Shown one piece after another: positions 1-64,000 of a DNA stretch of 64,000 nucleotides; positions within the stretch are counted from its first letter, which is position 1; every line of letters begins with the position of its first letter. The stretch is from a bacterium (GTDB lineage Bacteria; RBG-13-61-14; DATKZS01): the NCBI GenBank assembly GCA_035527835.1, contig DATKZS010000109.1, positions 819 to 64,818 of the forward strand. Reading direction: 5' to 3'. The notes beneath the pieces were generated by a model. The model searched no databases. It saw nothing but the letters and a program-made list of their open reading frames with translations, and had not been told where the DNA came from. The translations under genes were made by a program, and so were the position numbers.

Positions 1-42
1 AAAGGTGGTTGGTGGTACTTAATCATAATCTGTTAAGATTCC

Positions 43-1179
43 TTAGGCAATCGCATCGTTTATTCCCCACTTCGGCGGATACCAATAATTGATTTTATTT
101 AGTTTGGGTTTGAAAATCTGCTTAATCCTTTTCCTCTTGTTGTTACCTTGAATATCCGGATGAGCAATCCTCGCATATTTAGATATTTCGCAAAAAAGAT
201 TCTGGCAATCAACAAGCTTAAGTCTTCTGCCCCAGATAGTCTTAAATTGTATATCGAGCATATTGAAAAATTCATCCTGTCTTTCTGTAACCATCCTTAT
301 GAGATCCATCTCGTTAATTCCACCTAGATCGGAGAAGCACTTTCTAATCCCATCAATAGCTCCCGGCCCAGGGATAACAAATTGCATTTCAGAGAAGTTT
401 AAGACCTTACTGTAGTTAATATCGGTAACTAACTGAAAGGCCAGGAAGTCTCCTATTAGAGGATAAAATTTCAGTAGCTCAAAGGCATGCTCCATGCTTT
501 CAGACTCTGATAATTTTAAGGGAAGATCGTCCTCAATCATCATTTCAATTAATCTTAATATGTTTCTATGTTTCCTTTTAAGACGTAACCCTTTCGCCCT
601 TGAGGGCATGATATAAGCGGCAGAGAAAATTGGGGATCCTGAACGCATCGCTTTCATTAATATCGAATCAAAGCATTTATATGAATAATCAGCATAATTA
701 ATTGTTCCAACTTCCTTGCTTATTATTTCCCATGTCTCGATCTTGTTGAATAGCCTAAAAAGCAATATTCGAAACACGGTATCACTATTAGACCAATCTC
801 CATTATAAATTACATTTCTTATCATATACTGGCTCACGCGGTCAGATGCCCGATATGCATTTGTAAACTTGTATTTCTGTAGAATTTTATCTTCTGTCCA
901 TGGGGGCCTTTCGTTTGAAAGTCTTCTGAAAAATATATTTTGTCTTTCAGCCGCAAACCTCCAAAAAGTCTCAAACACTTTTGTCGGCTTTGCTGGAAAT
1001 AAGCGGGAATAAAGATCGGCATTGTTCAGTTGTTTACCATAATGCTCCTTTTCTTCAAATGCCTCAAACGATCTCTGCAATGGAGTTTCAAAGGCATTAC
1101 TATTATTAATAAGAGATGATTCGGATTTTATCCCCCCTTTTTTCATGTCTTTTCCGCTTCTTTGTTCTCTTTGTTCCAA
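43..1179 (-). CDS. hypothetical protein (378 aa) in low-GC island; possibly nucleotide/DNA-modification related
   Basis: Long ORF in a region of clearly lower GC than the rest of the window, with an AT-rich, Lys/Asn/Ile-rich composition. Its 3' end overlaps the next ORF's 5' end by 37 nt. I could not assign any family with confidence. Confidence 0.5.
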   Translation of the reverse strand: MEQREQRSGKDMKKGGIKSESSLINNSNAFETPLQRSFEAFEEKEHYGKQLNNADLYSRLFPAKPTKVFETFWRFAAERQNIFFRRLSNERPPWTEDKILQKYKFTNAYRASDRVSQYMIRNVIYNGDWSNSDTVFRILLFRLFNKIETWEIISKEVGTINYADYSYKCFDSILMKAMRSGSPIFSAAYIMPSRAKGLRLKRKHRNILRLIEMMIEDDLPLKLSESESMEHAFELLKFYPLIGDFLAFQLVTDINYSKVLNFSEMQFVIPGPGAIDGIRKCFSDLGGINEMDLIRMVTERQDEFFNMLDIQFKTIWGRRLKLVDCQNLFCEISKYARIAHPDIQGNNKRKRIKQIFKPKLNKINYWYPPKWGINDAIA

Positions 1180-1547
1180 TCAGGAATTGTCTCCTTAAGC
1201 TTACTAATGAATTCTGAAGCATCTTTCTTTTTGACCTTGCCTGGAGCCGCAACTGTTGCTATGCAATGCACAGTTGTGAGCTGCAATCCCATTTCATGCG
1301 CCATGAACTGTCCCAATTGATAAAGGCCGAGATAATTTCCATATGCCCTTTCAAAGATGTGTTGCTTCGCGTAAAGTCCGATCACGATAAGATCGTTCTC
1401 CTCAGGAGAAAACAAGACATGCTGAAGGCAAGGAAAGCCCCTTCGCCTTTGATGAGAATGATCCAAGGCCGGGTCAAATATCGCTGCCTGAAGCGCGCTT
1501 CGGCGATGGTTATCTTTGTCTACAAAGGTTTCTATTATATGATCCAA
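1143..1547 (-). CDS. nucleoside 2-deoxyribosyltransferase-like (NDT/DNPH1-fold) protein, 134 aa
   Basis: The segment NDLIVIGLYA...AHEMGLQ...APGKV resembles the NDT core NDIMLGVYI...GMELGYA...GK with its catalytic Glu. The gene lies in the same low-GC island and is co-oriented with the 378-aa ORF. Confidence 0.4.
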   Translation of the reverse strand: MDHIIETFVDKDNHRRSALQAAIFDPALDHSHQRRRGFPCLQHVLFSPEENDLIVIGLYAKQHIFERAYGNYLGLYQLGQFMAHEMGLQLTTVHCIATVAAPGKVKKKDASEFISKLKETIPDWNKENKEAEKT

Positions 1548-1586
1548 TTGATTAATTGGATGATCCTTTGAGCTATGAGCGGGGCA

Positions 1587-1803
1587 GGGGGTCAGACCCT
1601 GACTTGTTAGTTTAATTGCTGCCTCCCGCTCCCGATAAAAGCCGTTCCCTGCCGCCTCGCCTCGAAGGCGCGCCGGCGCTTTGGATTGGGGCGGGGGGTC
1701 AGACCCTGACTTGCTGACTTGTTAGTTTAATTGCTGCCTCCCGCTCCCAATGAAAGCTGTTCCCTGCCGCCTCGCCTCGAAGGCGCGCCGGCGCTTTGGA
1801 TTG
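1587..1803. repeat. tandem direct repeat, 2 copies of about 102-111 bp
   Basis: Copy 1 runs about 1587-1688 and copy 2 about 1693-1803. They are nearly identical, differing by an 8-nt insertion (cttgctga) and a few substitutions. Each copy begins with a hairpin-capable GGGGTCAGACCCTGAC. Confidence 0.85.
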
Positions 1804-1976
1804 CGCAAGCTTGCTTGCGCTTTGGTTCCGGGAGCTTGCTCCCGGATGGATTGAAAAGCTTGTTCCGGGGACCGGCAAGCAAGCTTGCCGATCTAAAGCG
1901 GATGATCCGCCTCAGGCGGCGGCAAGCCGCTTGCAGCGGCGCAACCGCGCGCACTCCAAATCGCTCCCCGCCGAAA

Positions 1977-2290
1977 TTTCAAACCACAAACCTCAAACCC
2001 CAAACCTCAAACCTCTTCTCCCCTTGGTGTCTTGGTGGTTTTCTTTCTCTTCTCTCTTCTTCCCCTCTTCTCAATTACCTTCATACCCTTGGTGTCTTGG
2101 TGGTTCTCTTCTTCTTCTCTTCTCTTCTCCCCTCTTCCCCGCCCTTATACCAACATCCATTGCAAACGCAAGCAGATATTATCGGTAAAATTTACCTGTC
2201 GGGGTGCGACGTTTTTACATATTATAGGGGGGCAATTCGGGGTTTGAGGTTTGGGGTTTGTGGTCTGTGGTTGAACAGGGGAGAGGAGGA
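1977..2290. repeat. inverted pair of heptanucleotide tracts, (CAAACCY)n and its reverse complement (GGGTTTG-like), flanking a CT-rich core plus an AT-rich core
   Basis: Sequence caaacctcaaaccccaaacctcaaacc at 1981-2012 is mirrored by gggtttgaggtttggggtttgtgg at 2239-2262. Between them lie two copies of ccttggtgtcttggtggtt (about 2024 and 2090). Confidence 0.7.
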
Positions 2291-2619
2291 GAAAAAAGTG
2301 TATAGGCACGCTCAACAAGGGCCTCGAAAGCGGTTATTTGGGTGCGACGTTTCGTGGCCTGATTTGTGGGACAGAGTGGCCCGGGTTTCAGGCCGCGGGT
2401 GGCCCGGACGGTGGGACGCGGGAGGCCGGAGATTGGGCCAGCCGTGGTCCAGTTCAGGGTCTTCGCGGCCTGGGCCCTGGGCCTCAAAATTCAGGCCACG
2501 GGCGGCCAACTCCCGGATTTCTTTGGACCCCGGGTCTAAAACGGGGGAAAATTTTCCGGGAAACGGCCTCTGCGGCCTAAATTTGACGACAGTGGTCAAG
2601 GCCCAAATTTTTTTCTTCC

Positions 2620-2850
2620 ATTTGCTTCCCCGTGTTCCCCGTTCCTCGTTCCGAGTTCCCCTCTCCCCGTTCCCCGCTCGTCGCCCCTCGCTCCCCGCTC
2701 CTCGCTCCTGGCTTCCTGCTTCTTGCCCCTGGCTTCTTGCTTCTGGATTCTTGCTTCTGGCTTCTGGATTCTTGCTTCTTGCTTCTGGATTCTTGCTTCT
2801 GGCCCCTGGCTGCTGGCTACTGGCTACGGGCTTCTATCGGCTTCGCGGAT
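2620..2850. repeat. long degenerate heptanucleotide tandem tract (CGTTCCC / CGCTCCT / TGCTTCT / GGATTCT units)
   Basis: Period-7 units can be read across about 230 bp. The region is non-coding, and the overlapping ORFs 1731..2873 and 2632..2913 are low-complexity artefacts. Confidence 0.7.
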
Positions 2851-2888
2851 TTGCTCAGCGGCGGCCGGCGTGATAATTTTTATAGGTT

Positions 2889-4586
2889 ATGGCGGAGAAC
2901 AAGATGGAGCTGATGAAGATTGCGGACAGCGGGGACCTGGCGGAGGTTCCGTTCGGTCGGGTGTTTTACCGTTTTTGCCGGGAGAAGCGGACCGGTGTTC
3001 TGGATGTTCGGGACAAGCCGGCGGCCGGGGGCGGCAGGATTTTGAAGCGGGTGATGATGGTTGAGGGCTCGCGGTTCGCGGCTCAGGGCGGGAGCGCGAT
3101 GGAGACGCTGCCGCAGATCCTGTTGGACCAGGGCAAGCTGACCCCGGATGGTTTTGAGGCGCTGAAGGCGGAGTTGAAGGGCGATTGGGGGAAGATGGAG
3201 CAGAAGGTGCTGGCGGGCGCGGTGGTGCCGGGGTCGGAGATCCCGGAGCTTCTGGCGCTGCAGGCGGAACTGAAGGTGCGGTCGCTGCTGTGCCTGTTCC
3301 GCGGGCATTACGATTTCAAGCCCCAGCCGGTTTCGCAGGTTATGGGCAAGCACATCCTGATGCCGTTCGGGGTTGAAAAGGCTCTGTTGGAGGGCGCGAT
3401 CGAGCACTACCCGGCGGCGCGGATCAATAAGGAGTTTCCGGGGATCGAGAAGAAGAATTTCCGGCCGGCGGGTGATTTCAAGGAACGGATCGGCGGGTTC
3501 GGGCTGCCGCCGAGCGTTCTGCGGTGGCTGCGGTCGTCGCCGGAGTCGTTTTCGTGGGACGGGTTGTTGCAGGGCGCGCCGGTGGGTGCGGAGCAGGCGG
3601 CGGTGATGCTGCTGGCGCTTTATTTCACCGAGGTGATCGTTCTGGCGCGGGCGGACGATGATTTTCCGGTGGGGCGGGCATATCTGGAGGCGCGGGAGGA
3701 AGCGGTTTCCCGGGCGGAACAGAAAGAGGAGAAGCGGGCGGCCGCCGAGCTCAAGTCCGACGAGACCAAGGCGGAGAAGGAGGAGAAGAAGGCGGAGAAG
3801 TCGGCGGAGCCGAAGCTCCCGATCGAGGAGATGCTGGACAAGGAGATGAGCGACGCGGAGACGCTCAAGGAGATCGAGCGGCTGCTGACGACGGCGCACA
3901 ATACCAAGGGCACGTATTTCGATTTGCTGGGGCTGAAGGAGAGCACCCCGACCTCGAAGATCAAGCAGGTTTATTTCAAGTTCGCCAAGAAGTTCCACCC
4001 GGACGCGAACCCGGAGCTGTTCAAGGGCGAGGTCAAGGATCGGGTGGAGGAGTTGTTCACGAAGCTCTCCGAGGCCTACAACACGCTCGCGGACGGAGAG
4101 TCGCGGCAGCAGTACGCGAACTCGCTGAAGAGCCAGGTCTCGAAGCAGGACATGGAGAAGGGGCAGCGGGCGATCGAGGCGGAGATGGATTTCCAGAAGG
4201 CGGAGGTCCTGCTCAAGCGCTCGGCGTGGGCCGAGGCCGCGGGGCTGTTGGAGCGCGCGGCGCAGCTCCAGGCGGACGAGCCGGAGTACGGGCTGTACCT
4301 GGCGTGGGCGCGCTACAAGCAGAAGGGGCCGTCGGAGGCCGCGCGGGCGCAGAAGGCGATCAAGGCGGCGCTGGACAAGCGGCCCAAGGTGGCGGACGGC
4401 TATTATTACCTGGGCCAGTTGGCCAAGGACGAGGGGAACCTGGACAAGGCCGAGGAATATCTCAGCAAGGCCTCGCAAATGAAGCCGCACGATATTGACA
4501 TCAAGCGCGAGCTCCAGCTCATGCAGCGGCGCCGGGTCAAGGAGGCCACCACCAAAAAGGGCGGGCTGTTCGGGAAGAAGAAGTGA
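2889..4586 (+). CDS. DnaJ (J-domain) protein with DUF4388-like N-terminus and C-terminal TPR repeats
   Basis: J-domain signature YFDLLGL...KKFHPDANPE with the HPD tripeptide is present. The C-terminus has a TPR-like AxxAxxYY..G...G pattern, and there is a charged Lys/Glu-rich linker. Confidence 0.7.
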   Translation: MAENKMELMKIADSGDLAEVPFGRVFYRFCREKRTGVLDVRDKPAAGGGRILKRVMMVEGSRFAAQGGSAMETLPQILLDQGKLTPDGFEALKAELKGDWGKMEQKVLAGAVVPGSEIPELLALQAELKVRSLLCLFRGHYDFKPQPVSQVMGKHILMPFGVEKALLEGAIEHYPAARINKEFPGIEKKNFRPAGDFKERIGGFGLPPSVLRWLRSSPESFSWDGLLQGAPVGAEQAAVMLLALYFTEVIVLARADDDFPVGRAYLEAREEAVSRAEQKEEKRAAAELKSDETKAEKEEKKAEKSAEPKLPIEEMLDKEMSDAETLKEIERLLTTAHNTKGTYFDLLGLKESTPTSKIKQVYFKFAKKFHPDANPELFKGEVKDRVEELFTKLSEAYNTLADGESRQQYANSLKSQVSKQDMEKGQRAIEAEMDFQKAEVLLKRSAWAEAAGLLERAAQLQADEPEYGLYLAWARYKQKGPSEAARAQKAIKAALDKRPKVADGYYYLGQLAKDEGNLDKAEEYLSKASQMKPHDIDIKRELQLMQRRRVKEATTKKGGLFGKKK

Positions 4587-4644
4587 AGAAATTATGAATT
4601 AATAATTAAGAGTTAAAAATGGCCGGATAAATAAACGCGATTTT

Positions 4645-4693
4645 TCATGACTCATCAATTTTTACTTTTTACTTTTTACCTTTTACTTTTGTC
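4645..4693. repeat. heptanucleotide tract (TTTTACY)n abutting the PHP gene start
   Basis: Sequence tttttactttttactttttaccttttacttttg lies immediately before the ATG at 4694. No Shine-Dalgarno is present. Confidence 0.6.
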
Positions 4694-5245
4694 ATGAAGT
4701 GCGCATTACACGTCCATACCAACCTCTCCGACGCGGCCCTCACCCCGGATGAAGTGTTGAAGATTTACGCGGACCTCGGGTTCGGGATGGTGGCCATCAC
4801 GGACCACGAGTTCCTGCTCCGCGACAACTACGTCGCGCTGGTGCAGGGGGCCAGGCACCGCGGGATGGCGGTGGCGGCGGGGGTCGAGGTGGACTGGGAG
4901 CCGTGGAACTACCACCACCTGCTGCGCATCTCCGGCACGCGCGAGACGCTGCACGTGCTGGCGCACCCCGGCGCGTATTACCTGGAAATCGAGGAGGTGA
5001 ACGCGCGGCTCGGGTCAACGCCTTTTGCCGTGGACGCGGTCGAGGTGACGCACCGCGGCTTTTATACTCCGAAATACGACACGGACCTGATCGCCGCGCC
5101 CAGGATCGCCACCGACGACGCGCACGAGCCCCACGAGTGCGGCCGCGCCTGGATCGAAATGGCCGACACCCGCGACCTGGACCGGGCGCTCCGGGCCGTG
5201 AAGGCCGGGGACTTCGAGGTGAGGTTCTTCAGAAATAGTAGATAG
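4694..5245 (+). CDS. PHP-domain metal-dependent phosphoesterase
   Basis: The N-terminal HVHTNLSD motif and the later ITDHE motif are typical of the PHP family. Confidence 0.7.
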   Translation: MKCALHVHTNLSDAALTPDEVLKIYADLGFGMVAITDHEFLLRDNYVALVQGARHRGMAVAAGVEVDWEPWNYHHLLRISGTRETLHVLAHPGAYYLEIEEVNARLGSTPFAVDAVEVTHRGFYTPKYDTDLIAAPRIATDDAHEPHECGRAWIEMADTRDLDRALRAVKAGDFEVRFFRNSR

Positions 5246-5294
5246 TAGCAAGTAGCCGGTAGCCAGGGAAATGCTTCAATCTGTTTGGCTCTCA

Positions 5295-5398
5295 TTCTTC
5301 AGCCCTGAAAGGGCCAAAATAAGATAGCCCAGGGTTGGCCGTCCTCGGCCTACCCTGGGATATCGGAGCCCATAATATCCTTTTCAGCCCTGAAAGGG
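5295..5398. repeat. two copies of a roughly 30-bp direct repeat, each carrying the hairpin AGCCCTGAAAGGGC
   Basis: Sequence tcttcagccctgaaagggccaaaataagat at about 5295 matches ttttcagccctgaaagggcgaaataaaaat at about 5368. Both lie downstream of the PHP gene. Confidence 0.6.
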
Positions 5399-5576
5399 CG
5401 AAATAAAAATGGTCCCTTGCGCGCGTTATTCGCTGAATAATCATCTTTGATTCGGATACACCACAATAGAGAAGAAAGGCAAGGATGAAGTACAGAGGCC
5501 GATGCAATTAGATTTCATCCTTCACCCTTCATACTTTTTTTACTTTCGCCCCGCCATCCACCGGCGGTGACATATC

Positions 5577-6134
5577 ATGGCTGACGAGCCGAACAGCAAC
5601 GAGCTTTTAGCGGTCCGCCCCGCGGTCACGGCGGGCGACGCGGCCCTGCGGCTCCGGCTCCGCTCGCCCTGGCCGCCTTTTTTTAAGATCAAGATGGAAA
5701 AGACGGAACTCGTCTGGCTCCCGCACTACCTGTTCACGCTGCGGCTCGCGCACAAGGGAAACGAGGAAAAGGTGGAGGCGGCGGTGGACGCGGTGGCCGG
5801 CCATTTCGCGCACTGGAAGGCGGACAAGGAAAGGATGGAGAGCGCGGCGGGTCAAGAGTTCGAGATAGGTTTCATGCTCACGCCAGAGGAGGCGAGGGCG
5901 AGGCTCATCGAAGAATACCGCTGGGTCATGATCGCCACCGCGCTCAAAACGCGCAAGCGCTTCGAGATAAAAGACGTGCTCCCAGGCCCCCGCGCCTACT
6001 ACCCCTTCTTCGCCGGCTACTACCGCTCCCGCCACCAATGGCGCTTCGAGGTCCTCGACGCCGTCTCCGGCCTGCGCCAGGGCGGCAAGGTCCGGGAGGC
6101 GCTGTTGATGGGATGGATGGGATGTGGGGATTGA
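5577..6134 (+). CDS. hypothetical protein (185 aa)
   Basis: High-GC ORF with codon usage consistent with the host. No recognisable motifs. An internal Met (MEKTELVW) is an alternative start. Confidence 0.4.
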   Translation: MADEPNSNELLAVRPAVTAGDAALRLRLRSPWPPFFKIKMEKTELVWLPHYLFTLRLAHKGNEEKVEAAVDAVAGHFAHWKADKERMESAAGQEFEIGFMLTPEEARARLIEEYRWVMIATALKTRKRFEIKDVLPGPRAYYPFFAGYYRSRHQWRFEVLDAVSGLRQGGKVREALLMGWMGCGD

Positions 6135-6275
6135 GACTTGAGGCTTCTGGGATGTATTTAGACCCTGAAAGGACGATTATGATCCGATGGCGCGGTGATG
6201 GTAGAATATCGCTAATTTATATCATGCACTTTTCGAGATCTCGCCGGAGCCAGTTCCGGTCAAGAGGAAATCAAC

Positions 6276-9200
6276 ATGGCCGATGAAAAGGCTATACTTG
6301 AAGCGCTGCTGACCTTCGCTGACACCGTAACGGCCAAGATGACCACTCTGACCCCGGGTGAGCCGGAAGATCAATTGCGCGCCCCTTTTGAAACATTTAT
6401 TCTCGAAGTCGGACGTGTCCTTTTCCGTAAAATCATCTGCACAGGAGAAACCAGGCTGCCGGGCCGGATTGGGAAGCCGGATTACGCCGTCCATGCAGAT
6501 GATCTATTAGCCGGCTACGTGGAAATGAAAGCCCCCGGCGTCGGCGCGGACCCCGGCCGCTTCTCCGGCCACAACCGCGATCAATGGAAACGCTTCAAGG
6601 CGATCCCCAATCTCATCTACTGCGATGGAAATGAATGGGGATTGTTCCGCAACGGCGAAAAGATCGGCTCAATCATCCGTCTATCAGGTGACGTGGCCGC
6701 CGACGGCAAGAAGGCCGTGACCTCGGAGAACGCCCGCTCCATAACAAAACTCCTGACCGACTTTCTTTCCTGGAAGCCCATCATTCCCACGACATCAAAG
6801 GGCGAAATAGACTTCAAGGGGTTCGCCGACCTGCTGGCCCCGTTGTGCCGGATGCTGCGCGATGACGTGACCGACGCGCTCAAGGACCCGCAATCGCCCC
6901 TCGTCCAACTGGCCAAAGACTGGCGCCAGCTCCTCTTCCCCGATGCCCCGGATGAGCAGTTCGCCGACGCCTACGCTCAGACCGTTACCTTCGCTCTGCT
7001 GCTGGCCCGCAGCGAGGGCGCCGATCCGCTCACCCTCGACAATGCCGAGAAAGCCTTATCCGCGGAACACGGTCTGCTCTCCCGCGCACTCCAGGTCTTG
7101 ACCGATCCCGGAGCTCAATCTGAGATCTCCGCCTCGCTCAATCTGATCATGCGCGTCGTCGCCGAAGTCCCGCCCCTCTCGCTGTCCGGCCCTCAAGACC
7201 CCTGGCTTTACTTCTATGAATATTTTCTCGCCGCCTACGACCCCAAACTGCGCAAGGACGCCGGGGCCTACTACACTCCAGTCGAGGTCGTCCGCGCCCA
7301 GGTCCGGCTTATTGACGACCTGCTGGTGAACCGGCTGGGCAAGCCGCTGGGCTTCGTTGATTCCGGAGTCGTCACGCTCGACCCCGCCGCCGGCACCGGC
7401 ACCTATCTGCTCGGCGTCATCGGGCACGCCCTCGGCCGGATCGAGGCAGAACAGGGCGCCGGCGCCGTAGCGGGGATGGCCACCGCGCTGGCCGCCAACC
7501 TCTACGGCTTCGAGCTCATGGTCGGACCTTACGCCGTAACCGAATTGCGAGTCAGCCGCGCACTAAAGAACAAAGGCGCCAGCTTGCCCCCTGAAGGCAC
7601 GCGCGTTTATTTGACCGACACGCTGGAAAGCCCAAACGCCAAGCCGTCAGAACTGCCTTTCTACCTCAAGCCCATCGCAGAGCAGCACGCCAAGGCGCTC
7701 AAAGTCAAGATCAATGTCCCGGTCATCGTCTGCCTGGGCAATCCGCCCTACGACCGCCATGAAGCCGCCACCGCCGAAAACCAGGCCCGCACCGGGGGGT
7801 GGGTCCGATGGGGAGACGACGGCAAGGGTTATCGCCTGAAGGATGACAGGGAAAAAGATGATGAATTTGAAGACGCTATCTTCCATGACTTTCTCGAATC
7901 CGCCAAAGTGGCAGGCCACGGCGTCCACGTTAAAAACCTCTACAACCTCTATGTCTATTTTTGGCGATGGGCACTATGGAAGGTTTTCGAGCACTCAACA
8001 GCATCCGGGCCGGGCGTCGTCAGCTTTATCAGCGCTTCAAGCTACCTCGACGGCGACGCCTTCTGCGGGATGCGCGAATACCTGCGCCGCGTCTGCGATG
8101 AAATCTGGATACTAGACCTCGGCGGCGAAGGGCGCGGCACGCGCAAGAGTGATAACGTATTCGCCATCCAAACGCCCGTCGCCATCGGCATCGCCGTCCG
8201 CTCGGGCAAGGCTAAAAAGGAAAAGCCCGCCAAGGTCCATTACTCCAGCATTGAAGGCGCACGAGATGATAAGCTCGCGAAGCTGGACGCCATTAAAGAC
8301 TTCAAGAGCTTGAAGTGGCTGGACTGCCCCGAAGGTTGGCAGACCCCTTTCCGCCCGGCGGGCAAAGGCAAATATTTCGAATGGCCGCTCCTGACCGATC
8401 TCATGCCGTGGCAACATTCGGGAGCTCAGTTAAAGCGAACCTGGCCTATTTCTCATGAGCAGGAGACGCTTAAGAAAAGATGGCGGGCGCTTCTTGGTTC
8501 AAAGGATATGAAACAAGCTTTTCGCGAAACCAGGGACCGAAAAGTCGTATCTCCTTGTCCCCAGGCACCGCCCAATGGCAATGGTGAAAAAGCATTGAAG
8601 TCCTTGCCCCAAGACTCAGAAGCGCCTCCCATTGTGCGTTATGCTTATCGCTCATTCGATCGCCAATGGGTCTTTGCCGACAACCGTTTAGGGGATTTCC
8701 TGCGCCCGGTACTGTGGGGGATACATGGCGAACGGCAGGTGTATCTGACAAGCCTGTTGACTAAATTCCTCGGTGCAGGTCCGGCGCTCACGACTTGCGC
8801 AGCTATTCCCGACTTGGACCATTTCTCGGCACGCGGGGCTAAGGATGTCGTCCCTCTCTACCGCACCGCAGACGCATCCGAGGCGAATGTCCTGCCCGGC
8901 CTGCTCGATCTGCTGGGCAAAGCGTACAGGCGCGTGGTGAAGCCGGAAGACTTCCTGGCCTACATCTATGGCGCGTTGGCGCAGCCGGCCTTCACTGGAC
9001 GTTTTCGAAACGAATTGGAAACGCGCGAGCTGCGCGTGCCGGTCACGAAGAATGCCGCGCTTTTCGAGAAGGTGCGCGACATCGGCTCGCGATTACTGTG
9101 GCTGCACACCTATGGCGAGCGGTTTGTGCCGAAGGGTGAAAAGCGCGGCCAGGTCCCGCGCGGCTCTGCTAAGTGCACCAAGGCCGTACCTGGCGGTCAG

Positions 9201-9617
9201 GAAGGCTATCCGGAGTCTTTCGAGTATGACGATGCAACGCGGACGCTCCGTGTCGGCGCGGGCGAGTTCCGGCCCGTGGCGCCCGAAGTATTCGCTTTTG
9301 AGGTTTCTGGGCTCAAGGTGGTGCAGTCCTGGCTCAAATACCGAATGAAGAAAGGCGCGGGCAAGAAGTCCTCGCCTCTGGACGACATCCGGCCGGAGCG
9401 TTGGACCAGTCAATTCACCACCGAACTTCTAGAGCTGCTCTGGGTGTTGGAAGCGACGGTGGAAGGTTATCCCGAGCAGGCGCGGCTTTTGGATGCCGTG
9501 ATTAAAGGTCCCTGCTTCACCGCCCATGAGCTGCCCCCCGTCCCGGCCGCCGCCCGCAAACCTCCTTCCTCGCGGGAACTCGATCTTCTTGACCAGATGG
9601 AGCCGGATGAGGGTTGA
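6276..9617 (+). CDS. type IIL (MmeI-family) restriction-modification enzyme: N-terminal PD-(D/E)xK nuclease, N6-adenine methyltransferase, and C-terminal TRD
   Basis: The N-terminus APFETFILEV ... DYAV ... YVEMKAPG parallels the MmeI D-x(n)-EMK nuclease motif. Methyltransferase motif I LDPAAGTGTYLLG and motif IV NPPY (N6A class) are present. A long C-terminal region follows. Confidence 0.65.
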   Translation: MADEKAILEALLTFADTVTAKMTTLTPGEPEDQLRAPFETFILEVGRVLFRKIICTGETRLPGRIGKPDYAVHADDLLAGYVEMKAPGVGADPGRFSGHNRDQWKRFKAIPNLIYCDGNEWGLFRNGEKIGSIIRLSGDVAADGKKAVTSENARSITKLLTDFLSWKPIIPTTSKGEIDFKGFADLLAPLCRMLRDDVTDALKDPQSPLVQLAKDWRQLLFPDAPDEQFADAYAQTVTFALLLARSEGADPLTLDNAEKALSAEHGLLSRALQVLTDPGAQSEISASLNLIMRVVAEVPPLSLSGPQDPWLYFYEYFLAAYDPKLRKDAGAYYTPVEVVRAQVRLIDDLLVNRLGKPLGFVDSGVVTLDPAAGTGTYLLGVIGHALGRIEAEQGAGAVAGMATALAANLYGFELMVGPYAVTELRVSRALKNKGASLPPEGTRVYLTDTLESPNAKPSELPFYLKPIAEQHAKALKVKINVPVIVCLGNPPYDRHEAATAENQARTGGWVRWGDDGKGYRLKDDREKDDEFEDAIFHDFLESAKVAGHGVHVKNLYNLYVYFWRWALWKVFEHSTASGPGVVSFISASSYLDGDAFCGMREYLRRVCDEIWILDLGGEGRGTRKSDNVFAIQTPVAIGIAVRSGKAKKEKPAKVHYSSIEGARDDKLAKLDAIKDFKSLKWLDCPEGWQTPFRPAGKGKYFEWPLLTDLMPWQHSGAQLKRTWPISHEQETLKKRWRALLGSKDMKQAFRETRDRKVVSPCPQAPPNGNGEKALKSLPQDSEAPPIVRYAYRSFDRQWVFADNRLGDFLRPVLWGIHGERQVYLTSLLTKFLGAGPALTTCAAIPDLDHFSARGAKDVVPLYRTADASEANVLPGLLDLLGKAYRRVVKPEDFLAYIYGALAQPAFTGRFRNELETRELRVPVTKNAALFEKVRDIGSRLLWLHTYGERFVPKGEKRGQVPRGSAKCTKAVPGGQEGYPESFEYDDATRTLRVGAGEFRPVAPEVFAFEVSGLKVVQSWLKYRMKKGAGKKSSPLDDIRPERWTSQFTTELLELLWVLEATVEGYPEQARLLDAVIKGPCFTAHELPPVPAAARKPPSSRELDLLDQMEPDEG

Positions 9618-9778
9618 ATTAATCATCCCGGCATACCGCCCATTTATCAGTCAGCTTCCCGATTGATCCCTCTTACATCGGCGCGGCCCGGGGGCCTTGA
9701 ATCGCCGAGGAGAAAAATGGGGGAATCTTACAGATTGTAAAATCCCCGGACAGATAACGGGGCATGGATTGAGCTGGT

Positions 9779-9810
9779 CCGCCACCCTTATTGGGGGGCG
9801 GGCTTTTTTT
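9779..9810 (+). terminator. rho-independent terminator after the RM gene
   Basis: Hairpin CCGCCACCC-ttatt-GGGGGGCGG is followed by a TTTTTTT run. Confidence 0.5.
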
Positions 9811-10000
9811 GTAATGATCCTGCCGGGTTTGGGGGGATGGGGCCGGATGGATTCGCGGGGGCGTTGGCATGGGCATTGCTTTATTAAGGGAATGGCGGTT
9901 TACGCATTGAGATCATGAAGGGATTTCTTGAGGGGATTAACGGCTCGGCTGAGCTCGCCGAAGTCAGGATTTTCAGGATGGGGGAGGAGGGAGCGGCGCC

Positions 10001-11836
10001 GTGGGGAGAGAAATAGGGGACAGGGGTGACCCTCCCAGCAAAGACGGGGACAAGAGTGTCCCCGCCACCGATGGAGGATATTATTCGCGGCTGACGGCTC
10101 GGTTCGTGCTGATCACGCTCACGTGCTCGATCGTTCCGCTGCTGGTGGGCGGGTGGGGGATGTACGCTCATTACTCGCGGTTCGCGCGGGAGCGGACCAC
10201 TCGTCTGTTCGAGACGCGGGTGATGCACCACCGTCGGGTGATCGAGCTTTACCTCGCGGAGCGGAGCTCGTGCCTGAAGGTGCTGGCGGAGATGGAGTCG
10301 GCGGATGAGCTGACGCGGCCGGGTCGTCTGGCGGAGGTTCTCAAGCTGCTGAACGCGGAATACGGCGGGTCGTTCGGGGACCTCGGGGTGATCGGTGACG
10401 ACGGGCGTCACCTGGCGTACGCGGGGCCTTACGCGCTCATGGACAAGAATTACGCGGGGGCGTTGTGGTTTGGGCAGGTGATGGAGAAGGGGATCTACAT
10501 CAGCGACATGTTCACGGGATTCCGGGGTGTTCCGCATTTCGTGATCGCGGTGCGGCGGGATGAGGGGGGGCGGCCGTGGATCCTGCGGGCGACGGTGGCC
10601 ACGGAGCCGTTCCAGGACCTGGTTTCGGGCCTGCGGTTCGGGGAGAGCGGTGAGGTTTACCTGGTTAACCGGGAGGGGGTGTACCAGACGGCGCCGCGGT
10701 TCGTGGGCCGGGTGATGGAGCAGTCTCCGTTCGCGATGCCGGCTTTGCAGCCGGGCACGGTGGTGGAGGTAATGGAAGGGGCGGAAGAGCGGGACAAGAG
10801 TGTCCCGGCCACCATGAGTGTCCCGGCCACCAGGAGTGTCCCGCCCACCATGGCGCGGGGCCAGCGGATCGTGGCGCGGTCTTGGCTTGAGGACCCGAAG
10901 TGGATGCTGGTGGTGAGCCAGGATTACGGGGAGGCGTTCGCGGACGTGGGCCACGCCCAGCGGGTGATGGCGCTGGCGCTGGTTGTTTCGGCGCTGACGA
11001 TCGTGGCGGTGAGCTGGCTCACGGCGCGGCGGATGGCGGGGGCGGTGCGGGAGCGGGACCGGGAAAGGGAGCGTCTTAACCGGAAGCTGATGGAGACGAG
11101 CCGGATGGCGACGATCGGGGAGCTTTCGGCGGGGGTCGCGCACGAGATCAACAACCCGCTGGCGATCATCCTGACGGAGAAGGAGCTGATGGCGGATTAC
11201 CTGGCCGCGGCGGCGGGGGTGGCGCCGGAGTTCCGGGGCCAGCTCGCGGAGTCGCTGGAACAGATCGGGGCCCAGATCCGGCGGTGCAAGCGGATCACGC
11301 AGGGTCTGCTCAAGTTCTCTCGTCCGGCGGGTCCGGCGCTGGAGCGGGTTGATCTCAACTCGCTGCTCAAGGAAATCCTGGACCTGTTGGGGAGAGAGGC
11401 CCGTGGGGACGGGATCGAGTTCCGGGCCGAGTTCGAGGCGGGTCTGCCGGAGATATTGGCCGACCCGGCGGAGCTGCAGCAGGTTTTCATGAACCTGATC
11501 GGGAACGCGATTGACGCGCACGAAGGCCGGAGGGGGGGGACGATCCGGATCGTGACTGCGGCCGGGGACGGCGGCGTCAAGGTGGCGGTCGCGGACAGCG
11601 GGCCGGGGATCAAGCGCGAGCACCTGGACAAAATCTTCGAGCCGTTTTTCACGACCAAGCCGGTGGGCAAGGGCACGGGCCTGGGGCTGTGGATCTGCTA
11701 CAACATATTGCAGCGTCGGGGCGGGAGCATCTCGGTGCGCAGCGAGCCGGGCCGGGGCACGGAGTTCGAGGTGCTGCTGCCGTCGTCGCCCCCGGGGCGG
11801 ACGGGGGAGCACGCGGAGCAGGGGGGCTCGGGATGA
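10001..11836 (+). CDS. sensor histidine kinase (membrane-anchored periplasmic sensor, HisKA and HATPase_c)
   Basis: A TM helix near the N-terminus is followed by the H-box [11 protein letters not shown] and the N, G1 and G2 boxes ([21 protein letters not shown]). Confidence 0.8.
10791..10849 (+). repeat. intragenic 18-nt tandem repeat x3 encoding [18 protein letters not shown]
   Basis: Unit agtgtcccggccacc plus a 3-nt spacer occurs three times. A related 23-mer gggacaagagtgtccccgccacc lies at 10046-10069 in the same gene and contains the GGACA/TGTCC inverted repeat. Confidence 0.7.
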
Positions 11837-11887
11837 GGAGGGCTTGAGGCTTGGGGCTTGGGGCTGCGCCGGAGAGGGGAGTAAGAC
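11837..11887. repeat. heptanucleotide tract (GGCTTGR)n between the histidine kinase and response regulator genes
   Basis: Sequence gggcttgaggcttggggcttggggctg. Confidence 0.55.
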
Positions 11888-12352
11888 ATGATCGGGACGA
11901 AGGTGCTCTTGGTGGACGATGAGAAGGTCTTCACCGACAACATGTCGCGTCTTCTTGAGGCGAGGGGTTACGTGGTCACGGTGGCCGGCAACGGGGAGCG
12001 CGCGGTGCGGGCGCTGCAGGGGGCCGGTTATGACGTGGTGGTGCTGGACCTGAAGATGCCGGGCAAGGACGGGCTGGCGACTCTAGAGGAGATCAAGAGG
12101 CTCGGTCTGCTCACGGAGACGCTGATCCTGACCGGCCACGGCTCGATAGACAGCGCGCTGGCGGCGCTGAAGCTCGGGGCTTACGACTACCTGACCAAGC
12201 CGTGCGAGGTCGGCGATCTGGCGGCGAAGATCGAGGGGGCGTGGAGGAAAAAGGACGAGGCGCGGATGAAGGAGCTTGAGGACAAGACCAAGAAGATCGT
12301 GGAGTCACCGCGCTCGGCGCTGGAGATGGGGCCGAGGAAGGGACGGAGGTAG
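11888..12352 (+). CDS. response regulator receiver protein (stand-alone REC domain)
   Basis: CheY-like fold with LLVDDE, phospho-acceptor motif VVLDLKMPGKDG, and the conserved Lys in KPC. Confidence 0.85.
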   Translation: MIGTKVLLVDDEKVFTDNMSRLLEARGYVVTVAGNGERAVRALQGAGYDVVVLDLKMPGKDGLATLEEIKRLGLLTETLILTGHGSIDSALAALKLGAYDYLTKPCEVGDLAAKIEGAWRKKDEARMKELEDKTKKIVESPRSALEMGPRKGRR

Positions 12353-12451
12353 GGGAGGCACAGGGCTTGGGGCTTGAGGCTTGGGGCTTGAGGATAGAGA
12401 CAAGGCATCTTGGCCTCACCCCTCACGCCTCACGCCTCAAGCCTCAGTCCA
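12353..12451. repeat. inverted heptanucleotide-repeat pair, (GGCTTGR)n and (CCTCACG)n, between convergent genes; likely a bidirectional terminator
   Basis: Sequence gggcttggggcttgaggcttggggcttgagg is followed by cctcacccctcacgcctcacgcctcaagcctcag. The two are imperfect reverse complements of each other. Confidence 0.6.
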
Positions 12452-14269
12452 CTACTCCGCGGCGAGGGCCTCGCGGACCTTGGCGGCGATGGCGGCGGCG
12501 GTGAAGGGTTTTTGGAGGAAGGCGGTCCCGGGCTCGATGACGCCGTGATGGACGATGGCGTTGTCGGTGTATCCGGACATGTAGAGGGCCTTGATTCGGG
12601 GCCGGGATTGCTGAAGCAGGTTGAAGAGCTCGCGTCCGTTCTTGTCGGGGAGCACGACGTCGGTGAGGAGGAGGTGGATTGTTCCCGGGTATTGGCGGGC
12701 GGCGGCGAGAGCGGCCCCGCAATCCTCGGCCTCGATCACGCGGTAGCCGGCGCCGGCCAGGAAGCGGGCGGCGAGCTTGCGCACGTTCTCGTCGTCCTCC
12801 ACCACCAGAATGGTCTCATCGCCTGTGAGCGGAGTCGCTTCATGCGTTGCCCTTTCCTCCTCTTTTGCGCCGAAAAAGCGAGGCAGGTACACCTTGAAGG
12901 CGGCGCCCTTGCCGGGCTCGCTGTACACGTAAATATTGCCTCCGCTCTGCTTGACGATTCCGTACACGGTGGACAGTCCGAGTCCGGTGCCCATTCCGAG
13001 CTCCTTGGTGGTGAAGAACGGCTCGAAGATGCGCCGGCGGGTCTCCTGGTCCATGCCGCGTCCGGTGTCGCTGACGGAGAGCATGACGTGGGGCCCGGTG
13101 GCGGCGTCCACGTGCGAGGCGGCGTACTCCTCGTCGAGGACGATGTTTCCGGTCTCGATGGTGAGCTTGCCTCCGTTGGCCATGGCGTCGCGGGCGTTGA
13201 TGGCGAGGTTCATGATGATCTGCTCGACCTGGGCGGGATCGGCGCGGACCTCGCCCAGCTCGGGGTCGAGGATGGTTTCCAGCACGATGTCCTCGCCGAG
13301 GATGCGGCAAAGCATCTTCTCGATGTCCTTGACCATGAAGTTGAGGTCGAGGACCTTGGGCTGGAGCACCTGCTTGCGGCTGAAGGCCAGGAGCTGGGCG
13401 GTGAGGGCGGCGGCCTTTTCGCCGGCGCGCTTGATCTCGGCGGCGTCCATGGAATTGGGATGACTTGGTCCCAGCGCGTCGAGCATGAGCTCGGAGAGGC
13501 CCATGATCACGGTGAGCTGGTTGTTGAAGTCATGGGCGACGCCCCCGGCGAGGCGTCCCACGGCCTCCATCTTCTGGGACTGGAGCAACTGCTCCTCCAG
13601 GCTCCTCTGCTCAGTGACGTCAATGATGACGCCTTCCACCGCAACGGGGCCCAGATCGGGCACGGCGATGCCCTGATCGAGGACCCACTTTTCCTCTCCG
13701 CCCGCCAAGCGGATGCGGTAAGTGAGGCTGTAGGGCCGGCCGTGGTCCAGGGCCTGGCGCATGGAAGACCACATGAACTCGCGGTCCTCGGGATGGACCA
13801 GAGCGCCATACGACGTCTTCTTGCTTCCGGCCAGGTCCTGGTCCGCCAGGCCCAGCAGGGCGGCGCTGCCCTCGCTCACGAACTCCATGGTCCGGTCCCG
13901 GTCGGCGCGGCCCCGGTAAAACAAGCTGGGCAGGTGTTGGTTGAGCGCCGAGATGATGTGCTGGTATTCCTTGAGCGCCTCTTCCGTCCGGGCTCCATCC
14001 AGGCGCAGGCGCTCCTCGGAACGCGTGAGCTCGGAGGCCGCGATCTCCCGCTGGCGCTGGAAGCGCGAGACGATGACGCCGAGGAGAATGAACAACGCGA
14101 GCACCATCGCGCGCATGAAGATCTCGTGCGCGGGGACGCGGGTGATCATGGCGGCGGCCAGCGATCCCGGCACTTGATGAAAGACATAGCAATCGAGGAC
14201 GGAGTCCAGGACCCAGAACAGGACCCCCAACATGGCGGAGGCGAGGATGATGTTTTTCCCGCGTTTCAT
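12452..14269 (-). CDS. hybrid sensor histidine kinase (TM, PAS-like, HisKA, HATPase, C-terminal receiver)
   Basis: The H-box [12 protein letters not shown], an HATPase motif with GLGL, and a C-terminal REC domain ([11 protein letters not shown]) are present. The longer ORF extends to 14410, but the Met at 14269 (MKRGKNIIL) immediately precedes the TM segment and has a GAAGG Shine-Dalgarno. Confidence 0.8.
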
Positions 14270-14657
14270 GATAACCTTCAACTGGCCCGATCCGAAGAAC
14301 GGCGCCTGCCGACCTGGCGGCCATAGCGCGCGGGCAAAGGCAACCATGCATACGCGGCAGTGCTTGACCCGCGGAAGTTCTCCGCCGGCACGGATCATGG
14401 CTCCGAACACTCAAGGCGCAAATACTATCATGCGGTATCTATCAAAGAATGTGTATTGGGCAGTCTAGCACATCCGATAATAATGTCAAGAAAATAATTC
14501 GTATCAGGGTTATTTTTTCGGGGGGGGCCGCGGGAACCATCACTACGATGTCCGGAAGGGCGCTCCGACGCCAGGCACTGCGGTTTCGTGGGGGGCTCTC
14601 ACGAATATAGAATTTATTGAGGAGTGATGCTAATATGAGGCGCAACCGGAAAGGAGG

Positions 14658-16142
14658 ATGAGGATGGGCCGGAAAGTATTAATTTTCGGGAGCGGGGCGG
14701 TGATCGGGGCACTGGTGGCGGTGGCCATCGGGTGCCTGCAAATCCGGAGCCCGAAGGTGGTGGTTCGGGAGCCGGCGGCGCCGGGCGAGTCCACCTTGAC
14801 GTACACTCCGCCGCCCGAAGCCACGCTCTCGGCGGAGATGGCGGCCAAGGCCGCGCCCATGCTGCTCACCATGATCAGCCCGAAGATCGTGAAGGTGAAG
14901 GACGGCGTTTACGTGGCCATGGGTTACGCGCTGGGCAACGTGGCGATGGTGGTGACGGACGATGGCCTGGTGATCGTGGACACCACGGAGCGCGAGGAAG
15001 CGGCCAAGAAGATCATGGCGGAGTTCCGGAAGATCTCGGACCAGCCGGTGCGCTACGTGGTCTATACCCACTTCCACCCGGACCACACCCAGGGCACGCG
15101 GGCCTTCATGGGGCCGGGCACGCGGGTGATCGCGACCAGGGCCTTCCTCTACTGGATCGCCTACCAGAACGAGCTGCTGGGCACGCACCACCGCCGGTCG
15201 CGGGCGACGCAGGCGGGGCTCAGGGAGCCGGAATGGGCCTTTGACATGCCCATCTCCCGGAACCCGTTCCTGGGAGCGTGGAAAAAGCCCGAGGTGGTGA
15301 TGCCCACCATCACGTTCGAGGATGACTACAGCTTCACGCTGGGGGGCAAGCGCTTCGAGCTGTTTGCGACGCAGGGCGAGACCGAGGACCACCTGGCCAT
15401 GTGGATGCCGGACGAGCGCGTGCTCTTTGTGGGCGACCTGTATTACAAGTCCTTCCCCAACCTGTCCACCCCCATGCTCGAATCGCGGCCGGTGCAGGGA
15501 TGGATTGATTCGCTCACCCGCTTCATCGGCATGAAGCCGGAATACCTGGTGCTCGGGCACACCGAGCCGCTCCAAGGCGCGGACCTCATCGCCGAGCACC
15601 TCACCAACTACCGCGACGCCGTCGAGTACGTGCACGACGAAACCGTGCGCTGCATCAACGAGGGCAAGACCGTGGACCAGGCCGTGGCCGAGATCAAGCT
15701 GCCGGAGCGGCTGGCCAAGCTCGACTACCTGAACCCGGCGTACGGCCGGGTGGACTGGTCGGTGCGGGGCATCTATCACGGCTACAAGGGCTGGTACGAC
15801 GGCCAGGGCACGGCCCTGAACCCGCTGCCGCCCCAGTACCGGGCGCGCGAGCTGGTGCAACTGGCCGGTGGCGCCGACAAAATCCTGGCCCGCGCCATCG
15901 AGCTGCAAAAGAACGGCGAGCACCAGCTCACCGCCGAGCTCTGCGACCTGGTCATCGCCGCGAACCCGGCCGACAAGCTCGCCCACCGCATCAAGGCCGC
16001 CTCCATGCAGTACATGGCCTACGGCTTCAATAACCTCAACTGCTTCGGCTTCTACCGCTCGGCCTACTCCCTGGAAATGAAGGCCGCGGGAGAGCCGCCC
16101 CGCAGCGAAAAGTCGTCGGACGCCCAGGGCGTGAGCAAATAA
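14658..16142 (+). CDS. MBL-fold metallo-hydrolase (alkyl/aryl-sulfatase-like), membrane-anchored or secreted
   Basis: Motif THFHPDHTQG (HxHxDH) is present, an N-terminal hydrophobic helix is present, and an AAGGAGG Shine-Dalgarno precedes the start. Confidence 0.7.
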   Translation: MRMGRKVLIFGSGAVIGALVAVAIGCLQIRSPKVVVREPAAPGESTLTYTPPPEATLSAEMAAKAAPMLLTMISPKIVKVKDGVYVAMGYALGNVAMVVTDDGLVIVDTTEREEAAKKIMAEFRKISDQPVRYVVYTHFHPDHTQGTRAFMGPGTRVIATRAFLYWIAYQNELLGTHHRRSRATQAGLREPEWAFDMPISRNPFLGAWKKPEVVMPTITFEDDYSFTLGGKRFELFATQGETEDHLAMWMPDERVLFVGDLYYKSFPNLSTPMLESRPVQGWIDSLTRFIGMKPEYLVLGHTEPLQGADLIAEHLTNYRDAVEYVHDETVRCINEGKTVDQAVAEIKLPERLAKLDYLNPAYGRVDWSVRGIYHGYKGWYDGQGTALNPLPPQYRARELVQLAGGADKILARAIELQKNGEHQLTAELCDLVIAANPADKLAHRIKAASMQYMAYGFNNLNCFGFYRSAYSLEMKAAGEPPRSEKSSDAQGVSK

Positions 16143-16226
16143 AGGCTGCGAATTATTATAGCACTGTTGGATTTGAAGGTGTTAAGAATGCTGTAATGTT
16201 GCTTACACTAAGACGGAGGGCATAAA

Positions 16227-17159
16227 ATGGGTAAGGCAAATAAGCAAAAGCCCGATAGCAAGGCAAAGGCTGGATGTTTTAGGTATCCTCTAATTGTTAT
16301 TATTGCCTTCTTTATCTATGCCCCTCCTGTTTGTGTGAGCAAGTCTCAAAACCATATATTCGTAGATGGTCCTTCTGATCTTTATGATATCCATAGCCTG
16401 GCTCGGAGAGGCAAGACCCCTCTTGTCATTATCTACACCCTATTTAGTCCCAAATTGGTGAATTCGATTGATGATGGTAAGACCCCTCTCCATCTAGCAG
16501 CGGCAAACGGCCATACTTTCATGGTTCACTATTTGGTTTGGATAAAGGCTGACGTAAACAATAGGGGTCGAACCACGCCGCTAGAAGAAGCTCTCATCAG
16601 CGCCGCCAATATTAATCGCGCCAACCGCATTGCAAAGTATCTTATTGATCATGGATCTAAAATAAATCCTAAATCGGGTAGAGCGCCATTAAGCGTTGCT
16701 GTTTCCTATTGTAATACAGAAATGGCAAGCTATCTAATTGATAAAGGGGCGGATGTCAATTATGGCTCTCCGATTCTGCTCGCTACTCGTTGTGATGGTA
16801 ACATGTTAAAACTACTTGTGGATCATGGAGCAAATATTAACGCACGTTATAGGGATGGGAGGACTTTCCTGCACCAATTGGTTCTTGAAATGCCGAGTCC
16901 TCGATATGAACTCTTTCCTATACTTGCCGAAAATGGGATTGATCTCAATGCACAGGACGAACAAGGAAATACCTTTGTTCATTTGGCAGTTAATAAGGGA
17001 GATATAAAATTTATAGAACTTGCCATTGAGTATGGCGCTGCTGTGAATATCAATAATAATGAAGGAAAATCTCCTCTTGACCTAGCATTGGAAAAACCCA
17101 AGTATAAGATAACTGAGATTATAATTAACCAGCTGATAAATGAAGCTTCCATAAAATAG
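16227..17159 (+). CDS. ankyrin-repeat protein with N-terminal signal/TM segment (low-GC island)
   Basis: Ankyrin motifs GKTPLHLAAANGH...LV are repeated several times. The region is AT-rich relative to its flanks, and a GGAGGG Shine-Dalgarno precedes the start. Confidence 0.8.
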   Translation: MGKANKQKPDSKAKAGCFRYPLIVIIAFFIYAPPVCVSKSQNHIFVDGPSDLYDIHSLARRGKTPLVIIYTLFSPKLVNSIDDGKTPLHLAAANGHTFMVHYLVWIKADVNNRGRTTPLEEALISAANINRANRIAKYLIDHGSKINPKSGRAPLSVAVSYCNTEMASYLIDKGADVNYGSPILLATRCDGNMLKLLVDHGANINARYRDGRTFLHQLVLEMPSPRYELFPILAENGIDLNAQDEQGNTFVHLAVNKGDIKFIELAIEYGAAVNINNNEGKSPLDLALEKPKYKITEIIINQLINEASIK

Positions 17160-17231
17160 CGCGTTATTTTCTTAAATTCCGTAAATTCCGGGGACACAAT
17201 ACCTAACCAGCCCCATCTTCTCATCTTCACC

Positions 17232-17392
17232 TCATCGCCCGGTCAATTGCTCCATTTTTTCGGGATAGCGGGTGCCTTGGACGGTGATCTGGGAGGCGGC
17301 GGTTTGGATGTCGCGGAGGTCGGCGGAGGTGAGCTCGACCTTGACCGCTCCGATGTTCTCGTCCAGGCGCTCGAGTTTGGGGCGTGACGGGT
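17232..17392 (-). pseudogene. 3' remnant of an aldo/keto reductase gene
   Basis: Minus-strand translation gives ...PKLERLDENIGAVKVELTSADLRDIQTAASQITVQGTRYPEKMEQLTGR* — the typical AKR C-terminus (the preceding 5' codons run into the arm of the hairpin element at 17389). The 5' three-quarters of the gene is missing and its place is taken by the hairpin element at 17389. Confidence 0.55.
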
Positions 17393-17475
17393 CAGTGCTT
17401 CAGTTTTCAGTTAATCTGGGGAATGTTCATGACCTGGGGAGACTCGCGATTAACTGAAAACTGAAGCACTGACCC
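17389..17475. repeat. long inverted-repeat hairpin element (copy 1 of 2)
   Basis: Sequence GGGTCAGTGCTTCAGTTTTCAGTTAAT ... ATTAACTGAAAACTGAAGCACTGACCC forms a roughly 27-bp stem. A near-identical architecture is found at 46717-46803. Confidence 0.75.
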
Positions 17476-17550
17476 TGGCGACTTTTGCTGGACAGGGAGA
17501 TGTTGTAGCATGGAGACAAGGCGGGCCGGGGTCATCCGGAGGAAAACGTC

Positions 17551-18603
17551 ATGGCCGGGCTCGATTGGCGGGAGATGAAAAACACAAAGGCGATAAAGGT
17601 ATCTGAGATCGCGGAGCTGGTCGGCGGCGAGGTGGTTGGTGACGGCGGCGCGGAGGTGAAGGGCGTGGCGTCGCTGGAGGAGGCGGGGCCGGAGGACGTG
17701 AGTTTTTGGGGTAGCGTGAAGCACAAGGACGCGGCCATGGCGAGCAAGGCGGGCGCGCTGATCGTGGGCAAGGCGATCAAGAAGGACGTGCCGCAAGTGG
17801 CGGTGGCTGATCCTTATGCCGCGTTCGTCAAGGTGATGGAGTATTTTCATCCAGTGGCACGGCCGGAGCCGGGCGTGCATAAGACGGCGGTGGTGGAGAA
17901 GGACGTCACGCTGGGCGCGGACGTCTCCGTGGGCGCGCTCGCGGTGGTGGGCGCGGGGACCAGGATCGGGGCGCGGAGCGTGATCGGCGCGGGCGCCGTG
18001 ATGGGACCGGGGTGCGAGATCGGAGAGGACTGCGTGGTCCATGCCCGGGTCACGCTGTACGCGGGCACGCGGGTGGGATCGCGGGTGGTCATCCATTCGG
18101 GCACGGTGATCGGGTCGGACGGGTTCGGGTACATCCTGTCGGACCAGGGCCACGTGAAGAAGCCGCAGGTGGGCCGGGTGGTGATCGGGGACGACGTGGA
18201 GATCGGGGCCAACTGCGCGATTGACCGGGCCATGCTGGACGCCACGGTGATCGGGGCGGGGACCAAGCTCGACAACCTGGTGCACGTGGCCCACGGGGTG
18301 CGGATGGGAAGAAATTGCATCCTGCTAGCGGGCGCGATGGTGGGCGGCAGCGTGAGGCTGGGGGATTTCTGCATCATCTCCGGGAACGTGACGATCAAGG
18401 ACAACATCACGCTGGGCGACCGGGTGACGGTGGCGGGCCATTCGGCGGTGGCGGACGACGTGGCGTCGGGTCAGACGGTGTGGGGCTTCCCCGCCATGCC
18501 CTTCTCGCTGGCCAAGCGCGTGTTCGGCAGGGCCAAGCAGCTCCCGGACCTGTTCACGCGGGTCAGGGCGCTGGAAAAGAAAATGAAGAAGGAAGATAAA
18601 TAA
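17551..18603 (+). CDS. lpxD: UDP-3-O-acylglucosamine N-acyltransferase
   Basis: An N-terminal LpxD-type domain is followed by many hexapeptide (left-handed beta-helix) repeats. The length is about 350 aa, and a GGAGGA Shine-Dalgarno sits 8 nt upstream. Confidence 0.8.
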   Translation: MAGLDWREMKNTKAIKVSEIAELVGGEVVGDGGAEVKGVASLEEAGPEDVSFWGSVKHKDAAMASKAGALIVGKAIKKDVPQVAVADPYAAFVKVMEYFHPVARPEPGVHKTAVVEKDVTLGADVSVGALAVVGAGTRIGARSVIGAGAVMGPGCEIGEDCVVHARVTLYAGTRVGSRVVIHSGTVIGSDGFGYILSDQGHVKKPQVGRVVIGDDVEIGANCAIDRAMLDATVIGAGTKLDNLVHVAHGVRMGRNCILLAGAMVGGSVRLGDFCIISGNVTIKDNITLGDRVTVAGHSAVADDVASGQTVWGFPAMPFSLAKRVFGRAKQLPDLFTRVRALEKKMKKEDK

Positions 18604-18711
18604 AGAGCCGCGCGGCGATTGACCTGGCCCCATGGTCTTTGCTAGAATGGGTAATTCAATGACTCAAGAGACGGGACGCGGGAAATTCACCCCAACCAAG
18701 GAGGAGACGGC

Positions 18712-19170
18712 ATGGAAAACATAGAGCTGCTGAAAAAGGTTCGGATCTTCCAGGGCCTTTCGGATGACGAGCTCAAGAAGTTCGGGCCCATCGTCGGGGA
18801 GGAGCAATTTCCGCCCCAGGCGGTGATCATCGAGGAGGGCATGGAGGGCCGGGCGCTGTTCATCATCCGGCGGGGCACGGTCACGGTGACCAAGATTGAC
18901 GGCGAGGTGGAGACGGAGCTGGTGAAGCTGGTGGCGGGCGAGGAATTCGGGGAAATGAGCCTGGTCGAGGACACGGTGACGTCGGCGCGGGTCACGGCCT
19001 ATAACGACGTGGAGTGCCTGATCATCAACCGGGAACCATTCATGCAACTGCTGAACAATGACCTAAGCCTCTCCAACAAGGTGTTCCGGAACTTTACCAA
19101 GGTCCTCTCCGAGCGGCTCCGCAACACGTCGTCCGAGCTGGTCACCTGGAAGCCCGACATCGCCTTCTAG
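18712..19170 (+). CDS. cyclic-nucleotide-binding domain protein (no HTH)
   Basis: A cNMP-binding beta-roll with GEEFGEMSLVED and the RSA motif region is present. An AAGGAGG Shine-Dalgarno precedes the start. Confidence 0.75.
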   Translation: MENIELLKKVRIFQGLSDDELKKFGPIVGEEQFPPQAVIIEEGMEGRALFIIRRGTVTVTKIDGEVETELVKLVAGEEFGEMSLVEDTVTSARVTAYNDVECLIINREPFMQLLNNDLSLSNKVFRNFTKVLSERLRNTSSELVTWKPDIAF

Positions 19171-19206
19171 AAGCATCGCCCAATGACATTGGTCCAGAGA
19201 TATTAG

Positions 19207-19283
19207 GACAGGATTAACAGGATTTACAGGATGTCCGGAATACGCCTTCTCTTTTGTATCCTGTAAATCCTGTTAATCCTGTC
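19207..19283 (+). terminator. long hairpin downstream of the cNMP-binding gene
   Basis: Arm gacaggattaacaggatttacaggat pairs with atcctgtaaatcctgttaatcctgtc and is followed by aaaattttt. Confidence 0.5.
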
Positions 19284-19331
19284 AAAATTTTTCACGATTT
19301 CTTGGCGCCCCAAAGCGGCATGAGCAAGTGT

Positions 19332-19357
19332 AAAAAAAACCCGGGACGGTTCCCGGG
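19332..19357 (-). terminator. rho-independent terminator of tRNA-Val
   Basis: On the minus strand, CCCGGGAaccgTCCCGGG is followed by T8, 14 nt after the tRNA 3' end. Confidence 0.55.
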
Positions 19358-19370
19358 TTTTCTGTTTTCA

Positions 19371-19446
19371 TGGTAGGCGCGCGCGGGCTTGAACCGCGGA
19401 CCCCTACCGTGTCAGGGTAGTGCTCTCCCAACTGAGCTACGCGCCT
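19371..19446 (-). tRNA. tRNA-Val (anticodon GAC)
   Basis: The 76-nt cloverleaf has acceptor AGGCGCG/CGCGCCT, D-arm GCTCAGTTGGGAGAGC, anticodon loop CTGACAC, T-arm CGCGGTTCAAGCCCGCG, and an encoded CCA. Confidence 0.9.
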
Positions 19447-19456
19447 GGGTCGGTAT

Positions 19457-19487
19457 ATTAATATGCCACTTGGCCGGGAAAAGTCAA
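19457..19487 (-). promoter_or_regulatory. sigma70-like promoter for tRNA-Val
   Basis: On the minus strand, TTGACT is followed by an 18-nt spacer and TATTAAT, placing the TSS a few nt before the tRNA 5' end. Confidence 0.45.
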
Positions 19488-19537
19488 GCAGCGTAGGGCG
19501 TATGTCGCAGGTCGTATGGCGTAGGTCGCAGGTCAGG

Positions 19538-20584
19538 TTAAGGTATGGAGACGGCGGGGCCGGCGGCGGCCGGAAGGGGCTCCCCGGCGGGGGATGCGGG
19601 GTCGTCGAAGAGGGCGAGGAAGACGAGGACGTCGTGGAGATGGGCGGGTCCGTGGCCGAAGTCCACGCCGCGGGCTTGATGCTCGACCCTGACCTGCCAT
19701 CCGTCCTCGATGGCGGCGCGGGCCAGGGCGGCGGCGCGCCGGACCGCGGCCTCCCGCAGCGGCTCCGGGGACTCCGGACGGGGCGCGGACAGGTTGAGGG
19801 CGATGCGGAGCTTGCGCTCCTCCTCGCTCTCCCGGACGCGGACCATGAGGCCGCCGGTGCGGGCCGAGGTCTTCCAGTGGATGTCCTTGACCGGATCTCC
19901 CCGCGTGTACTGGCGGAACCCGAAGAGCTGGTCGCCGCGGCCGGCCTTGTGCACGGGCCGCTCTTCGCCACGCGCCGCGATCTGGTCGCGGTCCACCTCG
20001 CTGGAATCGGCGCGGGGCAGGGCGATGAGCCCGCCTTCGAGCGGCACTCGTTTCCTTTTGTCGAACCATCCGAAGGGCGCGGTGGTGGAGATGGTCATGT
20101 CGTGGAAGCGGATCCGGCCGCGCTCTGGGGCGATGGCGGACGCCTTGATCACCGTTTCCTTGCCCGCGCCGACGAAGGCGGCGATTGCCATGAGCTCCAC
20201 GCTGCCGAGCGATTCATTGACGCACACCGCAAATGAAGGGATGAGCTTTTTTTCATTCTTGAAGCGGTAAGTGACGCGGAAGCTGACGCCGGCGGTGACG
20301 AACTCGGGGGCGGCGCGTTCCACCCGCACCTGGGCGATTACGTACTCCGAGACCATGAAAGAGGCGAGCATGGCGGCGAGCATCATGGAAAGCACGAGGT
20401 AGAGGAGGTTATTGCCGGTGTTGAAGGCGGCGCCGGCCACGGCCACGATCAGGAAGAGGAAGGCGAATCCGGGCCGGGTGATGCGGACGCGGCGGTTCAA
20501 CAGCCAGTCGGGGAAGAAGATGCGGCGGAGCAGGGGCAGCATTTTATTCAACCGCGGAGGCGCGGAGGACGCAGAGGAAGACAT
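19538..20584 (-). CDS. DUF58 domain protein (vWA-like, MoxR-partner type)
   Basis: Two N-terminal TM helices and the DUF58 signature FGFRQYTRGDPVKDIHWKTSAR are present. Confidence 0.7.
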   Translation of the reverse strand: MSSSASSAPPRLNKMLPLLRRIFFPDWLLNRRVRITRPGFAFLFLIVAVAGAAFNTGNNLLYLVLSMMLAAMLASFMVSEYVIAQVRVERAAPEFVTAGVSFRVTYRFKNEKKLIPSFAVCVNESLGSVELMAIAAFVGAGKETVIKASAIAPERGRIRFHDMTISTTAPFGWFDKRKRVPLEGGLIALPRADSSEVDRDQIAARGEERPVHKAGRGDQLFGFRQYTRGDPVKDIHWKTSARTGGLMVRVRESEEERKLRIALNLSAPRPESPEPLREAAVRRAAALARAAIEDGWQVRVEHQARGVDFGHGPAHLHDVLVFLALFDDPASPAGEPLPAAAGPAVSIP

Positions 20585-20700
20585 GATTAATTCCTGTTAT
20601 TATTGGGTTGAGACCAATTCATTCTTCCTTCATCCTTCAAACTTGATTCTTGATTCTTTCCCTATCTACTACCTACTGACTACTATCTACTACACCAACC
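20585..20700. repeat. heptanucleotide tandem tract (TCTTGAT / CTAYCTA units) running into the 3' end of the phosphoglycerate mutase gene
   Basis: Sequence ttcttgattcttgattctttccctatctactacctactgactactatctactacacc. The last 9-10 codons of the mutase ORF and its stop codon are encoded by this tract. Confidence 0.7.
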
Positions 20701-22253
20701 CCCTGCCCGTCGGCCAGCGCGCGGTAGGCCTTTTCCACGCGGTCCCAGTTGTTCTCGCGGTCGAGCGCCCAGAAGCGGCCCATGACCGTGACCACGCGGC
20801 CGAGTCCGAGCTTTTCGCAGAAGGTCTCGACGTCGTCAATGTAACGGGCGCCGGCCTCCGGCCGCTCGCCGCGGCGGCCGAGCAGTCCGTGATGATATAG
20901 CTCGGTGACGCCGCGGTCCCTGGCCATGCGCAGGATGGCGTAGAGGTGGTCCACGGAGCCGTGGCTGGAGTAGAAGCTCACGATGCCCAGCAGGTGGAGC
21001 GGCCGGCGCTCGTTGACGGAGATGTCCATGGCCCGGATGAAGGCCGGGTTCCGGGCCAGCGAGCCCGCGGAGATGGCCTGGTCAATGCGGATGCGGTCGG
21101 AGAGCACGCGGCGGCCGGCGCCGATGTGCAGGTGCCCGGCCTCGGAGTTGCCGACCTTGCCCGCGGGCATGCCCACGGCCTCGCCGTGCGCCGCGAGCGT
21201 GGTGAACGGGAATTCGCGGCGCAGCCGGTCCATGACCGGGGTGTCCGCTTTTTTAATCAGGTTGCCGTGCTCGTCATCGCGCTCGCCCCAGCCGTCGCAG
21301 ATCACGAGGAGCAACCGCCGGGCCTTGCCGGGAGGCGCGCCCAGGATCAGACTCGATCCGGTCATCTCTTGGGGCGCGGCGATGCCGAGCAGGGAGAGGA
21401 CGGTGGGCGCGACGTCGGTGAGCGCGCCGCCTTCGCGGAGCCGCACGTCCTGGAATTTTTCGTCCACGATGGCAAAAGGCACAGGTGAGTCGGTGTGCCC
21501 GGTGTCCACCTTGCCGTCCGGGTACAGCCACTTCTCGGCGGTGCCGTGGTCAGCGGTGACCACGGCGGTGACGCCGGCCATGCGCGCGGCCTCCAGCACG
21601 CGGCCGAGCTCTCGGTCCACTGCCTGGACCGCCTGGATCACCGCGGCCTCGTTCTCGATGTGGGCGACCACGTCAACGTTGGCGAAGTTCACGATGATCA
21701 CGTCGCTCCCGCCGGCCTCCATCTCCGCGATGGTCTGGTCCGCGACCTCGCCAGCCGACATGGCCGGCAGCTCGTCGTAGTTGTTCACGTCCTTCCTCGA
21801 CTCGACCACGATCCGCCTCTCGCCCTCGAACGGCCGCTCGCGCTTGCCGTTCAGGAAATAGGAGAGGTGGACGGCCTTCTCGGACTCGACCACCTTTACG
21901 ATCTTCCGCCCGGCCCCGACCACGGCCTCGCACATGGTGCCCTTGATCGCGACCTCGGGCGGGAAGGCGGCCTCGGCCGCCAGCTCCGAGTGGTACTCGA
22001 TCATGGTGAAAAAGCGCGCGAGCCGTCCGGCGGTGTCGAACTCCTGAAACGACGGGTCCACGAACGCCCGCGTCAGCTCGACCTCCCGCTCACCCCGGAT
22101 GTCGTAAAAAATCACCGGGTCGCCGTGCCCGATCCTGCCCACCGCCCTGCCCTCTCCATCCGCGAGCACCAGCGGCCTGAGCGCCTCGTCCTCCTCGCCC
22201 CGCGCATAAGCCTCACGCACGGCCTCGGCCATTACATGCAACTTGTCACTCAT
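20673..22253 (-). CDS. gpmI: 2,3-bisphosphoglycerate-independent phosphoglycerate mutase, circularly permuted relative to canonical GpmI
   Basis: The protein's first half carries the C-terminal phosphatase-domain motifs of canonical iPGM (FLNG, ADHG, GHTDSPVPF, QEMTG). After a GAPPGKAR linker, it continues with the canonical N-terminus (LLLVICDGWG, GNSEAGHLHIGAGR) and the transferase domain (SSHGSVDHL, RFWALDRENNWDRVEKAY). A strong Shine-Dalgarno (GGGAGAAG) lies at the new start. Confidence 0.75.
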   Translation of the reverse strand: MSDKLHVMAEAVREAYARGEEDEALRPLVLADGEGRAVGRIGHGDPVIFYDIRGEREVELTRAFVDPSFQEFDTAGRLARFFTMIEYHSELAAEAAFPPEVAIKGTMCEAVVGAGRKIVKVVESEKAVHLSYFLNGKRERPFEGERRIVVESRKDVNNYDELPAMSAGEVADQTIAEMEAGGSDVIIVNFANVDVVAHIENEAAVIQAVQAVDRELGRVLEAARMAGVTAVVTADHGTAEKWLYPDGKVDTGHTDSPVPFAIVDEKFQDVRLREGGALTDVAPTVLSLLGIAAPQEMTGSSLILGAPPGKARRLLLVICDGWGERDDEHGNLIKKADTPVMDRLRREFPFTTLAAHGEAVGMPAGKVGNSEAGHLHIGAGRRVLSDRIRIDQAISAGSLARNPAFIRAMDISVNERRPLHLLGIVSFYSSHGSVDHLYAILRMARDRGVTELYHHGLLGRRGERPEAGARYIDDVETFCEKLGLGRVVTVMGRFWALDRENNWDRVEKAYRALADGQGVGVVDSSQ

Positions 22254-22401
22254 GCTTCTCCCGCTCCATTCAGATTCAAGTCCGCATTGCTTAATTTAAC
22301 AGCGCCTTCCGGCATAGACAACTTTAAAATTCCGTTTGAAAAAATCCGTTGCCCCGGTGCGGAAGGTATGGTATAAATCGCGGCAAGGAGAAGGGAAGGA
22401 C

Positions 22402-23583
22402 ATGGCGCAGGTACTGGTGGGGATGAGGGTGCTGGATTTAACGCGGCTGTTGCCGGGTCCGTTCTGCACACAGATGCTGTCGGACCTGGGGGCGGAGGTT
22501 ATCAAGATCGAGGCGCCGGGGGAGGGCGATTACAGCCGGACGCTGCACACGGCGATCCGGGGGTACGGCTCGACGTTCGTGATGTTGAACCGGAACAAGA
22601 AGAGCATCACGCTGAACCTGAAGCAGCAGGCGGGGGCGGAGATCTTCCGGCGGCTCGCCGGGAGCGCGGACGTGGTGATCGAGAGCTTCCGTCCCGGCGT
22701 GGTGGACCGTCTGGGGATCGGGTACAAGAACCTGAAGCGCGACAACCGCAAGCTGATCTACTGCTCGCTCACCGGGTTCGGCCAGGACGGGCCTTACGCG
22801 CAGCGGGCGGGTCACGACATCAATTACCTTTCCTATTCCGGGATCGGCTCGCTGACCGGTCCGCACGGCGGGCCGCCGGTTCCGCTGGGCATCCAGGCGG
22901 CGGACATCGCGGGAGGGTCGCTGATGGCGGCGTTCGCGGTGATGGCGGCGCTGTACCAGCGTTCGCAGACGGGACGCGGCCAGTACATTGACGTGTCCAT
23001 GTTGGATGGGCTCTTGGCGGTGGGGCAGACGCTGTTCGGCGAATATTTCTCGACGGGCAAGGCGCCGGGTCCGGGGACCATGCGGCTCTCCGGCGGCTAC
23101 CCGGTGTACGGGATTTACGAGACCAGGGACGGCAAGCACTTCGCCCTCGGCGCGCTCGAGCCCAAGTTCTGGGAGACGTTCTGCAAGAAGGCCGGGCGGC
23201 CGGACCTGATCCTGCTGCACCAGTCCGCGCGGGACCAGGATAGCGAGAAGCTGGAAAAGGAGCTCAAGGCGCTGTTCAAGAAGAAGACGCGGGCGGAATG
23301 GTCTGCGCTTCTGGAGGGGGAGGACGCGTGCGCTTCTCCGGTGCTGACGCTGGACGAGGTGATGGACGACCCGCACCTCAAGCACCGGGGCATGTTCGTG
23401 ACCGGCCCGCACCCGGAGGAGGGAGAGGTCACCCAGGTCGCGTTCCCGATCAAATTCTCCGACATCACGCCCGAAAAGCCCGGGCCCGCGCCCAAGCTCG
23501 GGCAGCACACCGAGGAGATCCTGCTCTCGGTCGGCTACTCCAAAAAAGAGATCGAGGGATTCAAGAAGGACGGAGTGATCTGA
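22402..23583 (+). CDS. CoA-transferase family III (CaiB/BaiF-like)
   Basis: Motif LDLTRLLPGPFCTQMLSDLGAEVIKIE is present. An AGGAGAAGGGAAGGA Shine-Dalgarno precedes the MAQV start. The longer ORF from 22336 lacks a ribosome-binding site. Confidence 0.8.
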   Translation: MAQVLVGMRVLDLTRLLPGPFCTQMLSDLGAEVIKIEAPGEGDYSRTLHTAIRGYGSTFVMLNRNKKSITLNLKQQAGAEIFRRLAGSADVVIESFRPGVVDRLGIGYKNLKRDNRKLIYCSLTGFGQDGPYAQRAGHDINYLSYSGIGSLTGPHGGPPVPLGIQAADIAGGSLMAAFAVMAALYQRSQTGRGQYIDVSMLDGLLAVGQTLFGEYFSTGKAPGPGTMRLSGGYPVYGIYETRDGKHFALGALEPKFWETFCKKAGRPDLILLHQSARDQDSEKLEKELKALFKKKTRAEWSALLEGEDACASPVLTLDEVMDDPHLKHRGMFVTGPHPEEGEVTQVAFPIKFSDITPEKPGPAPKLGQHTEEILLSVGYSKKEIEGFKKDGVI

Positions 23584-23625
23584 ACCATCCCTCCGCGTCA
23601 GCTGCAATCCAAGCAAGGAACAATC

Positions 23626-24801
23626 ATGGGTGATAAACATATTCATGTAAGCAAAAAGGGCGTGCCCTACTATCTGGTGCAAAAAACGAGGAAGGGGAAA
23701 AAGAGCTACCTCTGCGTGCCGCGGCCGCCGGATGGTCCTGATTTCGTGGTGCTGGAGGCCGTGCCCGAGGGCTATGAGATTTGCGAGACGCGCGGCAAGG
23801 TGAATTGCCTGCCCATTGCGGTCGAGGGCATCCCGGCGGAGGACGTGGAGAAGGTGAAGGCGGAGCTTGCCAGGCACGAGGCCTTTGAGGGCTGCCGGAT
23901 GGAAATTACTCAGGACCAGATCGTGGTCCACCTCTACCTGCTGAATCCCTTCCTGAAGAATCTGATGCAGGAAAGCCGCGAGGTTGCCGGCCTGCCCCCC
24001 CTCACGCCGCAAGAGTTCGAGGCGATAAAGCGGGAGGCGGGCCCGTCCCAGTTTTACATGCCCTTCCTGCGCTTTACGCTCCAGGACCGGAGAAGGCTGG
24101 ATTATGTGGCCGAGGGCTTCGCGGCCGGAGACAGGGGAGACGATGAACCGGATTGGGAATTCGTGGATTTCGGCAAGATCGGACGGATTTCGCGACAACT
24201 CATCGAGGAATTTCTCGCCGATATGCATTCAGCTCCGGCCATTGGGGCGCTGGATCCGGGGCCGGAGGCCAAGTCCTCGGGGCGGCGCCGGAGAAAACGC
24301 CCGCGCCGCAAGAAAGGAGAGAAGGCCAGGATTTACACGCTGAAGGTCGAACTGGAATCGGGGTACATCGTGGACAAAAAATATGGGGGTCATGAAATTT
24401 CCCGAACCATCCAGATCCTTGGCGATCAGTCCCTGCAGGATCTGCACGAAATAATTTTCGACGCCTTCGAGCGGGAGGATGAGCACCTTTATGAGTTCTT
24501 CTTCGGAAAGCGGCCTTATGGCAGAAAGAACCGGGTCTACGCCCATCCCTTCAGCCTGGAAGATAGCCCGTTCGGACCGGAGCCGAATATCGTGGGAACG
24601 GTTGATGAAACCTGGATTGACGACCTGAACCTCCGGCCCCGCCAGACCTTCGGTTACCTCTTCGACTACGGCGACGACTGGGTGCACCGGATCAGGGTGG
24701 AGAAGATCGAGGAAGCGGCCCCGGAAGGCGATTACCCGCGTATCACCGCGGCCGTGGGCGAGGCCCCGCCGCAGTATCCGTTCGATGATGACGAAGATTA
24801 G
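23626..24801 (+). CDS. hypothetical protein with C-terminal pRiA4b ORF-3-like domain
   Basis: The C-terminal IYTLKVELES...QSLQDLHEIIFDAF...HLYEFFFG matches the conserved pattern of the plasmid pRiA4b ORF-3 family. An Arg/Lys-rich linker is present. Confidence 0.5.
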   Translation: MGDKHIHVSKKGVPYYLVQKTRKGKKSYLCVPRPPDGPDFVVLEAVPEGYEICETRGKVNCLPIAVEGIPAEDVEKVKAELARHEAFEGCRMEITQDQIVVHLYLLNPFLKNLMQESREVAGLPPLTPQEFEAIKREAGPSQFYMPFLRFTLQDRRRLDYVAEGFAAGDRGDDEPDWEFVDFGKIGRISRQLIEEFLADMHSAPAIGALDPGPEAKSSGRRRRKRPRRKKGEKARIYTLKVELESGYIVDKKYGGHEISRTIQILGDQSLQDLHEIIFDAFEREDEHLYEFFFGKRPYGRKNRVYAHPFSLEDSPFGPEPNIVGTVDETWIDDLNLRPRQTFGYLFDYGDDWVHRIRVEKIEEAAPEGDYPRITAAVGEAPPQYPFDDDED

Positions 24802-24921
24802 TACGACGACGAGAATGAAGACGGCCTCGATGGATGACGCCGCCGTCTGATTCCTCGCGGCATCGAGACCATCCTCCGATCAGAGGCGTCCACCGGTTAC
24901 AAACCGGTGGCACGCAGGTCA

Positions 24922-26268
24922 CTACAGCTTAAACCCCTCCGGGAAGCATCGTTTCCAGAAGCCGCGGATGAAGATCATGCCGATGACGGCGCGTCCGATG
25001 AGGAAGCCGGTGGACCAGAGCAGGGAGAAGGCGATGACCTGGTCGGCGGTGCCGACCTTGCCCACCGAGACGATGAGGAACCAGGCGATGAGCTGGGGCC
25101 CTCCGTAGCCGCCGACGCCGATGGGGAGGAAGACGGAGATCACGATGACGGGGATGACGATGAGGGCGAGCGGGAGCGGCGGGTCCACGCCCATGGCGCG
25201 GAGCGCGGCGTAGCTGGAGGCGATGGAGGAGCAGAGGAGGACCATGCGGACGGCCCAGACCCGGAGGTAATGGTTCCAGCGGGCGAGGCTGAAGGTGCGC
25301 AAGAGCTGCATGAGCTCGCCCACGATCTTCTGGGCGCGGGTCTTGGACTCGACGCCTTCCCGGCCGGAGGCGATCCAGGTCATGGCGCGGTCGCGCAACG
25401 GGCTGTGCCAGAAGGCGACGTTGCCCAGAAACAGCGCCCAGAAAATGATGCAGGCCGCGAGCCAGGCGGGGCCGATGGCCGGGATCAGGCCGGTGTGCAG
25501 GTTGTAGATGACCGCGGGCAGCAGCACGGTGAAGTTGGCGGTCAGGTCCATGATCATGGACCAGAGGTTGGAGCTGACGCTCTCGGTGACGGGCACCTTT
25601 TTCACGCGGAGCATGTAGAGCGGGAAGAAGACCTCGGCCAGCACGGCGAGCCCGACCTGGATCACGTAAGGCGCGCCGCGGCACTCCATCAGCTCGCGGA
25701 ACTTGATGTCCGGGACGTTGAAGAACTTGTAGGCCATGCCGAAGCTGAGCACGTCGGCCATGAAGAAGATGAAGCAATGGAGGACCATCAGCGGCAGGAA
25801 GAAGCGGAGGTCGGCGGCCCGGACCAGGGCCCAGATGTCGGACATCTTGACCTTCTTCACGTAATTCACGGACACGGGCGCATGGTCGGGGATGCGGGTG
25901 CCGGCGGTGCGGCTGATGGCGGCCGCGCCTGAATTGCTCTCCGGCCGGAACTCGAAGTCGCCTCCGGCCGGGCAGCCGGCCGCGGCCAGGTCGCCCTTGT
26001 CCTCCTGCTCGGCCTCGCCCTTCTCGCAATAGGTAACGGTGCCGTCAATGCTCTTGATCGCCACCGATCCCTTTTTCACGCCGCTCGCCTTAAGCTCGGT
26101 CCACTCCGTCCCGGAAAATTCGTAGCGCTCGTCCACCACGTTGCTGGACAGCCCGGTGAACACGTAAACGAGGATGACGGCGGTGAAGACGTAGGGCACG
26201 AGCTGGCTTGCGAGCGACGGTTTTTTTACTTCGGCGTCCGGCCCCGGCTGGTTCTCGACCTGGCCCAT
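24922..26268 (-). CDS. polytopic membrane protein (flippase-like / LPG-synthase TM-region family)
   Basis: A soluble segment of about 140 aa is followed by at least 8 hydrophobic helices. This frame was chosen over the overlapping GC-artefact ORFs because of coherent TM periodicity. Confidence 0.45.
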   Translation of the reverse strand: MGQVENQPGPDAEVKKPSLASQLVPYVFTAVILVYVFTGLSSNVVDERYEFSGTEWTELKASGVKKGSVAIKSIDGTVTYCEKGEAEQEDKGDLAAAGCPAGGDFEFRPESNSGAAAISRTAGTRIPDHAPVSVNYVKKVKMSDIWALVRAADLRFFLPLMVLHCFIFFMADVLSFGMAYKFFNVPDIKFRELMECRGAPYVIQVGLAVLAEVFFPLYMLRVKKVPVTESVSSNLWSMIMDLTANFTVLLPAVIYNLHTGLIPAIGPAWLAACIIFWALFLGNVAFWHSPLRDRAMTWIASGREGVESKTRAQKIVGELMQLLRTFSLARWNHYLRVWAVRMVLLCSSIASSYAALRAMGVDPPLPLALIVIPVIVISVFLPIGVGGYGGPQLIAWFLIVSVGKVGTADQVIAFSLLWSTGFLIGRAVIGMIFIRGFWKRCFPEGFKL

Positions 26269-26287
26269 TAGGTTTTTCCTTTCCCTT

Positions 26288-26617
26288 TCACTTCCTGGCG
26301 GAGCACAGCCGCGAGCGGCCCGGGGTGAACTCCCGGCACACCCGCGGCCTGGTCTTATAGATCAAGCAGGTGGTGCGGCCCTCATCGCCGACCGGCTTGT
26401 TGAAGCGGCACGGCTTGAAGCGGCGCAAGCCGGCCAGGCCCGACTCCTCCTCCCAGTACCTCTGTTCCTCCTCGAGCGCGGCCAGGATGTCCTCGCGCTT
26501 CTCCTCTTTCCAGCGGGGCACGTCGTCTGGTGAAACGTAGCGCGAAAAGGGGTCCTTGCAGCAGCGGCCGCAACGCAGGCACACGGCCTCCCTTATTTTT
26601 TCCGTTGATTCGTCCAT
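26288..26617 (-). CDS. YkgJ-family cysteine-cluster (Fe-S/Zn) protein
   Basis: Motifs CLRCGRCC and later CxxxxC clusters are present. The start at MDESTEK (26617) is preferred over the extended basic, low-complexity ORF running to 26812. Confidence 0.65.
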   Translation of the reverse strand: MDESTEKIREAVCLRCGRCCKDPFSRYVSPDDVPRWKEEKREDILAALEEEQRYWEEESGLAGLRRFKPCRFNKPVGDEGRTTCLIYKTRPRVCREFTPGRSRLCSARK

Positions 26618-26649
26618 GCTGTTTTCAAGCCGATGGCTCCGCGCGAGAG

Positions 26650-26685
26650 CTTTGCAGTGCGCGGGCATGCCCGCGCACTGCAAAG
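26650..26685. terminator. perfect 36-bp palindrome downstream of the MaoC gene
   Basis: CTTTGCAGTGCGCGGGCATGCCCGCGCACTGCAAAG is an exact palindrome located between convergent and tandem minus-strand genes. Confidence 0.55.
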
Positions 26686-26706
26686 CGGCGTTTCGCGGCG
26701 CTCTAT

Positions 26707-27564
26707 TTAGAGGCTTACCTTTCCGAGCTCGGCGCGGCCGTTCTTGATCACGGGCTCGCCGGCGGGGTTCGCGGCCTCGAAGCCCAGGAGCTTGTCCTTT
26801 TCCATCCACCATCCCTTGATGGTGAGCACGTCAGTCGGGCGCACCGGCTTACTGAAGCGCACGGAGAATTTGCGGAGGCTGGTGGGGTCTCCGCCGCAGG
26901 CGTTCTGCACGACGGCCTTGTGGCAGAAGGCCAGGGTGCACAGGCCCTGGAGGATGATGCCGCCGAGCCCGACCTTCTTGGCGAAGTCCTCGTTCACGTG
27001 GATCGGGTTGTGGTCGCCGCTGGGCTCGGCATAGACGTAGCTCTGGCCGACGAGCACGCGCTCCTTGGACTCGAACGCGGTGTTGGACTTGTCCTCCTCC
27101 GGCTCCGGCGTCTTGGCCTTCTTCTCGAGCTTGCCGTAGCCGCGCACGAAGAAGCTGAAGAGCTGGCGGCAGACCGGCTCTCCGGTCACGAGCTTGGTGG
27201 ACGACTCGACGATGAGCAGCTCGCCCGAGCCCTTGTCCTGGATGTCCTGGATCTTGCCGGCGGTCAGCACCTTCTGGCCCGGCTTCACCACCTTGAACCA
27301 CTCGATCTCCTGCTCGCCGTGGACCAGGAAGGCCATGAAGCCCTGCCCGACCTCCTGGTCGAAAAACACGGAGGCCAATGCGCCGCCGCCGTAGTTCACG
27401 GCGAACATGGGCGGAGCGATGACCCCGCCCTCCCGCGAGCCGTTGATGTACCACGGGTTCGGATCGTTGGTGGCGAGAGCGTAATACATGCTCTCGTGGC
27501 CCTTGATCTCGACCTCGCCGGGCGGGTAAACCTTTCCGATCACTGCTTTGTTCAGTTCCGGCAT
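26707..27564 (-). CDS. MaoC-like (R)-specific enoyl-CoA hydratase, double hot-dog
   Basis: Two hot-dog halves are present, and the MaoC motif region includes the PIHVN-type segment DHNPIHVNEDFAKK. Confidence 0.8.
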   Translation of the reverse strand: MPELNKAVIGKVYPPGEVEIKGHESMYYALATNDPNPWYINGSREGGVIAPPMFAVNYGGGALASVFFDQEVGQGFMAFLVHGEQEIEWFKVVKPGQKVLTAGKIQDIQDKGSGELLIVESSTKLVTGEPVCRQLFSFFVRGYGKLEKKAKTPEPEEDKSNTAFESKERVLVGQSYVYAEPSGDHNPIHVNEDFAKKVGLGGIILQGLCTLAFCHKAVVQNACGGDPTSLRKFSVRFSKPVRPTDVLTIKGWWMEKDKLLGFEAANPAGEPVIKNGRAELGKVSL

Positions 27565-27619
27565 GACTTCCTCCTTTCCGGGCTATCAGTACATTTAAGT
27601 CTTGGAAACCGTATGATGG

Positions 27620-27717
27620 GAATTTTCAACGCCAAGACGCAAAGACGCAACGTATTTTTTTATTTTCTTTTTTCTTGGCATCTTGGCGCCTTGGCATCTT
27701 GGCGTTAAAAATTCCCT
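27620..27717. repeat. palindromic GCCAAGACGCCAAGG-type element (copy 1 of 3)
   Basis: Sequence gggaattttcaacgccaagacgcaaagacgcaacg, then an AT-rich loop, then cttggcatcttggcgccttggcatcttggcgttaaaaattccc. It lies between the lipA stop and the maoC start. Confidence 0.65.
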
Positions 27718-27761
27718 CCATGAATGAACACAACATTATTACCACAACCCGGCCCTGTTTG

Positions 27762-28652
27762 TCATCCGTTGGTCCGATGCGCCAATTCATCGAAGATTTT
27801 ATCCGCGAGGTAACTGGAGCGTACCAGGGGCCCGGCGAAGACGGTGAGGCCGAGGGCTCGGCCGTATGCGGATAGCTCGTCATATTCGCGAGGCTCCCAG
27901 AAGCGGGCCACGGGCAGGCGACCGCGGCGGGGCTGAAGGTATTGGCCGATGGTGACGATGGCGCAGCCGGCGGCCGCGAGGTCGTTAAGCGCGGCCTTGA
28001 CCTCGTCCTTGTCCTCGCCCAGGCCGACCATGAGGCCGGACTTGATCACGGTCCCGGCGCCGGCCTCGCAAGCCAGCTCGCGGGCCCGGGAGAGGACGGC
28101 CAGCGAGCGGAGATAGTCCGCCGCGGGCCGCACCGCCGGGTAGAGGCGGGAAACGGTCTCCAGGTTGTGGTTGAACACGTGGGGCGCCGCGGCCATGACC
28201 GTGCGCACCGCATCCGGGTCGCCCCGGAAGTCCGGGGTCAGGACCTCGATGCTCGCCGCGGGCAGGCGCGACTTGAGCGCGAGGATGACTGATGCGAAGT
28301 GGGCGGCGCCGCCGTCGGCGAGGTCGTCGCGGGTGACGGAGGTCACGACCACGTGCCTGAGCCCGAGCTCGGCGGCGGCCGAGGCGACGGCCTGCGGCTC
28401 GGCCGGGTCGAGCGGGAGCGGGCTTCCGGGAGTGACGGCGCAGAAGCGGCAGGCGCGGGAGCAGCGATTGCCCATGATGAGGAAGGCGGCGGTGGGCCGG
28501 GAGAAGCATTCCGTGATGTTGGGGCAGCGGGCGGACTCGCACACGGTGTGCAGCGACGAGCGGCGCAGGCGGACCTTCACCTCCCGCGCGGCTGCCCGCG
28601 AGCGGCAGGGGTTGAGGACGTAATGTGGGAGCCGGTCAATTTTGCGCTTCAT
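27762..28652 (-). CDS. lipA: lipoyl synthase
   Basis: Motifs CESARCPNITEC and CSRACRFC (two Fe-S cluster motifs) are present, and the length is typical. Confidence 0.9.
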   Translation of the reverse strand: MKRKIDRLPHYVLNPCRSRAAAREVKVRLRRSSLHTVCESARCPNITECFSRPTAAFLIMGNRCSRACRFCAVTPGSPLPLDPAEPQAVASAAAELGLRHVVVTSVTRDDLADGGAAHFASVILALKSRLPAASIEVLTPDFRGDPDAVRTVMAAAPHVFNHNLETVSRLYPAVRPAADYLRSLAVLSRARELACEAGAGTVIKSGLMVGLGEDKDEVKAALNDLAAAGCAIVTIGQYLQPRRGRLPVARFWEPREYDELSAYGRALGLTVFAGPLVRSSYLADKIFDELAHRTNG

Positions 28653-28717
28653 GGCGGTTAAATTTTATGGCCGGCGGCCGGGCGATGCAATGAGCCGATA
28701 AAAGCAGACAAGAAGAT

Positions 28718-28800
28718 TACCGCCAAGACGCCAAGGCCTCCAAGAACGCCAAGAAAAAATATTTTTATTAATTCTTGGCAACCTTGGCGTCTTGGCGGTG
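28718..28800. repeat. palindromic GCCAAGACGCCAAGG-type element (copy 2 of 3)
   Basis: Sequence accgccaagacgccaaggcctccaagaacgccaagaaaaaa, then an AT loop, then cttggcaaccttggcgtcttggcggtg. Confidence 0.65.
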
Positions 28801-29000
28801 ACCTTTTTGCCGATACCTTTCGAGAACGGACTCTCCCTGATCATCGCAGCGGCACCAGCCCTTTCTTGCTGGCCGGACGGGTGACGGCGGCGCTGATCGG
28901 GACGGGGCCGGCTCGCGTTACCATTGCCGCTGATCTGGGTTATACTGAATTTAAGAATATCTGAGATGGTTCGTCAAGGGAAGGGTAATAAGGAGCGCGG

Positions 29001-29951
29001 ATGGGCAAGGGCCAGGGAAAATACGTATTCGGTCCGGTGCCGTCGCGGCGGCTGGGGCGGTCGCTGGGGGTTGACCTGATCCCCTATAAGACCTGCTCTT
29101 ACGATTGCGTGTACTGCCAGATCGGCCGGTCGGAAGCGACGACCATCGAGCGCAAGGTTTATGCTCCCGCCCGCGCCGTGATCGAGCAGGTCCGGGAGCG
29201 GCTTAATCGCGGCGCCGCCCCCGACGTAATCACCATCTCCGGGTCGGGCGAGCCCACGCTGCACGCGGAGATCGGGGACGTGATCGCGGCCATCAAGGGC
29301 ATGACCGCCGCGCCGGTGGCGGTGCTGACCAACGGGTCGCTGCTCTTTCTGCCCGAGGTGAGGCGGGCGCTGATGGACGCGGACATCGTGGCGCCGGACC
29401 TGGACGCGGCCGATCCGGAGACGTTCCAGAGCGTCAACCGGCCGCACCCGGAGCTTAAGCTTTCCGAGATCATCGCCGGCTTGCGGTCGTTCGCCCGGGA
29501 GTACCGGGGCCGGCTGCTGCTCGAGGTCTTTCTGGCGGAGGGCCTGAACGCGGACGCGGCCCAAGTTGCGAAGCTCGCGGCCATCGCCCGCGGTCTCAAG
29601 TCCGGCCGGGTGCAGCTCAACACGGTGAGCCGGCCGCCGGCCGAGCAGTGCGCGCTGGCGGTGTCGCGGGAGAAGATGGCCGAGCTCGCGGCGCTGTTCG
29701 AGCCGCCGGCCGAGGTGATCGCGGATTTCCGGGCGGGCGTTAAATCAGCTCCCGCGGCCTCCGGGAGCGGCGCCGAAGTTCTGGCCATGCTGTCCCGCCG
29801 GCCGTGCACCATGGAGGACATCGCGGCGGGGCTGAGCTTGAGCCGGAAGCAGGCGCGGGAATTGGTGGACAAGCTGATCAAGGACAAGCAGGCGCGCATT
29901 TACGAGCAGGGCGGCCGGACGTACTACGCGGCCCGCGGCCGGGAGCGGTGA
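29001..29951 (+). CDS. radical SAM protein (COG0731-like Fe-S oxidoreductase)
   Basis: N-terminus FGPVPSRRLGRSLGVDLIPYKTCSYDCVYCQ carries the CxxxCxxC motif. A GGAGCG Shine-Dalgarno precedes the start. Confidence 0.75.
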   Translation: MGKGQGKYVFGPVPSRRLGRSLGVDLIPYKTCSYDCVYCQIGRSEATTIERKVYAPARAVIEQVRERLNRGAAPDVITISGSGEPTLHAEIGDVIAAIKGMTAAPVAVLTNGSLLFLPEVRRALMDADIVAPDLDAADPETFQSVNRPHPELKLSEIIAGLRSFAREYRGRLLLEVFLAEGLNADAAQVAKLAAIARGLKSGRVQLNTVSRPPAEQCALAVSREKMAELAALFEPPAEVIADFRAGVKSAPAASGSGAEVLAMLSRRPCTMEDIAAGLSLSRKQARELVDKLIKDKQARIYEQGGRTYYAARGRER

Positions 29952-30047
29952 CCGCGCGGCAAGGTCCGGCCGGGCCCCGAGCCCGCGGCCCGTTCTTTGA
30001 CCCCCCTGAGCCATGCGGTTATAATAAAATTCAAGGAGGCCAAGGAC

Positions 30048-30965
30048 ATGAAAAAGAGCGCACTGATTTTCGGTCTTTTCCTGGCACTGGCGCTGGTTCT
30101 CGCTTGCTGCGCTCCCAAGAAGCCGGCGGGCCCGCCGCAGGAGCTGGTTGACGAGATCGGGGCGGCCGAGTCGGTTTACCATGACCTGAGCGCGCTGAAC
30201 CCGTCGGACCAGAACAGCGCGTCCTATCGCGCGCTGATCGCGGACGCCAAGGGCAAGTTGGACGCGGGCGACTACAAAGGGGCGATGGCCAAGGCCCGGG
30301 CGGCGCACCTGGAGGCCGAGCGGCTCTACGCGCGCCTGGTTTACGCGGAGCTGGAAAAATACCACCCGCCCACGCCGCTAACCTATCACTACCGGCAGGG
30401 GCTCAAATCCTCGGACGACGCCCAGAAGGCCGGCGACATCCCGGGCGCGATCAAGGCGGCGCAGGACGCGCGGGAGCAGGCGCGGCTCGCCCTGCAACTG
30501 CAGAAGCAGTGCATGGACGACATGGCGCAGCGTCTGGCGGGCTTGAAAAACGAAATCGAGCTGCTTTACAAGCCGAACCTGGATCTCATTTTGCTTTACT
30601 GGGACTCGATGGACTCGCTTCCCCAGCTTGACTGCGAGAAGAGCAAGGCCATGGTTAACGAACTGGCCCGCTGGGTCGCGCAGTTCAAGGCCAACACCAT
30701 CGCGATGCAGCGGGTGTATTACGTGAACGCCTCGTTCGACTACATCAAGATGTACGGCGACCCGTACATGTACGGGGAGGTCACTCCTGACGGGAAGCTG
30801 AAGACCCGGGTTGACCAGGTGCAGGTGGGCCAGCCGTTGACGTTCATCCGGAGCATGCTGTTTTCCCGGGACAAGACCCTTTATTTCGTGGAGGACCAGC
30901 GCAACGGCGTGGAGGGCTGGATGGCGGAGGAGCGGGTTTGGCCGGAGCGCGCGATGCAGCACTAA
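30048..30965 (+). CDS. secreted/lipoprotein of unknown function
   Basis: The start MKKSALIFGLFLALALVLACC (signal peptide with Cys) is preceded by an AAGGAGG Shine-Dalgarno. The longer ORF from 29997 lacks a ribosome-binding site. Confidence 0.5.
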   Translation: MKKSALIFGLFLALALVLACCAPKKPAGPPQELVDEIGAAESVYHDLSALNPSDQNSASYRALIADAKGKLDAGDYKGAMAKARAAHLEAERLYARLVYAELEKYHPPTPLTYHYRQGLKSSDDAQKAGDIPGAIKAAQDAREQARLALQLQKQCMDDMAQRLAGLKNEIELLYKPNLDLILLYWDSMDSLPQLDCEKSKAMVNELARWVAQFKANTIAMQRVYYVNASFDYIKMYGDPYMYGEVTPDGKLKTRVDQVQVGQPLTFIRSMLFSRDKTLYFVEDQRNGVEGWMAEERVWPERAMQH

Positions 30966-30975
30966 GGACACGGAA

Positions 30976-31557
30976 ATGGCCATTACCCAGGAAGCCGATG
31001 AACACCTGATCGGACAGGCGCGTTCGGGAGACGCGGCGGCGTTCGAGGCGCTGATCGAGCGTTACCGGAGCCGGGTTTTCCGGCTGGCGGTTCGTTTCAC
31101 GCGGAACCCGGACGACGCTCAGGAGGTCTTACAAGAGGTATTTTTCACGGTTTACCAGAAGCTGGGTCAGTTCGAGGGCAAGTCCGCGTTCTCGACCTGG
31201 CTTTACCGGGTGGCGGTGAACACGGCGCTGATGCGGCTCCGGGGCCGGGACAAGGCGGAGCTGGTTTCGATCTCGGAATTCCCCGACGATTCGCTTCCCG
31301 GCGAAACGGAAGGCAAGGGGCCCGAGGACAAGATCATGACGGAACAGGCGCTGGCCCGGATCGAGCGGGCGATGATCCCGCTGCCGGCGGACTTCAAGAC
31401 GGTGCTGATCCTGCGCGACATCGAGGACTTCTCGAACGAGGAGACGGCGGAGATCATGGGCCTCTCGGTTGCGGCGGTCAAGTCGAGGCTGCACCGGGCG
31501 CGCGGCTTCATGCGCAAGAAGCTCGAGGACCTATACAAGGAGACCACGCAGCCGTAA
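30976..31557 (+). CDS. ECF-family RNA polymerase sigma factor
   Basis: Sigma-2 region FEALIERYRSRVFRLAVRF...AQEVLQEVFF and sigma-4 region ETAEIMGLSVAAVKSRLHRAR are present. Confidence 0.85.
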   Translation: MAITQEADEHLIGQARSGDAAAFEALIERYRSRVFRLAVRFTRNPDDAQEVLQEVFFTVYQKLGQFEGKSAFSTWLYRVAVNTALMRLRGRDKAELVSISEFPDDSLPGETEGKGPEDKIMTEQALARIERAMIPLPADFKTVLILRDIEDFSNEETAEIMGLSVAAVKSRLHRARGFMRKKLEDLYKETTQP

Positions 31558-31614
31558 GGGCCGGCGGGCAGGGGCGCCGGGGGCGGATAATAAAAGCTGA
31601 AAGGGACGCTCGCG

Positions 31615-32376
31615 ATGAAGATGCTCCAAGATGAGAACGAGCTTTATTGCCTGGAACAACTGGGGATCCAGAACGCGCGGGGCGACGTGGCGCGCCGGAT
31701 CCGCGAGTTGGCGCCGGCGCTTTCGGAGGATGAGCTGTTGTCGCTTTCACTGGACCGGGGCCGCTTTTTGATCGTGGACCTGGAGACGACGGGGATGAAG
31801 GCCCGGCGGGCGCAGGTGATGGAGATCGGCGCGGTGGAGGTTGACGGGTTCGCGCTGGGCCGCGAGTTCGCCACGCTGGTCAACCCCGGAGTCCCGGTGC
31901 CTCCGTTCATCGCGTCGCTCACGGGCATCCGCACCAACATGCTGATCGAGGCGCCGGGTATCGGGGCGGTGTTGCCGCTCGTGGAGCGGATGCTGCGGGG
32001 CCGGGTGCTGGTGGCGCACAACCTTCGCTTCGACGCCTCCTTCCTGGAATCGGCCTGGGACCAGGTTTTCGGCCGCAAGATCGAGGCGCCGACCCTGTGC
32101 ACGGTGCGGCTGGCGCGGCGGGTGTTCCCGGAGCTTGGCTCCCACAGCCTCGACGCGGTGGCCGCGCACCTGGGCATCCGGCCCGAGCCGGACGGGGCCA
32201 AGGCCCGGCACCGGGCGCTGGGCGACGCCCGCATGACCGCGGCGCTCCTAGTGCAGGTCTGCATGAGGCTCCGGGGCGAGGGCGTGGAGAGCGTGGCCGA
32301 CCTGATCGCGTTCCAGTCGTCGCGCCGGGCCCGGAAGAGGCTCGGCAAGCCGCAGGCCCGTCCGACCCTTAGTTAG
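31615..32376 (+). CDS. DnaQ-like 3'-5' exonuclease (DEDDh)
   Basis: Exo I LIVDLETTG, Exo II VAHNLRFD, and Exo III HRALGDA are present. Confidence 0.75.
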   Translation: MKMLQDENELYCLEQLGIQNARGDVARRIRELAPALSEDELLSLSLDRGRFLIVDLETTGMKARRAQVMEIGAVEVDGFALGREFATLVNPGVPVPPFIASLTGIRTNMLIEAPGIGAVLPLVERMLRGRVLVAHNLRFDASFLESAWDQVFGRKIEAPTLCTVRLARRVFPELGSHSLDAVAAHLGIRPEPDGAKARHRALGDARMTAALLVQVCMRLRGEGVESVADLIAFQSSRRARKRLGKPQARPTLS

Positions 32377-32432
32377 TCGCGCGCGGCCGGCCCGCGCTTT
32401 GTTGTTCCGGCACTCCGTGCTAATTATCCTTA

Positions 32433-33998
32433 GTGGCCATGACACCAAACCATCCCACCGGATTCAATCCCCATCTTAAGCGGGTGATGCTGATCTTCCC
32501 GCCGAGCACCACCTGCGCGCGCTTCGAGCCCATGGTTTCGACGCCGATGGGGATCGCGTACCTGGCGGCGACGCTCCGGGAGGCGGGCTACGAGGTGGCG
32601 TGCCTGGACGCGCTATGCGAGGCCCCGCGGCAGGAGACGCTGGTATCGGAGGACATCTTCCGGCTGGGGTTGAGCTACGACCAGATCATCGCTCGGATCC
32701 GCGAGTTCCAGCCGGAGGTGGTGGGGATCTCGTGCATTTTTTCCAACCAGTGGCCGGCGGCCAGAGAGCTGTCGCGTCGGATCAAGGCGCAGGACCCCGA
32801 CCTCGTGGTGTGCACCGGCGGGGCGCATCCGTCCTTTTTAAGCGAGCGGTGCATGAACGACGCGCCGCTGGATTTCATCGTCAAGGGCGAGGCCGAGGAA
32901 AGCTTTCCCGAGCTCTTGGGGCGGCTTCGGAAGGAGCGGCCATTTGACGACATTGACGGACTCGTCTGGCGTGACGGCGGGTCGTTGCGGCAGAACCCGA
33001 AGACGCGCTTCATCCGGGACCTCGACCGTCTGCCCTTTCCCGCCCATGACCTGTTAAACCCGGAGAGCTATTTCCGGGTGGGTCTGCCCATGGGCTACGA
33101 CTTCGTGAGCCCGCGCAACCTCCCGGTCATGACCTCGCGCGGCTGTCCCTGCTCGTGCACCTTCTGCTCCAGCGCGAACTTGTGGGGCCGGCATTACCGC
33201 ACGCGCTCATCCGCCAACGTGCTCGCGGAGCTGGACTGGCTCCAGGACCGGTTCCAGGTCAAGGAGATCAAGTTCCAGGACGACAACCTGACGGTGGACC
33301 GCAAGCGGGCGCGGGAGCTGTTTAACGGCATGGCTGACCGCGGCCGGCACCTGATGTGGAACACGCCGAACGGGATCGCGGTGTGGACCCTGGACGAGGA
33401 GATGCTCGGGCTGATGAAGCGCTCCGGCTGTTTCGGGATCACCATGGCCATCGAGAGCGGCGACCAGGAGGTGCTGTCGTCGCTGATCCGGAAGCCGCTC
33501 AAGCTCGACAAGGTGAGGGAGGTGAACCGGGCCGCGCGGCGGCTGGGCATTTTCCGCGGCGCCTACTTCATCATCGGCTTCCCCGGCGAGACCCGGGAAC
33601 AGATAGGAAAGACCATCAGCTTCACGCGCGAGCTCAAGCTCGACAACTGCATCATCTTCATCTTTAACCCGCTGCCCGGCTCGGAGCTGTTTAAGGAGTG
33701 CCTCGCCCGCGGCTACATCACGGAGGAAAGCTTTTTCGAGACCGGGAACCAGTACTTCTCGTCGGTGATTGATTCGGAGCAGTGGAAGGCGGAGGAGCTG
33801 GAGCGCATGATCCAGCGCGAGTACGTGCGCAATTACCTGGCGCTGTTCCGAAACCCCGTGGTGGTGGGACGGCGGTATTACAACTACATCCGGCACCATC
33901 CGGCCGCGCTCGTTTACGCTTCCACCCGCGTCCTGCGGACGCTCAAGGAGCAGGTGCTCAAAAGGAGCGGCCGCGCCCTGCCCTCCCGCGGCGGCTAG
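32433..33998 (+). CDS. B12-binding domain radical SAM protein
   Basis: An N-terminal cobalamin-binding Rossmann segment is followed by the radical SAM CxxxCxxC motif (RGCPCSCTFC). Confidence 0.8.
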   Translation: MAMTPNHPTGFNPHLKRVMLIFPPSTTCARFEPMVSTPMGIAYLAATLREAGYEVACLDALCEAPRQETLVSEDIFRLGLSYDQIIARIREFQPEVVGISCIFSNQWPAARELSRRIKAQDPDLVVCTGGAHPSFLSERCMNDAPLDFIVKGEAEESFPELLGRLRKERPFDDIDGLVWRDGGSLRQNPKTRFIRDLDRLPFPAHDLLNPESYFRVGLPMGYDFVSPRNLPVMTSRGCPCSCTFCSSANLWGRHYRTRSSANVLAELDWLQDRFQVKEIKFQDDNLTVDRKRARELFNGMADRGRHLMWNTPNGIAVWTLDEEMLGLMKRSGCFGITMAIESGDQEVLSSLIRKPLKLDKVREVNRAARRLGIFRGAYFIIGFPGETREQIGKTISFTRELKLDNCIIFIFNPLPGSELFKECLARGYITEESFFETGNQYFSSVIDSEQWKAEELERMIQREYVRNYLALFRNPVVVGRRYYNYIRHHPAALVYASTRVLRTLKEQVLKRSGRALPSRGG

Positions 33999-34028
33999 AG
34001 GCCGCCCCCGGACCGAAGCACGGAAGAT

Positions 34029-34105
34029 ACCGCCAAGACGCCAAGGCCGCCAAGGAGAATAAGATTTATTTTTCTTGGCGGTCTTGGCGTCATGGCTGCT
34101 TGGCG
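34029..34105. repeat. palindromic GCCAAGACGCCAAGG-type element (copy 3 of 3)
   Basis: Sequence accgccaagacgccaaggccgccaaggagaataag, then an AT loop, then cttggcggtcttggcgtcatggctgcttggcg. It lies between convergent genes. Confidence 0.65.
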
Positions 34106-34136
34106 TAATTCTTATTGTCTCGTCCTTCCAGGAAAG

Positions 34137-35342
34137 TCACTCCTTTTGGTTCTGGTACTGGCGCAGGATGCGCTTGGCGACCACCACCTTGTGCACCTCG
34201 TCGGCGCCGTCGTAGATGCGGGCGGCGCGCTCCGAGCGGTAGAAGAAGGAGAGGATGGTGTCGTCGGACACCCCGAGCCCGCCGTGCACCTGGATGGCCT
34301 TGTCAATCACCTTGAGCATCATGTTGGCGGTGTAGAACTTGATGAGCGATATTTCCTCGCGGGCGGCGTAGGCCCCCTGGGTGTCGATCTTCCAGGCGGC
34401 GTGGAGGACCATGAGGCGCGCGGCGTGGATCTCGGCCCGGCACTCGGCGATCCAGGACTGGATGATCTGCTTGGTGGCCAGCGTCTTTCCGCCTCCCGCG
34501 TCGCGGCGCGCGGCGTAGGCGCACATGATCTCGAAGCTACGCTGCGCGATGCCGATGTAGCGCATGCAGTGGTGGATGCGGCCGGGACCCAGCCGCTCCT
34601 GGGCGATCACGAAGCCCTGGCCCTCCGGACCCAGCAGGTTGGTTTGCGGCACGCGGCAGTTCCGATACATGATCTCGCCGTGGGAGGCGTAGTCGTCGCC
34701 GGCGTGGCCCATCACCGAAATGTTGCGGACCAGCTCGAAGCCCGGCGTGTCGGTGGGCACGATGATCATGGAGGCTCGGACGTAGGGCGAGGCCGCCTCC
34801 GGGCTGGTGATGGCCATGACCACGGCAAAGGCGGCGCCGTCGGCCGAAGAGCTGTACCACTTGTGGCCGTTGATCACGTAATCGTTGCCGTCCTTTTTCG
34901 CGGTGGTGGCCATCTCGGTGGGGTTGGAGCCGGCGAACTCGGGCTCGGTCATGGAGAAGCAGGAGCGGATCTCGCCCTTGATCAGCGGCCACATCCATTT
35001 TTCGCGCTGTTCTTCGGTGGCGTACTTGGCCAGGATCTCGATGTTGCCGGCGTCGGGGGCCTGGCTCCCGAAAGTGTACGGGCCGATCGGCGAGCGCCCG
35101 ATCTCCTCGCAACACTGCGCGTAGCCCATGAAGCCGATGCCCACGCCGCCCAAGTCCCTGGGAAGCTGCGGCGCCCACAGCTCCATCTGCTTCACCTTTC
35201 GCCGGGCCTCGGCCAGCCGGGGCTTCATCTCCTTGAAGCTCTTGCCCAGGAAATGCGGCTCCAGAGGATAGACCTCCTTGTCCATGAACTCCCGGATCAT
35301 CTCCAGGATCGTCTGCGTCTTTGAATCAATCCCGAACTCCAT
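34137..35342 (-). CDS. acyl-CoA dehydrogenase
   Basis: ACAD signatures include the catalytic base near the C-terminus, GGxG motifs, and a FAD-binding segment. The length is about 400 aa. Confidence 0.85.
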   Translation of the reverse strand: MEFGIDSKTQTILEMIREFMDKEVYPLEPHFLGKSFKEMKPRLAEARRKVKQMELWAPQLPRDLGGVGIGFMGYAQCCEEIGRSPIGPYTFGSQAPDAGNIEILAKYATEEQREKWMWPLIKGEIRSCFSMTEPEFAGSNPTEMATTAKKDGNDYVINGHKWYSSSADGAAFAVVMAITSPEAASPYVRASMIIVPTDTPGFELVRNISVMGHAGDDYASHGEIMYRNCRVPQTNLLGPEGQGFVIAQERLGPGRIHHCMRYIGIAQRSFEIMCAYAARRDAGGGKTLATKQIIQSWIAECRAEIHAARLMVLHAAWKIDTQGAYAAREEISLIKFYTANMMLKVIDKAIQVHGGLGVSDDTILSFFYRSERAARIYDGADEVHKVVVAKRILRQYQNQKE

Positions 35343-35470
35343 GTCACTCCTCCTTACTATTGCGCGGCCCTATTTTTTTCCCGCTCAATACCTATTACAA
35401 TTTTCCCGCCTTGCTTCTTGAATTTCAATAAACTCTTCTCTGCGTCCTCTGCGCCTCCGCAGTTAAAGAA

Positions 35471-36196
35471 TCACCTGTAACTAATCAGTGAAGGATCATT
35501 GAGATGCGGCGTTCCGTTGAAGCCGGCCAGCGAGAACTTATCGCCGCTGTAGCGGAACTCGGTGATGGAGCTGTTGCTGATGGACCAGCCCAAGTCGAGC
35601 GCGATCTTGTCGGGGCTCTGGAGGGCGCGCTGCACGGCGGCGGAGATGGGCCCGCCGGAGGTGAAGACGGCCACGGTCTTTCCCGAGTCGTGCCGGGCCA
35701 TGACCGATGAGAGTCCGCGGTTCACGCGCGCGGTGAAGTCGCGCCACGACTCCAGGCCCTGGACGTTGAGCTCGCCCTTCACCCATAAATCCATGATCCG
35801 CGCGAACATGCGCTGGAAGTCCTCCTTGTTGCCCCTGAGGTCGGGCTTGCCGTCGGGCGAGAGTTTTTTAGCGAGCTCCAGGATGTCGGGGTGCTTGGCG
35901 ATGAGGTCGGGGATGGAGCCGGTCAGGATGGCCGCGGTGTCGTACTCGTTCCACTCGGCCATCTCTTGGAGCTCGGGAAAGGGCAGGCCGGCGTCTTCAT
36001 AGGCCGTACGCACGAAGGATGCGCTGGCCTTCTGGCGCTCGAGGGCGCCGGCGATGGCCGCGTCAATCTTGACCCGCCATTTGGCCCAGTACTCGCCCAA
36101 CGCGCGGCTCTGGCGCTGGCCGAGCTCGGAGAGCCGGTCGTAATCAGCCTGGCCGAAGGAGGCCTGGCCGTGCCTTACCAGATAGAGCGTGCTCAT
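35471..36196 (-). CDS. histidine phosphatase family protein (PGM-like branch)
   Basis: The start MSTLYLVRHGQASFG carries the RHG catalytic motif. The longer ORF to 36244 adds an implausible leader. Confidence 0.7.
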   Translation of the reverse strand: MSTLYLVRHGQASFGQADYDRLSELGQRQSRALGEYWAKWRVKIDAAIAGALERQKASASFVRTAYEDAGLPFPELQEMAEWNEYDTAAILTGSIPDLIAKHPDILELAKKLSPDGKPDLRGNKEDFQRMFARIMDLWVKGELNVQGLESWRDFTARVNRGLSSVMARHDSGKTVAVFTSGGPISAAVQRALQSPDKIALDLGWSISNSSITEFRYSGDKFSLAGFNGTPHLNDPSLISYR

Positions 36197-36322
36197 TTCG
36201 TGTTTCCTGGAGAAGCGGCCATGATTGTATCCGCACCGGCCCATAATATACTATGGAAATGACGCGGCCATCGCGACCAGAGCGCCGGCGCCGCATCAAG
36301 GCCCGCGAATAAAAAGGTTATC

Positions 36323-37099
36323 ATGAAAATCCTGGTTTGCGTAAAATCCGTTCCGTCTCCGGAGTCGCGCTTCCGGATCAACGCGTCCGGCACCGGCTAC
36401 GACGAGTCGGGGCTCACGTTCCACGTGAACGAGTACGACCTTTACGCGATGGAGGAAGCGGCGCGGATCAAGGAGCGGTTCGGCGACGTTTCGATCACCG
36501 TGGTCTCGGTGGGTCCGCCGCGCGTCGTGGAGCAGGTCCGGAAGGCCATGGGCCTGGGCGCGGAGGAAGGGGCGGTGATTGACGACTCGGAGGCCCCGGC
36601 CGGCGACGCGCTGGCGGCGGCGGCGCTGCTCGCGAATTGGGCGCGCGCGGAAAGATATGACCTGGTGCTGTGCGGGGTGATGTCGGAGAACATGCAGCGC
36701 GGCGCGACCGGGCCGATGCTGGCCGAGCTCCTTCATCTTCCCTGCGCCACCACGGTCATCGCCGAGCGGATCGAGGACGGCCGCAAGAGCATTCTGTGCG
36801 AGCGCGAGCTGGAGGGAGGAGTGCGCGAGCGAGTGCGGCTCCCGCTCCCGGCGCTCATCACGGTGCAGTCCGGGATCAACGCGCCGCGCTACGCGTCGCT
36901 CAGCAACGTGCTCCGGGCCAAGGGCCGCGAGGTACCGGTGATCAAGGCGGCGGAGCTCGGCGGGGCCGCGCGCCGGAGCGAGGCGGTAAGGCGGGCCTAC
37001 CTGCACAAGCGGTCCGGCGCGTGCGAGATATTGACGGGAGACCTGGACACGATGGCGGAAAAATTAGCGGAGCGTATCAGGGCGCGGGTGCCGCGTTAA
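36323..37099 (+). CDS. etfB: electron transfer flavoprotein beta subunit
   Basis: The start MKILVCVKSVP and the typical EtfB fold and length are present. Confidence 0.85.
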   Translation: MKILVCVKSVPSPESRFRINASGTGYDESGLTFHVNEYDLYAMEEAARIKERFGDVSITVVSVGPPRVVEQVRKAMGLGAEEGAVIDDSEAPAGDALAAAALLANWARAERYDLVLCGVMSENMQRGATGPMLAELLHLPCATTVIAERIEDGRKSILCERELEGGVRERVRLPLPALITVQSGINAPRYASLSNVLRAKGREVPVIKAAELGGAARRSEAVRRAYLHKRSGACEILTGDLDTMAEKLAERIRARVPR

Positions 37100-37127
37100 T
37101 ATGCCCGTGGCGCGAGGTGGTTAAAGG

Positions 37128-38114
37128 TTGGGAAAAGAAATACTGGTGGTGGCGGAGCACGGGGGCGGCGCGCTCCGGCCGGAGTCGCTGGAGGCCGCGG
37201 CCTGCGGGCGCGAGCTCGCGGAGCTCACGGGCGGGAGCGTCACCGGGGTGGTGCTGTCGGCCCCGGGCCTGCCGCCGGCCGGGGAGTTCGCGGCGCGGGC
37301 CGGCATTGAAGTCGTGGCGCTTACGCATCCGGAGCTCGATCTCTACAACGCCGAGGCTTACCTGTCCGCGCTCGCCGCGCTGATGAATGAACGCCGGCCG
37401 GCGTACGTGCTGATCCCGCACACGGCCACGGGGTGGGACTACGCGGCGCGGCTGGCGGTAAGGACGGGCGCGTCGTACCTGGCCGCGGTCACCGCGATCA
37501 TGGCCGGCGATCCTCCCGCGTTCACGCGCTCGATCTGCCACGGGAAGATCGCGATGGAGGTCATGCCGGCGGAAGGGACGGCGGTGGTGACGGTGATGCC
37601 GGGGGCGTTTGCGAATTCGATGGTCGCGACTAAAGTCGCTCCCACGGATGAGGAGATTGGCGGGGTGGAGAGGCTGGAGGCGGCGGTGGACCTGCGGGGC
37701 ACGCGCGCGCGGGGATACGTTGAGGCGAAGCGGCGGGCGCTGGACCTGGGCCAGGCGGAGGTGATCGTGGCGGCGGGCCGGGGCGTGGAAAAGCCGGAAA
37801 ACCTGGGGCTGATCCGCGAGCTGGCGGCGTGCTTCGAGCGGGGCGCGGTGGGAGCGTCGCGGCCGCTGGTGGACATGGGCTGGCTGCCGCTGGACCATCA
37901 GGTGGGCCAGACCGGGCAGACGGTGGCGCCACGGCTCTACTTGGCCTGCGGCATCTCCGGGGCCATCCAGCACACCGCGGGCATGAAGAACTCCGAGCTG
38001 ATCGTGGCCATCAACCTTGACCCCGGCGCCATGATTTTTGACGTGGCCCGCCTGGGAGTCGTCGCGGACCTTGTCGAGTTCATTCCGGCTTTGATCGGCA
38101 AGCTGCGGCGATAA
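37128..38114 (+). CDS. etfA: electron transfer flavoprotein alpha subunit
   Basis: The FAD-binding C-terminal domain carries ISGAIQHTAGMK, and the gene is adjacent to etfB. Confidence 0.85.
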   Translation: MGKEILVVAEHGGGALRPESLEAAACGRELAELTGGSVTGVVLSAPGLPPAGEFAARAGIEVVALTHPELDLYNAEAYLSALAALMNERRPAYVLIPHTATGWDYAARLAVRTGASYLAAVTAIMAGDPPAFTRSICHGKIAMEVMPAEGTAVVTVMPGAFANSMVATKVAPTDEEIGGVERLEAAVDLRGTRARGYVEAKRRALDLGQAEVIVAAGRGVEKPENLGLIRELAACFERGAVGASRPLVDMGWLPLDHQVGQTGQTVAPRLYLACGISGAIQHTAGMKNSELIVAINLDPGAMIFDVARLGVVADLVEFIPALIGKLRR

Positions 38115-38164
38115 AGCGCGAGCCGCCGCGCCCGAAGTTCGGCGGCACTGAGAAAGGACGCAAG

Positions 38165-41100
38165 ATGATCACGGCAACCGCGAAAAAGAAGATGGGGATC
38201 ATGCTGGCTCTGTTAATGGTCGTTCTGCCCGGCAGCGGCGGCGCGGCGGAGGTCAACAATTTCATCGGGACGGGCGGCTCGGGCTTCGGCGTGGGCAGCA
38301 CCTTTCCGGGCCCGTGTCTGCCCTTCGGCATGGCGCGTCCGGGCCCGGACACGGCACGGCTGGGCGTTTCCTTAAGCTTTTACCATTGCGGGGGCTATTA
38401 TTATTCCGACGGCCAGGTGCGCGGCTTCAGCCAGTTCCGCCTCTCCGGCATCGGCGCGGTGGACTACGGCAACGTGCTGGTCATGCCGACGCTCAACCGG
38501 TCCGGGCATTATGACGATGAGTCCAGCTACCGCCAGAGGTTCGAGCATAAGAGCGAGCAGGCCGACCCCGGCTATTACGCCGTGACCCTGGAGAGCTCCG
38601 GCATCCGCGCTGAGCTTACCGCGACCGAGCACTGCGGGCTCCACCGCTTCACTTTTCCGACGGCCGGCCGCGGGCGGATCATTATCAACGCGGCGCACGC
38701 CAACGCCAAGGACGGCGTGTGCGCGGCGGAGGTGGAGGTCGCGCCGGTCTCGCGCGAGGTCACGGGCCGCGCGGTGAGCTGCGGGAGCTTGAGCGGCCGT
38801 AACGGGGGCGTCGAGATATTCTTCGCGGCGCGGCTTAGCCGGCCTATCCTCACGAGCGGCTTTTCGCAAGACGGCGCGGTGGCGTGGGTGGAGGTCGAGA
38901 CCGGACCGGACGACCCGGCGCTGGTGGCGGTCGGCCTCTCCTTTATCAGCGTGGAGCAGGCGCGGAGGCACCTGGACGGGGAGGTCAAGGGCAAGAGCTT
39001 TGACCTGGTTCGCGCCGACGCGGAGCTTAAGTGGGCGCGGGCGCTCAAGCTCATCGAGATCAGCGGCGGCACGCCGGACCAGCGCGCGATTTTTTACACG
39101 GCGCTGTATCACAGTGAGATCATGCCCACGGACTTCACCGAGTCCGGCGGGCTCTACCGCGGCTTTGACGAGAAGGTCCACGAGGCGCGGGGCTTCACCT
39201 ACTACACGGACTTTTCGTTGTGGGACACGTTCCGGACGCTGCACCCTCTGCTCACCCTGCTCCTGCCGGAGCGCTCCGGCGACATGATGCAATCGCTCAC
39301 GCTGATGGCCGAGCAGGGCGGGTATCTGCCGCGCTGGCCCACCGGATACCGCTACACCTCGTGCATGATCGGCCAAAACGCGGACAACGTGATCGCCGAC
39401 GCGTACGTGAAGGGCGTGCGCAACTTCGACGCGGCCGCGGCCTATGCCGCCATGCGCCAGGCGGCCACGGAGCCCATGCCGCCCGGCCGGGGCTACCCGG
39501 AGCTTGACGGACTCGCCGAGTACATGAGCCAGGGCTACGTGCCGGCGGACCGCTACGGCGGCGCCGCGTCCTGGACCATCGAGCTTTCCTATAACGACTT
39601 CGCCATCGCGCAAATGGCGCGGGCGCTGGGCCATGATGAGGACCATGATACGTTCATGGCGCGCTCCGGGAACTGGCGCAACATCTGGGACGCGAAGAGC
39701 GGGTATCTGCGCGGGCGCAAGGCCGACGGCGCTTTTAAATGGCCGTTCGCGGCGTGGGCGTGGACAAGCTATTACGTGGAGGGCGACGCGCGGCAGTGGG
39801 TATGGGCGCCGCTGCACGACGCGCACGGGCTGATCGAGCTGATGGGCGGGCCGGAAAAATTCGCACAGCGGCTGAACGGGTTTTTCGAAAAGAGCGCGGA
39901 GCGGCCGGACACGTTCTTGTGGGACACCTATTACTGGCACGGCAACGAGCCGGACATCCACGCGGCGTATCTTTTCGATTACGCGGGCCGGCCGGACCTC
40001 ACCCAGAAATGGGCGCGCTGGGTCATGGCCGCGAAGTACAAGAACGCGCCCGGCGGACTGGACGGCAACGACGACTGCGGCACGCTCTCGGCGTGGTACG
40101 TCTTCAGCGCGCTGGGCTTCTACCCGGTGGCCGCGACCGACACGTACCTCGTGGGCTCGCCGCTCTTTCCGCGCGCCGTGCTCCACTTGCCCGGCGGAGA
40201 CCTCACGGTGCGCGCCGTCAACGACCCCGCCAAAAACATCTACGTGCGCCGCGTCTCCATCAACGGCCGGCCGCTCGAGCGTCCGTGGTTCAGGCATGAC
40301 GACATCGCGCACGGCGGCGAGATCGTGTTCGAGATGTCCGCCGAGCCCGGAGCGTGGAACGCTCCGGCCGCAGCTCCCGTGGCGGCGCCGCCTACGGCGG
40401 CGGGCGACGCCGCGTTCATTGACTGGGCGCATCTTAAGAATCCGGTGCTCTCGCTCGAAGACCGCGCGGTCAAGGACCAGGTCGTGGTGTACGACAACGG
40501 CTGGTTTTACATCTTCGCTTCCAACCGCTTCGAAAATAACGATGACGATACCTTTCTCGAGGGGATCCGTTTTTATCGGACGCGCGACTTCAAGACCTAC
40601 GAGCCTTTCTTCGATCCCGACCTCATCACCTATTACCAGGGCCGGCCTGGGTTCCCGGAGTCGCCGGACGTGGTGAACGTGAACGGCGTCTGGCACATGG
40701 TGTTCCAGTCGCGCCTCACCGATCATGAGCATTACCGCCTCTTCCATTCGGTCTCGCACGACCTCATGGACTGGTCGCCCGCGGTCGAGATCGCGCCCGG
40801 GAACAAGCCGAAAGAAAGACAGATTGACGGCGCGCTGGCCTACGAGGGCGGCCATTTCATCCTGGGCTACAAGGGCCGGCAGAAGTTTTACGTGACCCGC
40901 TCCCTGGGCCCGGAGCTTGACGGCGCATGGGAAGCGGCCCGGCGGGCGAGCGCGGGCGGGAAATGGGCGGAGAATTTTCAGTTCATCCGGATTGACGGTG
41001 CCTGGCGCATGATCGCCACCGCCATCAACCCCAAGGTCCTCAAGCGCTGCGGCTACACCTGCGGCCACGAGGCCTACATCTACGAGATGGACGGCAAAGG

Positions 41101-41353
41101 CGGTCAGGATGACGACTGGACGCGCTGGACCGACATGCGCCGCCTCGAAGTTCCGACGGAGGACTGGAACCGCGTGATGATTGACAACTCGGCCTATCTC
41201 TGCGACTGGCGGCAATTCGACGGCTGGTTCTACCTGTTCTACGCCGGGTGCAACGACGACGGCCGGTTCCAGAAGCAGGGCCACGGCCAGATCGGGGTGG
41301 CGAGGTCAAGGGACCTGATCACGTGGAGACTTCCGGGGCAGATGGATGATTGA
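38165..41353 (+). CDS. secreted GH92-family alpha-mannosidase with extra C-terminal beta-propeller-like domain of about 300 aa
   Basis: A signal peptide is present, as is the GH92 N-terminal signature FIGTGGSGFGVGSTFPGPCLPFGMARPGPDT. The C-terminal domain with WFYIF and GVWHMVF motifs resembles GH43/GH130-type propellers. Confidence 0.7.
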   Translation: MITATAKKKMGIMLALLMVVLPGSGGAAEVNNFIGTGGSGFGVGSTFPGPCLPFGMARPGPDTARLGVSLSFYHCGGYYYSDGQVRGFSQFRLSGIGAVDYGNVLVMPTLNRSGHYDDESSYRQRFEHKSEQADPGYYAVTLESSGIRAELTATEHCGLHRFTFPTAGRGRIIINAAHANAKDGVCAAEVEVAPVSREVTGRAVSCGSLSGRNGGVEIFFAARLSRPILTSGFSQDGAVAWVEVETGPDDPALVAVGLSFISVEQARRHLDGEVKGKSFDLVRADAELKWARALKLIEISGGTPDQRAIFYTALYHSEIMPTDFTESGGLYRGFDEKVHEARGFTYYTDFSLWDTFRTLHPLLTLLLPERSGDMMQSLTLMAEQGGYLPRWPTGYRYTSCMIGQNADNVIADAYVKGVRNFDAAAAYAAMRQAATEPMPPGRGYPELDGLAEYMSQGYVPADRYGGAASWTIELSYNDFAIAQMARALGHDEDHDTFMARSGNWRNIWDAKSGYLRGRKADGAFKWPFAAWAWTSYYVEGDARQWVWAPLHDAHGLIELMGGPEKFAQRLNGFFEKSAERPDTFLWDTYYWHGNEPDIHAAYLFDYAGRPDLTQKWARWVMAAKYKNAPGGLDGNDDCGTLSAWYVFSALGFYPVAATDTYLVGSPLFPRAVLHLPGGDLTVRAVNDPAKNIYVRRVSINGRPLERPWFRHDDIAHGGEIVFEMSAEPGAWNAPAAAPVAAPPTAAGDAAFIDWAHLKNPVLSLEDRAVKDQVVVYDNGWFYIFASNRFENNDDDTFLEGIRFYRTRDFKTYEPFFDPDLITYYQGRPGFPESPDVVNVNGVWHMVFQSRLTDHEHYRLFHSVSHDLMDWSPAVEIAPGNKPKERQIDGALAYEGGHFILGYKGRQKFYVTRSLGPELDGAWEAARRASAGGKWAENFQFIRIDGAWRMIATAINPKVLKRCGYTCGHEAYIYEMDGKGGQDDDWTRWTDMRRLEVPTEDWNRVMIDNSAYLCDWRQFDGWFYLFYAGCNDDGRFQKQGHGQIGVARSRDLITWRLPGQMDD

Positions 41354-41459
41354 TATGATATTGCAAAGCATTTTCTTGCGTCACTTCCTGGATTTAAATT
41401 TTCAGATCAGGTAAAATTGATATGGAAGTGAAAGTAATGGTTCTACGAAGGGGGGTACC

Positions 41460-42386
41460 ATGCCAAAAAAACGAGTTGAACTGGTAACTCATATATTCAA
41501 AGGCGCTCGTTTCGAGGATCACGGCATTGATATAGACGTCCTTGAGGAGTTGATTGTATATAAAAAAATCTTGGTTGAAACAGCCAAGGAACTTTGGCGA
41601 CGTCATAACCCTGATCGTCAAAGATTGCCGAAAAATTTTGAAGATTCTCTCTGCATCAAGTTTTATGAGCTTCGGGAAGGCTCAACTGGCGTTCCGATGA
41701 TGCGGGAAATTGAATATGATAACGGCGAACTCCCTCTTCCACGGCCTGAGGATGAACTGGATGAGGCTGTGAAGGTTGTTGCGGAAGCGGAAGATGCGGC
41801 CAATAATGATTACCCGCTCCCGGATAATTTTCCTAAAAATATCATTCCACTGTTCGATAAATATGGAGACAGTTTGAGAGAAGACGAGAGTTTTGAGCAC
41901 CAGCCGGCAAACTCCGAACGACGTATCATTTATAATAAGAAGACTCGTGAACGGTTGCATAGTTGGTCAGACGGTCAATACGAAGACATGATTGAGCTGA
42001 GCGGGGAAGTCCGAGCCGCAGACCTTGACCAAGGAAATTTCACCATTCGTCTGGATGACGGGACCAAAGTCGCCGGAAAATTTAATCCGAGCCAGGAAGA
42101 AGAGGTAACGCTCGCACTCCGCGAACATGAGAAGAAGAGGCTAAGCGTGAAAGGTAGAGGAGGGTTTTCCTCGCCCGAAGGCAAGCTGAGACGTATTATC
42201 GCCGTGGAGCAAATGATAATTCATCAAGGTAATGGCGACGTTTTTGATGCCAGCGCCCGACCCATTTGGGAAGTCGTTTCCGAGATTGGGGCCTCCGTTC
42301 CCGAAGAGGAATGGGCCAAGGTTCCCACCGATCTTTCGAAAAACCTTGATCATTACTTGTACGGCGCACCCAAGGATGCGAAATGA
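41460..42386 (+). CDS. hypothetical acidic protein (308 aa), putative partner of the downstream PIN toxin (low-GC island)
   Basis: AT-rich codon usage unlike its flanks. The stop overlaps the PIN gene start (ATGA). The C-terminus ends ...KVPTDLSKNLDHYLYGAPKDAK. Confidence 0.5.
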   Translation: MPKKRVELVTHIFKGARFEDHGIDIDVLEELIVYKKILVETAKELWRRHNPDRQRLPKNFEDSLCIKFYELREGSTGVPMMREIEYDNGELPLPRPEDELDEAVKVVAEAEDAANNDYPLPDNFPKNIIPLFDKYGDSLREDESFEHQPANSERRIIYNKKTRERLHSWSDGQYEDMIELSGEVRAADLDQGNFTIRLDDGTKVAGKFNPSQEEEVTLALREHEKKRLSVKGRGGFSSPEGKLRRIIAVEQMIIHQGNGDVFDASARPIWEVVSEIGASVPEEEWAKVPTDLSKNLDHYLYGAPKDAK

Positions 42387-42793
42387 AAAAAATTTTCGCC
42401 GATTCCTCTTATTGGATTGCTCTTCTTAATCCTCGAGATGAACATCATGATAAGGCAAAAATAGTTTCTTCTTCTCTCGGACAGATACATATCGTCACCA
42501 GCGACATGGTTTTAACGGAATTCTTAAATTCCTTTTCCACTAGAGGAACTTTATTGCGAAAAAGGGCAGCAGAAACCGCCAAGGGAATCTTGAACAATCC
42601 CAATGTGAAAGTTGTTGCTCAAACCAGGGAGCAATTCAATGAAGCCCTCTCGCTATTTTCCGACCGAGAGGACAAGGAATGGGGCCTTACTGACTGTTCC
42701 TCCATTAAGATCTGCATTGATAACAAGATCAATGAGGTGTTAACCGCCGACCATCATTTTCAACAAGCCGGCTTGATCGCGTTGTTGTTATAG
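42383..42793 (+). CDS. PIN-domain ribonuclease (VapC-like toxin)
   Basis: The N-terminal FADSSYWIAL motif (first acidic residue) and the later acidic residues TSD and LTDC are present. The length is about 136 aa. Confidence 0.75.
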   Translation: MKKIFADSSYWIALLNPRDEHHDKAKIVSSSLGQIHIVTSDMVLTEFLNSFSTRGTLLRKRAAETAKGILNNPNVKVVAQTREQFNEALSLFSDREDKEWGLTDCSSIKICIDNKINEVLTADHHFQQAGLIALLL

Positions 42794-42817
42794 ACCAGTC
42801 TAGTACTACTTATCTTA

Positions 42818-44134
42818 TCAGTTCCACCCCGCGAGCATCCTCTGGGCCGCATACTTTCCGATGCACAGCGACAGCAGCACGACGGGGGTCCCGAGCTCGT
42901 CGGGGATGACGGAGGCGTCGGAGACGTAGCAGTTCTTGATCCTGGTTTCCAGGTTGTTGTCCACCACGTGTCCGATGCGGGCGGAGCCTCCGGGGTGCGC
43001 GGCCTTGACCGGAGCGGTCCATAACGATGACTTCTTGACCCCGGCCTGAAGCAGAATCTCGCGGGCCCGGGCGTCGCCGGATTCGAGGCGCTTGTGGACT
43101 TCGGGCTCGAGCTTCTTATTGAGTTTCCCGTTCGCGTCAATCGTGCCGGAGACCGGGTCCTTGACCTTGGTCATGATGCCCAGGGTGGTGCGAAGATTCG
43201 GAAGCTGGTCCACACGGAACTTGAGGCCGAGGGATGAGAGTTGGAGGAGCCAGGGCTCGGCCAGGTCGGTGAGCACGAAGCCCTCGGCGGCGTGGAACTG
43301 CCAGGTGCCGGCGGTCATGGGCACGTCGTAGATCGAGCCTTTTTCCTGGCCCGGCCGCCGGCCGTAGGTAAAGACCAGGGGGTCGGTGAAAAAGCCCTGG
43401 CCCGCTTCCTCGATGCCGGAGCGTTTGAGGATGACGGGGGTGCCGAGCCCGCCGGCGGCGATCACCACCTTTTGCGCGCGGACCTCGACCGGCCCTCCCG
43501 GTCCGCGGCCGCGCACGCCCACGGCCTTGCCGTTCTCCTGCATCACCTCATCCACCTTGACCCCGGTCATCAGCGTCATGCCCTGGCCCTGGGCCTGCTT
43601 CACGAACTCGCGGGAGGTCCACTTGGCGCCGCGCTTGCAGCCCAGCATGCACTCACCACAGTCGCGCACGCACTTGTCCGGATTGATGAACTTGGGCAGG
43701 GGCTGCCAGTCAATGCCCAGGGCCCGGGCCGCCTCCATGATGCGGCGGGCGCCGTCGCCGATGAGGCGCTCGGGGAGCGGGGCCACGCCGAGCTCTTCCT
43801 CGAAGGCGTCGGCGTAGGGCATGAGGTCTATGCCGGTCTGTTCCTTGATGAAGGCGGCGGGCTTGGTGGCGGTGCCGCAGTAGATGAGGGACGAGCCGCC
43901 GGTGGTGATGCCGCGGACCATCATGGCGTGTCCGAGCGGCAGCGCGTTCTTGAGGTCCACCTTGGGCAGGACCGAGAGGTGCGAGCCGATCCAGTCGCTG
44001 TCTCCGCCCCACTCCAGCATCGCCACCTTTTTCCCGGCCCGGCAAAGCTCGCGCGCGGCACTGGCCCCGCCCGGGCCCGAGCCCACCACTACCACGTCAT
44101 ATTCCATTGTCATGGCCGTCCCCTCCTTGTTCAT
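42818..44134 (-). CDS. FAD-dependent oxidoreductase (GMC-like)
   Basis: The dinucleotide-binding motif YDVVVVGSGPGG is at the N-terminus. The start may be the later Met (MTMEYD). Confidence 0.7.
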   Translation of the reverse strand: MNKEGTAMTMEYDVVVVGSGPGGASAARELCRAGKKVAMLEWGGDSDWIGSHLSVLPKVDLKNALPLGHAMMVRGITTGGSSLIYCGTATKPAAFIKEQTGIDLMPYADAFEEELGVAPLPERLIGDGARRIMEAARALGIDWQPLPKFINPDKCVRDCGECMLGCKRGAKWTSREFVKQAQGQGMTLMTGVKVDEVMQENGKAVGVRGRGPGGPVEVRAQKVVIAAGGLGTPVILKRSGIEEAGQGFFTDPLVFTYGRRPGQEKGSIYDVPMTAGTWQFHAAEGFVLTDLAEPWLLQLSSLGLKFRVDQLPNLRTTLGIMTKVKDPVSGTIDANGKLNKKLEPEVHKRLESGDARAREILLQAGVKKSSLWTAPVKAAHPGGSARIGHVVDNNLETRIKNCYVSDASVIPDELGTPVVLLSLCIGKYAAQRMLAGWN

Positions 44135-44251
44135 GCCGGGCCGGTTGTGCAGGGCGGGATGCGGGCGCCGGCGCCTGGAATTATAAATGCTGCAATGCCT
44201 GCGCCATTACCATAGCCTAATCCATTGCCCGATTCAATGGCGATCAGGATT

Positions 44252-44725
44252 TCAGGCTTGGCCGGCCGGGCGGTGACGGCGCAGGAAAAGGGCGGCCAGG
44301 GCGAGCGCGGTGATGATGACCGCGAACGCGGGGCTGGAATATTGGATGTAGCCCCGCGCGAAGTCCGTGCGGCGGAGCGGATAAAAAAGCAGCACGGGCC
44401 AGTCGCAGAGCACGTCGAGGCCGAGGGGGACGAGCAGGCAGAACACGGCGAGCAAGTAAAGCGTCATAAATCTGGAGCCCTTGCCCCACTTCCATCCCGC
44501 CCACGCGGCCGGCGCCGCGATCACGGGGAGCGCGAACAGCGTGTGGGTGAAGAGGCGGTGATAATGGTAATACAGGCCGGCGCCGCCGAGGTAAAGGGCG
44601 GCGTCGAGATCGGGCAGGGCCGAGGCGATGACTGCGGCGGCCAGCATCGCCTTCAGGTCCCGGCCGCCGCGGGCCGCGGCCGCTCCCAGGAACATCCCGG
44701 TCATGGAGTGGGTCACGAGGTCCAT
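44252..44725 (-). CDS. DUF457 membrane-bound metal-dependent hydrolase (YdjM-like)
   Basis: The start MDLVTHSMTGMFLG and His-rich TM segments are present. Confidence 0.7.
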   Translation of the reverse strand: MDLVTHSMTGMFLGAAAARGGRDLKAMLAAAVIASALPDLDAALYLGGAGLYYHYHRLFTHTLFALPVIAAPAAWAGWKWGKGSRFMTLYLLAVFCLLVPLGLDVLCDWPVLLFYPLRRTDFARGYIQYSSPAFAVIITALALAALFLRRHRPAGQA

Positions 44726-44734
44726 GGGCGCTCC

Positions 44735-45547
44735 CTAAAAAATCATGGCGCTGAAGAAGAGGCCGATGACTCCATGGATCACGGCGGGCGCCATGATGCC
44801 TCCGGTGCGCTCGTAGATCAGGCCCAGGATGAAGCCCTCGAGTCCGGTGACAAGGGCCTCGCCGATATTGGGACAAAAATCCCGGAGCCGGTCCACGAAG
44901 GGATTGTAATAGGCGAAGCCGTGGCCCAGGCCGAAGATGAGGGAGGCGATAATCAGCCCCCACCCGAAGCCGACGCCCGCGATCTTGAACGGCCGCCCCA
45001 GCGCCCGGTTCAGCCGGCCCTGGATGTAGCCTCGGAACAGCACCTCCTCTCCCACGCCGCAAAACACCACGGTAAAGACCACGGTATCGAGCCAGCCGAT
45101 CAGGTTGGTATCATGCCGGGTGAGGCCCAACCGCTCGCCGAAATGAAAGGGCGGCAGCAGGAGCGCGAGCCTTTTGCCTTCGTACAGATGCGGGACCAGG
45201 GAGAACAGGATCCAGATCGCGGTGAGCTCGGCCGCGGCCACCCGGGAGATGCGCCTTGCCTCCGGGTCGCACAGTTGCGCGCGGCCGAGCCCGAGGTCCG
45301 AGAGGGGACGGCGCATCAGAGCGGTGAGGGCGAGGGGAAAAGCCAGCATCATCAGGTGCGCGAAATAATCCCAGCCCACCAGGTAAAGCTGCACGGTCCC
45401 GAACCAGGTGGTCTCCAGGTACTTGATGAAAAGCAGGAACGCGGAAAACAGCGCCATGACCTCGGCCAGGGCCAATGCTCCCGAGTCCCGCACATCGCTC
45501 ACCTTGAGTCCCGCCGCGATCCTTGTGCTTTCCGCGGCATTTTTCAT
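44735..45547 (-). CDS. CPBP-family intramembrane metalloprotease (CAAX protease/Abi)
   Basis: The EEVLFRGY motif and the FGLGHG motif lie within a polytopic membrane protein. Confidence 0.75.
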   Translation of the reverse strand: MKNAAESTRIAAGLKVSDVRDSGALALAEVMALFSAFLLFIKYLETTWFGTVQLYLVGWDYFAHLMMLAFPLALTALMRRPLSDLGLGRAQLCDPEARRISRVAAAELTAIWILFSLVPHLYEGKRLALLLPPFHFGERLGLTRHDTNLIGWLDTVVFTVVFCGVGEEVLFRGYIQGRLNRALGRPFKIAGVGFGWGLIIASLIFGLGHGFAYYNPFVDRLRDFCPNIGEALVTGLEGFILGLIYERTGGIMAPAVIHGVIGLFFSAMIF

Positions 45548-45551
45548 CTGT

Positions 45552-45620
45552 TCACCCCCAGGTGATGATCATCAGTATCACGATGATGGCCCCCAACAGC
45601 ATAATCAATCTCTCGCTCAT
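45552..45620 (-). CDS. 22-aa hydrophobic peptide ORF immediately upstream of the CPBP protease
   Basis: The ORF encodes MSERLIMLLGAIIVILMIITWG, and its stop lies 4 nt before the protease ATG. It is below the ORF-track size cutoff. This call is speculative. Confidence 0.25.
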   Translation of the reverse strand: MSERLIMLLGAIIVILMIITWG

Positions 45621-45836
45621 GCCCGCCTCCTTTTCATATCCGGCCCTCTTCGCTCATAGGTCATAGCAAGCTCGGTGCCAAGTCCGCGGCCTGGCCGCAA
45701 CCGGCCTATTTCAAAGCGGTTTAATGATTTCAGGAATGGGCCATCGTTTACGGAGGGCATGTAAGCGGTTTCACAGCCCGGCAAGGCAGGGCAGCAATAG
45801 AGAGGCGCGGGAATGGCGTCAGGAGAGTTCGGGCGG

Positions 45837-46598
45837 CTATTTATGCTTGGGCGGAGGAGGATTGTTGGTGGATGGCGCGGGCTTTTCTTCCTTGGCGGGC
45901 GGCTGCTTGTTGTCAGCGGGAGCGTCGTCGCCCTTTTCCCACCAGAAGAGGGCCTTTCTCCACTGGGGCTTGATGTCGGTGCCGTTGGCGCCGGGTTCGA
46001 GCTTTTTCTTGCGGGTGCGGACTTCCTTGCGGATGGCGAGGAGGCGCTCGATGACGATGGAGCGGTTATCGAGGTCGGAGCTGAACTTGGGCACGAACCA
46101 TCCGGGGTCGCGGGCCAGCACGTAGACGACCCTGGTCTTTTGGTGGTCGGGGGCGAACGGGTGCAGCGCGATGGACTCGTATTCGGTCTTGAGGTTTCCT
46201 TCCTCCATGGTGAAAGAGATGGTCCAGGCTTTTTTGTTTTCCGCGGCCTTCAAGGTGTACACGAAGTCCGGGTAGGGCCAGAGGTTGTTGATCCGGATCT
46301 TTACGTGGACGATGTTTTGTTTGCGGTCGAGCAGCTCGGAGCCGGCGATGGAGGGGAAAATTTTCTGGTAAGCGGCGTAGTCGGTGAGCGCGGACCAGAT
46401 CAGCTCGGGGGGCGCGTCAGTCAAAATCTCGCCCTGCACCTCGTGGACCGAAGTCTCGGGGGCCTCGCGGAAGCTGATGAGCACGTCGCCCCGCAACAGC
46501 CGGCCCTCATCCGCGCTAAGAGGCTCCGCCCCGAGCCCGCCGGGGGCGATCCCAACTATCAGTAACATGGCCCCTGCCCATGCCAGGATGTTCTTCAT
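45837..46598 (-). CDS. secreted SRPBCC (START/Bet v1-like) protein
   Basis: A signal peptide MKNILAWAGAMLLIVGIAPGGLGA is followed by a polyketide-cyclase-like fold segment and a Pro/Lys-rich tail. Confidence 0.55.
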   Translation of the reverse strand: MKNILAWAGAMLLIVGIAPGGLGAEPLSADEGRLLRGDVLISFREAPETSVHEVQGEILTDAPPELIWSALTDYAAYQKIFPSIAGSELLDRKQNIVHVKIRINNLWPYPDFVYTLKAAENKKAWTISFTMEEGNLKTEYESIALHPFAPDHQKTRVVYVLARDPGWFVPKFSSDLDNRSIVIERLLAIRKEVRTRKKKLEPGANGTDIKPQWRKALFWWEKGDDAPADNKQPPAKEEKPAPSTNNPPPPKHK

Positions 46599-46716
46599 CT
46601 TCCACGCCGCGGACGGGCATATTGCCTGTGATGGTCGCATCATCCGATTGTAATGCTAGATCAGGGGGACATCAAAGTCAAGGAATAAACGGCGTTCCAA
46701 TCCTGGACAGCGGGTT

Positions 46717-46803
46717 GGGTCAGAGCTTCAGTTTTCAGTTAATGAGAGGATTGCCGAAAGCTGGAGCGATCCCGACATTAACTGAAAACTGAAGCTCTGA
46801 CCC
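46717..46803. repeat. long inverted-repeat hairpin element (copy 2 of 2)
   Basis: Sequence GGGTCAGAGCTTCAGTTTTCAGTTAAT ... ATTAACTGAAAACTGAAGCTCTGACCC. It has compensatory changes relative to the copy at 17389. Confidence 0.75.
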
Positions 46804-46835
46804 TCACCACCGCACAACCGGCAATGGCTTCCGGC

Positions 46836-46866
46836 TTGACATTCAGGCGCCGTTCATCTATTTAAT
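46836..46866 (+). promoter_or_regulatory. sigma70-like promoter for tRNA-Gly
   Basis: TTGACA is followed by a 17-nt spacer and TATTTAAT, about 20 nt upstream of the tRNA 5' end. Confidence 0.45.
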
Positions 46867-46885
46867 AGAGTGTGACCAAAAACCG

Positions 46886-46961
<76 letters not shown>

Positions 46962-47012
46962 ACAACCAATCCCTCCGCCTCGACCGGGGCGGGCTTTTTA
47001 TAGGAAACGTGA

Positions 47013-47110
47013 GGATGCCGGAAGCGGAGAGGAGCGAGGAGCGAGGAGCGAGGAACGAGGGAAGCCCCGGCCTCAAGCCTCACGCCGGCCGCCGCACGTC
47101 TCTTCCCTCG
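47013..47110. repeat. inverted heptanucleotide-repeat pair, (GAGGARC)n and its complement
   Basis: Sequence gaggagcgaggagcgaggaacgaggg ... cctcgatcttcgctccccgcccgtcgctcctc. The same unit family occurs as its reverse complement at 2640-2700. Confidence 0.6.
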
Positions 47111-47148
47111 ATCTTCGCTCCCCGCCCGTCGCTCCTCTTTGAGGACTA

Positions 47149-48843
47149 ATGAGCTCGAACGGCATTCAGGGCAACCTCCTGGGCATCAGCCGGCAGAAGC
47201 AGGACGAGATCTCCCGGCTGTTCCGCCGCCGCATTCCCGCTGACCAGGTCACCACCCACGAGTTCAACCGCGAGCTGTGCGCGCTGAGCCACGAGATCGG
47301 CCGGCAAATCGGGACGCTGCTCAACCGGCGCGGCCAGGTGGAGAGCGTGGTGGTGGGCGGCGACAAGAGCCTGCTCCTCGGCGACGTGGGCCGGAGCCGG
47401 GGCGATCCTGCCCGGTTCCGCGGGTTGCGCTACGTACATACCCACTTGAAGCCGGAGCCGCTTTCGGAGGAGGACCTGACCGACCTCGGGCTCCTGCGCC
47501 TGGACCTGGTGCTGGCGGTGACGGTTGACGAGCAGGGGTATCCGGGGCCGTCGTACCTCGCGCACCTTCTGCCCTATAACCAGGAAGGCAGGCCGTACGA
47601 GGTCTATCCTCCGTTCGCTCCCGGGCAACTGGACATGGATTTCCAGGAGCTGATGCGGTCGCTGGAGGAGGAGTTCGCGCGGACCCGGCCCAAGCTCAAG
47701 GGCCGCGACCGGGAGGGCGTGATCCTGGTGAGCGTGCAGGTGGACGAATTCCGCGCGAATTCGCCGCTGCCGGCCGCGCCGCGGATTGATTCGATGGCGG
47801 AGCTCATGGAGCTGGCGCGGAGCGCGGGCGTTGACGTGCTGGACCAGGTGGTGCAGCGTAGGCCTAAGGCGCACCCGCGCACGGTGCTCGGCCCGGGCAA
47901 GCTCCAGGAGGTGGTGGTCCGGGCCATGCAGCTCGGCGCGGTCACGCTGATCTTCGACCGCGAGCTGTCGCCGTCGCAGGTGAACGCCATCCAGAAGCTG
48001 ACCGAGCTCAAGGTGATAGACCGGAGCCAGCTCATCCTCGACATCTTCGCGCAGCGGGCCAAGTCGCGGGAAGGAAAGATCCAGGTCGAGCTGGCGCAGC
48101 TCCGCTACAACCTGCCCCGCCTGGCCGGGCACGGAGTGGACATGTCGCGGCTGACCGGAGGCATCGGGAGCCGGGGGCCCGGCGAGACCAAGCTCGAGAT
48201 TGACCGCCGCCGCGTGCGCGAGCGCATCCACCGCCAGGAGCGGGAGCTCGAGAACATCCGCCGCACCCGGGCCCAGAAGCGGGAGCGCAGGAAAGCGCGG
48301 GAGGTCCCCGTGGTCTCGATCATCGGCTACACCAACGCCGGCAAGTCCACGCTCTTGAACCAGCTCACCGACTCCACGGTGGACGTGGAGGACAAGATGT
48401 TCGCCACCCTGGACCCCACCAGCCGCCGGCTGCGATTCCCCCGCGAGCGCGAGATCGTCATCACCGACACCGTGGGCTTCATCCACGAGCTGCCCAAAGA
48501 CCTGATGGAAGCCTTCCGCGCCACCCTCGAAGAGCTCGCGGACGCCGACCTCTTCCTCCATGTCGTGGACGCCGCCGACCCGTCATGGGACGGACAGATC
48601 AGCGCCGTGGGGAAAATCCTCGAAGAGCTCGAATTCAGCGACAAGCCCCGCATCATCGTCTTCAACAAGGCCGACCTCGCCGCCCCCTCCGACCTGGGCG
48701 CCCGCCTCGCCCGCTTCTCCGGATCCATCTCCATCTCCGCCCTCAACCGCCGTTCCTTCCTCCCCCTGCTCCTGGCCATGGAGCGGGAGCTGTTCCGGGA
48801 AAAGGAGCTCGATTCCACGGCGTGGCAATCGCTGGGGTATTGA
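47149..48843 (+). CDS. hflX: GTPase HflX (with N-terminal extension of about 170 aa)
   Basis: HflX N-domain, the G1 box GYTNAGKST, G3 DTVGF, and G4 NKAD are present. Confidence 0.8.
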   Translation: MSSNGIQGNLLGISRQKQDEISRLFRRRIPADQVTTHEFNRELCALSHEIGRQIGTLLNRRGQVESVVVGGDKSLLLGDVGRSRGDPARFRGLRYVHTHLKPEPLSEEDLTDLGLLRLDLVLAVTVDEQGYPGPSYLAHLLPYNQEGRPYEVYPPFAPGQLDMDFQELMRSLEEEFARTRPKLKGRDREGVILVSVQVDEFRANSPLPAAPRIDSMAELMELARSAGVDVLDQVVQRRPKAHPRTVLGPGKLQEVVVRAMQLGAVTLIFDRELSPSQVNAIQKLTELKVIDRSQLILDIFAQRAKSREGKIQVELAQLRYNLPRLAGHGVDMSRLTGGIGSRGPGETKLEIDRRRVRERIHRQERELENIRRTRAQKRERRKAREVPVVSIIGYTNAGKSTLLNQLTDSTVDVEDKMFATLDPTSRRLRFPREREIVITDTVGFIHELPKDLMEAFRATLEELADADLFLHVVDAADPSWDGQISAVGKILEELEFSDKPRIIVFNKADLAAPSDLGARLARFSGSISISALNRRSFLPLLLAMERELFREKELDSTAWQSLGY

Positions 48844-48975
48844 GCGGCTTTTGCCCCGCGGCTCTTCATGCCGCGAGGAAGCGCTCTGAGCACGTGAAAA
48901 GGCGCTGGGCGTGATGCCTGCCGGGCCCGTCGCCGGCGCGATTGAAGGGACCTATGGTATTGGTTACAATGCCAG

Positions 48976-50799
48976 TTGTGTCAGGTGATGGAAAGCGCTA
49001 GTGTCAGAAATCTCTCCCGGCATCTGCCGCTCGCGGCGATCGTGGCGCTGGCCGCGGCCTTCCGGATCGCGCTCCTGATCGAGCATTATCATAGCCCGCT
49101 GTTCACGTTCCTCCGGCTTGACGAGCTGCAGTACGAGGAAGGGGCGCTGGGCGCCATGCAGGGCGAGCTGTTCCAGCATTACGTTCCCACCAACGCGCCC
49201 GGGTATTCGTGGTTTTTGGGCGCGCTCTATTACGTGTTCGGGCATAGCCTCATGGTCCCGCGCCTCGCCCAGATCGCCCTCGGACTCGCCTCCATCATCA
49301 TCGCGCACCGCGTCGCGCGGCGGCTTTTTTCGGAGGCGGCTGGACTCATGGCGGCGCTCATCCTGGCGCTGTACTGGCCGCTGATGATCTTCGAGCAGCG
49401 CCTGCTCTCGGCGTCGTTGTTCGTGTTCCTGAACCTCGCGGGCCTGTGGGCGGCGGCGCGGGCGGCACAGGGGGAATCATCGCGGCCGTGGGCGCTGGCC
49501 GGATTGATTTTCGGGGCGGCGGCGCTGGTGCGGCCGGAGGCCATGCTCATCATCATCGCTTACATCGTCTGGCTCTGCGGGCGGGCGGCGCGGGAAAAAA
49601 GCTGGCGCCGGATGGAGCAGGCGCTCGGGCTCACTGCCCTGGCCTTCCTGGTGGTCGCGCCGGTGGTGCAGGTGCAGCACGGCTTAAGCGGCGAGTGGAT
49701 GCTGCTGCAGAGTAACGGCGGGCTTAACCTCTACCTCGGCAACAACCCGGACTCCGACGGAACTCCGTATGCGCGGCCGGGAGGAGCGTGGGACGCGCTC
49801 ACGGCCATGCCGGCCAGGCAAGGGGCGCTGACGGACGCGGAGCAGGACCGCTGGTTCGCGCGCAAGGCCTGGGAGTTCGCGCGGAGCGAGCCCATGGATT
49901 TCCTGAAGCTCGTGCTGAAGAAGTCGGCCCTGCTCGCGAGCCATCGTGAGGTCCGGGCCACGATTGACCCGGAGTTCCATCGGTCGCTGTTCCGAGTCCT
50001 TAAGCTGCCCTTGCCCGGGTTCGCGCTGGTATTGGGACTGGCCGTGCCGGGCCTGCTGGCGCTCTGGCCCATGAAAAAAGGCCGTCAGGCGCTGCTCATT
50101 TATATTGGAGTTTATGCCGCGGCCACCGTCGGCGCCGTGGTCTCGTCGCGCTACCGGCTGCCGTTCACGGCGGGCATTATCATCCTCTCCGGCGCGGGCG
50201 CGGCCAGGGTGGTGGAGGCCGCGCGGGCGCTTCGGCGCGGCTTGGCGGGAGGCCGGGAGGCGGTGTCGAAAAGATCGCTCGCGCCGCTGGCGCTCCTGGC
50301 TTTAGGGCTGGCGGCGGCGTACCTGCCGGTGCGGATAGGTTACAACGCGGCGGAGGAATACGCGTACCTGGGCGATGCCTGGATGAATCATAAGAACGTG
50401 GCCCGCGCGGCCGAGAGTTATCAAGAGGCGCTCAAGCTGGGTCCCTCCCGCGCTCAGGCCATGAGGGGGCTGGCCCGGATCGAGCTCGGCCAGGGCGGGA
50501 CCGGGGCGGCGGAGCAATGGCTGCGGCGGGCCGTGGCCGCGGACCCGGCCGGCGCGGAGGGGCATTACGAGCTGGGATCGCTCTGGTGGCGCCAAGGCCG
50601 GAAGGATGAGGCAATCAAGGAATTGGGGACGGCGGTGGATTGCTCTCCGCAGTCCATCATGATGCTCTACTGGCTCGCCTACTACGAGCGGCTGGCGGGC
50701 AACACGGAGGACGCGAAGCAACGGCTCATGAGCGCGCTCCTGCTCCGGCCGGACTTCGAGCCGGCGCGGCAGATGCTCCTCGAAATGGAGTCCCGGTAA
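48976..50799 (+). CDS. GT-C glycosyltransferase (GT39/ArnT/PMT-like) fused to C-terminal TPR repeats
   Basis: The N-terminal polytopic domain of roughly 10 TM helices has the typical PMT/ArnT spacing, and the C-terminal TPR block carries motifs such as AxxxYxxAL. It is paralogous to the next gene. Confidence 0.7.
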   Translation: MCQVMESASVRNLSRHLPLAAIVALAAAFRIALLIEHYHSPLFTFLRLDELQYEEGALGAMQGELFQHYVPTNAPGYSWFLGALYYVFGHSLMVPRLAQIALGLASIIIAHRVARRLFSEAAGLMAALILALYWPLMIFEQRLLSASLFVFLNLAGLWAAARAAQGESSRPWALAGLIFGAAALVRPEAMLIIIAYIVWLCGRAAREKSWRRMEQALGLTALAFLVVAPVVQVQHGLSGEWMLLQSNGGLNLYLGNNPDSDGTPYARPGGAWDALTAMPARQGALTDAEQDRWFARKAWEFARSEPMDFLKLVLKKSALLASHREVRATIDPEFHRSLFRVLKLPLPGFALVLGLAVPGLLALWPMKKGRQALLIYIGVYAAATVGAVVSSRYRLPFTAGIIILSGAGAARVVEAARALRRGLAGGREAVSKRSLAPLALLALGLAAAYLPVRIGYNAAEEYAYLGDAWMNHKNVARAAESYQEALKLGPSRAQAMRGLARIELGQGGTGAAEQWLRRAVAADPAGAEGHYELGSLWWRQGRKDEAIKELGTAVDCSPQSIMMLYWLAYYERLAGNTEDAKQRLMSALLLRPDFEPARQMLLEMESR

Positions 50800-52662
50800 A
50801 TGGCATCCTCGATGACAGCAGCCGGCCGCGGCCACGGATTCATATCCCGCGGCTTCCCGCTCCTCCTGGTGCTGCCGGCCGCCGCGGCCTTCCGCATCGC
50901 TCTGCTCTGGGAGCATTCGCGCAGCCCGCTGTTCCATTACCTGCGGATTGACGAGGGCGAGTATGATCTGTGGGCGCGGGACGTGGCTAACGGTTTTTTG
51001 TTCCCGGACACGCTGGCCAATCACGGGGCGGGGTATCCGTGGCTCTTGGGAGGGCTCTACTATTTTTTCGGCCCTGGCCTTATACTGCCGCGTCTGGTCC
51101 AGATGGCGCTGGGCCTCGCATCCATCGTCCTGGTCCATCGGATCGCCGCGCGGCTTTTCAACAAGGGCGCGGCGCTGGCCGCGGCCCTGCTCTTCGGGCT
51201 GTACTGGCCGCAGATGCTCTTTGAGCAGCGCATCCTGGACGCGACGCTGTTCACGTTCCTGAACCTGGCCTGGCTCCTTGGCGCGGTGCGGGCCGTGGAG
51301 AGCGGAAGGGCGCGGGCCTGGGCGGCCACCGGATTGCTGATCGGCGCGGCGGCGGTGGTCCGGCCGACGCCGGTGATCTGTCTGGCCGCGCTCTTTGTCT
51401 GGCTCATGTATCGCGCGGCGCGGGAACGGAGCCAGGCGCCCGCGCTCGGGGCGTTGGCCATGCTCGCGGCGTGTCTCATCATAATCTTGCCGGTGATGGC
51501 CGGCGGCCGGCTGGCGTCGGGCCACTGGTCGCTCTTGCAGGCGGAGGGCGGGCTGAACCTTTACATCGGCAATAATCCGGACGCGGACGGGACGCCGTAT
51601 GCTCGGCCGGGCGGCGTTTACGACCGGCTCCAGGCGCTGCCGGTCGCGGAGGCCGGGATCACCGACCCGGCGGGGCAGGACCGGTTTTATATGAAAAAAA
51701 TTTTTGAGTTCATGCGGCGCGACCCGGCGCGGTTCTGGAAGCTGCAGCTTAAAAAGGCGGCGCTGCTCGTGAACCATCGCGAGCTCAGGGCGAGTGTCAA
51801 TCCCGAGTTCCAGCGGTCGCTGTTTCCGGCGCTTAGGCTGCCGCTGCCCGGCTTCGGCGTCATCCTGGCGCTGGCGCTGGCGGGGCTGCCGGCTCTCAGG
51901 TGGAGGCGGCGCGGCCATCAGGTATTCATGATCCATCTGGCGGCGTTCGCCGGCTTCACTGTTGCCACGGTGGTCTCCAGCCGGTACCGGCTGCCCCTGG
52001 CCGCGGGGATGATGGTCCTGGCGGGCGCCGGCGCGATGGAGCTTGGGCGGGCTGCGCTCCTGATGCGCGGCAAGGAACAGGGGCGGCGCGGAAGGCTGCC
52101 GCGGGCGGCGGCGCCGGTGGCGCTCATGCTGCTCGGGCTCGGACTCTCGCGTCTGCCGGTGGCGCCGCACTACACGGACGCGGAGGACTGGTCGTATATG
52201 GGCGGCGCGTGGCTGGAGCAGGGGAACCGGGAGCGCGCGGCGGACTCGTATGAAAAAGCGCTCGCGCTTGATCCGTCTTTGGCGGAGGCCATGATGGGCA
52301 TGGCGCGGCTGGAGCAGGAGAACGGCGATGCCGGCGCGGCGCGCCAATGGCTCACGCGCGCGGCCGCGGCCGATCCCGGCGGCGCAGCGGCGCACCATGC
52401 GCTCGGGCTGTTGTTGTGGGAGCAGGGCGAAAAGACGCGGGCCATTGCGGAGCTGACTCAGGCCGTTCATTTAAGGCCGCAGTGGCTTCCGGGCTATAAT
52501 GACCTGGCGCGGCGGGAGTGGGACATGGGGATGCATGACCAGGCGATAGCTCATCTCAAGACGGTGCTCAGGATGTATCCGGATTTCAGCGAGCTGAAGG
52601 CCCTGGTGCGCGAGCTGGAACGGGAGGCGGCGCGGCCGGCGGGCGGGGGTTCCGGGCCGTGA
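50800..52662 (+). CDS. GT-C glycosyltransferase (GT39/ArnT/PMT-like) fused to TPR repeats (tandem paralog)
   Basis: The protein aligns along its full length with the preceding gene (roughly 45-50% identity by eye) and shares the same domain order. Confidence 0.7.
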   Translation: MASSMTAAGRGHGFISRGFPLLLVLPAAAAFRIALLWEHSRSPLFHYLRIDEGEYDLWARDVANGFLFPDTLANHGAGYPWLLGGLYYFFGPGLILPRLVQMALGLASIVLVHRIAARLFNKGAALAAALLFGLYWPQMLFEQRILDATLFTFLNLAWLLGAVRAVESGRARAWAATGLLIGAAAVVRPTPVICLAALFVWLMYRAARERSQAPALGALAMLAACLIIILPVMAGGRLASGHWSLLQAEGGLNLYIGNNPDADGTPYARPGGVYDRLQALPVAEAGITDPAGQDRFYMKKIFEFMRRDPARFWKLQLKKAALLVNHRELRASVNPEFQRSLFPALRLPLPGFGVILALALAGLPALRWRRRGHQVFMIHLAAFAGFTVATVVSSRYRLPLAAGMMVLAGAGAMELGRAALLMRGKEQGRRGRLPRAAAPVALMLLGLGLSRLPVAPHYTDAEDWSYMGGAWLEQGNRERAADSYEKALALDPSLAEAMMGMARLEQENGDAGAARQWLTRAAAADPGGAAAHHALGLLLWEQGEKTRAIAELTQAVHLRPQWLPGYNDLARREWDMGMHDQAIAHLKTVLRMYPDFSELKALVRELEREAARPAGGGSGP

Positions 52663-54389
52663 AGCGGGAGCGCTTTATTCCGGCCATGCTGGCCGCGGTG
52701 ATGGCGGCGGCGTTCCTGGTCAACGCGCCTTCCCTCGGCTACGGCTTTGTTTTCGACGAGCGGTTACTGATCGTTGATAACCCGGTGGTGCACGACCTGG
52801 CGAACGCGGGGCGGATGTTCGGCGAGAAGTTCTGGCCGGGCCCGGCGCGGGGGATTTACTACCGGCCGCTGGTGACGCTCTCTTATGCGGCGGGCTATGC
52901 CGTGGCGGGGGAGACGCCGTGGGTCGAGCACCTGATCAACGCGTTGGCGCACGCGCTGGCCTCGGGGCTCATGTTGCTCCTCCTGGTCCGGCTCACGGGC
53001 AAGGAGCGGGTTGCGGCGCTGGCGGCGATGATCTTCGCGGTGCATCCGGCGCACGTGGAGTCCGTGGTGTGGGTGCCGGGCCGCACCGACGTTTTCGCCG
53101 CGATGTTCATGATGGCGTCCTGGGTCATGCTGCTTCGGGCCCGGGACCGGGGAGACCATGCCGGCCGCGCCGCGCCGTATTCCCTGGCCGCCCTGTTCTA
53201 CCTGGCCGCGCTGTTTTCGAAGGAGATCGCGGTGACGCTGCCGGCGCTCATCGTGGCGCACGATTTTTTCCAGCGCCGATCCGCCATGAGAAAGCGCGTG
53301 TATGAATACGCGGCCCTGGCGCTTATCACCGCGGCGTTCATGGCGTGGCGGACGCACGTGCTCTCGGCGCCCGGCCCGGCGCCGGCGCCCAACGCCCTGG
53401 CCGGGCTCTCCCCGGCCCGCTCCGCGCAGGCGATTATCATGGTCTTCGCCTATGCCCTGAAGCTCCTCGCATTGCCCTGGTTCTGGCGCATTGATTTTGC
53501 CTACGCCGCGAAGATCACCTCGGCGCCGGCGTGGGCCGGAGTCCTGTCCGCCGCCGTGGCCGCGCTCCTGATCGGGGCGGCGGCCGGGTCATGGAGACGG
53601 GGCCCGTCCGCCTCATTTTTTATCGCGGGCTTCTTCATCAGCGTCCTGCCGTTCTCGCAGCTCGTTCCCTTTCCGACGTTGTTCGCCCAAAGATTTTTGT
53701 ATCTGCCGAGCCTGTTCATCTGCGGCCTCGCTGCGTCCATGCTCATTCTTGCCGCGGAGAGGCTGAAGAAGTCCGGAAGCGGGGCCGGAAGCGGGGCCGG
53801 ACGCGTGGCTTTCGCCATCCTGCTGGCGGCCGTATTGCTGGCGCTGGGGCCGCTGTATATCGCGAAGGGACGGGTGTTCAGGAATGACCTGACTTTCTGG
53901 CGGGCCGCGGTGCAACAGGTCCCGGAATTGGCGCTGGCCCACAACAACCTGGGGATCGCCTATCGCGACCGGGGCCTGATGGCCGCGGCCCAGGCGGAAT
54001 ATGAAAAGACCATTGAGCTTGACCCTTCCTATCACGTTGCGCGGATGAACCTGGCCGAGATCGTGATCAAGAACGGAGACCTGGCGCGGGGGATCGCGCT
54101 GCTCGAGCAAGCGGCGGCGGAAGATCCGCAAAACCCGGCGGTCAGGAACAACCTGGGCCTGGCCTATATGAGCGCGGGGCGGGCGGGTGACGCCAGGGTC
54201 CAGTGGGAGGCCGCCCTGGCCCTGGACCCGTCAAATTTCATCGCGCACGTTCAACTCGCCCACTATTACCTGGAGTCGCGGCCGGACCTTGCGGCGGCCC
54301 GGAAGCACCTTGCCGCCGCGCGTGAAATCATGCCCGGCCACCCCCTGGTGCTCGAACTGGAGCGGGAGATCCGGGAGCGGGGACCGTGA
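52659..54389 (+). CDS. TMTC/DUF1736-like GT-C glycosyltransferase with C-terminal TPR repeats
   Basis: A different N-terminal family is present (FAVHPAHVESVVWV motif). TPR repeats are at the C-terminus. A 4-nt start/stop overlap with the upstream gene is present. Confidence 0.6.
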   Translation: MKRERFIPAMLAAVMAAAFLVNAPSLGYGFVFDERLLIVDNPVVHDLANAGRMFGEKFWPGPARGIYYRPLVTLSYAAGYAVAGETPWVEHLINALAHALASGLMLLLLVRLTGKERVAALAAMIFAVHPAHVESVVWVPGRTDVFAAMFMMASWVMLLRARDRGDHAGRAAPYSLAALFYLAALFSKEIAVTLPALIVAHDFFQRRSAMRKRVYEYAALALITAAFMAWRTHVLSAPGPAPAPNALAGLSPARSAQAIIMVFAYALKLLALPWFWRIDFAYAAKITSAPAWAGVLSAAVAALLIGAAAGSWRRGPSASFFIAGFFISVLPFSQLVPFPTLFAQRFLYLPSLFICGLAASMLILAAERLKKSGSGAGSGAGRVAFAILLAAVLLALGPLYIAKGRVFRNDLTFWRAAVQQVPELALAHNNLGIAYRDRGLMAAAQAEYEKTIELDPSYHVARMNLAEIVIKNGDLARGIALLEQAAAEDPQNPAVRNNLGLAYMSAGRAGDARVQWEAALALDPSNFIAHVQLAHYYLESRPDLAAARKHLAAAREIMPGHPLVLELEREIRERGP

Positions 54390-54435
54390 GGGGCCAGAGG
54401 CTTGGGGCTTGGGGCTTGAGGCTCGGGGCGCGGGA
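54390..54435. repeat. heptanucleotide tract (GGCTTGR)n
   Basis: Sequence ggccagaggcttggggcttggggcttgaggctcgggg. It belongs to the same family as the tracts at 11840 and 12360. Confidence 0.6.
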
Positions 54436-54470
54436 GATCCGTGAGCGGGGACCGGGAGGCCGGAGGGGCT

Positions 54471-55169
54471 TCACGCCTTCTTTTTCTTCCGGGAATCCAG
54501 ATAGAGGGCCACGATCTCTTTGCCCGCCCGCGCCATCACTCGCGCGCTTCCGCCGGTATTAAAGCCTTTCAATCTCGGCTTGTGGGTCACGGCGATCTCC
54601 ACCGGGTCCACGCCCTGTTTCGCGGCCACGGCCAGAATCTCGGCGTTGATGAGCGCGCCGCGGCTTAGGAACTCGTGTCCGCTGATCAGGTCTTTCCGGA
54701 AGAGCTTGAAGGCGCAGTTGACGTCGGTGGCCTTGACCTTGAACAGCGCCCGGACGGCGGCGGAGAAGATGAAGCCATAGGCGCGGCGGCGCCAGGGATC
54801 GGCGCGGCGGGCGCGGAGGCCGGTGATGAAGCGGTGGCCGGGGGCCTCGGCGGCGAGCCGGCTGAGCTCGGCCGGGTCGAACTGTCCGTCGGCGTCGGTG
54901 AAAAAGATCCAGTCGTACTTCGCGGCCGCGAAGCCGGAGGTGAGCGCCGCGCCGTAGCCCCGCCGTTTTTCATGATGCACCACGCGGACCCGGCCGTCGC
55001 TCTTCGCCAGCCCATCGGCCACGGCGGCGGTGCCGTCCCGCGACCCGTCGTCCACGATGATGATCTCATAACGCGCGGCCGCGCCCGCCAGGGCCGCGGC
55101 CAGGCCCTCCACCACCGCGGCCAGATTTTCCGATTCATTCAGCGCGGGCAGGACCACGGAAATCTCCAT
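54471..55169 (-). CDS. GT2 polyprenyl-phosphate sugar synthase (DPM1/ArnC-like)
   Basis: The start MEISVVLPALNE and motifs DDGSRDGT and TDAD are present. The longer ORF to 55253 adds 28 residues without a ribosome-binding site. Confidence 0.75.
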   Translation of the reverse strand: MEISVVLPALNESENLAAVVEGLAAALAGAAARYEIIIVDDGSRDGTAAVADGLAKSDGRVRVVHHEKRRGYGAALTSGFAAAKYDWIFFTDADGQFDPAELSRLAAEAPGHRFITGLRARRADPWRRRAYGFIFSAAVRALFKVKATDVNCAFKLFRKDLISGHEFLSRGALINAEILAVAAKQGVDPVEIAVTHKPRLKGFNTGGSARVMARAGKEIVALYLDSRKKKKA

Positions 55170-55492
55170 GGAGTTATCATGTGGCATGGCAAGCAAAGGT
55201 TTAACATTTTGACCCGGTCCGCGCAAACCGGAGACATGGGCGGACGCCGGCAACGTCCGGGCGGCCCGGGCCCGGGGCCTTCACGGTGAATGCCCTCCGT
55301 CCCATACGCGATCTTTTTGCCAAGGCCACGGGGCCATGCTATTATTAATTATTGGTTCGCGTGACGGCCAAGGACACTGGCCGCGAAAGGGCGGGAACTT
55401 TTTTTACCCTGTTGGTTCCCAACGGAAAGCAACAATAGAACATTGAGTTATGAATCCGGGGCGAGCGCTCGGCCCCGGGGGAGCGGCTGGAA

Positions 55493-56551
55493 TTGAACGA
55501 CGACATGGCGGCGCCGGCGATGAAGGATGAAAAGAATCCTGAAGGGACGCAGGGCCAGTCCCCGGCCCAGACCCCGGAGAAAAAGCCGGCCAAGAAGAAA
55601 GCCGATAAGCCCGGGGTGAAGAAGGCCGCGAAGCCCCTGGATCCGGCGGTGGCGGAGGCCCGGGCGCATGACGCGCAGAACCGGACGATCCTTGAATCGG
55701 CGGGCAAGATCGCGGACCGGATCCAGGCGCGGCAGATTTTCATGATTATCGAGGATCCGTCGGAATGCAAGATTCCGGCGGCGCTGGCCAGCCGGAAGAA
55801 CTTCGTGCTGGTGGTCAGCGAGCGGACGGTGAACGACGAGCTGCGCAAGCAGTACAAGAACATCCTGACCCTTCCCGATCTTCACCTCACGCGCATGGGC
55901 AAGGTCAAGATGGCGGTGATGCGGAGCCTGTCCGCGCACATGATCGCCCATGGCGACAAGATCGTGTGCGTCACGGGCTCGCGCGGGCTGCCCACGGTTG
56001 ACACGATGGTAGTGCTCGACATCGGCAAGGAGTTCGAGCTGATGGGCTCCGCGGAAATCGCCAACATCTCGACGCAGGTGCGGACGGAGGTGTTCGAGGA
56101 GCTGGTGACCATCTCCACCGAGCTGGCCAACCAGGGACGCGAGGGCAAGCCCATCGGCGCGATCTTCGTGCTCGGGGACACGGACAAGGTGATGCAGCTC
56201 TCGCGGCAGTTGATCTTCAACCCCTTCCACGGCTACCCGGAGGAGGAGAGGAACATCCTGGACCCGCGGCTCAAGGACACGATCAAGGAGTTCTCCGCCC
56301 TCGACGGGGCTTTTGTCATCCGCGACGACGGGGTGATCATGGCGGCGGGCCGGCACCTGAACGCGGTGCTGGAAGAGGAGTCGCTGCCGCAGGGACTGGG
56401 CGCGCGGCACGCCGCCGCCGCCGGCATGACCGACGTGACCAACTCCACCGCCATCGTGGTCTCGGAGAGCACGGGCACGGTCCGGATTTTCAGGAACGGC
56501 AAAATCTTCATGGAAATCGAGAAAGCCGCCGCCGCCCCCCACAAACGATGA
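55493..56551 (+). CDS. diadenylate cyclase (DAC domain) protein with N-terminal lysine-rich histone-H1-like tail
   Basis: The C-terminal DAC motifs DGAFVIRDDG, LGARHAAA, and VVSESTG are present. The N-terminus carries KKPAKKKADKPGVKKAAKP. Confidence 0.65.
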   Translation: MNDDMAAPAMKDEKNPEGTQGQSPAQTPEKKPAKKKADKPGVKKAAKPLDPAVAEARAHDAQNRTILESAGKIADRIQARQIFMIIEDPSECKIPAALASRKNFVLVVSERTVNDELRKQYKNILTLPDLHLTRMGKVKMAVMRSLSAHMIAHGDKIVCVTGSRGLPTVDTMVVLDIGKEFELMGSAEIANISTQVRTEVFEELVTISTELANQGREGKPIGAIFVLGDTDKVMQLSRQLIFNPFHGYPEEERNILDPRLKDTIKEFSALDGAFVIRDDGVIMAAGRHLNAVLEEESLPQGLGARHAAAAGMTDVTNSTAIVVSESTGTVRIFRNGKIFMEIEKAAAAPHKR

Positions 56552-56676
56552 CTCCGCCTCTCCCGCCTGCTCCGGGCGGCGCCGGCCAGGCTCTGGCGGC
56601 AAGGGAAAAAGCCAATCTATGGTAGACTAATAAAACGCCGGCGCGGTCCTTACCGCGCCGGGCGGCGCTGGCGGAC

Positions 56677-58296
56677 ATGACGCCCGTTCAGCGGACCGAT
56701 ACCAAGAGAGATCGCGTGACGGACCAACGGGACAATTTAACGCACGAGCTTGCCGCCGCGGTGGGGGCGGAGCACGTGTCGGCGCGCCACGTGGACCGCG
56801 CCATCTACAGCCGGGACGTATGGCCGCGCAACACCATCCGGCTGCAGTCGGACGAGCTGCCCGACCTTCCCGAGGCCGTGGTGTGGCCGGGCTCGGTGGA
56901 AGAGGTGCGGGCGGTGGTGCGCATCGCGGGGCGGGCCCTGGTCCCGATCATCCCCATGGGCGCGGGCTCCGGCGTGTGCGGGGGCACGGTGGCCCTCGGC
57001 GGCCGCGGCATCGTGCTCGATTTGAAGCGCATGAACCGGGTGCTGGCGATTGACGACGAGTCGCTCACGGTCACGGCCGAGGCCGGCATCATCGGCGAGA
57101 TCCTGGAGCGGCGGCTCAACCGGAAGGGCTATACGATGGGGCACTTCCCGTCGTCCATCTACTGCTCGTCCTTCGGCGGCTGGCTCTCGACCCGGGCCGC
57201 GGGCCAGCTATCCGCCAAGTACGGCAAGATCGAGGACATGGTGGTGTCGCTGCAGGTGGTGCTCCCGAGCGGGGAGGTGCTCGAGACCCGGAGAGCGCCG
57301 CAGAGCGCGACCGGTCCGGACTGGAACCATGCGTTCATGGGCGCGGAGGGGACGCTGGGGATCATCACCGCGGCGACGTGCCGGGTCTGGCCGTACCCGG
57401 CGTCGCGCCGCTTCCAGGCGTATTCGTTCGCGACGGTGGAGGACGGTCTGGAGGCGATCCGGGAGATGATGCAGGCGGAGCTTCGTCCGGCGTGCGTCCG
57501 GCTCTACGATCCCGTGGACACGTTCTTCTCCAAGACGAGCAAGATCGTGCCGGCCGAGGAGCAGATTGAGGATCATCAACGCCGCGCGCCGAAACAATTA
57601 AAGGACCGGGGGACCTGGCCGCGCCGGGTTCTGCCCTTGTTGTTCCATCCCGGGCTGATGAACCCGCTGCTCAATCGCCTGGACCGGTCCAAGCTGGTGC
57701 TGACGTTCGAGGGCGACCCGGAGATCACGGCGCTGGAGCAGAGCCTGGCCAAGGGGATCTGCGCCCGGTGCGGCGGCCGGGACCTGGGCCCCGGCCCGGC
57801 GCGGCACTGGTGGGAGAAGCGCTACAAGGTGAGCTACACCATGCAGGTCATGTTTGATCTTGGCTTCTTCGTGGACACCATCGAGGTGGCCACGGTCTGG
57901 GACCGGCTCGACGAGCTGTACTACGGCATGCGCAACGCCATCGGGCGGCACGCCTTCGTGATGGCTCACTTCAGCCATTCCTACCCGCAGGGCTGCTCGA
58001 TTTACTTTTCCATCGCGGCCACGGCGCGGTCGCAGGCGGCGAAGCTCGCGGTGTATGACGGGGTGTGGAAGGACGCGCTCGACGAATGCGTCCGGCGGGG
58101 CGGGAGCATCAGCCATCACCACGGGGTCGGCGTGCTCAAGGCCAAGTGGCTGGAAGAGGAGGAGGGCGGGGCGTTGCCGCTGCTCAAGGCCCTGAAGAGC
58201 GCGGTGGACCCGGAGGGGATCATGAACCCGGGCAAGCTGGGGCTCGGCGGAAACAACGGGAACCGGAAGCAATCGGATGAATCAAAGAAGTTATAG
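56677..58296 (+). CDS. FAD-linked oxidase (AGPS/GlcD/D-lactate dehydrogenase superfamily)
   Basis: A PCMH-type FAD-binding domain is followed by HFSHSYPQGCSIYFS and SISHHHGVG in the C-terminal half. Confidence 0.7.
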   Translation: MTPVQRTDTKRDRVTDQRDNLTHELAAAVGAEHVSARHVDRAIYSRDVWPRNTIRLQSDELPDLPEAVVWPGSVEEVRAVVRIAGRALVPIIPMGAGSGVCGGTVALGGRGIVLDLKRMNRVLAIDDESLTVTAEAGIIGEILERRLNRKGYTMGHFPSSIYCSSFGGWLSTRAAGQLSAKYGKIEDMVVSLQVVLPSGEVLETRRAPQSATGPDWNHAFMGAEGTLGIITAATCRVWPYPASRRFQAYSFATVEDGLEAIREMMQAELRPACVRLYDPVDTFFSKTSKIVPAEEQIEDHQRRAPKQLKDRGTWPRRVLPLLFHPGLMNPLLNRLDRSKLVLTFEGDPEITALEQSLAKGICARCGGRDLGPGPARHWWEKRYKVSYTMQVMFDLGFFVDTIEVATVWDRLDELYYGMRNAIGRHAFVMAHFSHSYPQGCSIYFSIAATARSQAAKLAVYDGVWKDALDECVRRGGSISHHHGVGVLKAKWLEEEEGGALPLLKALKSAVDPEGIMNPGKLGLGGNNGNRKQSDESKKL

Positions 58297-58368
58297 GGGG
58301 AAGGTGCGCCTTCGCGCCGCTTGCCCGGATAATGGAATTATTAATCAGAACAAAGATACCAGCGCCGC

Positions 58369-59844
58369 ATGAAGCAGGAACCAGACATCAATAAGCTGAA
58401 GTTTCCGGAACCGGACCCGGACCTGCTCACGGCCCTGGCCGGGATCGTGGGCGAGAGGCACGTGTCGGGCCGGGCGCTCGACCGCCTGGCCGTGAGCCGC
58501 GACTCGTGGCCCCAGGGATATTTCTGGATGCGGGAGGGGAGAGCGCCGCTGCTGCCCGCGGCCGTGGCCTGGCCGGGGAGCGAGGACGAGGTCGCGGAGC
58601 TGATCATGTGGTGCGCGATGAACCGGGTGCCGCTGACGCCGGCGGCGGGCGGGTCGGGCGTGTGCGGGGCCTCCATCCCGGCGCGCGGCGGGATCGTGAT
58701 GGACTTAAAGCGCATGAACCGGCCGCTGGAGCTGAACGAGATCAATCACACGGCGGAGGCCCAGGCCGGGATCATGGGCGAGACTTGGGAGCGGTGGCTC
58801 AACCGGCGCGGCTTTTCGCTGGGCCATTTCCCGTCGTCCATGTACTGCTCGACGCTGGGCGGGTGGCTGGCGTCCCGGAGCGCGGGCCAGCTCTCGTCGA
58901 AGTACGGGAAGATCGAGGACATGGCCTTGAGCCTGTCCGGGGTCCTGGCCGACGGGAGCAAGTTCACGTCGTCCGACTCGCCGAAGAGCGCGGCCGGGCC
59001 GGACCTGGACCAGCTCATCATCGGGAGCGAGGGCACGCTGGCGGTGATCACGAGCGCGGTGATGGCGGTGCACCGGCTGCCGGAGCGCTCCGCGTTCCGC
59101 GGGTTCATGTTCGAGGATCTGGAGAGCGGGGTCCGGGCCATGCGCCTCGTCATGCGGGCGGGGCTTGACCCGGCCGTGATGCGCCTCTACGATGAGCTGG
59201 ACACCAGGTTCCACGCGAAGAGCCTCGGGGCGGAGGGGCCCGGCTGCCTCCTGGTGGCGGGGTTCGAGGGCCCGGACCACGAGCTTACCCGGGCCAAGGC
59301 CGCGAAGGGCTTTTCCATCCTGGCCGAGGCGGGCCGCGACCTGGGCCCGGGACCCGGCGAGGCGTGGCTTGGGCGGCGCTACTCGGTGAGCTACAATCAG
59401 AGCACGGTGCTCTCGCTCGGGCACACCATCCTCGACACCTGCGAGGTCGCGGCGGTGTGGTCCAAGATTCCCGGGCTCTACCATGCCGTGCGCGGCGCCA
59501 TCGCGCCGCACGCGCTGGTGACCGCGCACATCTCGCACGTCTACTCCGTGGGCGCGGCCATTTATTTCACGTTTGTCGCGGGCTCGGAAGAGCCGCCGGC
59601 GGCCGAGGCCTATAAGGCGGCCTGGAGAGCGGCCATGGAAGCATGTCTTCAGGCGGGCGGGACCATCAGCCACCACCACGGCATCGGCGCGCACAAGGCC
59701 CGCTGGATGCGCGCGGAGCTGGGCCCGGCCCTCGACATCTTTAATGATTTGAAGCTCAGGCTTGATCCGGGCACAATATTAAACCCGGCCAAGATGGGCA
59801 TCGGCGATACTGAAACGGAGGACCGAGATGATCAATTTCTTTAA
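58369..59844 (+). CDS. FAD-linked oxidase (AGPS/GlcD superfamily), paralog of the preceding gene
   Basis: The architecture matches the preceding gene, with motifs AHISHVYSVGAAIYFTF and TISHHHGIG. Confidence 0.7.
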   Translation: MKQEPDINKLKFPEPDPDLLTALAGIVGERHVSGRALDRLAVSRDSWPQGYFWMREGRAPLLPAAVAWPGSEDEVAELIMWCAMNRVPLTPAAGGSGVCGASIPARGGIVMDLKRMNRPLELNEINHTAEAQAGIMGETWERWLNRRGFSLGHFPSSMYCSTLGGWLASRSAGQLSSKYGKIEDMALSLSGVLADGSKFTSSDSPKSAAGPDLDQLIIGSEGTLAVITSAVMAVHRLPERSAFRGFMFEDLESGVRAMRLVMRAGLDPAVMRLYDELDTRFHAKSLGAEGPGCLLVAGFEGPDHELTRAKAAKGFSILAEAGRDLGPGPGEAWLGRRYSVSYNQSTVLSLGHTILDTCEVAAVWSKIPGLYHAVRGAIAPHALVTAHISHVYSVGAAIYFTFVAGSEEPPAAEAYKAAWRAAMEACLQAGGTISHHHGIGAHKARWMRAELGPALDIFNDLKLRLDPGTILNPAKMGIGDTETEDRDDQFL

Positions 59845-62359
59845 AAGCGGCGGCAAGTGGAGACCGGCCCGGATCGCGGGCGTCTTGATTCTTCTCATCT
59901 GCCTGGCGGGCAGTTGCACCGGCCAGGGCTGCAAGGGCTGCACCGCCTGCGAGAGCTGCTCCTCATGCAAGCCTCCCGCCGGCGGACCCGGAGGCGTGAC
60001 CCAGCCCGGCGTGCTACCCGGCGGCACCAGCCAACCCGGCGCCCAGAAACCGGCCTTTGACTGGACCAAGGAGACACGGCCGTCGCCCTACCGGCCCGTG
60101 ACCGTCCTTTCCTCCGACACCGCGCGATACGTCCCCACCGCGGAGCAGCAGGAAGCCGCCAAGAAGTTGCTGCGGGAGATCGAGGCCAAGGGCCAGGGCG
60201 AGAACCCGCCCGCCGCTCCCCTGAACCTCAATGCCCAAGACGTCAAGGGAGTCAGCGTATCTCTGACCTGGACCGACGCCTCCAATAACGAGCAGGAGTT
60301 CCAGGTGGACCGCTCGGAGGGCGGCGGTCCGTTCGTGGCGGTTTTCCGGCTGCCGGCCAATTCGGCTTCGGTCATGGACGGGCCGCTCGCGAAGGGGACT
60401 TACTCCTACCGGGTGCGGGCCGCCAACGATACCGGGGCCTCCGCGTTCGCGGGTCCGGCCGCGGTGACGCTCGCGGGAGCGGACAGCGCGCCGGCCGCTC
60501 CGGTGGCGCTGACCGCGGATGCCGACGCCACGCCCCAGGTCATGCTGCTGTGGGAAGACCAGTCGGACAACGAGGAGTACTTCAAGGTAGAGCGCTCGGA
60601 GGGACGGGGCCCATTCGCAGCCATCGCCACCCTCGGGGTGAACGCCAACTCTTACAACGACCCCATGGTCCAGGACAAGATGACGTACACCTACCGCGTG
60701 ATCGCCGGGAACAAGGCCGGCGAGTCCGCCCCCACCAATACCGCGAGCGTCAAGATCAAGGTGGCGGACAAGCCGCCGGCGGCGCCCACCAACCTCCAGG
60801 CCGTCACCGGGACTGACGGCGGTGTGACCCTGCAATGGGACGACAACTCCGACAACGAGGACCGGTTCGTGGTCGAGCAGAGCACGGCCGACGTCCCCAA
60901 GTTCCGCCGCTTCGCGGAGACCGACCAGGACCAGCCGGCGTTCTCCCTGCAAACGGCCGAGCCCGGAGAAGCCTGGAACTACCAGATCCGCGCCGAGAAC
61001 GCCGCCGGAACCTCCGACCCTTCCAACGTGGTCACGGTTACCGGCAAGGACAAGCCGGTCACCGCCTTTACCATCACGGTTGACCCCTCCGGCAACGTCG
61101 CGGTCACCCCCCCGTCGAACCCGTCGCTGCCGAGCCTCGTGGTGCAAAGCTCGGCGCGGGAGGGCGCCGACATCGTGGCCGAGATCGCGGTCCGCAACAG
61201 CGACCCGGAGAACAAGCTCGAAGAAGTTTATGTCCTGGTCGAGGACAGCGACCAGAGCGGCGTCATGCTGCAGGGTTGCGACCGCGGGCCCGGGAGCTGC
61301 GCGCTGGATGAGGGGATAGCCTCGGGCTCGCCGGTGGGCTATCAATACGTGGAGGGCGGCTACGACCGGCAGGTGCTGCACGGTGGCGAGATGGAGCATT
61401 ATCCTTCCCAGCAGGGTTTAAGCTATGCGGTGCGCAACATCTGGCCGGCCTGCGGGTCGGTGGCCGTGAAGTGGACCTTCAGCGGGGTAACCGCCACCAC
61501 CCAGCTCGGGGTCAATCTCTACGGCAACGTCGCGCCGGGGGACTTACGCCGGGGGGATGCGCGCTTTGACCGCAACAAGTTGCTCTTCATGATCGAGCCG
61601 TTCGCCCCGGGCCCCGCGACCGAGCTTTACAAGCCCGGGGCCCTGCCCAACCCTACCTCGCGGCACATCAATTTCCTCAAGCCCGGAGACGTGGTGGCGG
61701 TCAACGTGTCGGTCGAGGCCGCGGACTGGATGGAGAACCAGCCGGAGATCGGACGGCTCGCGGATGAGCCGAACGCCGACTACATCTACTGGCACGACCT
61801 AGGCTTCGGCATCACCTTTGATCCCGCCGTGATCCAGCCCATCTCCAAGAGCGTGGTCATGCCCGACGGCTCCGTCCTGTACAAGGGCATCCAGGACCCC
61901 ATGACCGCCGCCCATATCTTCGACGACGGCTGGAACGCGGAGAACGGCCAGTGGTGCTTCTCTTACATGGTGCCCAACGAAGGCGTGGTCGTGGCCAATT
62001 TCTCTTATGCGAGCTTCGAGATCGGCCAGAACGCGCAGGGCCAGGAAACCTGCGTGCATTGCGGACAGGAAGGGTTCGTGGACGCCAATGGAGTCATCAC
62101 CGGGCCGGACCCGGAACCGGAGGCCACGCTCGGGCTCATTTATTTCCAGGTGGTCGGCCCGCCCGGCTCCGGCACGCCGCTCCGCCTCTTCCCCAGGCCC
62201 ATGACCTTCGCGATACCCTACAGCACCAAGGGCACCATCCGCGACTGGCACGACGACCAGGCCCGGGACTGGTCATTGGAAATAAGCACCCAGCTCCCCA
62301 TGACCGGCTTCTGGCCCGGCGAATACCAGGCCAATGAGTCGTTTATATGCGTGCAATAA
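59828..62359 (+). CDS. secreted/lipoprotein with Cys-rich N-terminal segment, four FN3-like repeats and a C-terminal domain of unknown function of about 420 aa
   Basis: A signal peptide with a lipobox-like LAGSC is followed by CxxxGCxGCxxCxxCxxC. Four roughly 95-aa repeats each carry W.D.S.NE..F.V.RS and Y.YRV motifs. The start overlaps the upstream gene's stop by 17 nt. Confidence 0.65.
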   Translation: MINFFKSGGKWRPARIAGVLILLICLAGSCTGQGCKGCTACESCSSCKPPAGGPGGVTQPGVLPGGTSQPGAQKPAFDWTKETRPSPYRPVTVLSSDTARYVPTAEQQEAAKKLLREIEAKGQGENPPAAPLNLNAQDVKGVSVSLTWTDASNNEQEFQVDRSEGGGPFVAVFRLPANSASVMDGPLAKGTYSYRVRAANDTGASAFAGPAAVTLAGADSAPAAPVALTADADATPQVMLLWEDQSDNEEYFKVERSEGRGPFAAIATLGVNANSYNDPMVQDKMTYTYRVIAGNKAGESAPTNTASVKIKVADKPPAAPTNLQAVTGTDGGVTLQWDDNSDNEDRFVVEQSTADVPKFRRFAETDQDQPAFSLQTAEPGEAWNYQIRAENAAGTSDPSNVVTVTGKDKPVTAFTITVDPSGNVAVTPPSNPSLPSLVVQSSAREGADIVAEIAVRNSDPENKLEEVYVLVEDSDQSGVMLQGCDRGPGSCALDEGIASGSPVGYQYVEGGYDRQVLHGGEMEHYPSQQGLSYAVRNIWPACGSVAVKWTFSGVTATTQLGVNLYGNVAPGDLRRGDARFDRNKLLFMIEPFAPGPATELYKPGALPNPTSRHINFLKPGDVVAVNVSVEAADWMENQPEIGRLADEPNADYIYWHDLGFGITFDPAVIQPISKSVVMPDGSVLYKGIQDPMTAAHIFDDGWNAENGQWCFSYMVPNEGVVVANFSYASFEIGQNAQGQETCVHCGQEGFVDANGVITGPDPEPEATLGLIYFQVVGPPGSGTPLRLFPRPMTFAIPYSTKGTIRDWHDDQARDWSLEISTQLPMTGFWPGEYQANESFICVQ

Positions 62360-62378
62360 AAGATTGTAGTGGAGTCGC

Positions 62379-63497
62379 TTGATGGCCGACTGGCGCACGG
62401 GCTTCAGGAAGCAGATCGAGTACTGCGCCTATTGCCCCAAGCTCTGCCGCTTCGCCTGCCCGGTGGCGCAGGCCGAATGCTCGGAGACCGTCACCCCCAC
62501 CGCCAAGCAGACCATCCTCAAGCTGGTGCGCGACGGCGCGCTGCCCTTTGACCGGGAAGTGGGCGAGCTGGTCTACATGTGCTGCGGCTGCCTCATCACC
62601 CGGCCCTACTGCGAGCACGAGATCGAGGTCTACCCCTGCTTCGAGGCCGCGCGGGCGGAGGCGGTCGAGCGCGGCGTGGCCCCCGAAGCCGCCATGACGT
62701 TCGAGAAAAAATGGGCCCAGCGCGGCAACCCCTTCAACGCCGACCTCGCCGCCGTCCTCGCCCGCCATGTTTCGGAGAAGCATCACGCCAACGGACGGAC
62801 CGTCCTCTTCACCGGATGCTCCACCACCCATCATTTCCCGGACCAGGTAGCGGACATCGCCGCGGTCATGGAGGCCATCGGCCGGGAGTTCAGCGTCTTC
62901 ACCGGCGACTCGATCTGCTGCGGGTATCCGCTGCTCACCCTGGGCCATAAGGAGGCTTTTGAGCGGCAGGCCCGGAAGGTCGCCGCCGGCCTCCGCGGCG
63001 CCGAGTTGGTGCTCTCGCCCTGCCCCACCTGCGCGCACATGCTCAAGACACGCTACCGCGAGCTGGGCTTTGCCCTGGACGCACGGGTGATGCACGTTAC
63101 CGAGTTCGTGGCCGAGAACCTCGCCAGGCTGACGGTGCGGAAGCCGGAGCCGCGACCCACCATCTATCATGACCCGTGCCACCTGGGCCGATACCTCGGG
63201 GTCTATGACGAGCCGCGCCGGATCCTGGAGGCCGCGCTGGGCAAGGCGCCGCTCGAGTTCTTCGAGGCCCGCGAGCGCGGGACCTGCTGCGGCGGCGGCG
63301 GCGGGCTGCCCGTGGTCAAGCCCGAGACCGCGCGCAAGATCGCCCATGACAAGGCCGCCACCATCCCCGAGTACGGCGCCCTGCTCCTCGCCACCGCCTG
63401 CCCCATGTGCCGCCGGATGCTGGGAATGGCCGGCCGCGAGACCAACATCCCGGCCGACGACGTCATCTCCATCCTCCGCCGCTCCCTGGAAACGTGA
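62379..63497 (+). CDS. (Fe-S)-binding protein, GlcF/heterodisulfide-reductase-like with CCG domains
   Basis: An N-terminal ferredoxin-like segment CAYCPKLCRFACP is followed by two CCG-type Cys clusters (CCGCL..., CCGYPLL, TCCGGGGG). Confidence 0.7.
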   Translation: MMADWRTGFRKQIEYCAYCPKLCRFACPVAQAECSETVTPTAKQTILKLVRDGALPFDREVGELVYMCCGCLITRPYCEHEIEVYPCFEAARAEAVERGVAPEAAMTFEKKWAQRGNPFNADLAAVLARHVSEKHHANGRTVLFTGCSTTHHFPDQVADIAAVMEAIGREFSVFTGDSICCGYPLLTLGHKEAFERQARKVAAGLRGAELVLSPCPTCAHMLKTRYRELGFALDARVMHVTEFVAENLARLTVRKPEPRPTIYHDPCHLGRYLGVYDEPRRILEAALGKAPLEFFEARERGTCCGGGGGLPVVKPETARKIAHDKAATIPEYGALLLATACPMCRRMLGMAGRETNIPADDVISILRRSLET

Positions 63498-64000
63498 TGC
63501 GCGCGAAAAACGCCGGCCGCCCCGTCATTTACTCCGGAGTCATTCTTGCCGTTTTTTTCTGGGCCGCCTTCCCGCTGATGATCACGGCCCCGCCCGCCAG
63601 TGGAGGCGATGACCCGGCCGCGCCGAAGGCCGCGGCCCATGCCTCCGGCAAGCTCACGCCCCCGGCCCGGCCCTTGCGCGCGGTGCAGGTGATGGAATTC
63701 GAGTGCGCGACCTGGGACGAAGTGGACAAACGGCTGGACGAGTTCAAGGCCGCCGGCGTCCAGGCCGTCATCCTCAGAGTGTTCCACAATCAGGACGACG
63801 GCTATTACCGGATGATCAATCCGGCCGCGCCGGCCGGGGTCTATTTTCAGACCTCGGCCGCGCCGGTGGTCGCTGACGTGCTCGGCCCGGTCATCCAAAT
63901 GGCCCACAAAAAAGGATTATGGGTCATCGCCTGGATGACCACGCGTTATGCTGATTACGGCCATGAGCGGGAAAGCGCGCTCCCGTGCATGGCCTGGGAC
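63497..64000 (+). CDS. partial (5') gene for a secreted protein, possibly GH-like TIM-barrel (GHL10-type); continues beyond the window
   Basis: The ATG overlaps the upstream stop (TGATG). The open frame runs to the window end. A signal/TM segment is followed by VQAVILRVFHNQDDG. Confidence 0.4.
   Translation, partial: MRAKNAGRPVIYSGVILAVFFWAAFPLMITAPPASGGDDPAAPKAAAHASGKLTPPARPLRAVQVMEFECATWDEVDKRLDEFKAAGVQAVILRVFHNQDDGYYRMINPAAPAGVYFQTSAAPVVADVLGPVIQMAHKKGLWVIAWMTTRYADYGHERESALPCMAWD

Follow-up and report, generated by a model that had tools for sequence, protein, structure and literature searches.

The locus analysed here raises the question of what a short low-GC segment at the edge of an otherwise high-GC bacterial contig encodes and how it reached its present state. 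The 64-kb stretch of DNA that we examined (the window) begins with this island at positions 1 to 1570 (no strand), delimited by its composition and by its identity to the contig L001. The GC content is ~37–39% from position 1 to ~1570 as compared with ~65% elsewhere in the window; over positions 1–1000 it is 0.37, against 0.58–0.70 across most of the window. When 126 sliding windows are ranked by tetranucleotide composition, the initial 1.5 kb deviates most, with a distance of 0.070 (median 0.024, MAD 0.003) and a GC fraction of 0.39 (median 0.646). These profiles support a foreign, horizontally acquired composition. An earlier note, made from the letters alone, had described a low-GC island of foreign composition, cut by the window start and carrying two overlapping minus-strand genes, and had proposed a k-mer and GC comparison and an upstream extension; all of this description was borne out. 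The two ORFs lie at 43–1179 (378 aa) and 1143–1547 (134 aa), both read from a TTG codon. The island is 100% identical to L001 1–1589, which reaches further left, and L001 and L002 add 678 nt before the composition shifts, including the remainder of a radical SAM pseudogene, so that the whole island spans ~2.25 kb. The same island junctions are found in independent assemblies, and its sequence is 100% identical across all of them; the population thus gives no signal of continuing decay, which counts against reading the island as decayed. Leftward, all assemblies end at the same place. A first metagenome pattern scan for sequence left of the island returned nothing, and a second returned six contigs whose common part is the terminal ~127 nt only, which points to these nucleotides being part of a multi-copy element.

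We then assigned the longer ORF. It had been considered to lack an assignable family, but it is a full-length member of the HMUDK_hel family (PF18723), with E 5.7e-107 and 357.7 bits against a Pfam cut-off of 25, and with residues 66–345 aligned to profile positions 1–281 of 281. PF18723 is its sole domain. An N-terminal Thymidylate_kin domain (PF02223) is present in about half of the homologues and absent from the window protein, and standalone HMUDK_hel genes are common. As no P-loop kinase domain is present, the window protein is predicted not to be a kinase itself. The likelier start is the ATG at 1146, giving a 367-aa protein encoded at 43–1146 on the minus strand; this start produces an ATGA overlap (1143–1146) with the stop codon of the upstream gene. 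All of the invariant residues are retained. However, the protein deviates at 11 conserved columns, the most of any copy (median 2), and the ORF is probably drifting. In structure comparison the fold resembles helix-hairpin-helix (HhH) glycosylases, with Foldseek E-values that are not significant and no detectable sequence similarity to HhH-GPD DNA glycosylases or QNG1 (DUF2419). On predicted models, it may be likened to both the phage 5-PmdU glycinyltransferase and queuosine-5'-monophosphate glycosylase. No PADLOC v2 model matches either of the two window proteins.

The smaller ORF had been read as a nucleoside 2-deoxyribosyltransferase (NDT)- or DNPH1-like, possibly SLOG-like, protein, for which the lack of an NDT-fold match was named as the outcome that would speak against it. 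That outcome was obtained, as neither PF05014 nor any related family matched at E<=1 in Pfam, NCBIfam or PHROGs. Instead, TIGR03283 matches with E 2e-8 and 33.9 bits, far below its cut-off of 174.55, and the alignment covers the second half of the profile; a Pfam search gave no PF00303 match. We modelled a full-length homologue (P0130) with AF2 (pLDDT 89.9), and its top 50 PDB neighbours in Foldseek are all thymidylate synthase (TS) or MilA, a CMP hydroxymethylase (prob 1.00, E ~2e-6). The TS fold is therefore established on the homologue and not on the window fragment itself. Judged from this model and from the alignments, the 134-aa ORF is the C-terminal half of a divergent TS-fold protein, belonging to a small, previously unnamed family of which ~130 members were detected. 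An NDT/DNPH1 or SLOG-like gene next to a 378-aa protein of a new family deserves almost no credence: a short motif resemblance seen by eye speaks for it, while the missing PF05014 match, the TS profile match, the exclusively TS or MilA neighbours and the PF18723 assignment of the longer protein speak against it.

The TS-like gene is represented in the window by a 3' fragment at 1143–1574 on the minus strand, corresponding to the C-terminal ~140 of ~235–265 residues. The reading frame is open to 1724, but family homology starts only at ~1557–1574, so the ORF is incomplete as a gene. Full-length homologues align to the fragment from their residue ~89–106 onward; measured against a length of 234, the first ~90 residues are missing from the window copy, or as many as ~120 against a length of 262 (~40%). 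The conserved N-terminal motifs TVANTIFP and NRxGxYFxRL are missing, while two others, GFPC(L) with its cysteine and ERAYGNYLGL, are retained. The dipeptide P135-C136, which never varies within the family and is kept in the fragment as GFPCLQ, aligns in hhalign with IPC of a ThyA-like paralogue, and we take its cysteine to be the equivalent of ThyA Cys146. The family shares the fold, the Pro-Cys nucleophile motif and an Asn-containing motif with the ThyA/T4 gp42/MilA superfamily, but is too divergent for PF00303 and falls below the TIGR03283 cut-off; the window copy differs further by its missing N-terminal part.

Both the TS-like homology and the low GC content stop at a breakpoint at 1557–1580 (no strand). 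A repeat-rich, hypervariable block (1581–2888, no strand) follows, between the island and a DnaJ/TPR gene. The earlier note had proposed that the island ends at this block at an integration boundary. The edge does coincide with the block, but the truncation point is inside the TS-like gene, and since the boundary truncates a gene, we regard the right edge as a scar left by deletion or rearrangement and not as an intact boundary. A tandem repeat (family D15/D3) begins at 1581, and the block contains two tandem units of ~107–115 nt, palindromes, a 32-nt inverted repeat, 65-nt direct repeats and a 7/21-nt periodic array. Copy number and indels differ between assemblies. We treated the block as non-coding because the long ORF crossing it lacks a Pfam match and translates into low-complexity sequence; an Rfam scan of positions 1–3200 gave no match. 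Elsewhere in the window, no other copy was found except for a ~24-nt match (95.8%) near 47,030–47,061.

On the left side, the first 26 nt of a radical SAM pseudogene (MIKYHQPPF...) occupy positions 1–26 on the minus strand, and the rest lies beyond the window in L001 (1564–2267). The CX3CX2C motif is CPLSCCHC, within L001 1564–2004, and PF04055 matches the first 147 aa with 57.8 bits (cut-off 29.5). After residue ~139 the gene is disrupted by a ~100-nt insertion and a frameshift, and its 3' part is truncated at residue ~202 of 230–237 or more. Consistent with this, tblastn searches with intact homologues (P0242–P0244) give matches that are split over two frames and end early, identically in five assemblies. 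At the left junction (L001 ~2268), the gene is cut short at its 3' side by a multi-copy element. The intact homologue P0243 reached no curated NCBIfam subfamily. A viperin identity, raised by a weak pVip match of the fragment (PADLOC v2, E 2e-7), was rejected, as the fragment is nearer to MoaA/NirJ/PqqE/BlsE-type cores.

These genes correspond to parts of a conserved bacterial cassette, in the order XRE-HTH, M78 peptidase, TS-like, HMUDK_hel (with or without a fused dTMP kinase) and a variable last gene, which is MazG_C, ThyA-like, radical SAM or TCAD9; TIR and Nmad2 are present or absent. We confirmed 595 loci (~600) in species-representative genomes, on chromosomes of many phyla. Among the 82 loci analysed, the HTH and M78 genes are found in 60, and a TS-like gene is directly upstream of HMUDK_hel in 67. 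The gene directly downstream encodes MazG_C (36 loci), a ThyA-like protein (24), a radical SAM enzyme (4) or TCAD9 (2); intact counterparts of the radical SAM gene occur in L017, L058, L091 and L019. The HMUDK_hel proteins of the cassettes are strongly conserved, bacterial members being 55–61% identical to the window protein, and in 89% of 75 loci the cassette is poorer in GC than the flanking DNA. L017 holds an intact low-GC cassette of 4.5 kb (L017 5566–10049) in a host of 62–70% GC, with an XRE-HTH repressor, an M78 (ImmA/IrrE-type) peptidase, TS-like, HMUDK_hel and a radical SAM enzyme in this order. The window copy retains the arrangement in part: the TS-like fragment directly precedes HMUDK_hel, in the same orientation and with the ATGA overlap. 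However, no XRE-HTH or M78 gene, TS-like N terminus or other cassette part was found in the whole 64 kb, and the repeat block occupies the place of the HTH/M78 pair. A literature search, outside which Iyer 2013 and Burroughs 2015 fell, returned no papers on HMUDK_hel/PF18723, MazG_C or 'DNA base hypermodification protein'.

It is thus highly probable that what remains in the island is the 3' part of a low-GC operon of the rare radical-SAM subtype, which arrived by horizontal transfer and has since decayed. Three lesions are seen. First, the operon has lost its regulators and the first ~90–120 TS-like codons, with the break beside the hypervariable block; second, the radical SAM gene has suffered its insertion and frameshift; and third, the 3' end of that gene has been removed by the multi-copy element. 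HMUDK_hel is the only intact ORF of the relic, and the window copy has presumably lost its function. Alternatively, the remnant might still be working, with a standalone HMUDK_hel, possibly together with the C-terminal TS-like fragment, kept for a role of its own; recognition or excision of 5-hydroxymethyl-uracil-type bases in invading phage DNA would be an example. The protein may be expressed and useful alone, because its ORF is complete with a full-length Pfam match, its invariant residues are kept and the ATGA overlap is preserved, and both its HhH-glycosylase-like fold (the Foldseek E-values being not significant) and the frequency of standalone genes are in line with this. We nevertheless consider retained function unlikely, since standalone HMUDK_hel genes are nearly always inside a full cassette across the 82 loci, the deviations at conserved columns are the highest of any copy, the partner genes on both flanks are broken, and a TS domain would probably not fold with its N-terminal ~40% missing.

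A prophage fragment with thymidine-hypermodification genes of the phage 5-HMUDK/aGPT-Pplase pathway, shielding phage DNA, is another reading. Relatives occur in 443 phage records, including SP10-like and ViI-like phages having hypermodified thymidine; one phage relative is annotated as aGPT-pyrophosphorylase clade 1, and phrog_2396 is matched. However, the window protein is at most ~32% identical to the phage proteins (5-HMUDK and the aGPT-Pplase/PaMx11 gp46 PUGT; PMC5889632, PMC8989533, PMC11472151), well below its identity to the bacterial cassette members. Adjacent phage structural, integrase and replication genes are absent, and the bacterial genes, unlike those of the phage pathway, are under a conserved HTH/M78 pair of their own in cellular chromosomes of many phyla. 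The radical SAM proteins differ as well, M6 gp53 being described as SPL-like, whereas the window protein has a MoaA/PqqE/BlsE-like core. A prophage origin is accordingly very improbable. Even more improbable is that the segment is foreign to this genome, being either archaeal DNA or the product of a chimeric assembly. In favour of this, the GC contrast is extreme and the title of L014 places a short contig (2407 nt) in a Thermoplasmatota archaeon MAG, but this contig has high-GC flanks on both ends, and its label is explained by composition-based misbinning. The island-repeat junction is spanned identically by MEGAHIT (ERZ27256834, 108 kb; ERZ27256828), JGI (11.7 kb) and Logan contigs, and L017 provides an analogous low-GC cassette within a high-GC genome. 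Debris of transferred genes, as we interpret the island, accounts for the odd composition, the contig breaks and the archaeal misbinning of the short contig.

The one experimentally tested relative so far is distant. DS-4 (working name NTTI) is an E. coli system listed among those validated against phage (DefensePredictor, Science 2026; PMC13092281) and comprises a TS, a dNMP kinase, HMUDK_hel, TIR and Nmad2; the supplementary tables of that study give a protection against lambda of ~0.9 log, the plaques being small. Its HMUDK_hel (WP_087900470.1) is likewise standalone, shares 32% identity with the window protein (E 1e-31) and adjoins a TS-family gene and a nucleotide kinase. The TS of DS-4 and the ThyA-like gene of the cassettes share 27% identity, and a module of Tmk-HMUDK_hel and ThyA-like, with or without TIR and Nmad2, recurs in loci related to the window gene. 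On the other hand, the TS of DS-4 is of canonical length and belongs to PF00303, while its counterpart in the window is a small and divergent TS-like fragment. The window contains only the HMUDK_hel homologue and this fragment of the DS-4 set, with no kinase, TIR or Nmad2 in 64 kb; in their place is a radical SAM gene. The two systems also differ in gene order and partners, and the window copy is degraded.

In an intact cassette, the HTH/M78 pair may repress the operon until stress or infection is signalled. The TS-like enzyme, with its retained cysteine nucleophile, would then add a one-carbon group to C5 of a pyrimidine nucleotide, and the kinase domain, where the cassette has one, would phosphorylate the C5-modified nucleotide. 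HMUDK_hel, through its HhH glycosylase-type fold, might bind or flip the modified pyrimidine, and the last variable gene, here radical SAM, could complete or exploit the modification, the outcome being anti-phage defence by nucleotide or DNA modification. We find it rather doubtful, though conceivable, that the radical-SAM subtype (intact in L017, L058 and L091) is a distinct inducible anti-phage system, in which the TS-like and MoaA/BlsE-like radical SAM enzymes would jointly produce a pyrimidine nucleotide or DNA base with a novel modification at C5, HMUDK_hel would be an HhH-type subunit recognising the base or nucleotide, and the HMUDK_hel of the window relic alone would still be under selection. 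For this window, the result is mainly a correction: both genes can be assigned, and the feature is debris from horizontal transfer. The general theme of nucleotide, DNA-hypermodification and defence biology was rightly sensed in the earlier note. The wider value lies in the cassette family, which is found in at least ~600 species-level genomes, has its own HTH/M78 switch and interchangeable last genes, and is a good candidate for nucleotide-modification-based immunity mirroring phage thymidine hypermodification. In favour of a link to defence, genes neighbouring the homologous loci include NB-ARC, TIR, dCTP-deaminase, JetD, HipA and AbiE genes, and a Type ISP R-M gene is located 4.7 kb from the island in the window.

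We found that the start of the window very probably holds the remains of a multi-gene cassette. GC content is 0.37 at window 1-1000 and 0.50 at 1001-2000, while most other kilobases lie at 0.58-0.70. In 100-nt steps, it stays at 0.34-0.44 until about 1400, passes through 0.52 and then 0.44 across 1401-1600, and reaches 0.57-0.64 over 1601-2000. The first 1.5 kb has a tetranucleotide distance of 0.070, the largest among 126 overlapping windows (median 0.024, MAD 0.003). Thus, the low-GC island that an earlier note had described at the window edge is borne out by both measures. A look-up by exact protein match recovered the island DNA on several contigs. One of these (L001, 2407 nt) matches window 1-1589, reverse-complemented, at 100% identity and reaches 818 nt beyond the window start, exposing a radical SAM gene. 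The same DNA on L014 (DATLAF010000250.1, 2407 nt) is filed under a ‘Thermoplasmatota archaeon’ MAG (protein HUT00684.1), and the identical protein HUT53797.1 is encoded on a 114.6-kb contig from a ‘bacterium’ MAG. The 2407-nt contig has high-GC flanks at both ends, and the junction between island and repeat block is reproduced in MEGAHIT, JGI and Logan assemblies, including 108-kb and 11.7-kb contigs. The archaeal label is probably due to composition-driven misbinning, a simpler explanation than an artefact.

The two overlapping minus-strand genes reported in the earlier note are present. The long ORF (43-1179, minus strand) encodes 378 aa from a TTG start. Most gene callers prefer an ATG at 1146, which yields 367 aa and makes the start codon overlap the stop codon of the upstream gene (ATGA). 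This protein had been regarded as having no assignable family, but it is no orphan: it belongs to HMUDK_hel (PF18723), and a large protein search gave 8000 or more homologues (E<1e-5), the nearest non-identical ones among the matches listed sharing 55-61% identity. The homologues are either Thymidylate_kin + HMUDK_hel fusions (~565 aa) or standalone HMUDK_hel proteins (~330-385 aa) like that of the window, and NCBI names them ‘putative DNA base hypermodification protein’ or ‘nucleotide kinase domain-containing protein’. The predicted structure has a pLDDT of 83.5 with a disordered N-terminus of 49 residues. The paper on gp46, a thymidine-hypermodification enzyme of phage PaMx11, describes a fold resembling that of a glycosidase or DNA lyase, with the target nucleotide flipped. 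Among the phage relatives of the window protein are those of SP10-like and ViI-like phages and a gene annotated as aGPT-pyrophosphorylase clade 1, at identities of at most ~32%.

The short ORF (1143-1547, minus strand; 134 aa, TTG start) had been given a nucleoside 2-deoxyribosyltransferase (NDT)-like core. No NDT/DNPH1 match was found for it, and its only meaningful matches are thymidylate synthase (TS) models (TIGR03283, E 2e-8, profile positions 98-189 of 201; phrog_5131, weak). It belongs to a small family (129 matches) whose full-length members have ~235-265 aa and no Pfam domain. The AlphaFold model of one such homologue, P0130 (pLDDT 89.9), has only thymidylate synthases or the CMP hydroxymethylase MilA among its top 50 PDB neighbours (prob 1.00, E ~2e-6, TM ≤0.59). 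By the criterion set out in the earlier note itself, an NDT or DNPH1 identity is therefore ruled out. The family has a YGNY motif and an invariant Pro-Cys, which aligns with the IPC of a ThyA-like paralogue of canonical length.

In full-length TS-like homologues, only residues from ~89-106 on can be aligned to the island, and the conserved N-terminal motifs TVANTIFP and NRxGxYFxRL have no counterpart there. The INQL motif lies at 1545-1556, the open frame upstream of it is translated repeat block, and the first tandem repeat unit begins at 1581. The homology end and the repeat start place the break inside the TS-like gene, at ~1557-1580. Judging from these alignments, the right-hand boundary is a truncation scar within a gene and not a clean integration end. 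The block itself (1581-2888) consists of tandem, inverted and 7/21-nt periodic repeats, without any Rfam or Pfam match. It lies upstream of a DnaJ/TPR gene and is polymorphic between assemblies, while the adjacent island is invariant: the number of 21-nt units at ~2732-2773 differs by -2, 0 or +1, and in the L003 assembly a 64-nt deletion takes out one of the 65-nt repeat copies (2053-2116), with SNPs clustered at 1852-2162.

Directly downstream of HMUDK_hel, with its start codon at window 26, is the radical SAM gene (motif CPLSCCHC; PF04055 at 57.8 bits), which has few homologues (12 matches, 230-237 aa). Homologue residues 3-139 are found in one frame; an insert of ~100 nt containing stop codons comes next, after which residues ~137/150-202 are matched in a different frame, and at least the final 30 residues are missing. 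Five contigs, assembled independently, show exactly this pattern. The gene stops where a multi-copy sequence begins (TTATTAAGGGGAGCAAGG..., given also as TTATTAAGGGGAGCAAGGTAATTTGGACAATTTTCCCTCATTTTCATGCCGCC...), at 2268-2407 of L001, 678-818 nt left of window position 1. The same ~127 nt end six other contigs of the same sample series (L094-L099) after unrelated DNA of 30-60% GC, so that the sequence borders at least seven unrelated flanks. Every assembly halts after about one k-mer length of it, as is characteristic of multi-copy elements; this one is probably the terminus of an IS or of some other mobile element. Its presence accounts for both the contig ends and the 3′ truncation. Elsewhere, the gene for a distantly related TS-like paralogue (243 aa) in L013 (1999-4951) is directly followed by a radical SAM gene of the island family, which is intact (237 aa), and by a UDG + SocA_Panacea fusion; HMUDK_hel is absent from this set, so the TS-like and radical SAM pair also exists without it.

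We then investigated the cassette in other genomes. A scan of one genome per species confirmed at least 595 loci, in Chloroflexota, Planctomycetota, Cyanobacteria, Acidobacteriota, Proteobacteria and others. Mapping reference components by tblastn onto 82 loci gave an XRE-type HTH gene followed by an M78 (ImmA/IrrE-like) peptidase gene in 60, a TS-like gene directly upstream of HMUDK_hel in 67, a dTMP-kinase domain fused to HMUDK_hel in about half, and a TIR + Nmad2 gene pair in 15. The gene immediately downstream encodes MazG/MazG_C (36 loci), a ~335-aa ThyA-like protein (24), radical SAM (four) or TCAD9, then MazG_C (two). Cassette GC is below flank GC in 89% of 75 loci, a pattern that fits frequent horizontal transfer. 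The best model for the former state of the window locus is L017, a 4.5-kb block of 32-41% GC within a 62-70% GC genome, with intact HTH (115 aa), M78 (289 aa), TS-like (249 aa), HMUDK_hel (362 aa) and radical SAM (350 aa) genes. The components missing from the island were found nowhere in the 64-kb window.

The window copy has thus been damaged in three independent ways: its 5′ part is deleted, an insertion with a frameshift interrupts it internally, and a repeated element truncates its 3′ end. The system as such should be dead, and we regard it as very probably a relic. That HMUDK_hel is still useful alone is improbable: its ORF is intact and keeps 96/96 invariant columns of a 31-sequence alignment, but it departs from consensus at 11 of the 139 columns that are highly conserved, where the 30 homologues do so at 0-8 (median 2). 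Most of these changes are conservative and in the AT-rich direction, with two exceptions (S to F and E to F). This excess suggests relaxed constraint, short of proof.

The only experimental handle found for cassette function is DS-4 (working name NTTI), a validated E. coli defence system comprising thymidylate synthase, small kinase, 340-aa HMUDK_hel, TIR and Nmad2 proteins (DefensePredictor, PMC13092281). Its HMUDK_hel is 32% identical to the window protein (E 1e-31) and its TS 27% identical to the cassette ThyA-like gene (E 3e-18); the five-part set also exists in L022, L026, L062, L071 and L081. Defence genes abound in annotated neighbourhoods of homologues (NB-ARC/STAND, TIR, dCTP deaminase, JetD, HipA, AbiEii, DUF1156). 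A defence gene is also near the island, 4.7 kb away: a Type ISP-like restriction-modification gene (6276-9617, plus strand; 1113 aa; N6_Mtase weak, Type_ISP_C). The fold and family assignments are established; beyond them, we infer that the intact cassette is an inducible nucleotide- or DNA-modification defence, with putative chemistry and trigger. The TS-like enzyme would derivatise a pyrimidine nucleotide at C5, the kinase, where present, would phosphorylate it, HMUDK_hel would recognise the modified pyrimidine, and the last gene (MazG_C, ThyA-like or radical SAM) would complete or exploit the modification chemistry.

The superfamilies of both window proteins have already been described, a relative of the system has been validated by experiment, and the window copy is degraded. 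Nothing in the searchable literature appears to describe the cassette-wide architecture, the unnamed TS-fold family or the radical SAM subtype, though Iyer 2013 or Burroughs 2015 may do so; all three lend some interest to the cassette family and not to the window copy. Two further low-GC patches are found on the plus strand. One (45%, 16227-17159) encodes a 310-aa ankyrin-repeat protein. The other (~50%, 41460-42793) encodes a 308-aa protein without Pfam match and an overlapping 136-aa PIN-domain protein, which look like a toxin-antitoxin pair.

Follow-up and report, generated by a model that had tools for sequence, protein, structure and literature searches.

The 1473-bp region at positions 1416-2888 of the window, the 64-kb stretch of DNA analysed here, is probably an overgrown, fast-mutating, repeat-filled intergenic spacer and not a discrete genetic element. 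This block is the longest intergenic region of the window, in which the median is 107 bp, and it sits between the broken end of a phage-derived cassette and a DnaJ/DUF4388/TPR gene. It can be read as spacer DNA prone to slippage and duplication, located at a rearrangement scar, and it belongs to a known class, the bacterial heptanucleotide repeats. An uncultured lineage near the candidate phylum RBG-13-61-14 has the unexplained heptanucleotide-repeat habit of cyanobacteria, Xanthomonas, Beggiatoaceae and Geobacter, with an unusually high share of mirrored arrays.

No frame looks coding across 1416-2888, in agreement with the initial annotation, which described a non-coding block with no credible open reading frame. 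The open reading frame at 1731-2873 (380 aa) has GC contents of 0.57/0.57/0.58 at the three codon positions, compared with third-position values of 0.83-0.93 in typical native genes, two genes being lower at 0.70-0.74. When all six frames are scored in 150-nt windows of the block, none exceeds 0.02 per codon, on a scale on which real genes average 0.49 per codon with a 5th percentile of 0.18. Pfam gives no match for the block ORF. A low-complexity protein-coding gene is rejected on these grounds, and the 330-344-aa proteins that three gene callers place in the block are artefacts.

All of the repeat features that had been listed from the sequence are found, at or close to where they had been placed, and far above chance (Table 1). 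The left part holds two tandem copies of a unit of about 115 bp, previously placed at 1587-1803 and described as roughly 105 bp, with a hairpin head. A direct-repeat search matches the pair at 97% and 96% identity. The copies are four substitutions apart, and copy 2 has an 8-nt internal duplication, CTGACTTG, at 1706-1721. The hairpin GGGGGTCAGACCCTGAC that heads each copy is a 17-mer found at just these two sites in 64 kb, where 0.08 would be expected. Compensatory change between the two copies was considered and rejected, since their four differences would support just a 2-bp stem. The "perfect short palindromes" claimed at 1804-1900 are perfect in their stems but are not strict palindromes, because a CTTG loop interrupts them: GCGCAAGCTTGCTTGCGC (1803-1820) and CCGGGAGCTTGCTCCCGG (1828-1845) form perfect 7-bp stems around this loop, and GGCAAGCAAGCTTGCC (1874-1889) is an inverted copy of the 1803-1820 hairpin. 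The stems GCGCAAG/CTTGCGC and CCGGGAG/CTCCCGG are three paired changes apart.

Table 1. Features of the block and its edges, in window coordinates
Feature	Position	Strand	Description
5'-truncated phage-type gene	1143-1575	-	Right end of 2.3-kb low-GC remnant; truncation point is the left edge of the block
Tandem unit pair	1581-1803	+	Copies at 1581-1688 (108 nt) and 1688-1803 (116 nt); unit referred to as ~115 bp
Hairpin units	1796-1900	+	~4 degenerate units of 25 nt; 7-bp hairpin with CTTG loop in each
Hypervariable centre	1852-2162		Second haplotype in assembly L008
(CAAACCN)5 heptamer array	1979-2015	+	Period 7, 5.3 copies (TRF); left arm of inverted repeat
65-bp tandem duplication	2021-2150	+	Copies start at 2021 and 2086; CCCTTGGTGTCTTGGTGGTT, then C/T-rich tract, 85% pyrimidine
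AT-richer core	2141-2235		GC 0.43; holds first GGGTGCGACGTTT at 2202-2214
(GGTTTGN)5 array	2236-2272	+	Right arm, in register with left arm including unit variants
G/A-rich segment and second GGGTGCGACGTTT	2273-2352	+	Complementary to 2115-2137; GGGTGCGACGTTT at 2340-2352
GGCC-rich segment	2353-2625	+	~150-nt imperfect hairpin at 2353-2503, second hairpin at 2504-2580; fold z = -3.7
Heptamer tract	2626-2835	+	~30 units, 210 bp, 21-bp higher-order period; pyrimidine-rich on + strand
Putative promoter and Shine-Dalgarno	2851-2903	+	TTGCTC, 17-nt spacer, TGATAATTT; GGAG; DnaJ-like gene start at 2904

The centre of the block is organized around two heptamer arrays. As proposed, the (CAAACCY)n array is mirrored by its complement: 1979-2015 and 2241-2272 form a 32-nt inverted repeat that is 94% complementary, with the arms 227 nt apart. 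The duplicated motif that the AT-rich core was said to carry is GGGTGCGACGTTT, with two exact copies, at 2202 and 2340, and by our estimate the probability of an exact 13-mer repeat within 1.4 kb by chance is about 0.01-0.02. The 65-bp duplication at 2021/2086 was absent from the earlier list. Further right, the GGCC-rich segment and the heptamer tract follow in the order described, the tract measuring 210 bp and not the 230 bp claimed. TRF calls period 7 in the block at 1979-2015, 2241-2272 and 2630-2835, and the units of the last tract drift from GTTCCCC through GCTCCTC to GCTTCTG/GATTCTT and GCTACTG.

The left edge of the block is the point where GC content jumps from about 0.43 to 0.63, near position 1575, and where a phage-type gene is cut off. 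Residues 4-138 of this truncated gene align to about 132-274 of a 288-aa protein on viral contig L154 (tblastn E = 1.3e-10), a full-length homologue that lies two genes from an HMUDK homologue. Compared with the PDB, it gives a weak match to CMP 5-hydroxymethylase (E = 0.6, residues 112-207 of 325). In the cassette are a gene resembling 5-hmdU DNA kinase, a radical-SAM fragment and one half of a pyrimidine-hydroxymethylase-like gene. In the closest relative, L005, whose DnaJ-like protein is 70% identical, an alpha/beta hydrolase precedes DnaJ. The gene left of the island was compared with this hydrolase and rejected as its counterpart, their C-termini being unrelated, and the 64-kb window has no homologue of the hydrolase.

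Such a position could suggest a site of attachment or integration, as had been proposed, or one end of the low-GC island. The block fills exactly the space between the foreign low-GC DNA and the core genes, the block and the foreign DNA are both missing in L005, and in several assemblies the contig stops on the island's far side. However, the island end beside the block is a truncated gene and not the terminus of an element. No integrase, no att-type duplication and no tRNA or tRNA fragment is found at the island, and no direct repeat of the block occurs at its other end, within the 95 bp visible there. The other two low-GC islands of the window, which had been suggested as places to look for the same block, are without it, and the composition and array types of the block are host-like. 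An attachment site is very improbable. A replication origin or partition site, also among the functions proposed, is scarcely credible, even though the block has an AT-richer core between repeats, the cumulative GC skew is lowest near 2000 and almost every gene downstream is on the + strand. This minimum is uninformative because it falls at the edge of the window and at the foreign island. The DnaA box TTATCCACA, with at most one mismatch, has three matches in the window, which are all outside the block, at 16.4-16.8 kb, and the 16-bp parS palindrome TGTTTCACGTGAAACA has none in the block with up to four mismatches. Neither dnaA, dnaN nor parAB is nearby, the flanking genes are unrelated, and the block is absent from L005.

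Nearly all differences between independent assemblies of this organism fall within the block. Four assemblies compared over 6 kb have their differences from the window confined to it, as SNPs at 2144 and 2475 and indels in the heptamer tract. The tract is 21 bp longer in L001 and L002 and 42 bp shorter in L003, although short-read mis-assembly may contribute to these lengths. A fifth assembly, L008, is identical to the window over 1-1851 and, on the same contig, over 2163-2474, and has a different centre with about 25 substitutions and a single 65-bp unit where the window has two. Its replaced patch, corresponding to 1902-1916, has GCGGCAAGCCGC and CGCACTCCAA in it, each duplicated from adjacent sequence. 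These variants would be a small natural record of how the spacer changes, by 21-bp slippage steps, by gain or loss of the 65-bp unit and by patches taken from neighbours. The segments 1581-1851 and 2163-2625 are invariant among assemblies; this is a point against the spacer reading, although it says little because the coding flanks are invariant too. The repeats of the block also break short-read assemblies of this organism: L004 starts within the heptamer tract, and the ends of the 1581-1803 segment are where L009 and L003 break.

Three processes would account for this structure. The spacer DNA of the organism may readily gain 7-nt, less often 8-9-nt, tandem arrays, and would also accumulate long palindromes whose arms are arrays themselves. 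Slippage inside arrays would be the first process; tandem duplication of longer units (115 bp, 65 bp, ~25 bp and 13 bp) would be the second; and the third would be inverted or templated copying of neighbouring sequence via strand or template switching at hairpins. The block would evolve nearly neutrally, and would be free to grow because just its last ~50 bp, with the putative promoter and ribosome-binding site of the DnaJ-like gene, appear to be needed. L005 has 57 bp where the block lies, and the sole part of the spacer common to both is the 2851-2903 region, in which the alignment begins at 2868 and the motif in common is GCGTGATAWTTTTTAWAGRTTATGGCG. The assignment of this promoter comes from sequence features; a consensus promoter scan of the block did not report the TTGCTC/TGATAATTT site at 2851. 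The start at 2904 is taken from P0001 and is 15 nt downstream of the start of the 565-aa ORF.

The initial annotation set the block apart from random spacer, and this contrast is false because ordinary spacers of the genome carry such arrays too. The 64 kb hold 12 strict period-7 arrays, all of them intergenic even though intergenic DNA makes up 11.5% of the window, while dinucleotide shuffles give 0.05; six of the 12 are outside the block. Mirrored arrays occur at 12363/12413, 19208/19258, 27629/27673, 28721/28770, 34030/34073 and 47029/47115, and the block shares one array type with 47029-47136. Two array families recur in the window, CGCCAAGA at three loci and GGGCTTG at four. The occurrence of families at several loci counts against the spacer reading, as it suggests recognition or mobility over pure slippage. 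Pyrimidine-rich heptamer arrays abut start codons at 4657-4690, before the ATG at 4694, and at 2867-2894 of L005. The DnaJ-PHP spacer has arrays in both the window and L005, with unrelated units. In the distant relative RBG_13_61_14 (L017), a spacer of 1.1 kb at a different position is filled with arrays in a comparable way. Homology of the block with this spacer is rejected, since their k-mer sharing is below background, and the motif TGGTGTCNTGGT that they have in common, found post hoc, is probably due to chance.

The units of the block itself are, provisionally, unique in the sequence reached, that is, 64 kb of the genome and a few relatives. When the block is compared with the rest of the window by blastn, there are short array-type matches at 47029-47136 and one borderline 16-mer, and no more. 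Neither the 115-bp unit nor the 65-bp unit nor the GGCC hairpins have a further copy in the window or in the fetched loci; CAAACC arrays are confined to the block within the 64 kb. Two parts of the 115-bp unit, looked for as exact strings in viral contigs, give 0 matches, and blastn of the block against phage and plasmid records gives none. Among the matches listed for a metagenome scan with CAAACCNCAAACCNCAAACC are telomere-like repeats at both ends of 1-5-kb contigs, and no block homologue. Unit uniqueness and lack of conservation in relatives, together with lack of transcription, had been named in advance as observations that would count against a functional locus, and finding the units unique and the block absent from the nearest relative weakens the functional reading. 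What stands of the proposed "structured non-coding locus" is that it is non-coding and that its repeats are non-random; none of the specific functions passed its test. The block should be annotated neither as a gene nor as an origin, an att site or an RNA gene.

The uniqueness of the units also bears on the likeness of the block to the REP/BIME/REPIN clusters of proteobacteria, in which short palindromic units likewise make up mosaics between genes and form long hairpins. The window does have dispersed palindromic families: one of ~80 nt has three copies, two of them with near-identical 30-nt arms, and a second is a ~100-nt hairpin in two copies. The block may consist of decayed small mobile palindromic elements (REPIN/MITE/BIME-like), inserted beside or into one another, with the head of the 115-bp unit deriving from the dispersed hairpin family at 17383 and 46728. 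About 20 of 28 positions agree between the unit head GGGTCAGACCCTGACTTGTTAGTTTAAT and the hairpin arm GGGTCAGWGCTTCAGTTTTCAGTTAAT, and there is a similar GGGGCG upstream. However, this likeness is weak and post hoc, the window has no RAYT or transposase gene, and the polymorphisms appear to be local duplication and slippage, not insertion or excision. Unlike REP, REPIN and MITE elements, which occur as dispersed copies, the block has no component duplicated outside itself in the window or the fetched loci, and the arms of its palindromes are internally periodic arrays. Derivation from mobile elements is unlikely.

Folding energies of the block segments tested are 3-4.6 sd below those of shuffles on both strands (z-scores of -3.2 to -4.6). 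This might indicate a transcribed structured RNA, either an sRNA from the 115-nt units that ends at the 1803-1845 hairpins or a long pyrimidine-rich 5' leader of the DnaJ-like gene. There is a promoter-like site at 1516-1543 (+) and terminator-like hairpins at 1803-1820, and the abutting of pyrimidine-rich arrays on start codons elsewhere (4657-4690 and L005) is like the TAACTGA case (PMC4679880). However, low folding energy is expected automatically from the inverted repeats of the block, promoter- and terminator-like sites are just as numerous in shuffles, a substitution in the CAAACC arm of L008 is uncompensated in the other arm, and homologues that could provide covariation are lacking. 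Structured RNA was also among the functions suggested earlier, with an Rfam search as the check, and no family matches anywhere in the window at the gathering score. With permissive filters, the best Rfam 15 score over 1400-3000 is 21 bits against a threshold of 46, with E at least 0.75, which is chance level. A structured RNA is improbable.

Since the heptamer tract ends at 2835, about 16 bp upstream of the putative -35 element at 2851, it is outside the -35/-10 region, and a promoter-located phase-variation repeat does not apply. This placement would fit a regulatory array, in which the tract and the mirrored arrays bind a global regulator or nucleoid protein that sets the expression of the DnaJ-like gene, insulates it from the foreign cassette, or both. 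Copy-number steps of 21 bp, two helical turns, would then keep the bound factors in phase, and the observed length variants are indeed multiples of 21 bp. Array families at several loci are consistent with such a role, as are the paired arrays of Geobacter metallireducens, which their authors read as global regulator sites (PMC2700814). However, the 21-bp steps are a trivial consequence of the higher-order repeat of the tract, itself 21 bp long, the units drift continuously along it with no single consensus, the CAAACC unit is unique in the window, no candidate binding protein is apparent, and L005 has the same gene with just 57 bp of upstream DNA. A regulatory array is rather unlikely.

Although the block has distinctive features, its closest counterparts are long simple sequence repeats with 5-11-nt units, including the cyanobacterial STRR heptamers. 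Heptanucleotide intergenic repeats, including inverted pairs, are known from Xanthomonas (GGGAATC) and Nostoc (GGGGAYT) (PMC4692102) and from Beggiatoaceae (PMC4679880), and both papers cite Mrazek et al. 2007, to whom the slippage explanation of such heptamers is attributed. The arrays of the window likewise consist of head-to-tail 7-nt units beyond chance (12 strict arrays against 0.05 in shuffles), and, as in other repeats with a unit length not divisible by 3, they stay out of coding sequence (12/12 arrays). Period 7 strongly exceeds other periods, length and sequence appear to vary between close relatives, and occasional inverted pairs could form stem-loops or cruciforms. The differences are that there are many unrelated units here and not one dominant genome-wide heptamer, that the tract drifts through several units over 210 bp, that the arrays are concatenated with larger tandem duplications in a 1.5-kb spacer, and that the repeats occur in an uncultured lineage with a relationship to candidate phylum RBG-13-61-14.

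In Geobacter metallireducens, tandem hepta- and octanucleotides occur at paired sites, one on each strand (Aklujkar et al. 2009, PMC2700814), of which classes 1-3 are GTTGCTYN x4, TCTCCGTS x3 and MTYCTGA x5, at variable distance from their partners. Like these, the arrays here are intergenic, with 3-5 tandem 7-9-nt units paired with their complement at variable distance, and the 32-nt arms of the block show this pairing. However, each Geobacter class has 16-48 copies with a shared consensus (PMC2700814), whereas the CAAACC pair is single-copy in 64 kb, its arms 227 nt apart; the window families CGCCAAGA and GGGCTTG come closer than the block to the Geobacter pattern. The TAACTGA repeats of marine Beggiatoaceae (MacGregor 2015, PMC4679880) differ in having a single conserved heptamer, and the tract of the block is upstream of the putative promoter and does not abut a start codon. 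The arrays at 4657-4690 and in L005, directly upstream of start codons, are the ones that resemble them.

The perfect stems maintained through three paired changes, with arms in register, are a point against the spacer reading, since the hairpins could be selected and not merely generated. They would also fit a quite unlikely but distinct picture, in which the arrays and mirrored pairs are the footprint of a lineage-specific system, either a factor for the recognition of DNA or RNA with heptad periodicity or an array-writing enzyme, with the 1.5-kb block as its hub and hairpin geometry actively maintained. Array families at unlinked loci fit this picture too, as do array-rich spacers as far away as RBG_13_61_14.

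The 1473-bp block (1416-2888), which runs from the minus-strand low-GC genes to the gene for a DnaJ/DUF4388/TPR protein, is the longest intergenic region of the window, the next longest being 391 bp and the median 107 bp. It is probably weakly constrained spacer DNA, at a junction that would have formed when a phage-derived cassette was acquired and then decayed, in an organism whose replication or repair may readily make heptad-periodic arrays and palindromes. The initial annotation had proposed a structured non-coding locus, serving as an integration or attachment region, a replication or partition site, or a structured RNA. All the repeats that it listed are located in the block, and the repeat structure and non-coding status are borne out, while the tests of RNA, replication/partition and attachment functions are negative. 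The long ORF that crosses the block is artefactual, so that the earlier statement that no credible ORF exists here holds: GC by codon position in this ORF is flat (0.57/0.57/0.58; GC3 is 0.83-0.93 in typical native genes and 0.70-0.74 in two lower ones), no frame of the block has a gene-like score in 150-nt windows, and the ORF has no Pfam match. Public gene calls include "proteins" of 330-344 residues from the repeat block in other assemblies of the same organism (L001 2678-3712, L002 2707-3699 and L003 2-1030); these are artefacts, now present in protein databases.

Features of the block, its flanks and repeats elsewhere (window coordinates unless a contig is named)
Feature	Position	Strand	Remarks
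Low-GC genes left of the block	43-1146 and 1143-1547	minus	
DnaJ-like gene right of the block	ORF from 2889, annotated start 2904		
Tandem copies, 108 and 116 nt	1581-1803		copies differ at four substituted positions and by an internal duplication of 8 nt
Series of 7-bp hairpins	1803-1889		CTTG loops
(CAAACCN)5 array	1979-2015		complement opposite at 2241-2272: 32 nt, 94% complementary, 227 nt apart
65-bp tandem duplication	2021/2086		absent from the initial annotation
GGGTGCGACGTTT	2202 and 2340		two sites
GGCC-rich segment of the block			folds as long hairpins
Heptamer tract, ~30 units, 210 bp	2626-2835		21-bp higher-order period
Mirrored pair (GGGCTTG)n/(GCCTCAM)n	12363-12446		
Mirrored pair (ACAGGATTA)3 and complement	19208-19282		
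Mirrored pair (CGCCAAGA)n/(TCTTGGCG)n	three loci		near-identical 30-nt arms in two
Mirrored pair (GAGGAGC)n/(GCTCCYC)n	47029-47136		
Palindromic element, ~80 nt	27622-27710, 28715-28803, 34023-34110		(CGCCAAGA)3, ~20-nt AT-rich loop, then (TCTTGGCG)3
Hairpin element, ~100 nt	17383-17480, 46728-46810		arms GGGTCAGWGCTTCAGTTTTCAGTTAAT
GGCTTGR/GCCTCAM family	11840-11866, 12362-12447, 54397-54423, 47060-47085		two of the four between convergent genes
Hairpin motif TTCAGCCCTGAAAGGGC, variant TAGACCCTGAAAGGAC	5290-5306, 5386-5402, 6166-6182		two neighbouring spacers
Pyrimidine-rich heptamer arrays	4657-4690, 5516-5545, 47100-47148; L005 2867-2894		stop a few nt before start codons

The low-GC segment to the left of the block is foreign and phage-like. 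It encodes a full-length HMUDK_hel protein of 367 residues (5-hmdU DNA kinase helical domain; E = 5.7e-107), homologues of which, at most 52% identical, sit in viral contigs, some of 300-400 kb. As seen in other assemblies of the same organism, the island is only about 2.3 kb long, with a GC content of 0.32-0.48 (window 1-1575, L001 96-2400, L008), and also contains a 147-residue radical-SAM fragment and a 111-residue ORF; a high-GC host gene terminates just past its far side, where the contigs of several assemblies break. The island is the remnant of a phage-type thymidine hypermodification cassette, including a 5'-truncated hydroxymethylase-like gene. This ORF, next to the block (1143-1571, minus strand), matches approximately residues 132-274 of a 288-residue protein in viral contig L154 (E = 1.3e-10), whose gene lies two genes from an HMUDK homologue, and the first 130 or so codons are therefore missing; its alignment with the middle of CMP 5-hydroxymethylase is weak (E = 0.6). 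The truncation coincides with the GC jump (about 1575) and the first tandem unit (1581); a rearrangement scar, not the terminus of an intact element, forms the block's left edge. Since the island borders the block with a truncated gene rather than an intact end, an attachment site is very unlikely; phage and plasmid records contain no match to the block, nor do viral contigs that were scanned for exact matches to two parts of its 115-bp unit. Nothing similar, as the initial annotation had suggested looking for, lies beside the low-GC islands at 16227-17159 (an ankyrin-repeat protein, GC about 0.45) or 41460-42793 (a 308-residue protein of unknown kind, then a PIN-domain protein, GC about 0.50). 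At 6276-9617, 5 kb from the phage-type island, lies the gene for a Type ISP restriction-modification enzyme.

On the right, L005/L006, from the closest relative (70% identity in the DnaJ-like protein), have neither island nor block at the DnaJ locus, where an alpha/beta-hydrolase gene lies 57 bp upstream of DnaJ. Nucleotide similarity to this relative begins at window 2868, and both have upstream of DnaJ the motif GCGTGATAWTTTTTAWAGRTTATGGCG, which appears to contain an extended -10 element; thus only the last 50 bp or so of the spacer are conserved. A GGAG lies 8 nt upstream of the ATG at 2904. Orthologues of the DnaJ-like gene (40-53% identity) occur in MAGs labelled 'bacterium' or 'Deltaproteobacteria', among them RBG_13_61_14, the name of a GTDB candidate phylum of freshwater and subsurface sediments (PMC11382960).

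Within 6 kb, all differences of L001, L002 and L003 from the window fall in the block: SNPs at 2144 and 2475, and heptamer-tract indels within 2732-2773 (+21, +21 and -42 bp, respectively), which may partly reflect short-read assembly. The contigs L003, L004 and L009 start or stop within the block's repeats. In L008, a contig from an additional sample, the stretches 1-1851 and 2163-2474 match the window without a single difference, and all changes lie between them. In this central part L008 has about 25 substitutions, a single 65-bp unit against two in the window, one uncompensated change in the CAAACC arm, and a replaced patch at 1902-1916 with GCGGCAAGCCGC and CGCACTCCAA twice each; the window allele has each of these once, a few nucleotides from the patch. 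The L008 haplotype is not an assembly collapse, because 141-mers span the whole 130-bp duplication. Slippage, duplication or loss of tandem units, and templated copying of adjacent sequence would be expected to leave differences of these kinds.

Rfam has no match in the block, even with permissive filters, its only matches in the window being two tRNAs, and a transcribed RNA or long leader is quite improbable. Promoter-like and terminator-like matches in the block do not exceed their frequency in shuffles. The folding energies of the block, 3-4.6 sd below those of shuffles, are low because inverted repeats give them directly. DnaA boxes and parS-like sites are absent from the block, as are replication and partition genes from its vicinity, and a replication origin or partition site is scarcely credible.

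In its arrays the block matches spacers elsewhere in the genome. There are 12 strict period-7 arrays (at least three units, each with at most one mismatch) in the window, against 0.05 in dinucleotide shuffles; all are intergenic (11.5% of the window) and six lie outside the block. Period 8 gives one further array and period 9 one, and period-6 arrays are mostly coding. Many of the window's arrays form mirrored pairs, and several families are present at multiple unlinked loci; the block's own units have no further copies in the 64 kb, only short array-type matches at 47029-47136. The same phenomenon is documented in many bacteria, where heptanucleotide intergenic repeats are over-represented and have been ascribed to polymerase slippage (Mrazek et al. 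2007, as cited in PMC4679880 and PMC4692102), in Xanthomonas, which has inverted pairs of heptanucleotide repeats (PMC4692102), and in Geobacter metallireducens, where paired tandem hepta-/octanucleotide sites on opposite strands have been catalogued, with function unknown (PMC2700814). At the orthologous DnaJ-PHP spacer, the window and L005 both have heptamer arrays, with unrelated units; the habit of forming arrays thus outlasts the sequences, which turn over. In L017, from the distant relative RBG_13_61_14, a non-coding spacer of about 1.1 kb (2620-3780), at another position from the block and sharing no k-mers with it, is filled with a 21-nt tandem array and numerous different arrays of 6-9-nt units; a scaffold gap (run of N) directly follows another heptamer array (10401-10834). 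Most other relatives have few or no arrays.

Register is kept between the palindrome arms of the block, unit variants included, and three paired changes between adjacent 25-nt units leave the 7-bp stems perfect (GCGCAAG/CTTGCGC vs CCGGGAG/CTCCCGG). Perfect stems, in-register arms and recurring array families, which fall outside the spacer reading, might be the outcome of templated repair between the arms or, alternatively, of recognition of the hairpins by something. A protein-binding regulatory array is unlikely. About as doubtful is a cluster of small palindromic mobile elements that have decayed; the head of the 115-bp tandem unit (1581-1803) and the arm of a dispersed hairpin family agree at about 20 of 28 positions.

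Since two of the three ~80-nt elements have near-identical 30-nt arms, they are a dispersed element family and not the product of independent slippage. One copy of the ~100-nt hairpin adjoins the ankyrin low-GC gene, and the second is upstream of tRNA-Gly; the arms include TAACTGA, a heptamer also known in Beggiatoaceae and cyanobacteria. The TTCAGCCCTGAAAGGGC/TAGACCCTGAAAGGAC motif and the head of the 115-bp unit have CAG(A)CCCTGA in common. A GCCTCAA array is also found in RBG_13_61_14 (L017 3004-3041), where sharing of a 7-nt unit may be due to chance. The start codons that follow pyrimidine-rich arrays have no obvious Shine-Dalgarno sequence, and for the PHP gene this arrangement is seen in the window and again in the 70% relative, with differing units, which may point to a role of array position in translation initiation. 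Among the matches listed in a metagenome scan are dozens of 1-5-kb contigs, mostly from wastewater-type samples, that carry (CAAACCN)n at one end and the complementary repeat at the opposite end; they resemble mini-chromosomes of a eukaryotic microbe with telomere caps, unrelated to the window.

Follow-up and report, generated by a model that had tools for sequence, protein, structure and literature searches.

In the window, by which we mean the whole 64,000-nucleotide stretch of DNA analyzed, tandem arrays prefer a period of seven nucleotides, are restricted to the DNA between genes, have been gained since a close relative, change their units in concert, and vary in length by multiples of seven. 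They are probably slippage-driven, non-coding simple-sequence arrays, some of them dispersed copies, and any regulatory side effects would be local at most. Repeats of this kind have already been described in cyanobacteria, Xanthomonas, Beggiatoaceae and Geobacter; the present ones come from an uncultured bacterium of an unclassified lineage. A reading of the letters alone (the sequence-only reading) had taken the host to be non-cyanobacterial, which agrees with the protein matches: window proteins match entries named "MAG TPA: ... [bacterium]" and are identical to MAG proteins, their nearest named homologues (53–59% identity) come from Deltaproteobacteria, Nitrospirota, Acidobacteria, Armatimonadetes and Planctomycetes, no cyanobacterium occurs among the named homologues, and the GC content is about 64%. 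The analysis covered about 73 kb of one genome, made up of the window and roughly 9 kb of flanking DNA; the flank contains one further inverted pair, at 17361-17456 of contig L098.

Period-7 arrays lie between genes

When a single tract criterion was applied to all periods (at least three units and at least 85% self-match), 19 period-7 tracts were found in the window, 18 of them intergenic. Under the same criterion, periods 5 and 6 gave four tracts each, period 9 two, periods 8 and 12 one each, and periods 10 and 11 none in the window. The sequence-only reading's preference for period 7 over 6 and 8 is thus upheld (19 tracts versus 4 and 1), as is its placement of the tracts at gene boundaries. 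Period 4 produced 22 tracts, just three of them intergenic, and shuffles gave a similar number. Intergenic period-7 tracts numbered 17, versus a mean of 0.01 in 200 shuffles of intergenic DNA, and intergenic self-match peaks at lags of 7, 14, 21 and 28. In a control set, 890 kb drawn from unrelated genomic and metagenomic loci, period 7 is not dominant and 23 tracts correspond to 0.026 per kb; the density in the window, 0.30 per kb, is about 11 times higher. TRF recovered every tract listed in the sequence-only reading, none more than about 10 nt from where it had been placed, and TRF scores of the arrays range from 30 to 124.

Arrays are present in 12 of about 40 spacers (Table 1) and usually comprise 3–6 units, with one array reaching 30. 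Their overlap with genes is confined to the final 3–6 codons: they survive only between genes or over the last few codons because steps of 7 nt disrupt the reading frame. Two particular placements proposed earlier proved correct, namely an array abutting a start codon (4655-4690 stops 3 nt short of ATG 4694, which has no Shine–Dalgarno sequence, SD) and an array serving as coding sequence, 20662-20693 forming the final six codons and stop of a minus-strand phosphoglycerate mutase. At least ten distinct units are used, mostly not G-rich and, under most tests, as unlike each other as random heptamers, a diversity that points to a process specific for the period rather than for a motif. Several features were absent from the earlier list: the period 8–9 arrays at 27625-27705, 28709-28809 and 34025-34105, the pair at 19197-19293 and the tract at 19491-19534.

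Table 1 Arrays and inverted pairs in the window
Position	Strand	Feature	Context and remarks
1979..2016	+	(TCAAACC)5.3 array	Left arm of long-range inverted pair (I5); TRF 1979-2015
2239..2272	+	(GGTTTGN)4.6 array; TRF (GGTTTGT)4.6 at 2241-2272	Right arm, complement of 1979-2016
2620..2835	+	Long degenerate array, 30 units	Upstream of promoter-like site and start of DnaJ-TPR gene; unbroken 7-nt register, no indels (TRF and unit parse); TRF on 2704-2835: 18.9 copies, 0% indels
4589..4690	+	Array element: degenerate (TTAAKAA) arm 4589-4620, spacer, (TTTTTAC)4.6 arm 4655-4690 (TRF 4659-4690)	Fills DnaJ-to-PHP spacer; TRF; fold z = +0.7
5235..5264	+	(AGTAGNN)4 array	Over PHP-gene stop codon; TAG in all three frames
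5477..5535	+	Small hairpin: GGATGAA-type arm and (TTCAYCC)3 arm	About 40 nt upstream of ATG 5577; (TTCAYCC) at 5514-5535 weak (3 units, 79% self-match)
11840..11868	+	(GGCTTGR)3.7 single array	4 nt past histidine-kinase stop, upstream of response-regulator start
12362..12447	+	Inverted pair (GGCTTGR)4 / (GCCTCAC)4.9, arms 12362-12393 and 12413-12446	Convergent genes; imperfect hairpin; I15; fold -58.1 kcal, z = -5.6
19197..19293	+	Period-9 inverted pair (ACAGGATTA)2.8 / (ATCCTGTAA)2.8	3' region of gene 18712-19170; TRF; I2
19491..19534	+	Period 7/21 array (GTCGCAG / CGTAGGG)	TRF period 21, 2.0 copies, 90% matches; 4 nt from stop of minus-strand gene 19538-20584
20618..20693	+	Three abutting arrays: (TTCATYC)3, (CTTGATT)2.4, (CTACCTA)4.6	TRF; (CTACCTA)4.6 at 20662-20693, 76% matches
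27625..27705	+	Period-8 inverted pair (ACGCMAAG) / (TCTTGGCR)	CGCCAAGA family; I6
28709..28809	+	Period 8–9 inverted pair (CGCCAAGA) / (TCTTGGCG)	Divergent spacer; I3; spacer z = -4.7
34025..34105	+	Period 8–9 inverted pair, CGCCAAGA / TCTTGGCG family	Convergent genes; I9; z = -5.7
47003..47143	+	140-nt element: (GAGGAGC)4.6 arm 47026-47062 (TRF 47029-47060), CCTCAAG/CCTCACG units in loop, degenerate (GCTCCNC) arm 47102-47138	Between tRNA-Gly terminator and hflX start; I4; z = -6.1
54396..54429	+	(GGCTTGG)4.4 array	7 nt past stop codon, convergent genes

Pairing, unit families and turnover

About half of the arrays form inverted pairs, ten in all, which fold into long hairpins. The imperfect pairing seen in the sequence-only reading is therefore real, with arm complementarity of, for example, 94% in I5 (fold of 1960-2290, z = -6.2), 85% in I15 and 86% in I4. 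The purine-rich arm lies 5' on the plus strand in 9 of the 10 pairs and has SD-like GGAG/GAGG, and the pyrimidine-rich arm is usually start-proximal. Array contexts are mixed: some arrays follow stop codons (starting 4–27 nt past them), others precede starts or a promoter-like site, and others again occupy divergent spacers; the starts at 2889, 4694 and 5577, which arrays abut, are without an SD, which is present at most other genes.

Three recurring unit families were found, each at 2–4 loci, their arms being arrays of variable sequence rather than one conserved palindrome; the units present at several loci are GGCTTGR, GAGGAGC, CGCCAAGA and GGATGAA. All GGCTTGR arrays begin 4–10 nt past a stop codon, and that at 11840-11868 has 11-mers in common with 12353-12451 and 54390-54470. 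Complementary units of (GAGGAGC), GCTCCTC/GCTCCCC, occur within 2680-2710. A second (TTCAYCC) copy lies at 20618-20639, an 11-mer being common to 5477-5535 and 20585-20672, and alignment of 28709-28809 with 34015-34045 revealed a common 30-nt stretch with an irregular 9-8-9 spacing. Unrelated to the arrays, REP-like palindromes with 28-nt arms are present at 17389-17475 and 46717-46803.

Comparison with relatives reveals rapid turnover of real arrays. The 140-nt element upstream of hflX is missing at the same site in L102, L103 and L104 (89, 75 and 73% identity), and the insertion has neither target-site duplication nor conserved termini. Relatives at 71–89% HflX identity contain 0–1 arrays in 6–22 kb, and window unit families also occur in L103 and L108. 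Further small insertions are found in other spacers versus L102 and L108. In the 70% relative L108, the DnaJ-PHP spacer contains an orthologous (GGATGAA)/(TTCATMC) element, in register with that of the window, which is one unit longer. Each unit has been altered alike, from CTTCATA in L108 to CTTTTTA in the window and from GGATGAA to TTAAKAA, and the window arms have lost their complementarity. L110, a 54% relative, lacks an array in this spacer. Over the PHP stop codon, the TAG array has four units in the window versus three in its L108 orthologue.

The possibility that the tracts are artefacts of assembly or scaffolding, which the sequence-only reading had named as a refutation, now has a negligible probability. 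Contigs from other samples, built from short reads, do break within arrays (L114 starts at 2771, L003 and L004 end at 12391, and L100 starts at 54400), and assemblies disagree on the length of the array at 2620-2835. The short arrays, however, are 100% identical in contigs from five or more other samples or assemblies, the arrays recur base for base in JGI, ENA, Logan and NCBI assemblies of different samples, and related arrays occupy orthologous sites in relatives; for the short arrays, the artefact reading is already refuted. Only 1 of 16 arrays varies in length between assemblies, all short arrays being invariant across 4–5 assemblies. The variable one, at 2620-2835 (about 215 nt), is 21 nt longer in L111 and L112 and 42 nt shorter in L113, differences between short-read assemblies (k = 141) that could partly be assembly collapse; these contigs carry just 1–2 SNPs in 9–14 kb, and length changes inside this array alone.

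Origin and effects of the arrays

In the reading we favor, slippage-driven arrays between genes would arise, expand, contract and homogenize through replication slippage or unequal exchange. Slippage as the engine is supported by the 30-unit array at 2620-2835, which stays perfectly in register, free of indels, even as its unit drifts from GTTCCCC through GCTCCTC and GCTTCTG to GCTACTG, with a 21-nt super-period. The period itself may reflect how much DNA the polymerase holds, a published idea. Inverted pairs would yield elements able to form a hairpin or cruciform, and arrays spanning the interval from a stop codon to the next start would land in 3' UTRs, 5' UTRs or upstream of promoters. Effects on expression, if any, are probably local and secondary, and we infer that one shared function is absent. 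Because unit families recur at several loci, some copies would also have been dispersed. Slippage alone leaves unexplained the pairing of about half of the arrays and the purine-arm bias, and the 30-nt stretch common to CGCCAAGA copies together with the post-stop starts of GGCTTGR arrays suggests that they were copied, inserted at preferred targets or selected, and did not arise by local birth alone.

The sequence-only reading suggested that inverted pairs between convergent genes could act as transcription terminators; a variant of this proposal is that they are 3'-end stabilizing hairpins. Array elements do occur in four of the six convergent spacers, the hairpins reach -58 to -66 kcal/mol (z of -5.6 and -5.7), and the arrays start close behind stop codons; REP hairpins, moreover, stabilize 3' ends. 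The expected enrichment at convergent ends proved marginal, with 4 of 6 convergent versus 8 of 34 other spacers (Fisher p = 0.055). The tails speak against the proposal: direct inspection of the array hairpins found no U-rich tails, with no T-run after 12362-12447 and no U-tract after the L098 pair, and a consensus scan marked no strong array hairpin. The sole marked sites that touch an array element are two weak ones, 34087-34106 and 54462-54481; the scan did mark the canonical terminators, each a GC hairpin with a T-run, after both tRNAs (19336-19361 and 46974-46993). The arrays are not canonical terminators because they are without U-tails. The pair at 19197-19293, furthermore, lies upstream of the separate canonical terminator at 19336-19361, and the spacers that contain the pairs at 28709-28809 and 47026-47140 are divergent; a terminator role makes no sense in a spacer of this kind or in one upstream of a promoter, where some pairs are found. 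We therefore regard this role as quite unlikely. A broader cis-regulatory role, in which the arrays are RNA or DNA elements in 5' and 3' UTRs or upstream of promoters, whose multivalent sites or structures would tune translation, mRNA stability or transcription, has been proposed for the TAACTGA repeats of Beggiatoaceae (PMC4679880) and for Nostoc heptamer repeats. It draws on the three SD-less starts, on the start-proximal pyrimidine-rich arm and SD-like purine-rich arm, on the array that the 70% relative has in the same DnaJ-PHP spacer, on MacGregor's positional argument (PMC4679880) and on Nostoc reporters, in which deletion of heptamer repeats alters expression (bioRxiv 10.1101/2022.06.06.494920). 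We nevertheless consider it rather doubtful, as the arrays have no common position relative to genes, orthologous arrays differ in unit, with hairpin potential lost at DnaJ-PHP, close relatives have the same genes without arrays, no Rfam family matches, and at least ten units would require many binding specificities.

Small mobile palindromic elements, REP/BIME- or MITE-like, whose arms are tandem 7–9-mers copied to new intergenic sites by an enzyme whose gene lies elsewhere in the genome and later reshaped by slippage, would account for the clean 140-nt insertion versus three relatives, the recurrence of unit families across loci and in L103 and L108, the irregularly spaced 30 nt common to CGCCAAGA copies and the additional small spacer insertions versus L102 and L108; the two REP-like palindromes in the window, in addition, indicate that this genome does spread small palindromes. 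Such an origin is possible yet has a low probability, since the hflX insertion shows neither conserved termini nor a target-site duplication, the window proteins include no transposase or RAYT-like protein and, in particular, no Y1 (RAYT) transposase, many arrays are single-armed, units differ widely from locus to locus, and the DnaJ-PHP arms have changed without keeping their complementarity. Phase-variable contingency loci, in which copy number would switch adjacent genes, are very unlikely: the array at 2620-2835 does exist in three length states among near-identical assemblies, but it lies upstream of a promoter-like site rather than between promoter elements, the short arrays are all invariant, the adjoining genes are housekeeping or regulatory rather than surface or restriction genes, and imperfect units slow slippage. 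A further proposal is that G-rich arrays act through G-quadruplexes, as suggested for Xanthomonas (PMC4692102) and Nostoc. GGCTTGR arrays have GGGG runs every 7 or 14 nt, but the 13 motifs in the window with four G3+ runs joined by 1–7-nt loops (nine on the G-rich strand and four on the C-rich strand) all lie outside the arrays, and the majority of unit families are not G-rich. The proposal is highly improbable as an account of the arrays, and G-quadruplex action appears unlikely from the bases present.

Relation to known repeats

The notion of heptamer repeats as a cyanobacterial speciality is outdated: as the survey by Mrazek, Guo and Shah (2007) is presented in PMC4679880 and PMC4692102, heptamers are the commonest class among long simple-sequence repeats (SSRs), occur sporadically in scattered bacterial lineages and were proposed to be caused by polymerase slippage. 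Like those SSRs, as so presented, the window arrays have units within 5–11 nt, exceed chance length, and keep non-triplet units out of coding DNA; hairpin pairing and the present lineage do not feature in those accounts of the survey. Length beyond chance, an excess of period 7, exclusion from coding DNA and whole-unit copy change, the last resting on short-read assemblies, place the arrays in the heptanucleotide class of that survey. The label "STRR-like" holds for the architecture, heptamer tandems at many intergenic loci, but not for the units: STRR1 CCCCAGT, STRR2 TTGGTCA, STRR3 CAACAGT and also GGGGATT are never in tandem on either strand of the window. The STRR of heterocystous cyanobacteria (Mazel et al. 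1990, as cited in PMC4692102) and the heptamers of Nostoc PCC 7120 resemble the present arrays, in the available accounts, in being tandem heptanucleotides at many intergenic loci, with several units per genome and often near starts or promoters; they differ in host, and inverted pairs are far more prominent here than in those accounts.

Parallels also come from non-cyanobacteria. In GC-rich Xanthomonas there are about 186 heptamer arrays between genes, mostly in inverted pairs, lying just past stop codons, typically of about four units and on average 28 nt behind the upstream ORF; GGGAATC repeats of X. campestris and X. axonopodis (Rehm et al. 2015) are 89–93% intergenic (PMC4692102). The resemblance includes a GC-rich host, heptamers with one or two variable positions, about four units, intergenic location, closely spaced inverted pairs near the upstream ORF, and length and sequence varying among close relatives. 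Xanthomonas, by contrast, has a single dominant unit with G4 potential, whereas here the units are many, G4 motifs lie elsewhere and periods 8–9 are also present; GGGAATC, GGGNATC and GGGGAYT never occur in tandem in the window. TAACTGA direct repeats of marine Beggiatoaceae, some Cyanobacteria and Bacteroidetes (MacGregor 2015, PMC4679880) are likewise heptamers of 2–6 copies, mainly intergenic, many lying a few nt upstream of starts without a canonical ribosome-binding site. They consist of one unit, however, and are inverted in just 1 of 170 cases; the window has no exact TAACTGA tandem and seven single copies, and TAACTGA-AAACTGA occurs only within the two REP-like palindromes. Geobacter metallireducens (Aklujkar et al. 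2009, PMC2700814), also a non-cyanobacterium, has dispersed families of 4–5 tandem heptamers, GGACCGG in 49 copies and MTYCTGA in 15–16, proposed to be regulatory. Those families are of fixed length, BLAST-matched and partly intragenic, in contrast to the variable copy number, other units and exclusion from genes seen here.

Proteobacterial REP/BIME elements are small intergenic palindromes, often located past stops and between convergent genes, forming several families and gained or lost between relatives. The window arrays are similar in their small intergenic palindromes, several families and gain or loss among relatives, but REP/BIME elements have a conserved sequence and a cognate RAYT, whereas the window showed no RAYT and no clearly conserved sequence, and their arms are not tandem arrays. 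It is conceivable, though unlikely, that the arrays are self-propagating hairpin elements of a new class with 7–9-mer arms, which an enzyme would insert with precision, past a stop codon or terminator and ahead of the start that follows, and which would then act as multivalent RNA or DNA binding platforms tuning expression of the flanking genes. If true, such a class would also account for the paired heptamer arrays of Xanthomonas.

Detection of the heptamer arrays and controls

Tandem Repeats Finder recovered period-7 arrays at all positions named in the sequence-only reading, to within a few bases. When a single criterion was applied to all periods (at least three units, at least 85% self-match, runs of 1–3-nt units left out), period 7 gave 19 tracts, of which 18 fall outside the set of 46 likely genes, compared with 0–4 tracts apiece for periods 5, 6 and 8–12. 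Period 4 gave 22 tracts, nearly all coding and not above chance. Across 200 shuffles of the intergenic DNA the mean was 0.01 period-7 tracts, compared with 17 in the actual sequence, and self-match in intergenic DNA showed local maxima at lags 7, 14, 21 and 28. A control set of unrelated genome and metagenome loci (890 kb) contained 23 tracts (0.026/kb versus 0.30/kb in the window), with a leading period other than 7. This set reused a metagenome scan with the window's histidine kinase, which returned distant relatives only (full-length identity no higher than 37%), of no use for orthology. Both ways in which the sequence-only reading might have failed were addressed: period 7 is clearly better than 6 or 8, and the tracts are not assembly filler, as JGI, ENA, Logan and NCBI contigs of other samples are base-for-base identical through the short arrays. 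The heptamer arrays are real, statistically overwhelming and no artefact. Arrays of all periods together make up about 1.2 kb of 7.8 kb of intergenic DNA and occur in 12 of about 40 spacers; flanking sequence was also covered, over about 8.3 kb to the right of the window and about 0.8 kb to its left.

In other samples, short-read contigs start or stop inside arrays, at 2771 (L114), 12391 (L003/L004) and 54400 (L100), a sign that assemblers struggle with these tracts. Coordinate arithmetic places the end of the 94-kb contig ERZ27256828:k141_2464124 at about 2334, near the 2239-2272 array. The practical consequence is that short-read assemblies of this organism are fragmented at the arrays.

Array architecture and unit families

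About half of all arrays are arms of inverted pairs, and the imperfect pairing described from the sequence alone is borne out by 83–94% arm complementarity in the seven pairs so listed in the table. In 9 of 10 pairs the purine-rich arm lies 5' of its partner on the + strand. RNA folds of the paired-array spacers reach z-scores of -4.7 to -6.2 relative to shuffles, which is an automatic outcome of inverted arrays and alone no evidence of selection. Arrays commonly fill the whole spacer, and those of the GGCTTGR type begin 4–10 nt past a stop codon. The most striking, at 2620-2835, comprises 30 units in an unbroken 7-nt register, along which the unit changes by steps, GTTCCCC giving way to GCTCCTC, then to GCTTCTG and finally to GCTACTG; a super-period of 21 nt is superimposed.

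Two local observations of the earlier reading also stood. The TTTTTAC array stops 3 nt short of the ATG at 4694, a gene without a Shine-Dalgarno (SD) sequence, and the array said to supply coding sequence to the mutase does run over the stop codon, two such arrays supplying the last 3–6 codons. The arrays at 5235-5264 and 20662-20693 straddle stop codons and carry TAG in each unit on the sense strand of the ending gene, thereby providing stops in all three frames.

Coordinates of repeat arrays and unit families (window positions unless stated)
Feature	Position	Arm complementarity	Between arms (nt)	Remark
Inverted pair	1982-2013 / 2241-2272	94%	227	
Inverted pair	12368-12393 / 12421-12446	85%	27	
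Inverted pair	19197-19232 / 19258-19293	89%	25	
Inverted pair	27613-27648 / 27686-27721	83%	37	
Inverted pair	28709-28746 / 28772-28809	84%	25	
Inverted pair	34032-34062 / 34066-34096	87%	3	
Inverted pair	47028-47064 / 47102-47138	86%	37	
Small inverted pair	5477-5535			
Inverted pair	17361-17456 of L098, a flanking contig			just beyond window
Single array	2620-2835			
Single array	5235-5264			
Single array	11840-11868			
Single array	19491-19534			
Single array	54396-54429			
Triple array	20618-20693			not part of an inverted pair
GGCTTGR family	11837-11887; 12353-12451; 54390-54470; loop of 47003-47143 element			shared 11-mers
GAGGAGC / GCTCCTC family	2620-2710; 47026-47140			shared 11-mers
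GGATGAA / TTCATCC family	5477-5535; 20618-20639			shared 11-mers
CGCCAAGA / TCTTGGCG family	27625-27705; 28709-28809; 34025-34105			period 8-9; shared 11-mers among the three loci
ACAGGATTA / TAATCCTGT pair	19197-19293			period 9

Period-8 and period-9 arrays, absent from the original list, are also present. Exact 11-mers are common to different spacers in four unit families, and units of the window recur in relatives: (TTCATCC)6 in L103, a contig of a relative at 75% HflX identity, and (GGATGAA)/(TTCATMC), together with (CGCTCCT) at the contig end, in L108 from a 70% relative. Nevertheless, when the 13 unit consensus sequences were tested for a single mutational cloud, which common ancestry of all families would produce, their nearest-neighbour distances were not below those of random heptamers (p = 0.2–0.4; p = 0.008 in one of four tests), so the constant is probably the period rather than the motif. 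The copies at 28709 and 34025 have a 30-nt stretch in common with irregular 9-8-9 spacing (alignment A3); slippage acting separately at each locus would hardly produce such spacing, so the shared sequence suggests copying. In L103 the (TTCATCC)6 array lies directly upstream of a promoter-like site (TTG...N17...TACAAT, then GCCAG) 5' of a PMT_2/TPR glycosyltransferase gene, a site conserved between the window (48942-48970) and this relative (14425-14445).

Comparison across relatives and assemblies

The window's HflX and DnaJ-TPR proteins, through which relatives for comparison were found, are identical to HUT53834.1 and HUT53799.1 ('MAG TPA: ... [bacterium]'). A genome-collection scan with the phosphoglycerate mutase yielded no close genome; its top match, at 70% identity, is the closest species-representative genome, which is unclassified and has no arrays. 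Named homologues at 53–59% belong to Deltaproteobacteria/Thermodesulfobacteriota, Nitrospirota, Acidobacteria, Armatimonadetes and Planctomycetes; with a GC content of about 64% and nothing pointing to a cyanobacterium, the host is non-cyanobacterial, as first proposed. The DnaJ/TPR/PatA_N (DUF4388) protein (2889-4586, +) has about 22 full-length homologues in a collection of 5.8 billion proteins, which marks the lineage as small and poorly sampled. All of these homologues come from uncultured samples, and in all their loci a small PHP-domain protein gene follows next, forming a lineage-restricted gene pair.

Relatives at 71–89% contain 0–1 arrays in 6–22 kb, and the three orthologous spacers compared are shorter in them: PHP to next gene, 331 nt in the window and 38 nt in L108; cyclase to hflX, 505 and 297 nt in L102 (the 89% relative); hflX to next gene, 132 and 0 nt in L102. 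In the window, a 140-nt element separates tRNA-Gly(CCC) and its canonical terminator from the start of hflX; in this element a (GAGGAGC) arm is followed by a loop and then by a degenerate (GCTCCNC) arm. The element is missing in relatives at 89%, 75% and 73% HflX identity, in which the tRNA, terminator and start are kept (alignments A1, A2), and these alignments identify it as a gain in the window's lineage. Target-site duplications were sought at the hflX insertion, with none convincing.

An array pair occupies the DnaJ-to-PHP spacer of both the window and L108, whereas L110, the 54% relative, has none there. Aligned in register (A5), the arrays differ in that all units have changed alike, CTTCATA-type and GGATGAA in L108 corresponding to CTTTTTA and TTAAKAA in the window, which has one unit more. 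The arms are complementary in L108 but not in the window (fold z = +0.7). Such unit-wide difference and lost complementarity indicate that the arrays were homogenised separately and that pairing was not kept at this locus. At the PHP stop, the array that carries TAG numbers four units in the window and three in L108.

Among near-identical assemblies, L111 and L112, from two sources, carry 21 additional nt (GCTTCTG GATTCTT GCTTCTT) inside the 2620-2835 array and L113 lacks 42 nt there, with 1–2 substitutions over the remaining 9–14 kb. These differences are whole units in multiples of the 21-nt super-period, and two independent assemblies agree on one allele, although all alleles come from short-read assemblies in which collapse is possible. 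All short arrays were invariant in the same comparisons.

Several other features of the window were recorded. A 1.6-kb indel (44135-45836) comprises YdjM-like and CAAX-protease genes (44252-45547) missing in L102, in which the GMC oxidoreductase gene directly adjoins the polyketide-cyclase gene. Low-GC patches at 16227-17159 (ankyrin-repeat protein, GC about 0.51) and 41460-42793 (a 308-aa unknown protein and a PIN-domain protein, with flat codon-position GC) are probably recent acquisitions. A Type ISP restriction-modification enzyme of 1113 aa (6276-9617, +; N6_Mtase and Type_ISP_C, E = 7.5e-72) belongs to a class that cleaves between head-to-head asymmetric 6–7-bp sites. A 5-hmdU DNA kinase (43-1179, -; PF18723, E = 6e-107) adjoins a radical SAM gene in a low-GC segment (0.44 versus 0.64) that runs left into L111 1-860 and L097 1564-2007. 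Enzymes of this type are part of phage thymidine-hypermodification pathways, which makes its presence in a bacterial MAG, beside a 1.7-kb repeat-rich non-coding stretch, odd. This stretch, without a convincing gene, includes a 115-nt unit twice in tandem within 1585-1950 (1599-1688 and 1714-1803, 96.7% identical), followed by small palindromes around AAGCTTGC (1803-1950). In the 331-nt PHP-downstream spacer, a small hairpin motif (TTCAGCCCTGAAAGGGC, then an A-rich tail) occurs twice in direct orientation, at 5285-5310 and 5375-5400.

Origin, possible functions and relation to known systems

Ordinary tandem-repeat dynamics probably account for the arrays: they would arise and turn over by slippage or unequal exchange, units would be homogenised within an array, and purifying selection would keep the frame-breaking 7-nt period to non-coding DNA. 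Slippage has already been offered for the heptamer excess in many bacteria, with 7 nt suggested to be the stretch of DNA that the polymerase holds (Mrazek et al. 2007, as relayed in PMC4679880 and PMC4692102). This account does not explain how frequent inverted pairs are, the bias in arm order or the irregular stretch shared by CGCCAAGA copies, and for this reason we retain a mobile, REP/MITE-like component, unlikely as we judge it. An unrelated REP-like palindrome occurs twice in the window, which also shows further small insertions when compared with L102 and L108; small intergenic elements thus clearly build up in this genome. The window contains no transposase gene. In the palindrome copies (17389-17475 and 46717-46803), the 28-nt arms (GGGTCAGWGCTTCAGTTTTCAGTTAAT), which contain TAACTGA-AAACTGA, the Beggiatoaceae heptamer, are conserved and the loops of about 30 nt are unrelated. 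The copy at 46717 is missing in L102, and a viral-contig scan with the arm gave no match.

As to function, the sequence-only suggestion that array hairpins terminate transcription is weak, and a reading of them as canonical terminators was rejected. The hairpins lack the U-tails of canonical terminators, a terminator scan passes over the strong ones, and the evident terminators of the genome, behind both tRNAs, are canonical; one array pair is followed downstream by a canonical terminator of its own kind, separate from the pair, and two pairs lie in divergent spacers. Arrays occupy 4 of 6 convergent spacers versus 8 of 34 others, a marginal enrichment (p = 0.055). A regulatory role near start codons, argued in published work on Beggiatoaceae and Nostoc (PMC4679880; bioRxiv 10.1101/2022.06.06.494920), is conceivable here, given that genes 2889, 4694 and 5577 lack the SD sequence that most genes have. 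Three points are at odds with any single shared function: arrays sit in mixed contexts, pairing was lost at an orthologous site, and close relatives with the same genes lack arrays. A G-quadruplex reading was rejected, since such motifs in the window do not coincide with arrays, and Rfam matched no family to any array, both tRNAs being the sole matches.

The nearest description is that of Xanthomonas, with about 186 heptamer arrays per genome, 89–93% intergenic, typically of four units with 1–2 variable positions, mostly forming closely spaced inverted pairs that follow the upstream ORF at a distance of about 28 nt; these arrays vary between close relatives (PMC4692102). Cyanobacterial STRRs, Beggiatoaceae TAACTGA repeats and the heptamer families of 4–5 units in Geobacter metallireducens (PMC2700814) are of the same broad kind, but none of their units occurs in tandem in the window. 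The label STRR-like therefore fits the architecture and fails on host and unit sequence, placing the arrays within the known heptamer kind rather than among STRRs proper; reading them as outside known biology is not warranted. What is new is the host: an unclassified, uncultured lineage joins the scattered bacteria in which heptamer arrays have colonised intergenic DNA. This lineage affords unusually direct comparative views, namely a clean gain beside a tRNA, concerted unit replacement without kept pairing, and whole-unit length changes among near-clonal populations. The reasons for a period of 7 and for inverted pairing have been in question since 1990 for cyanobacteria and 2007 for bacteria generally, and with its graded relatives without arrays this lineage would be a good comparative system for addressing both.
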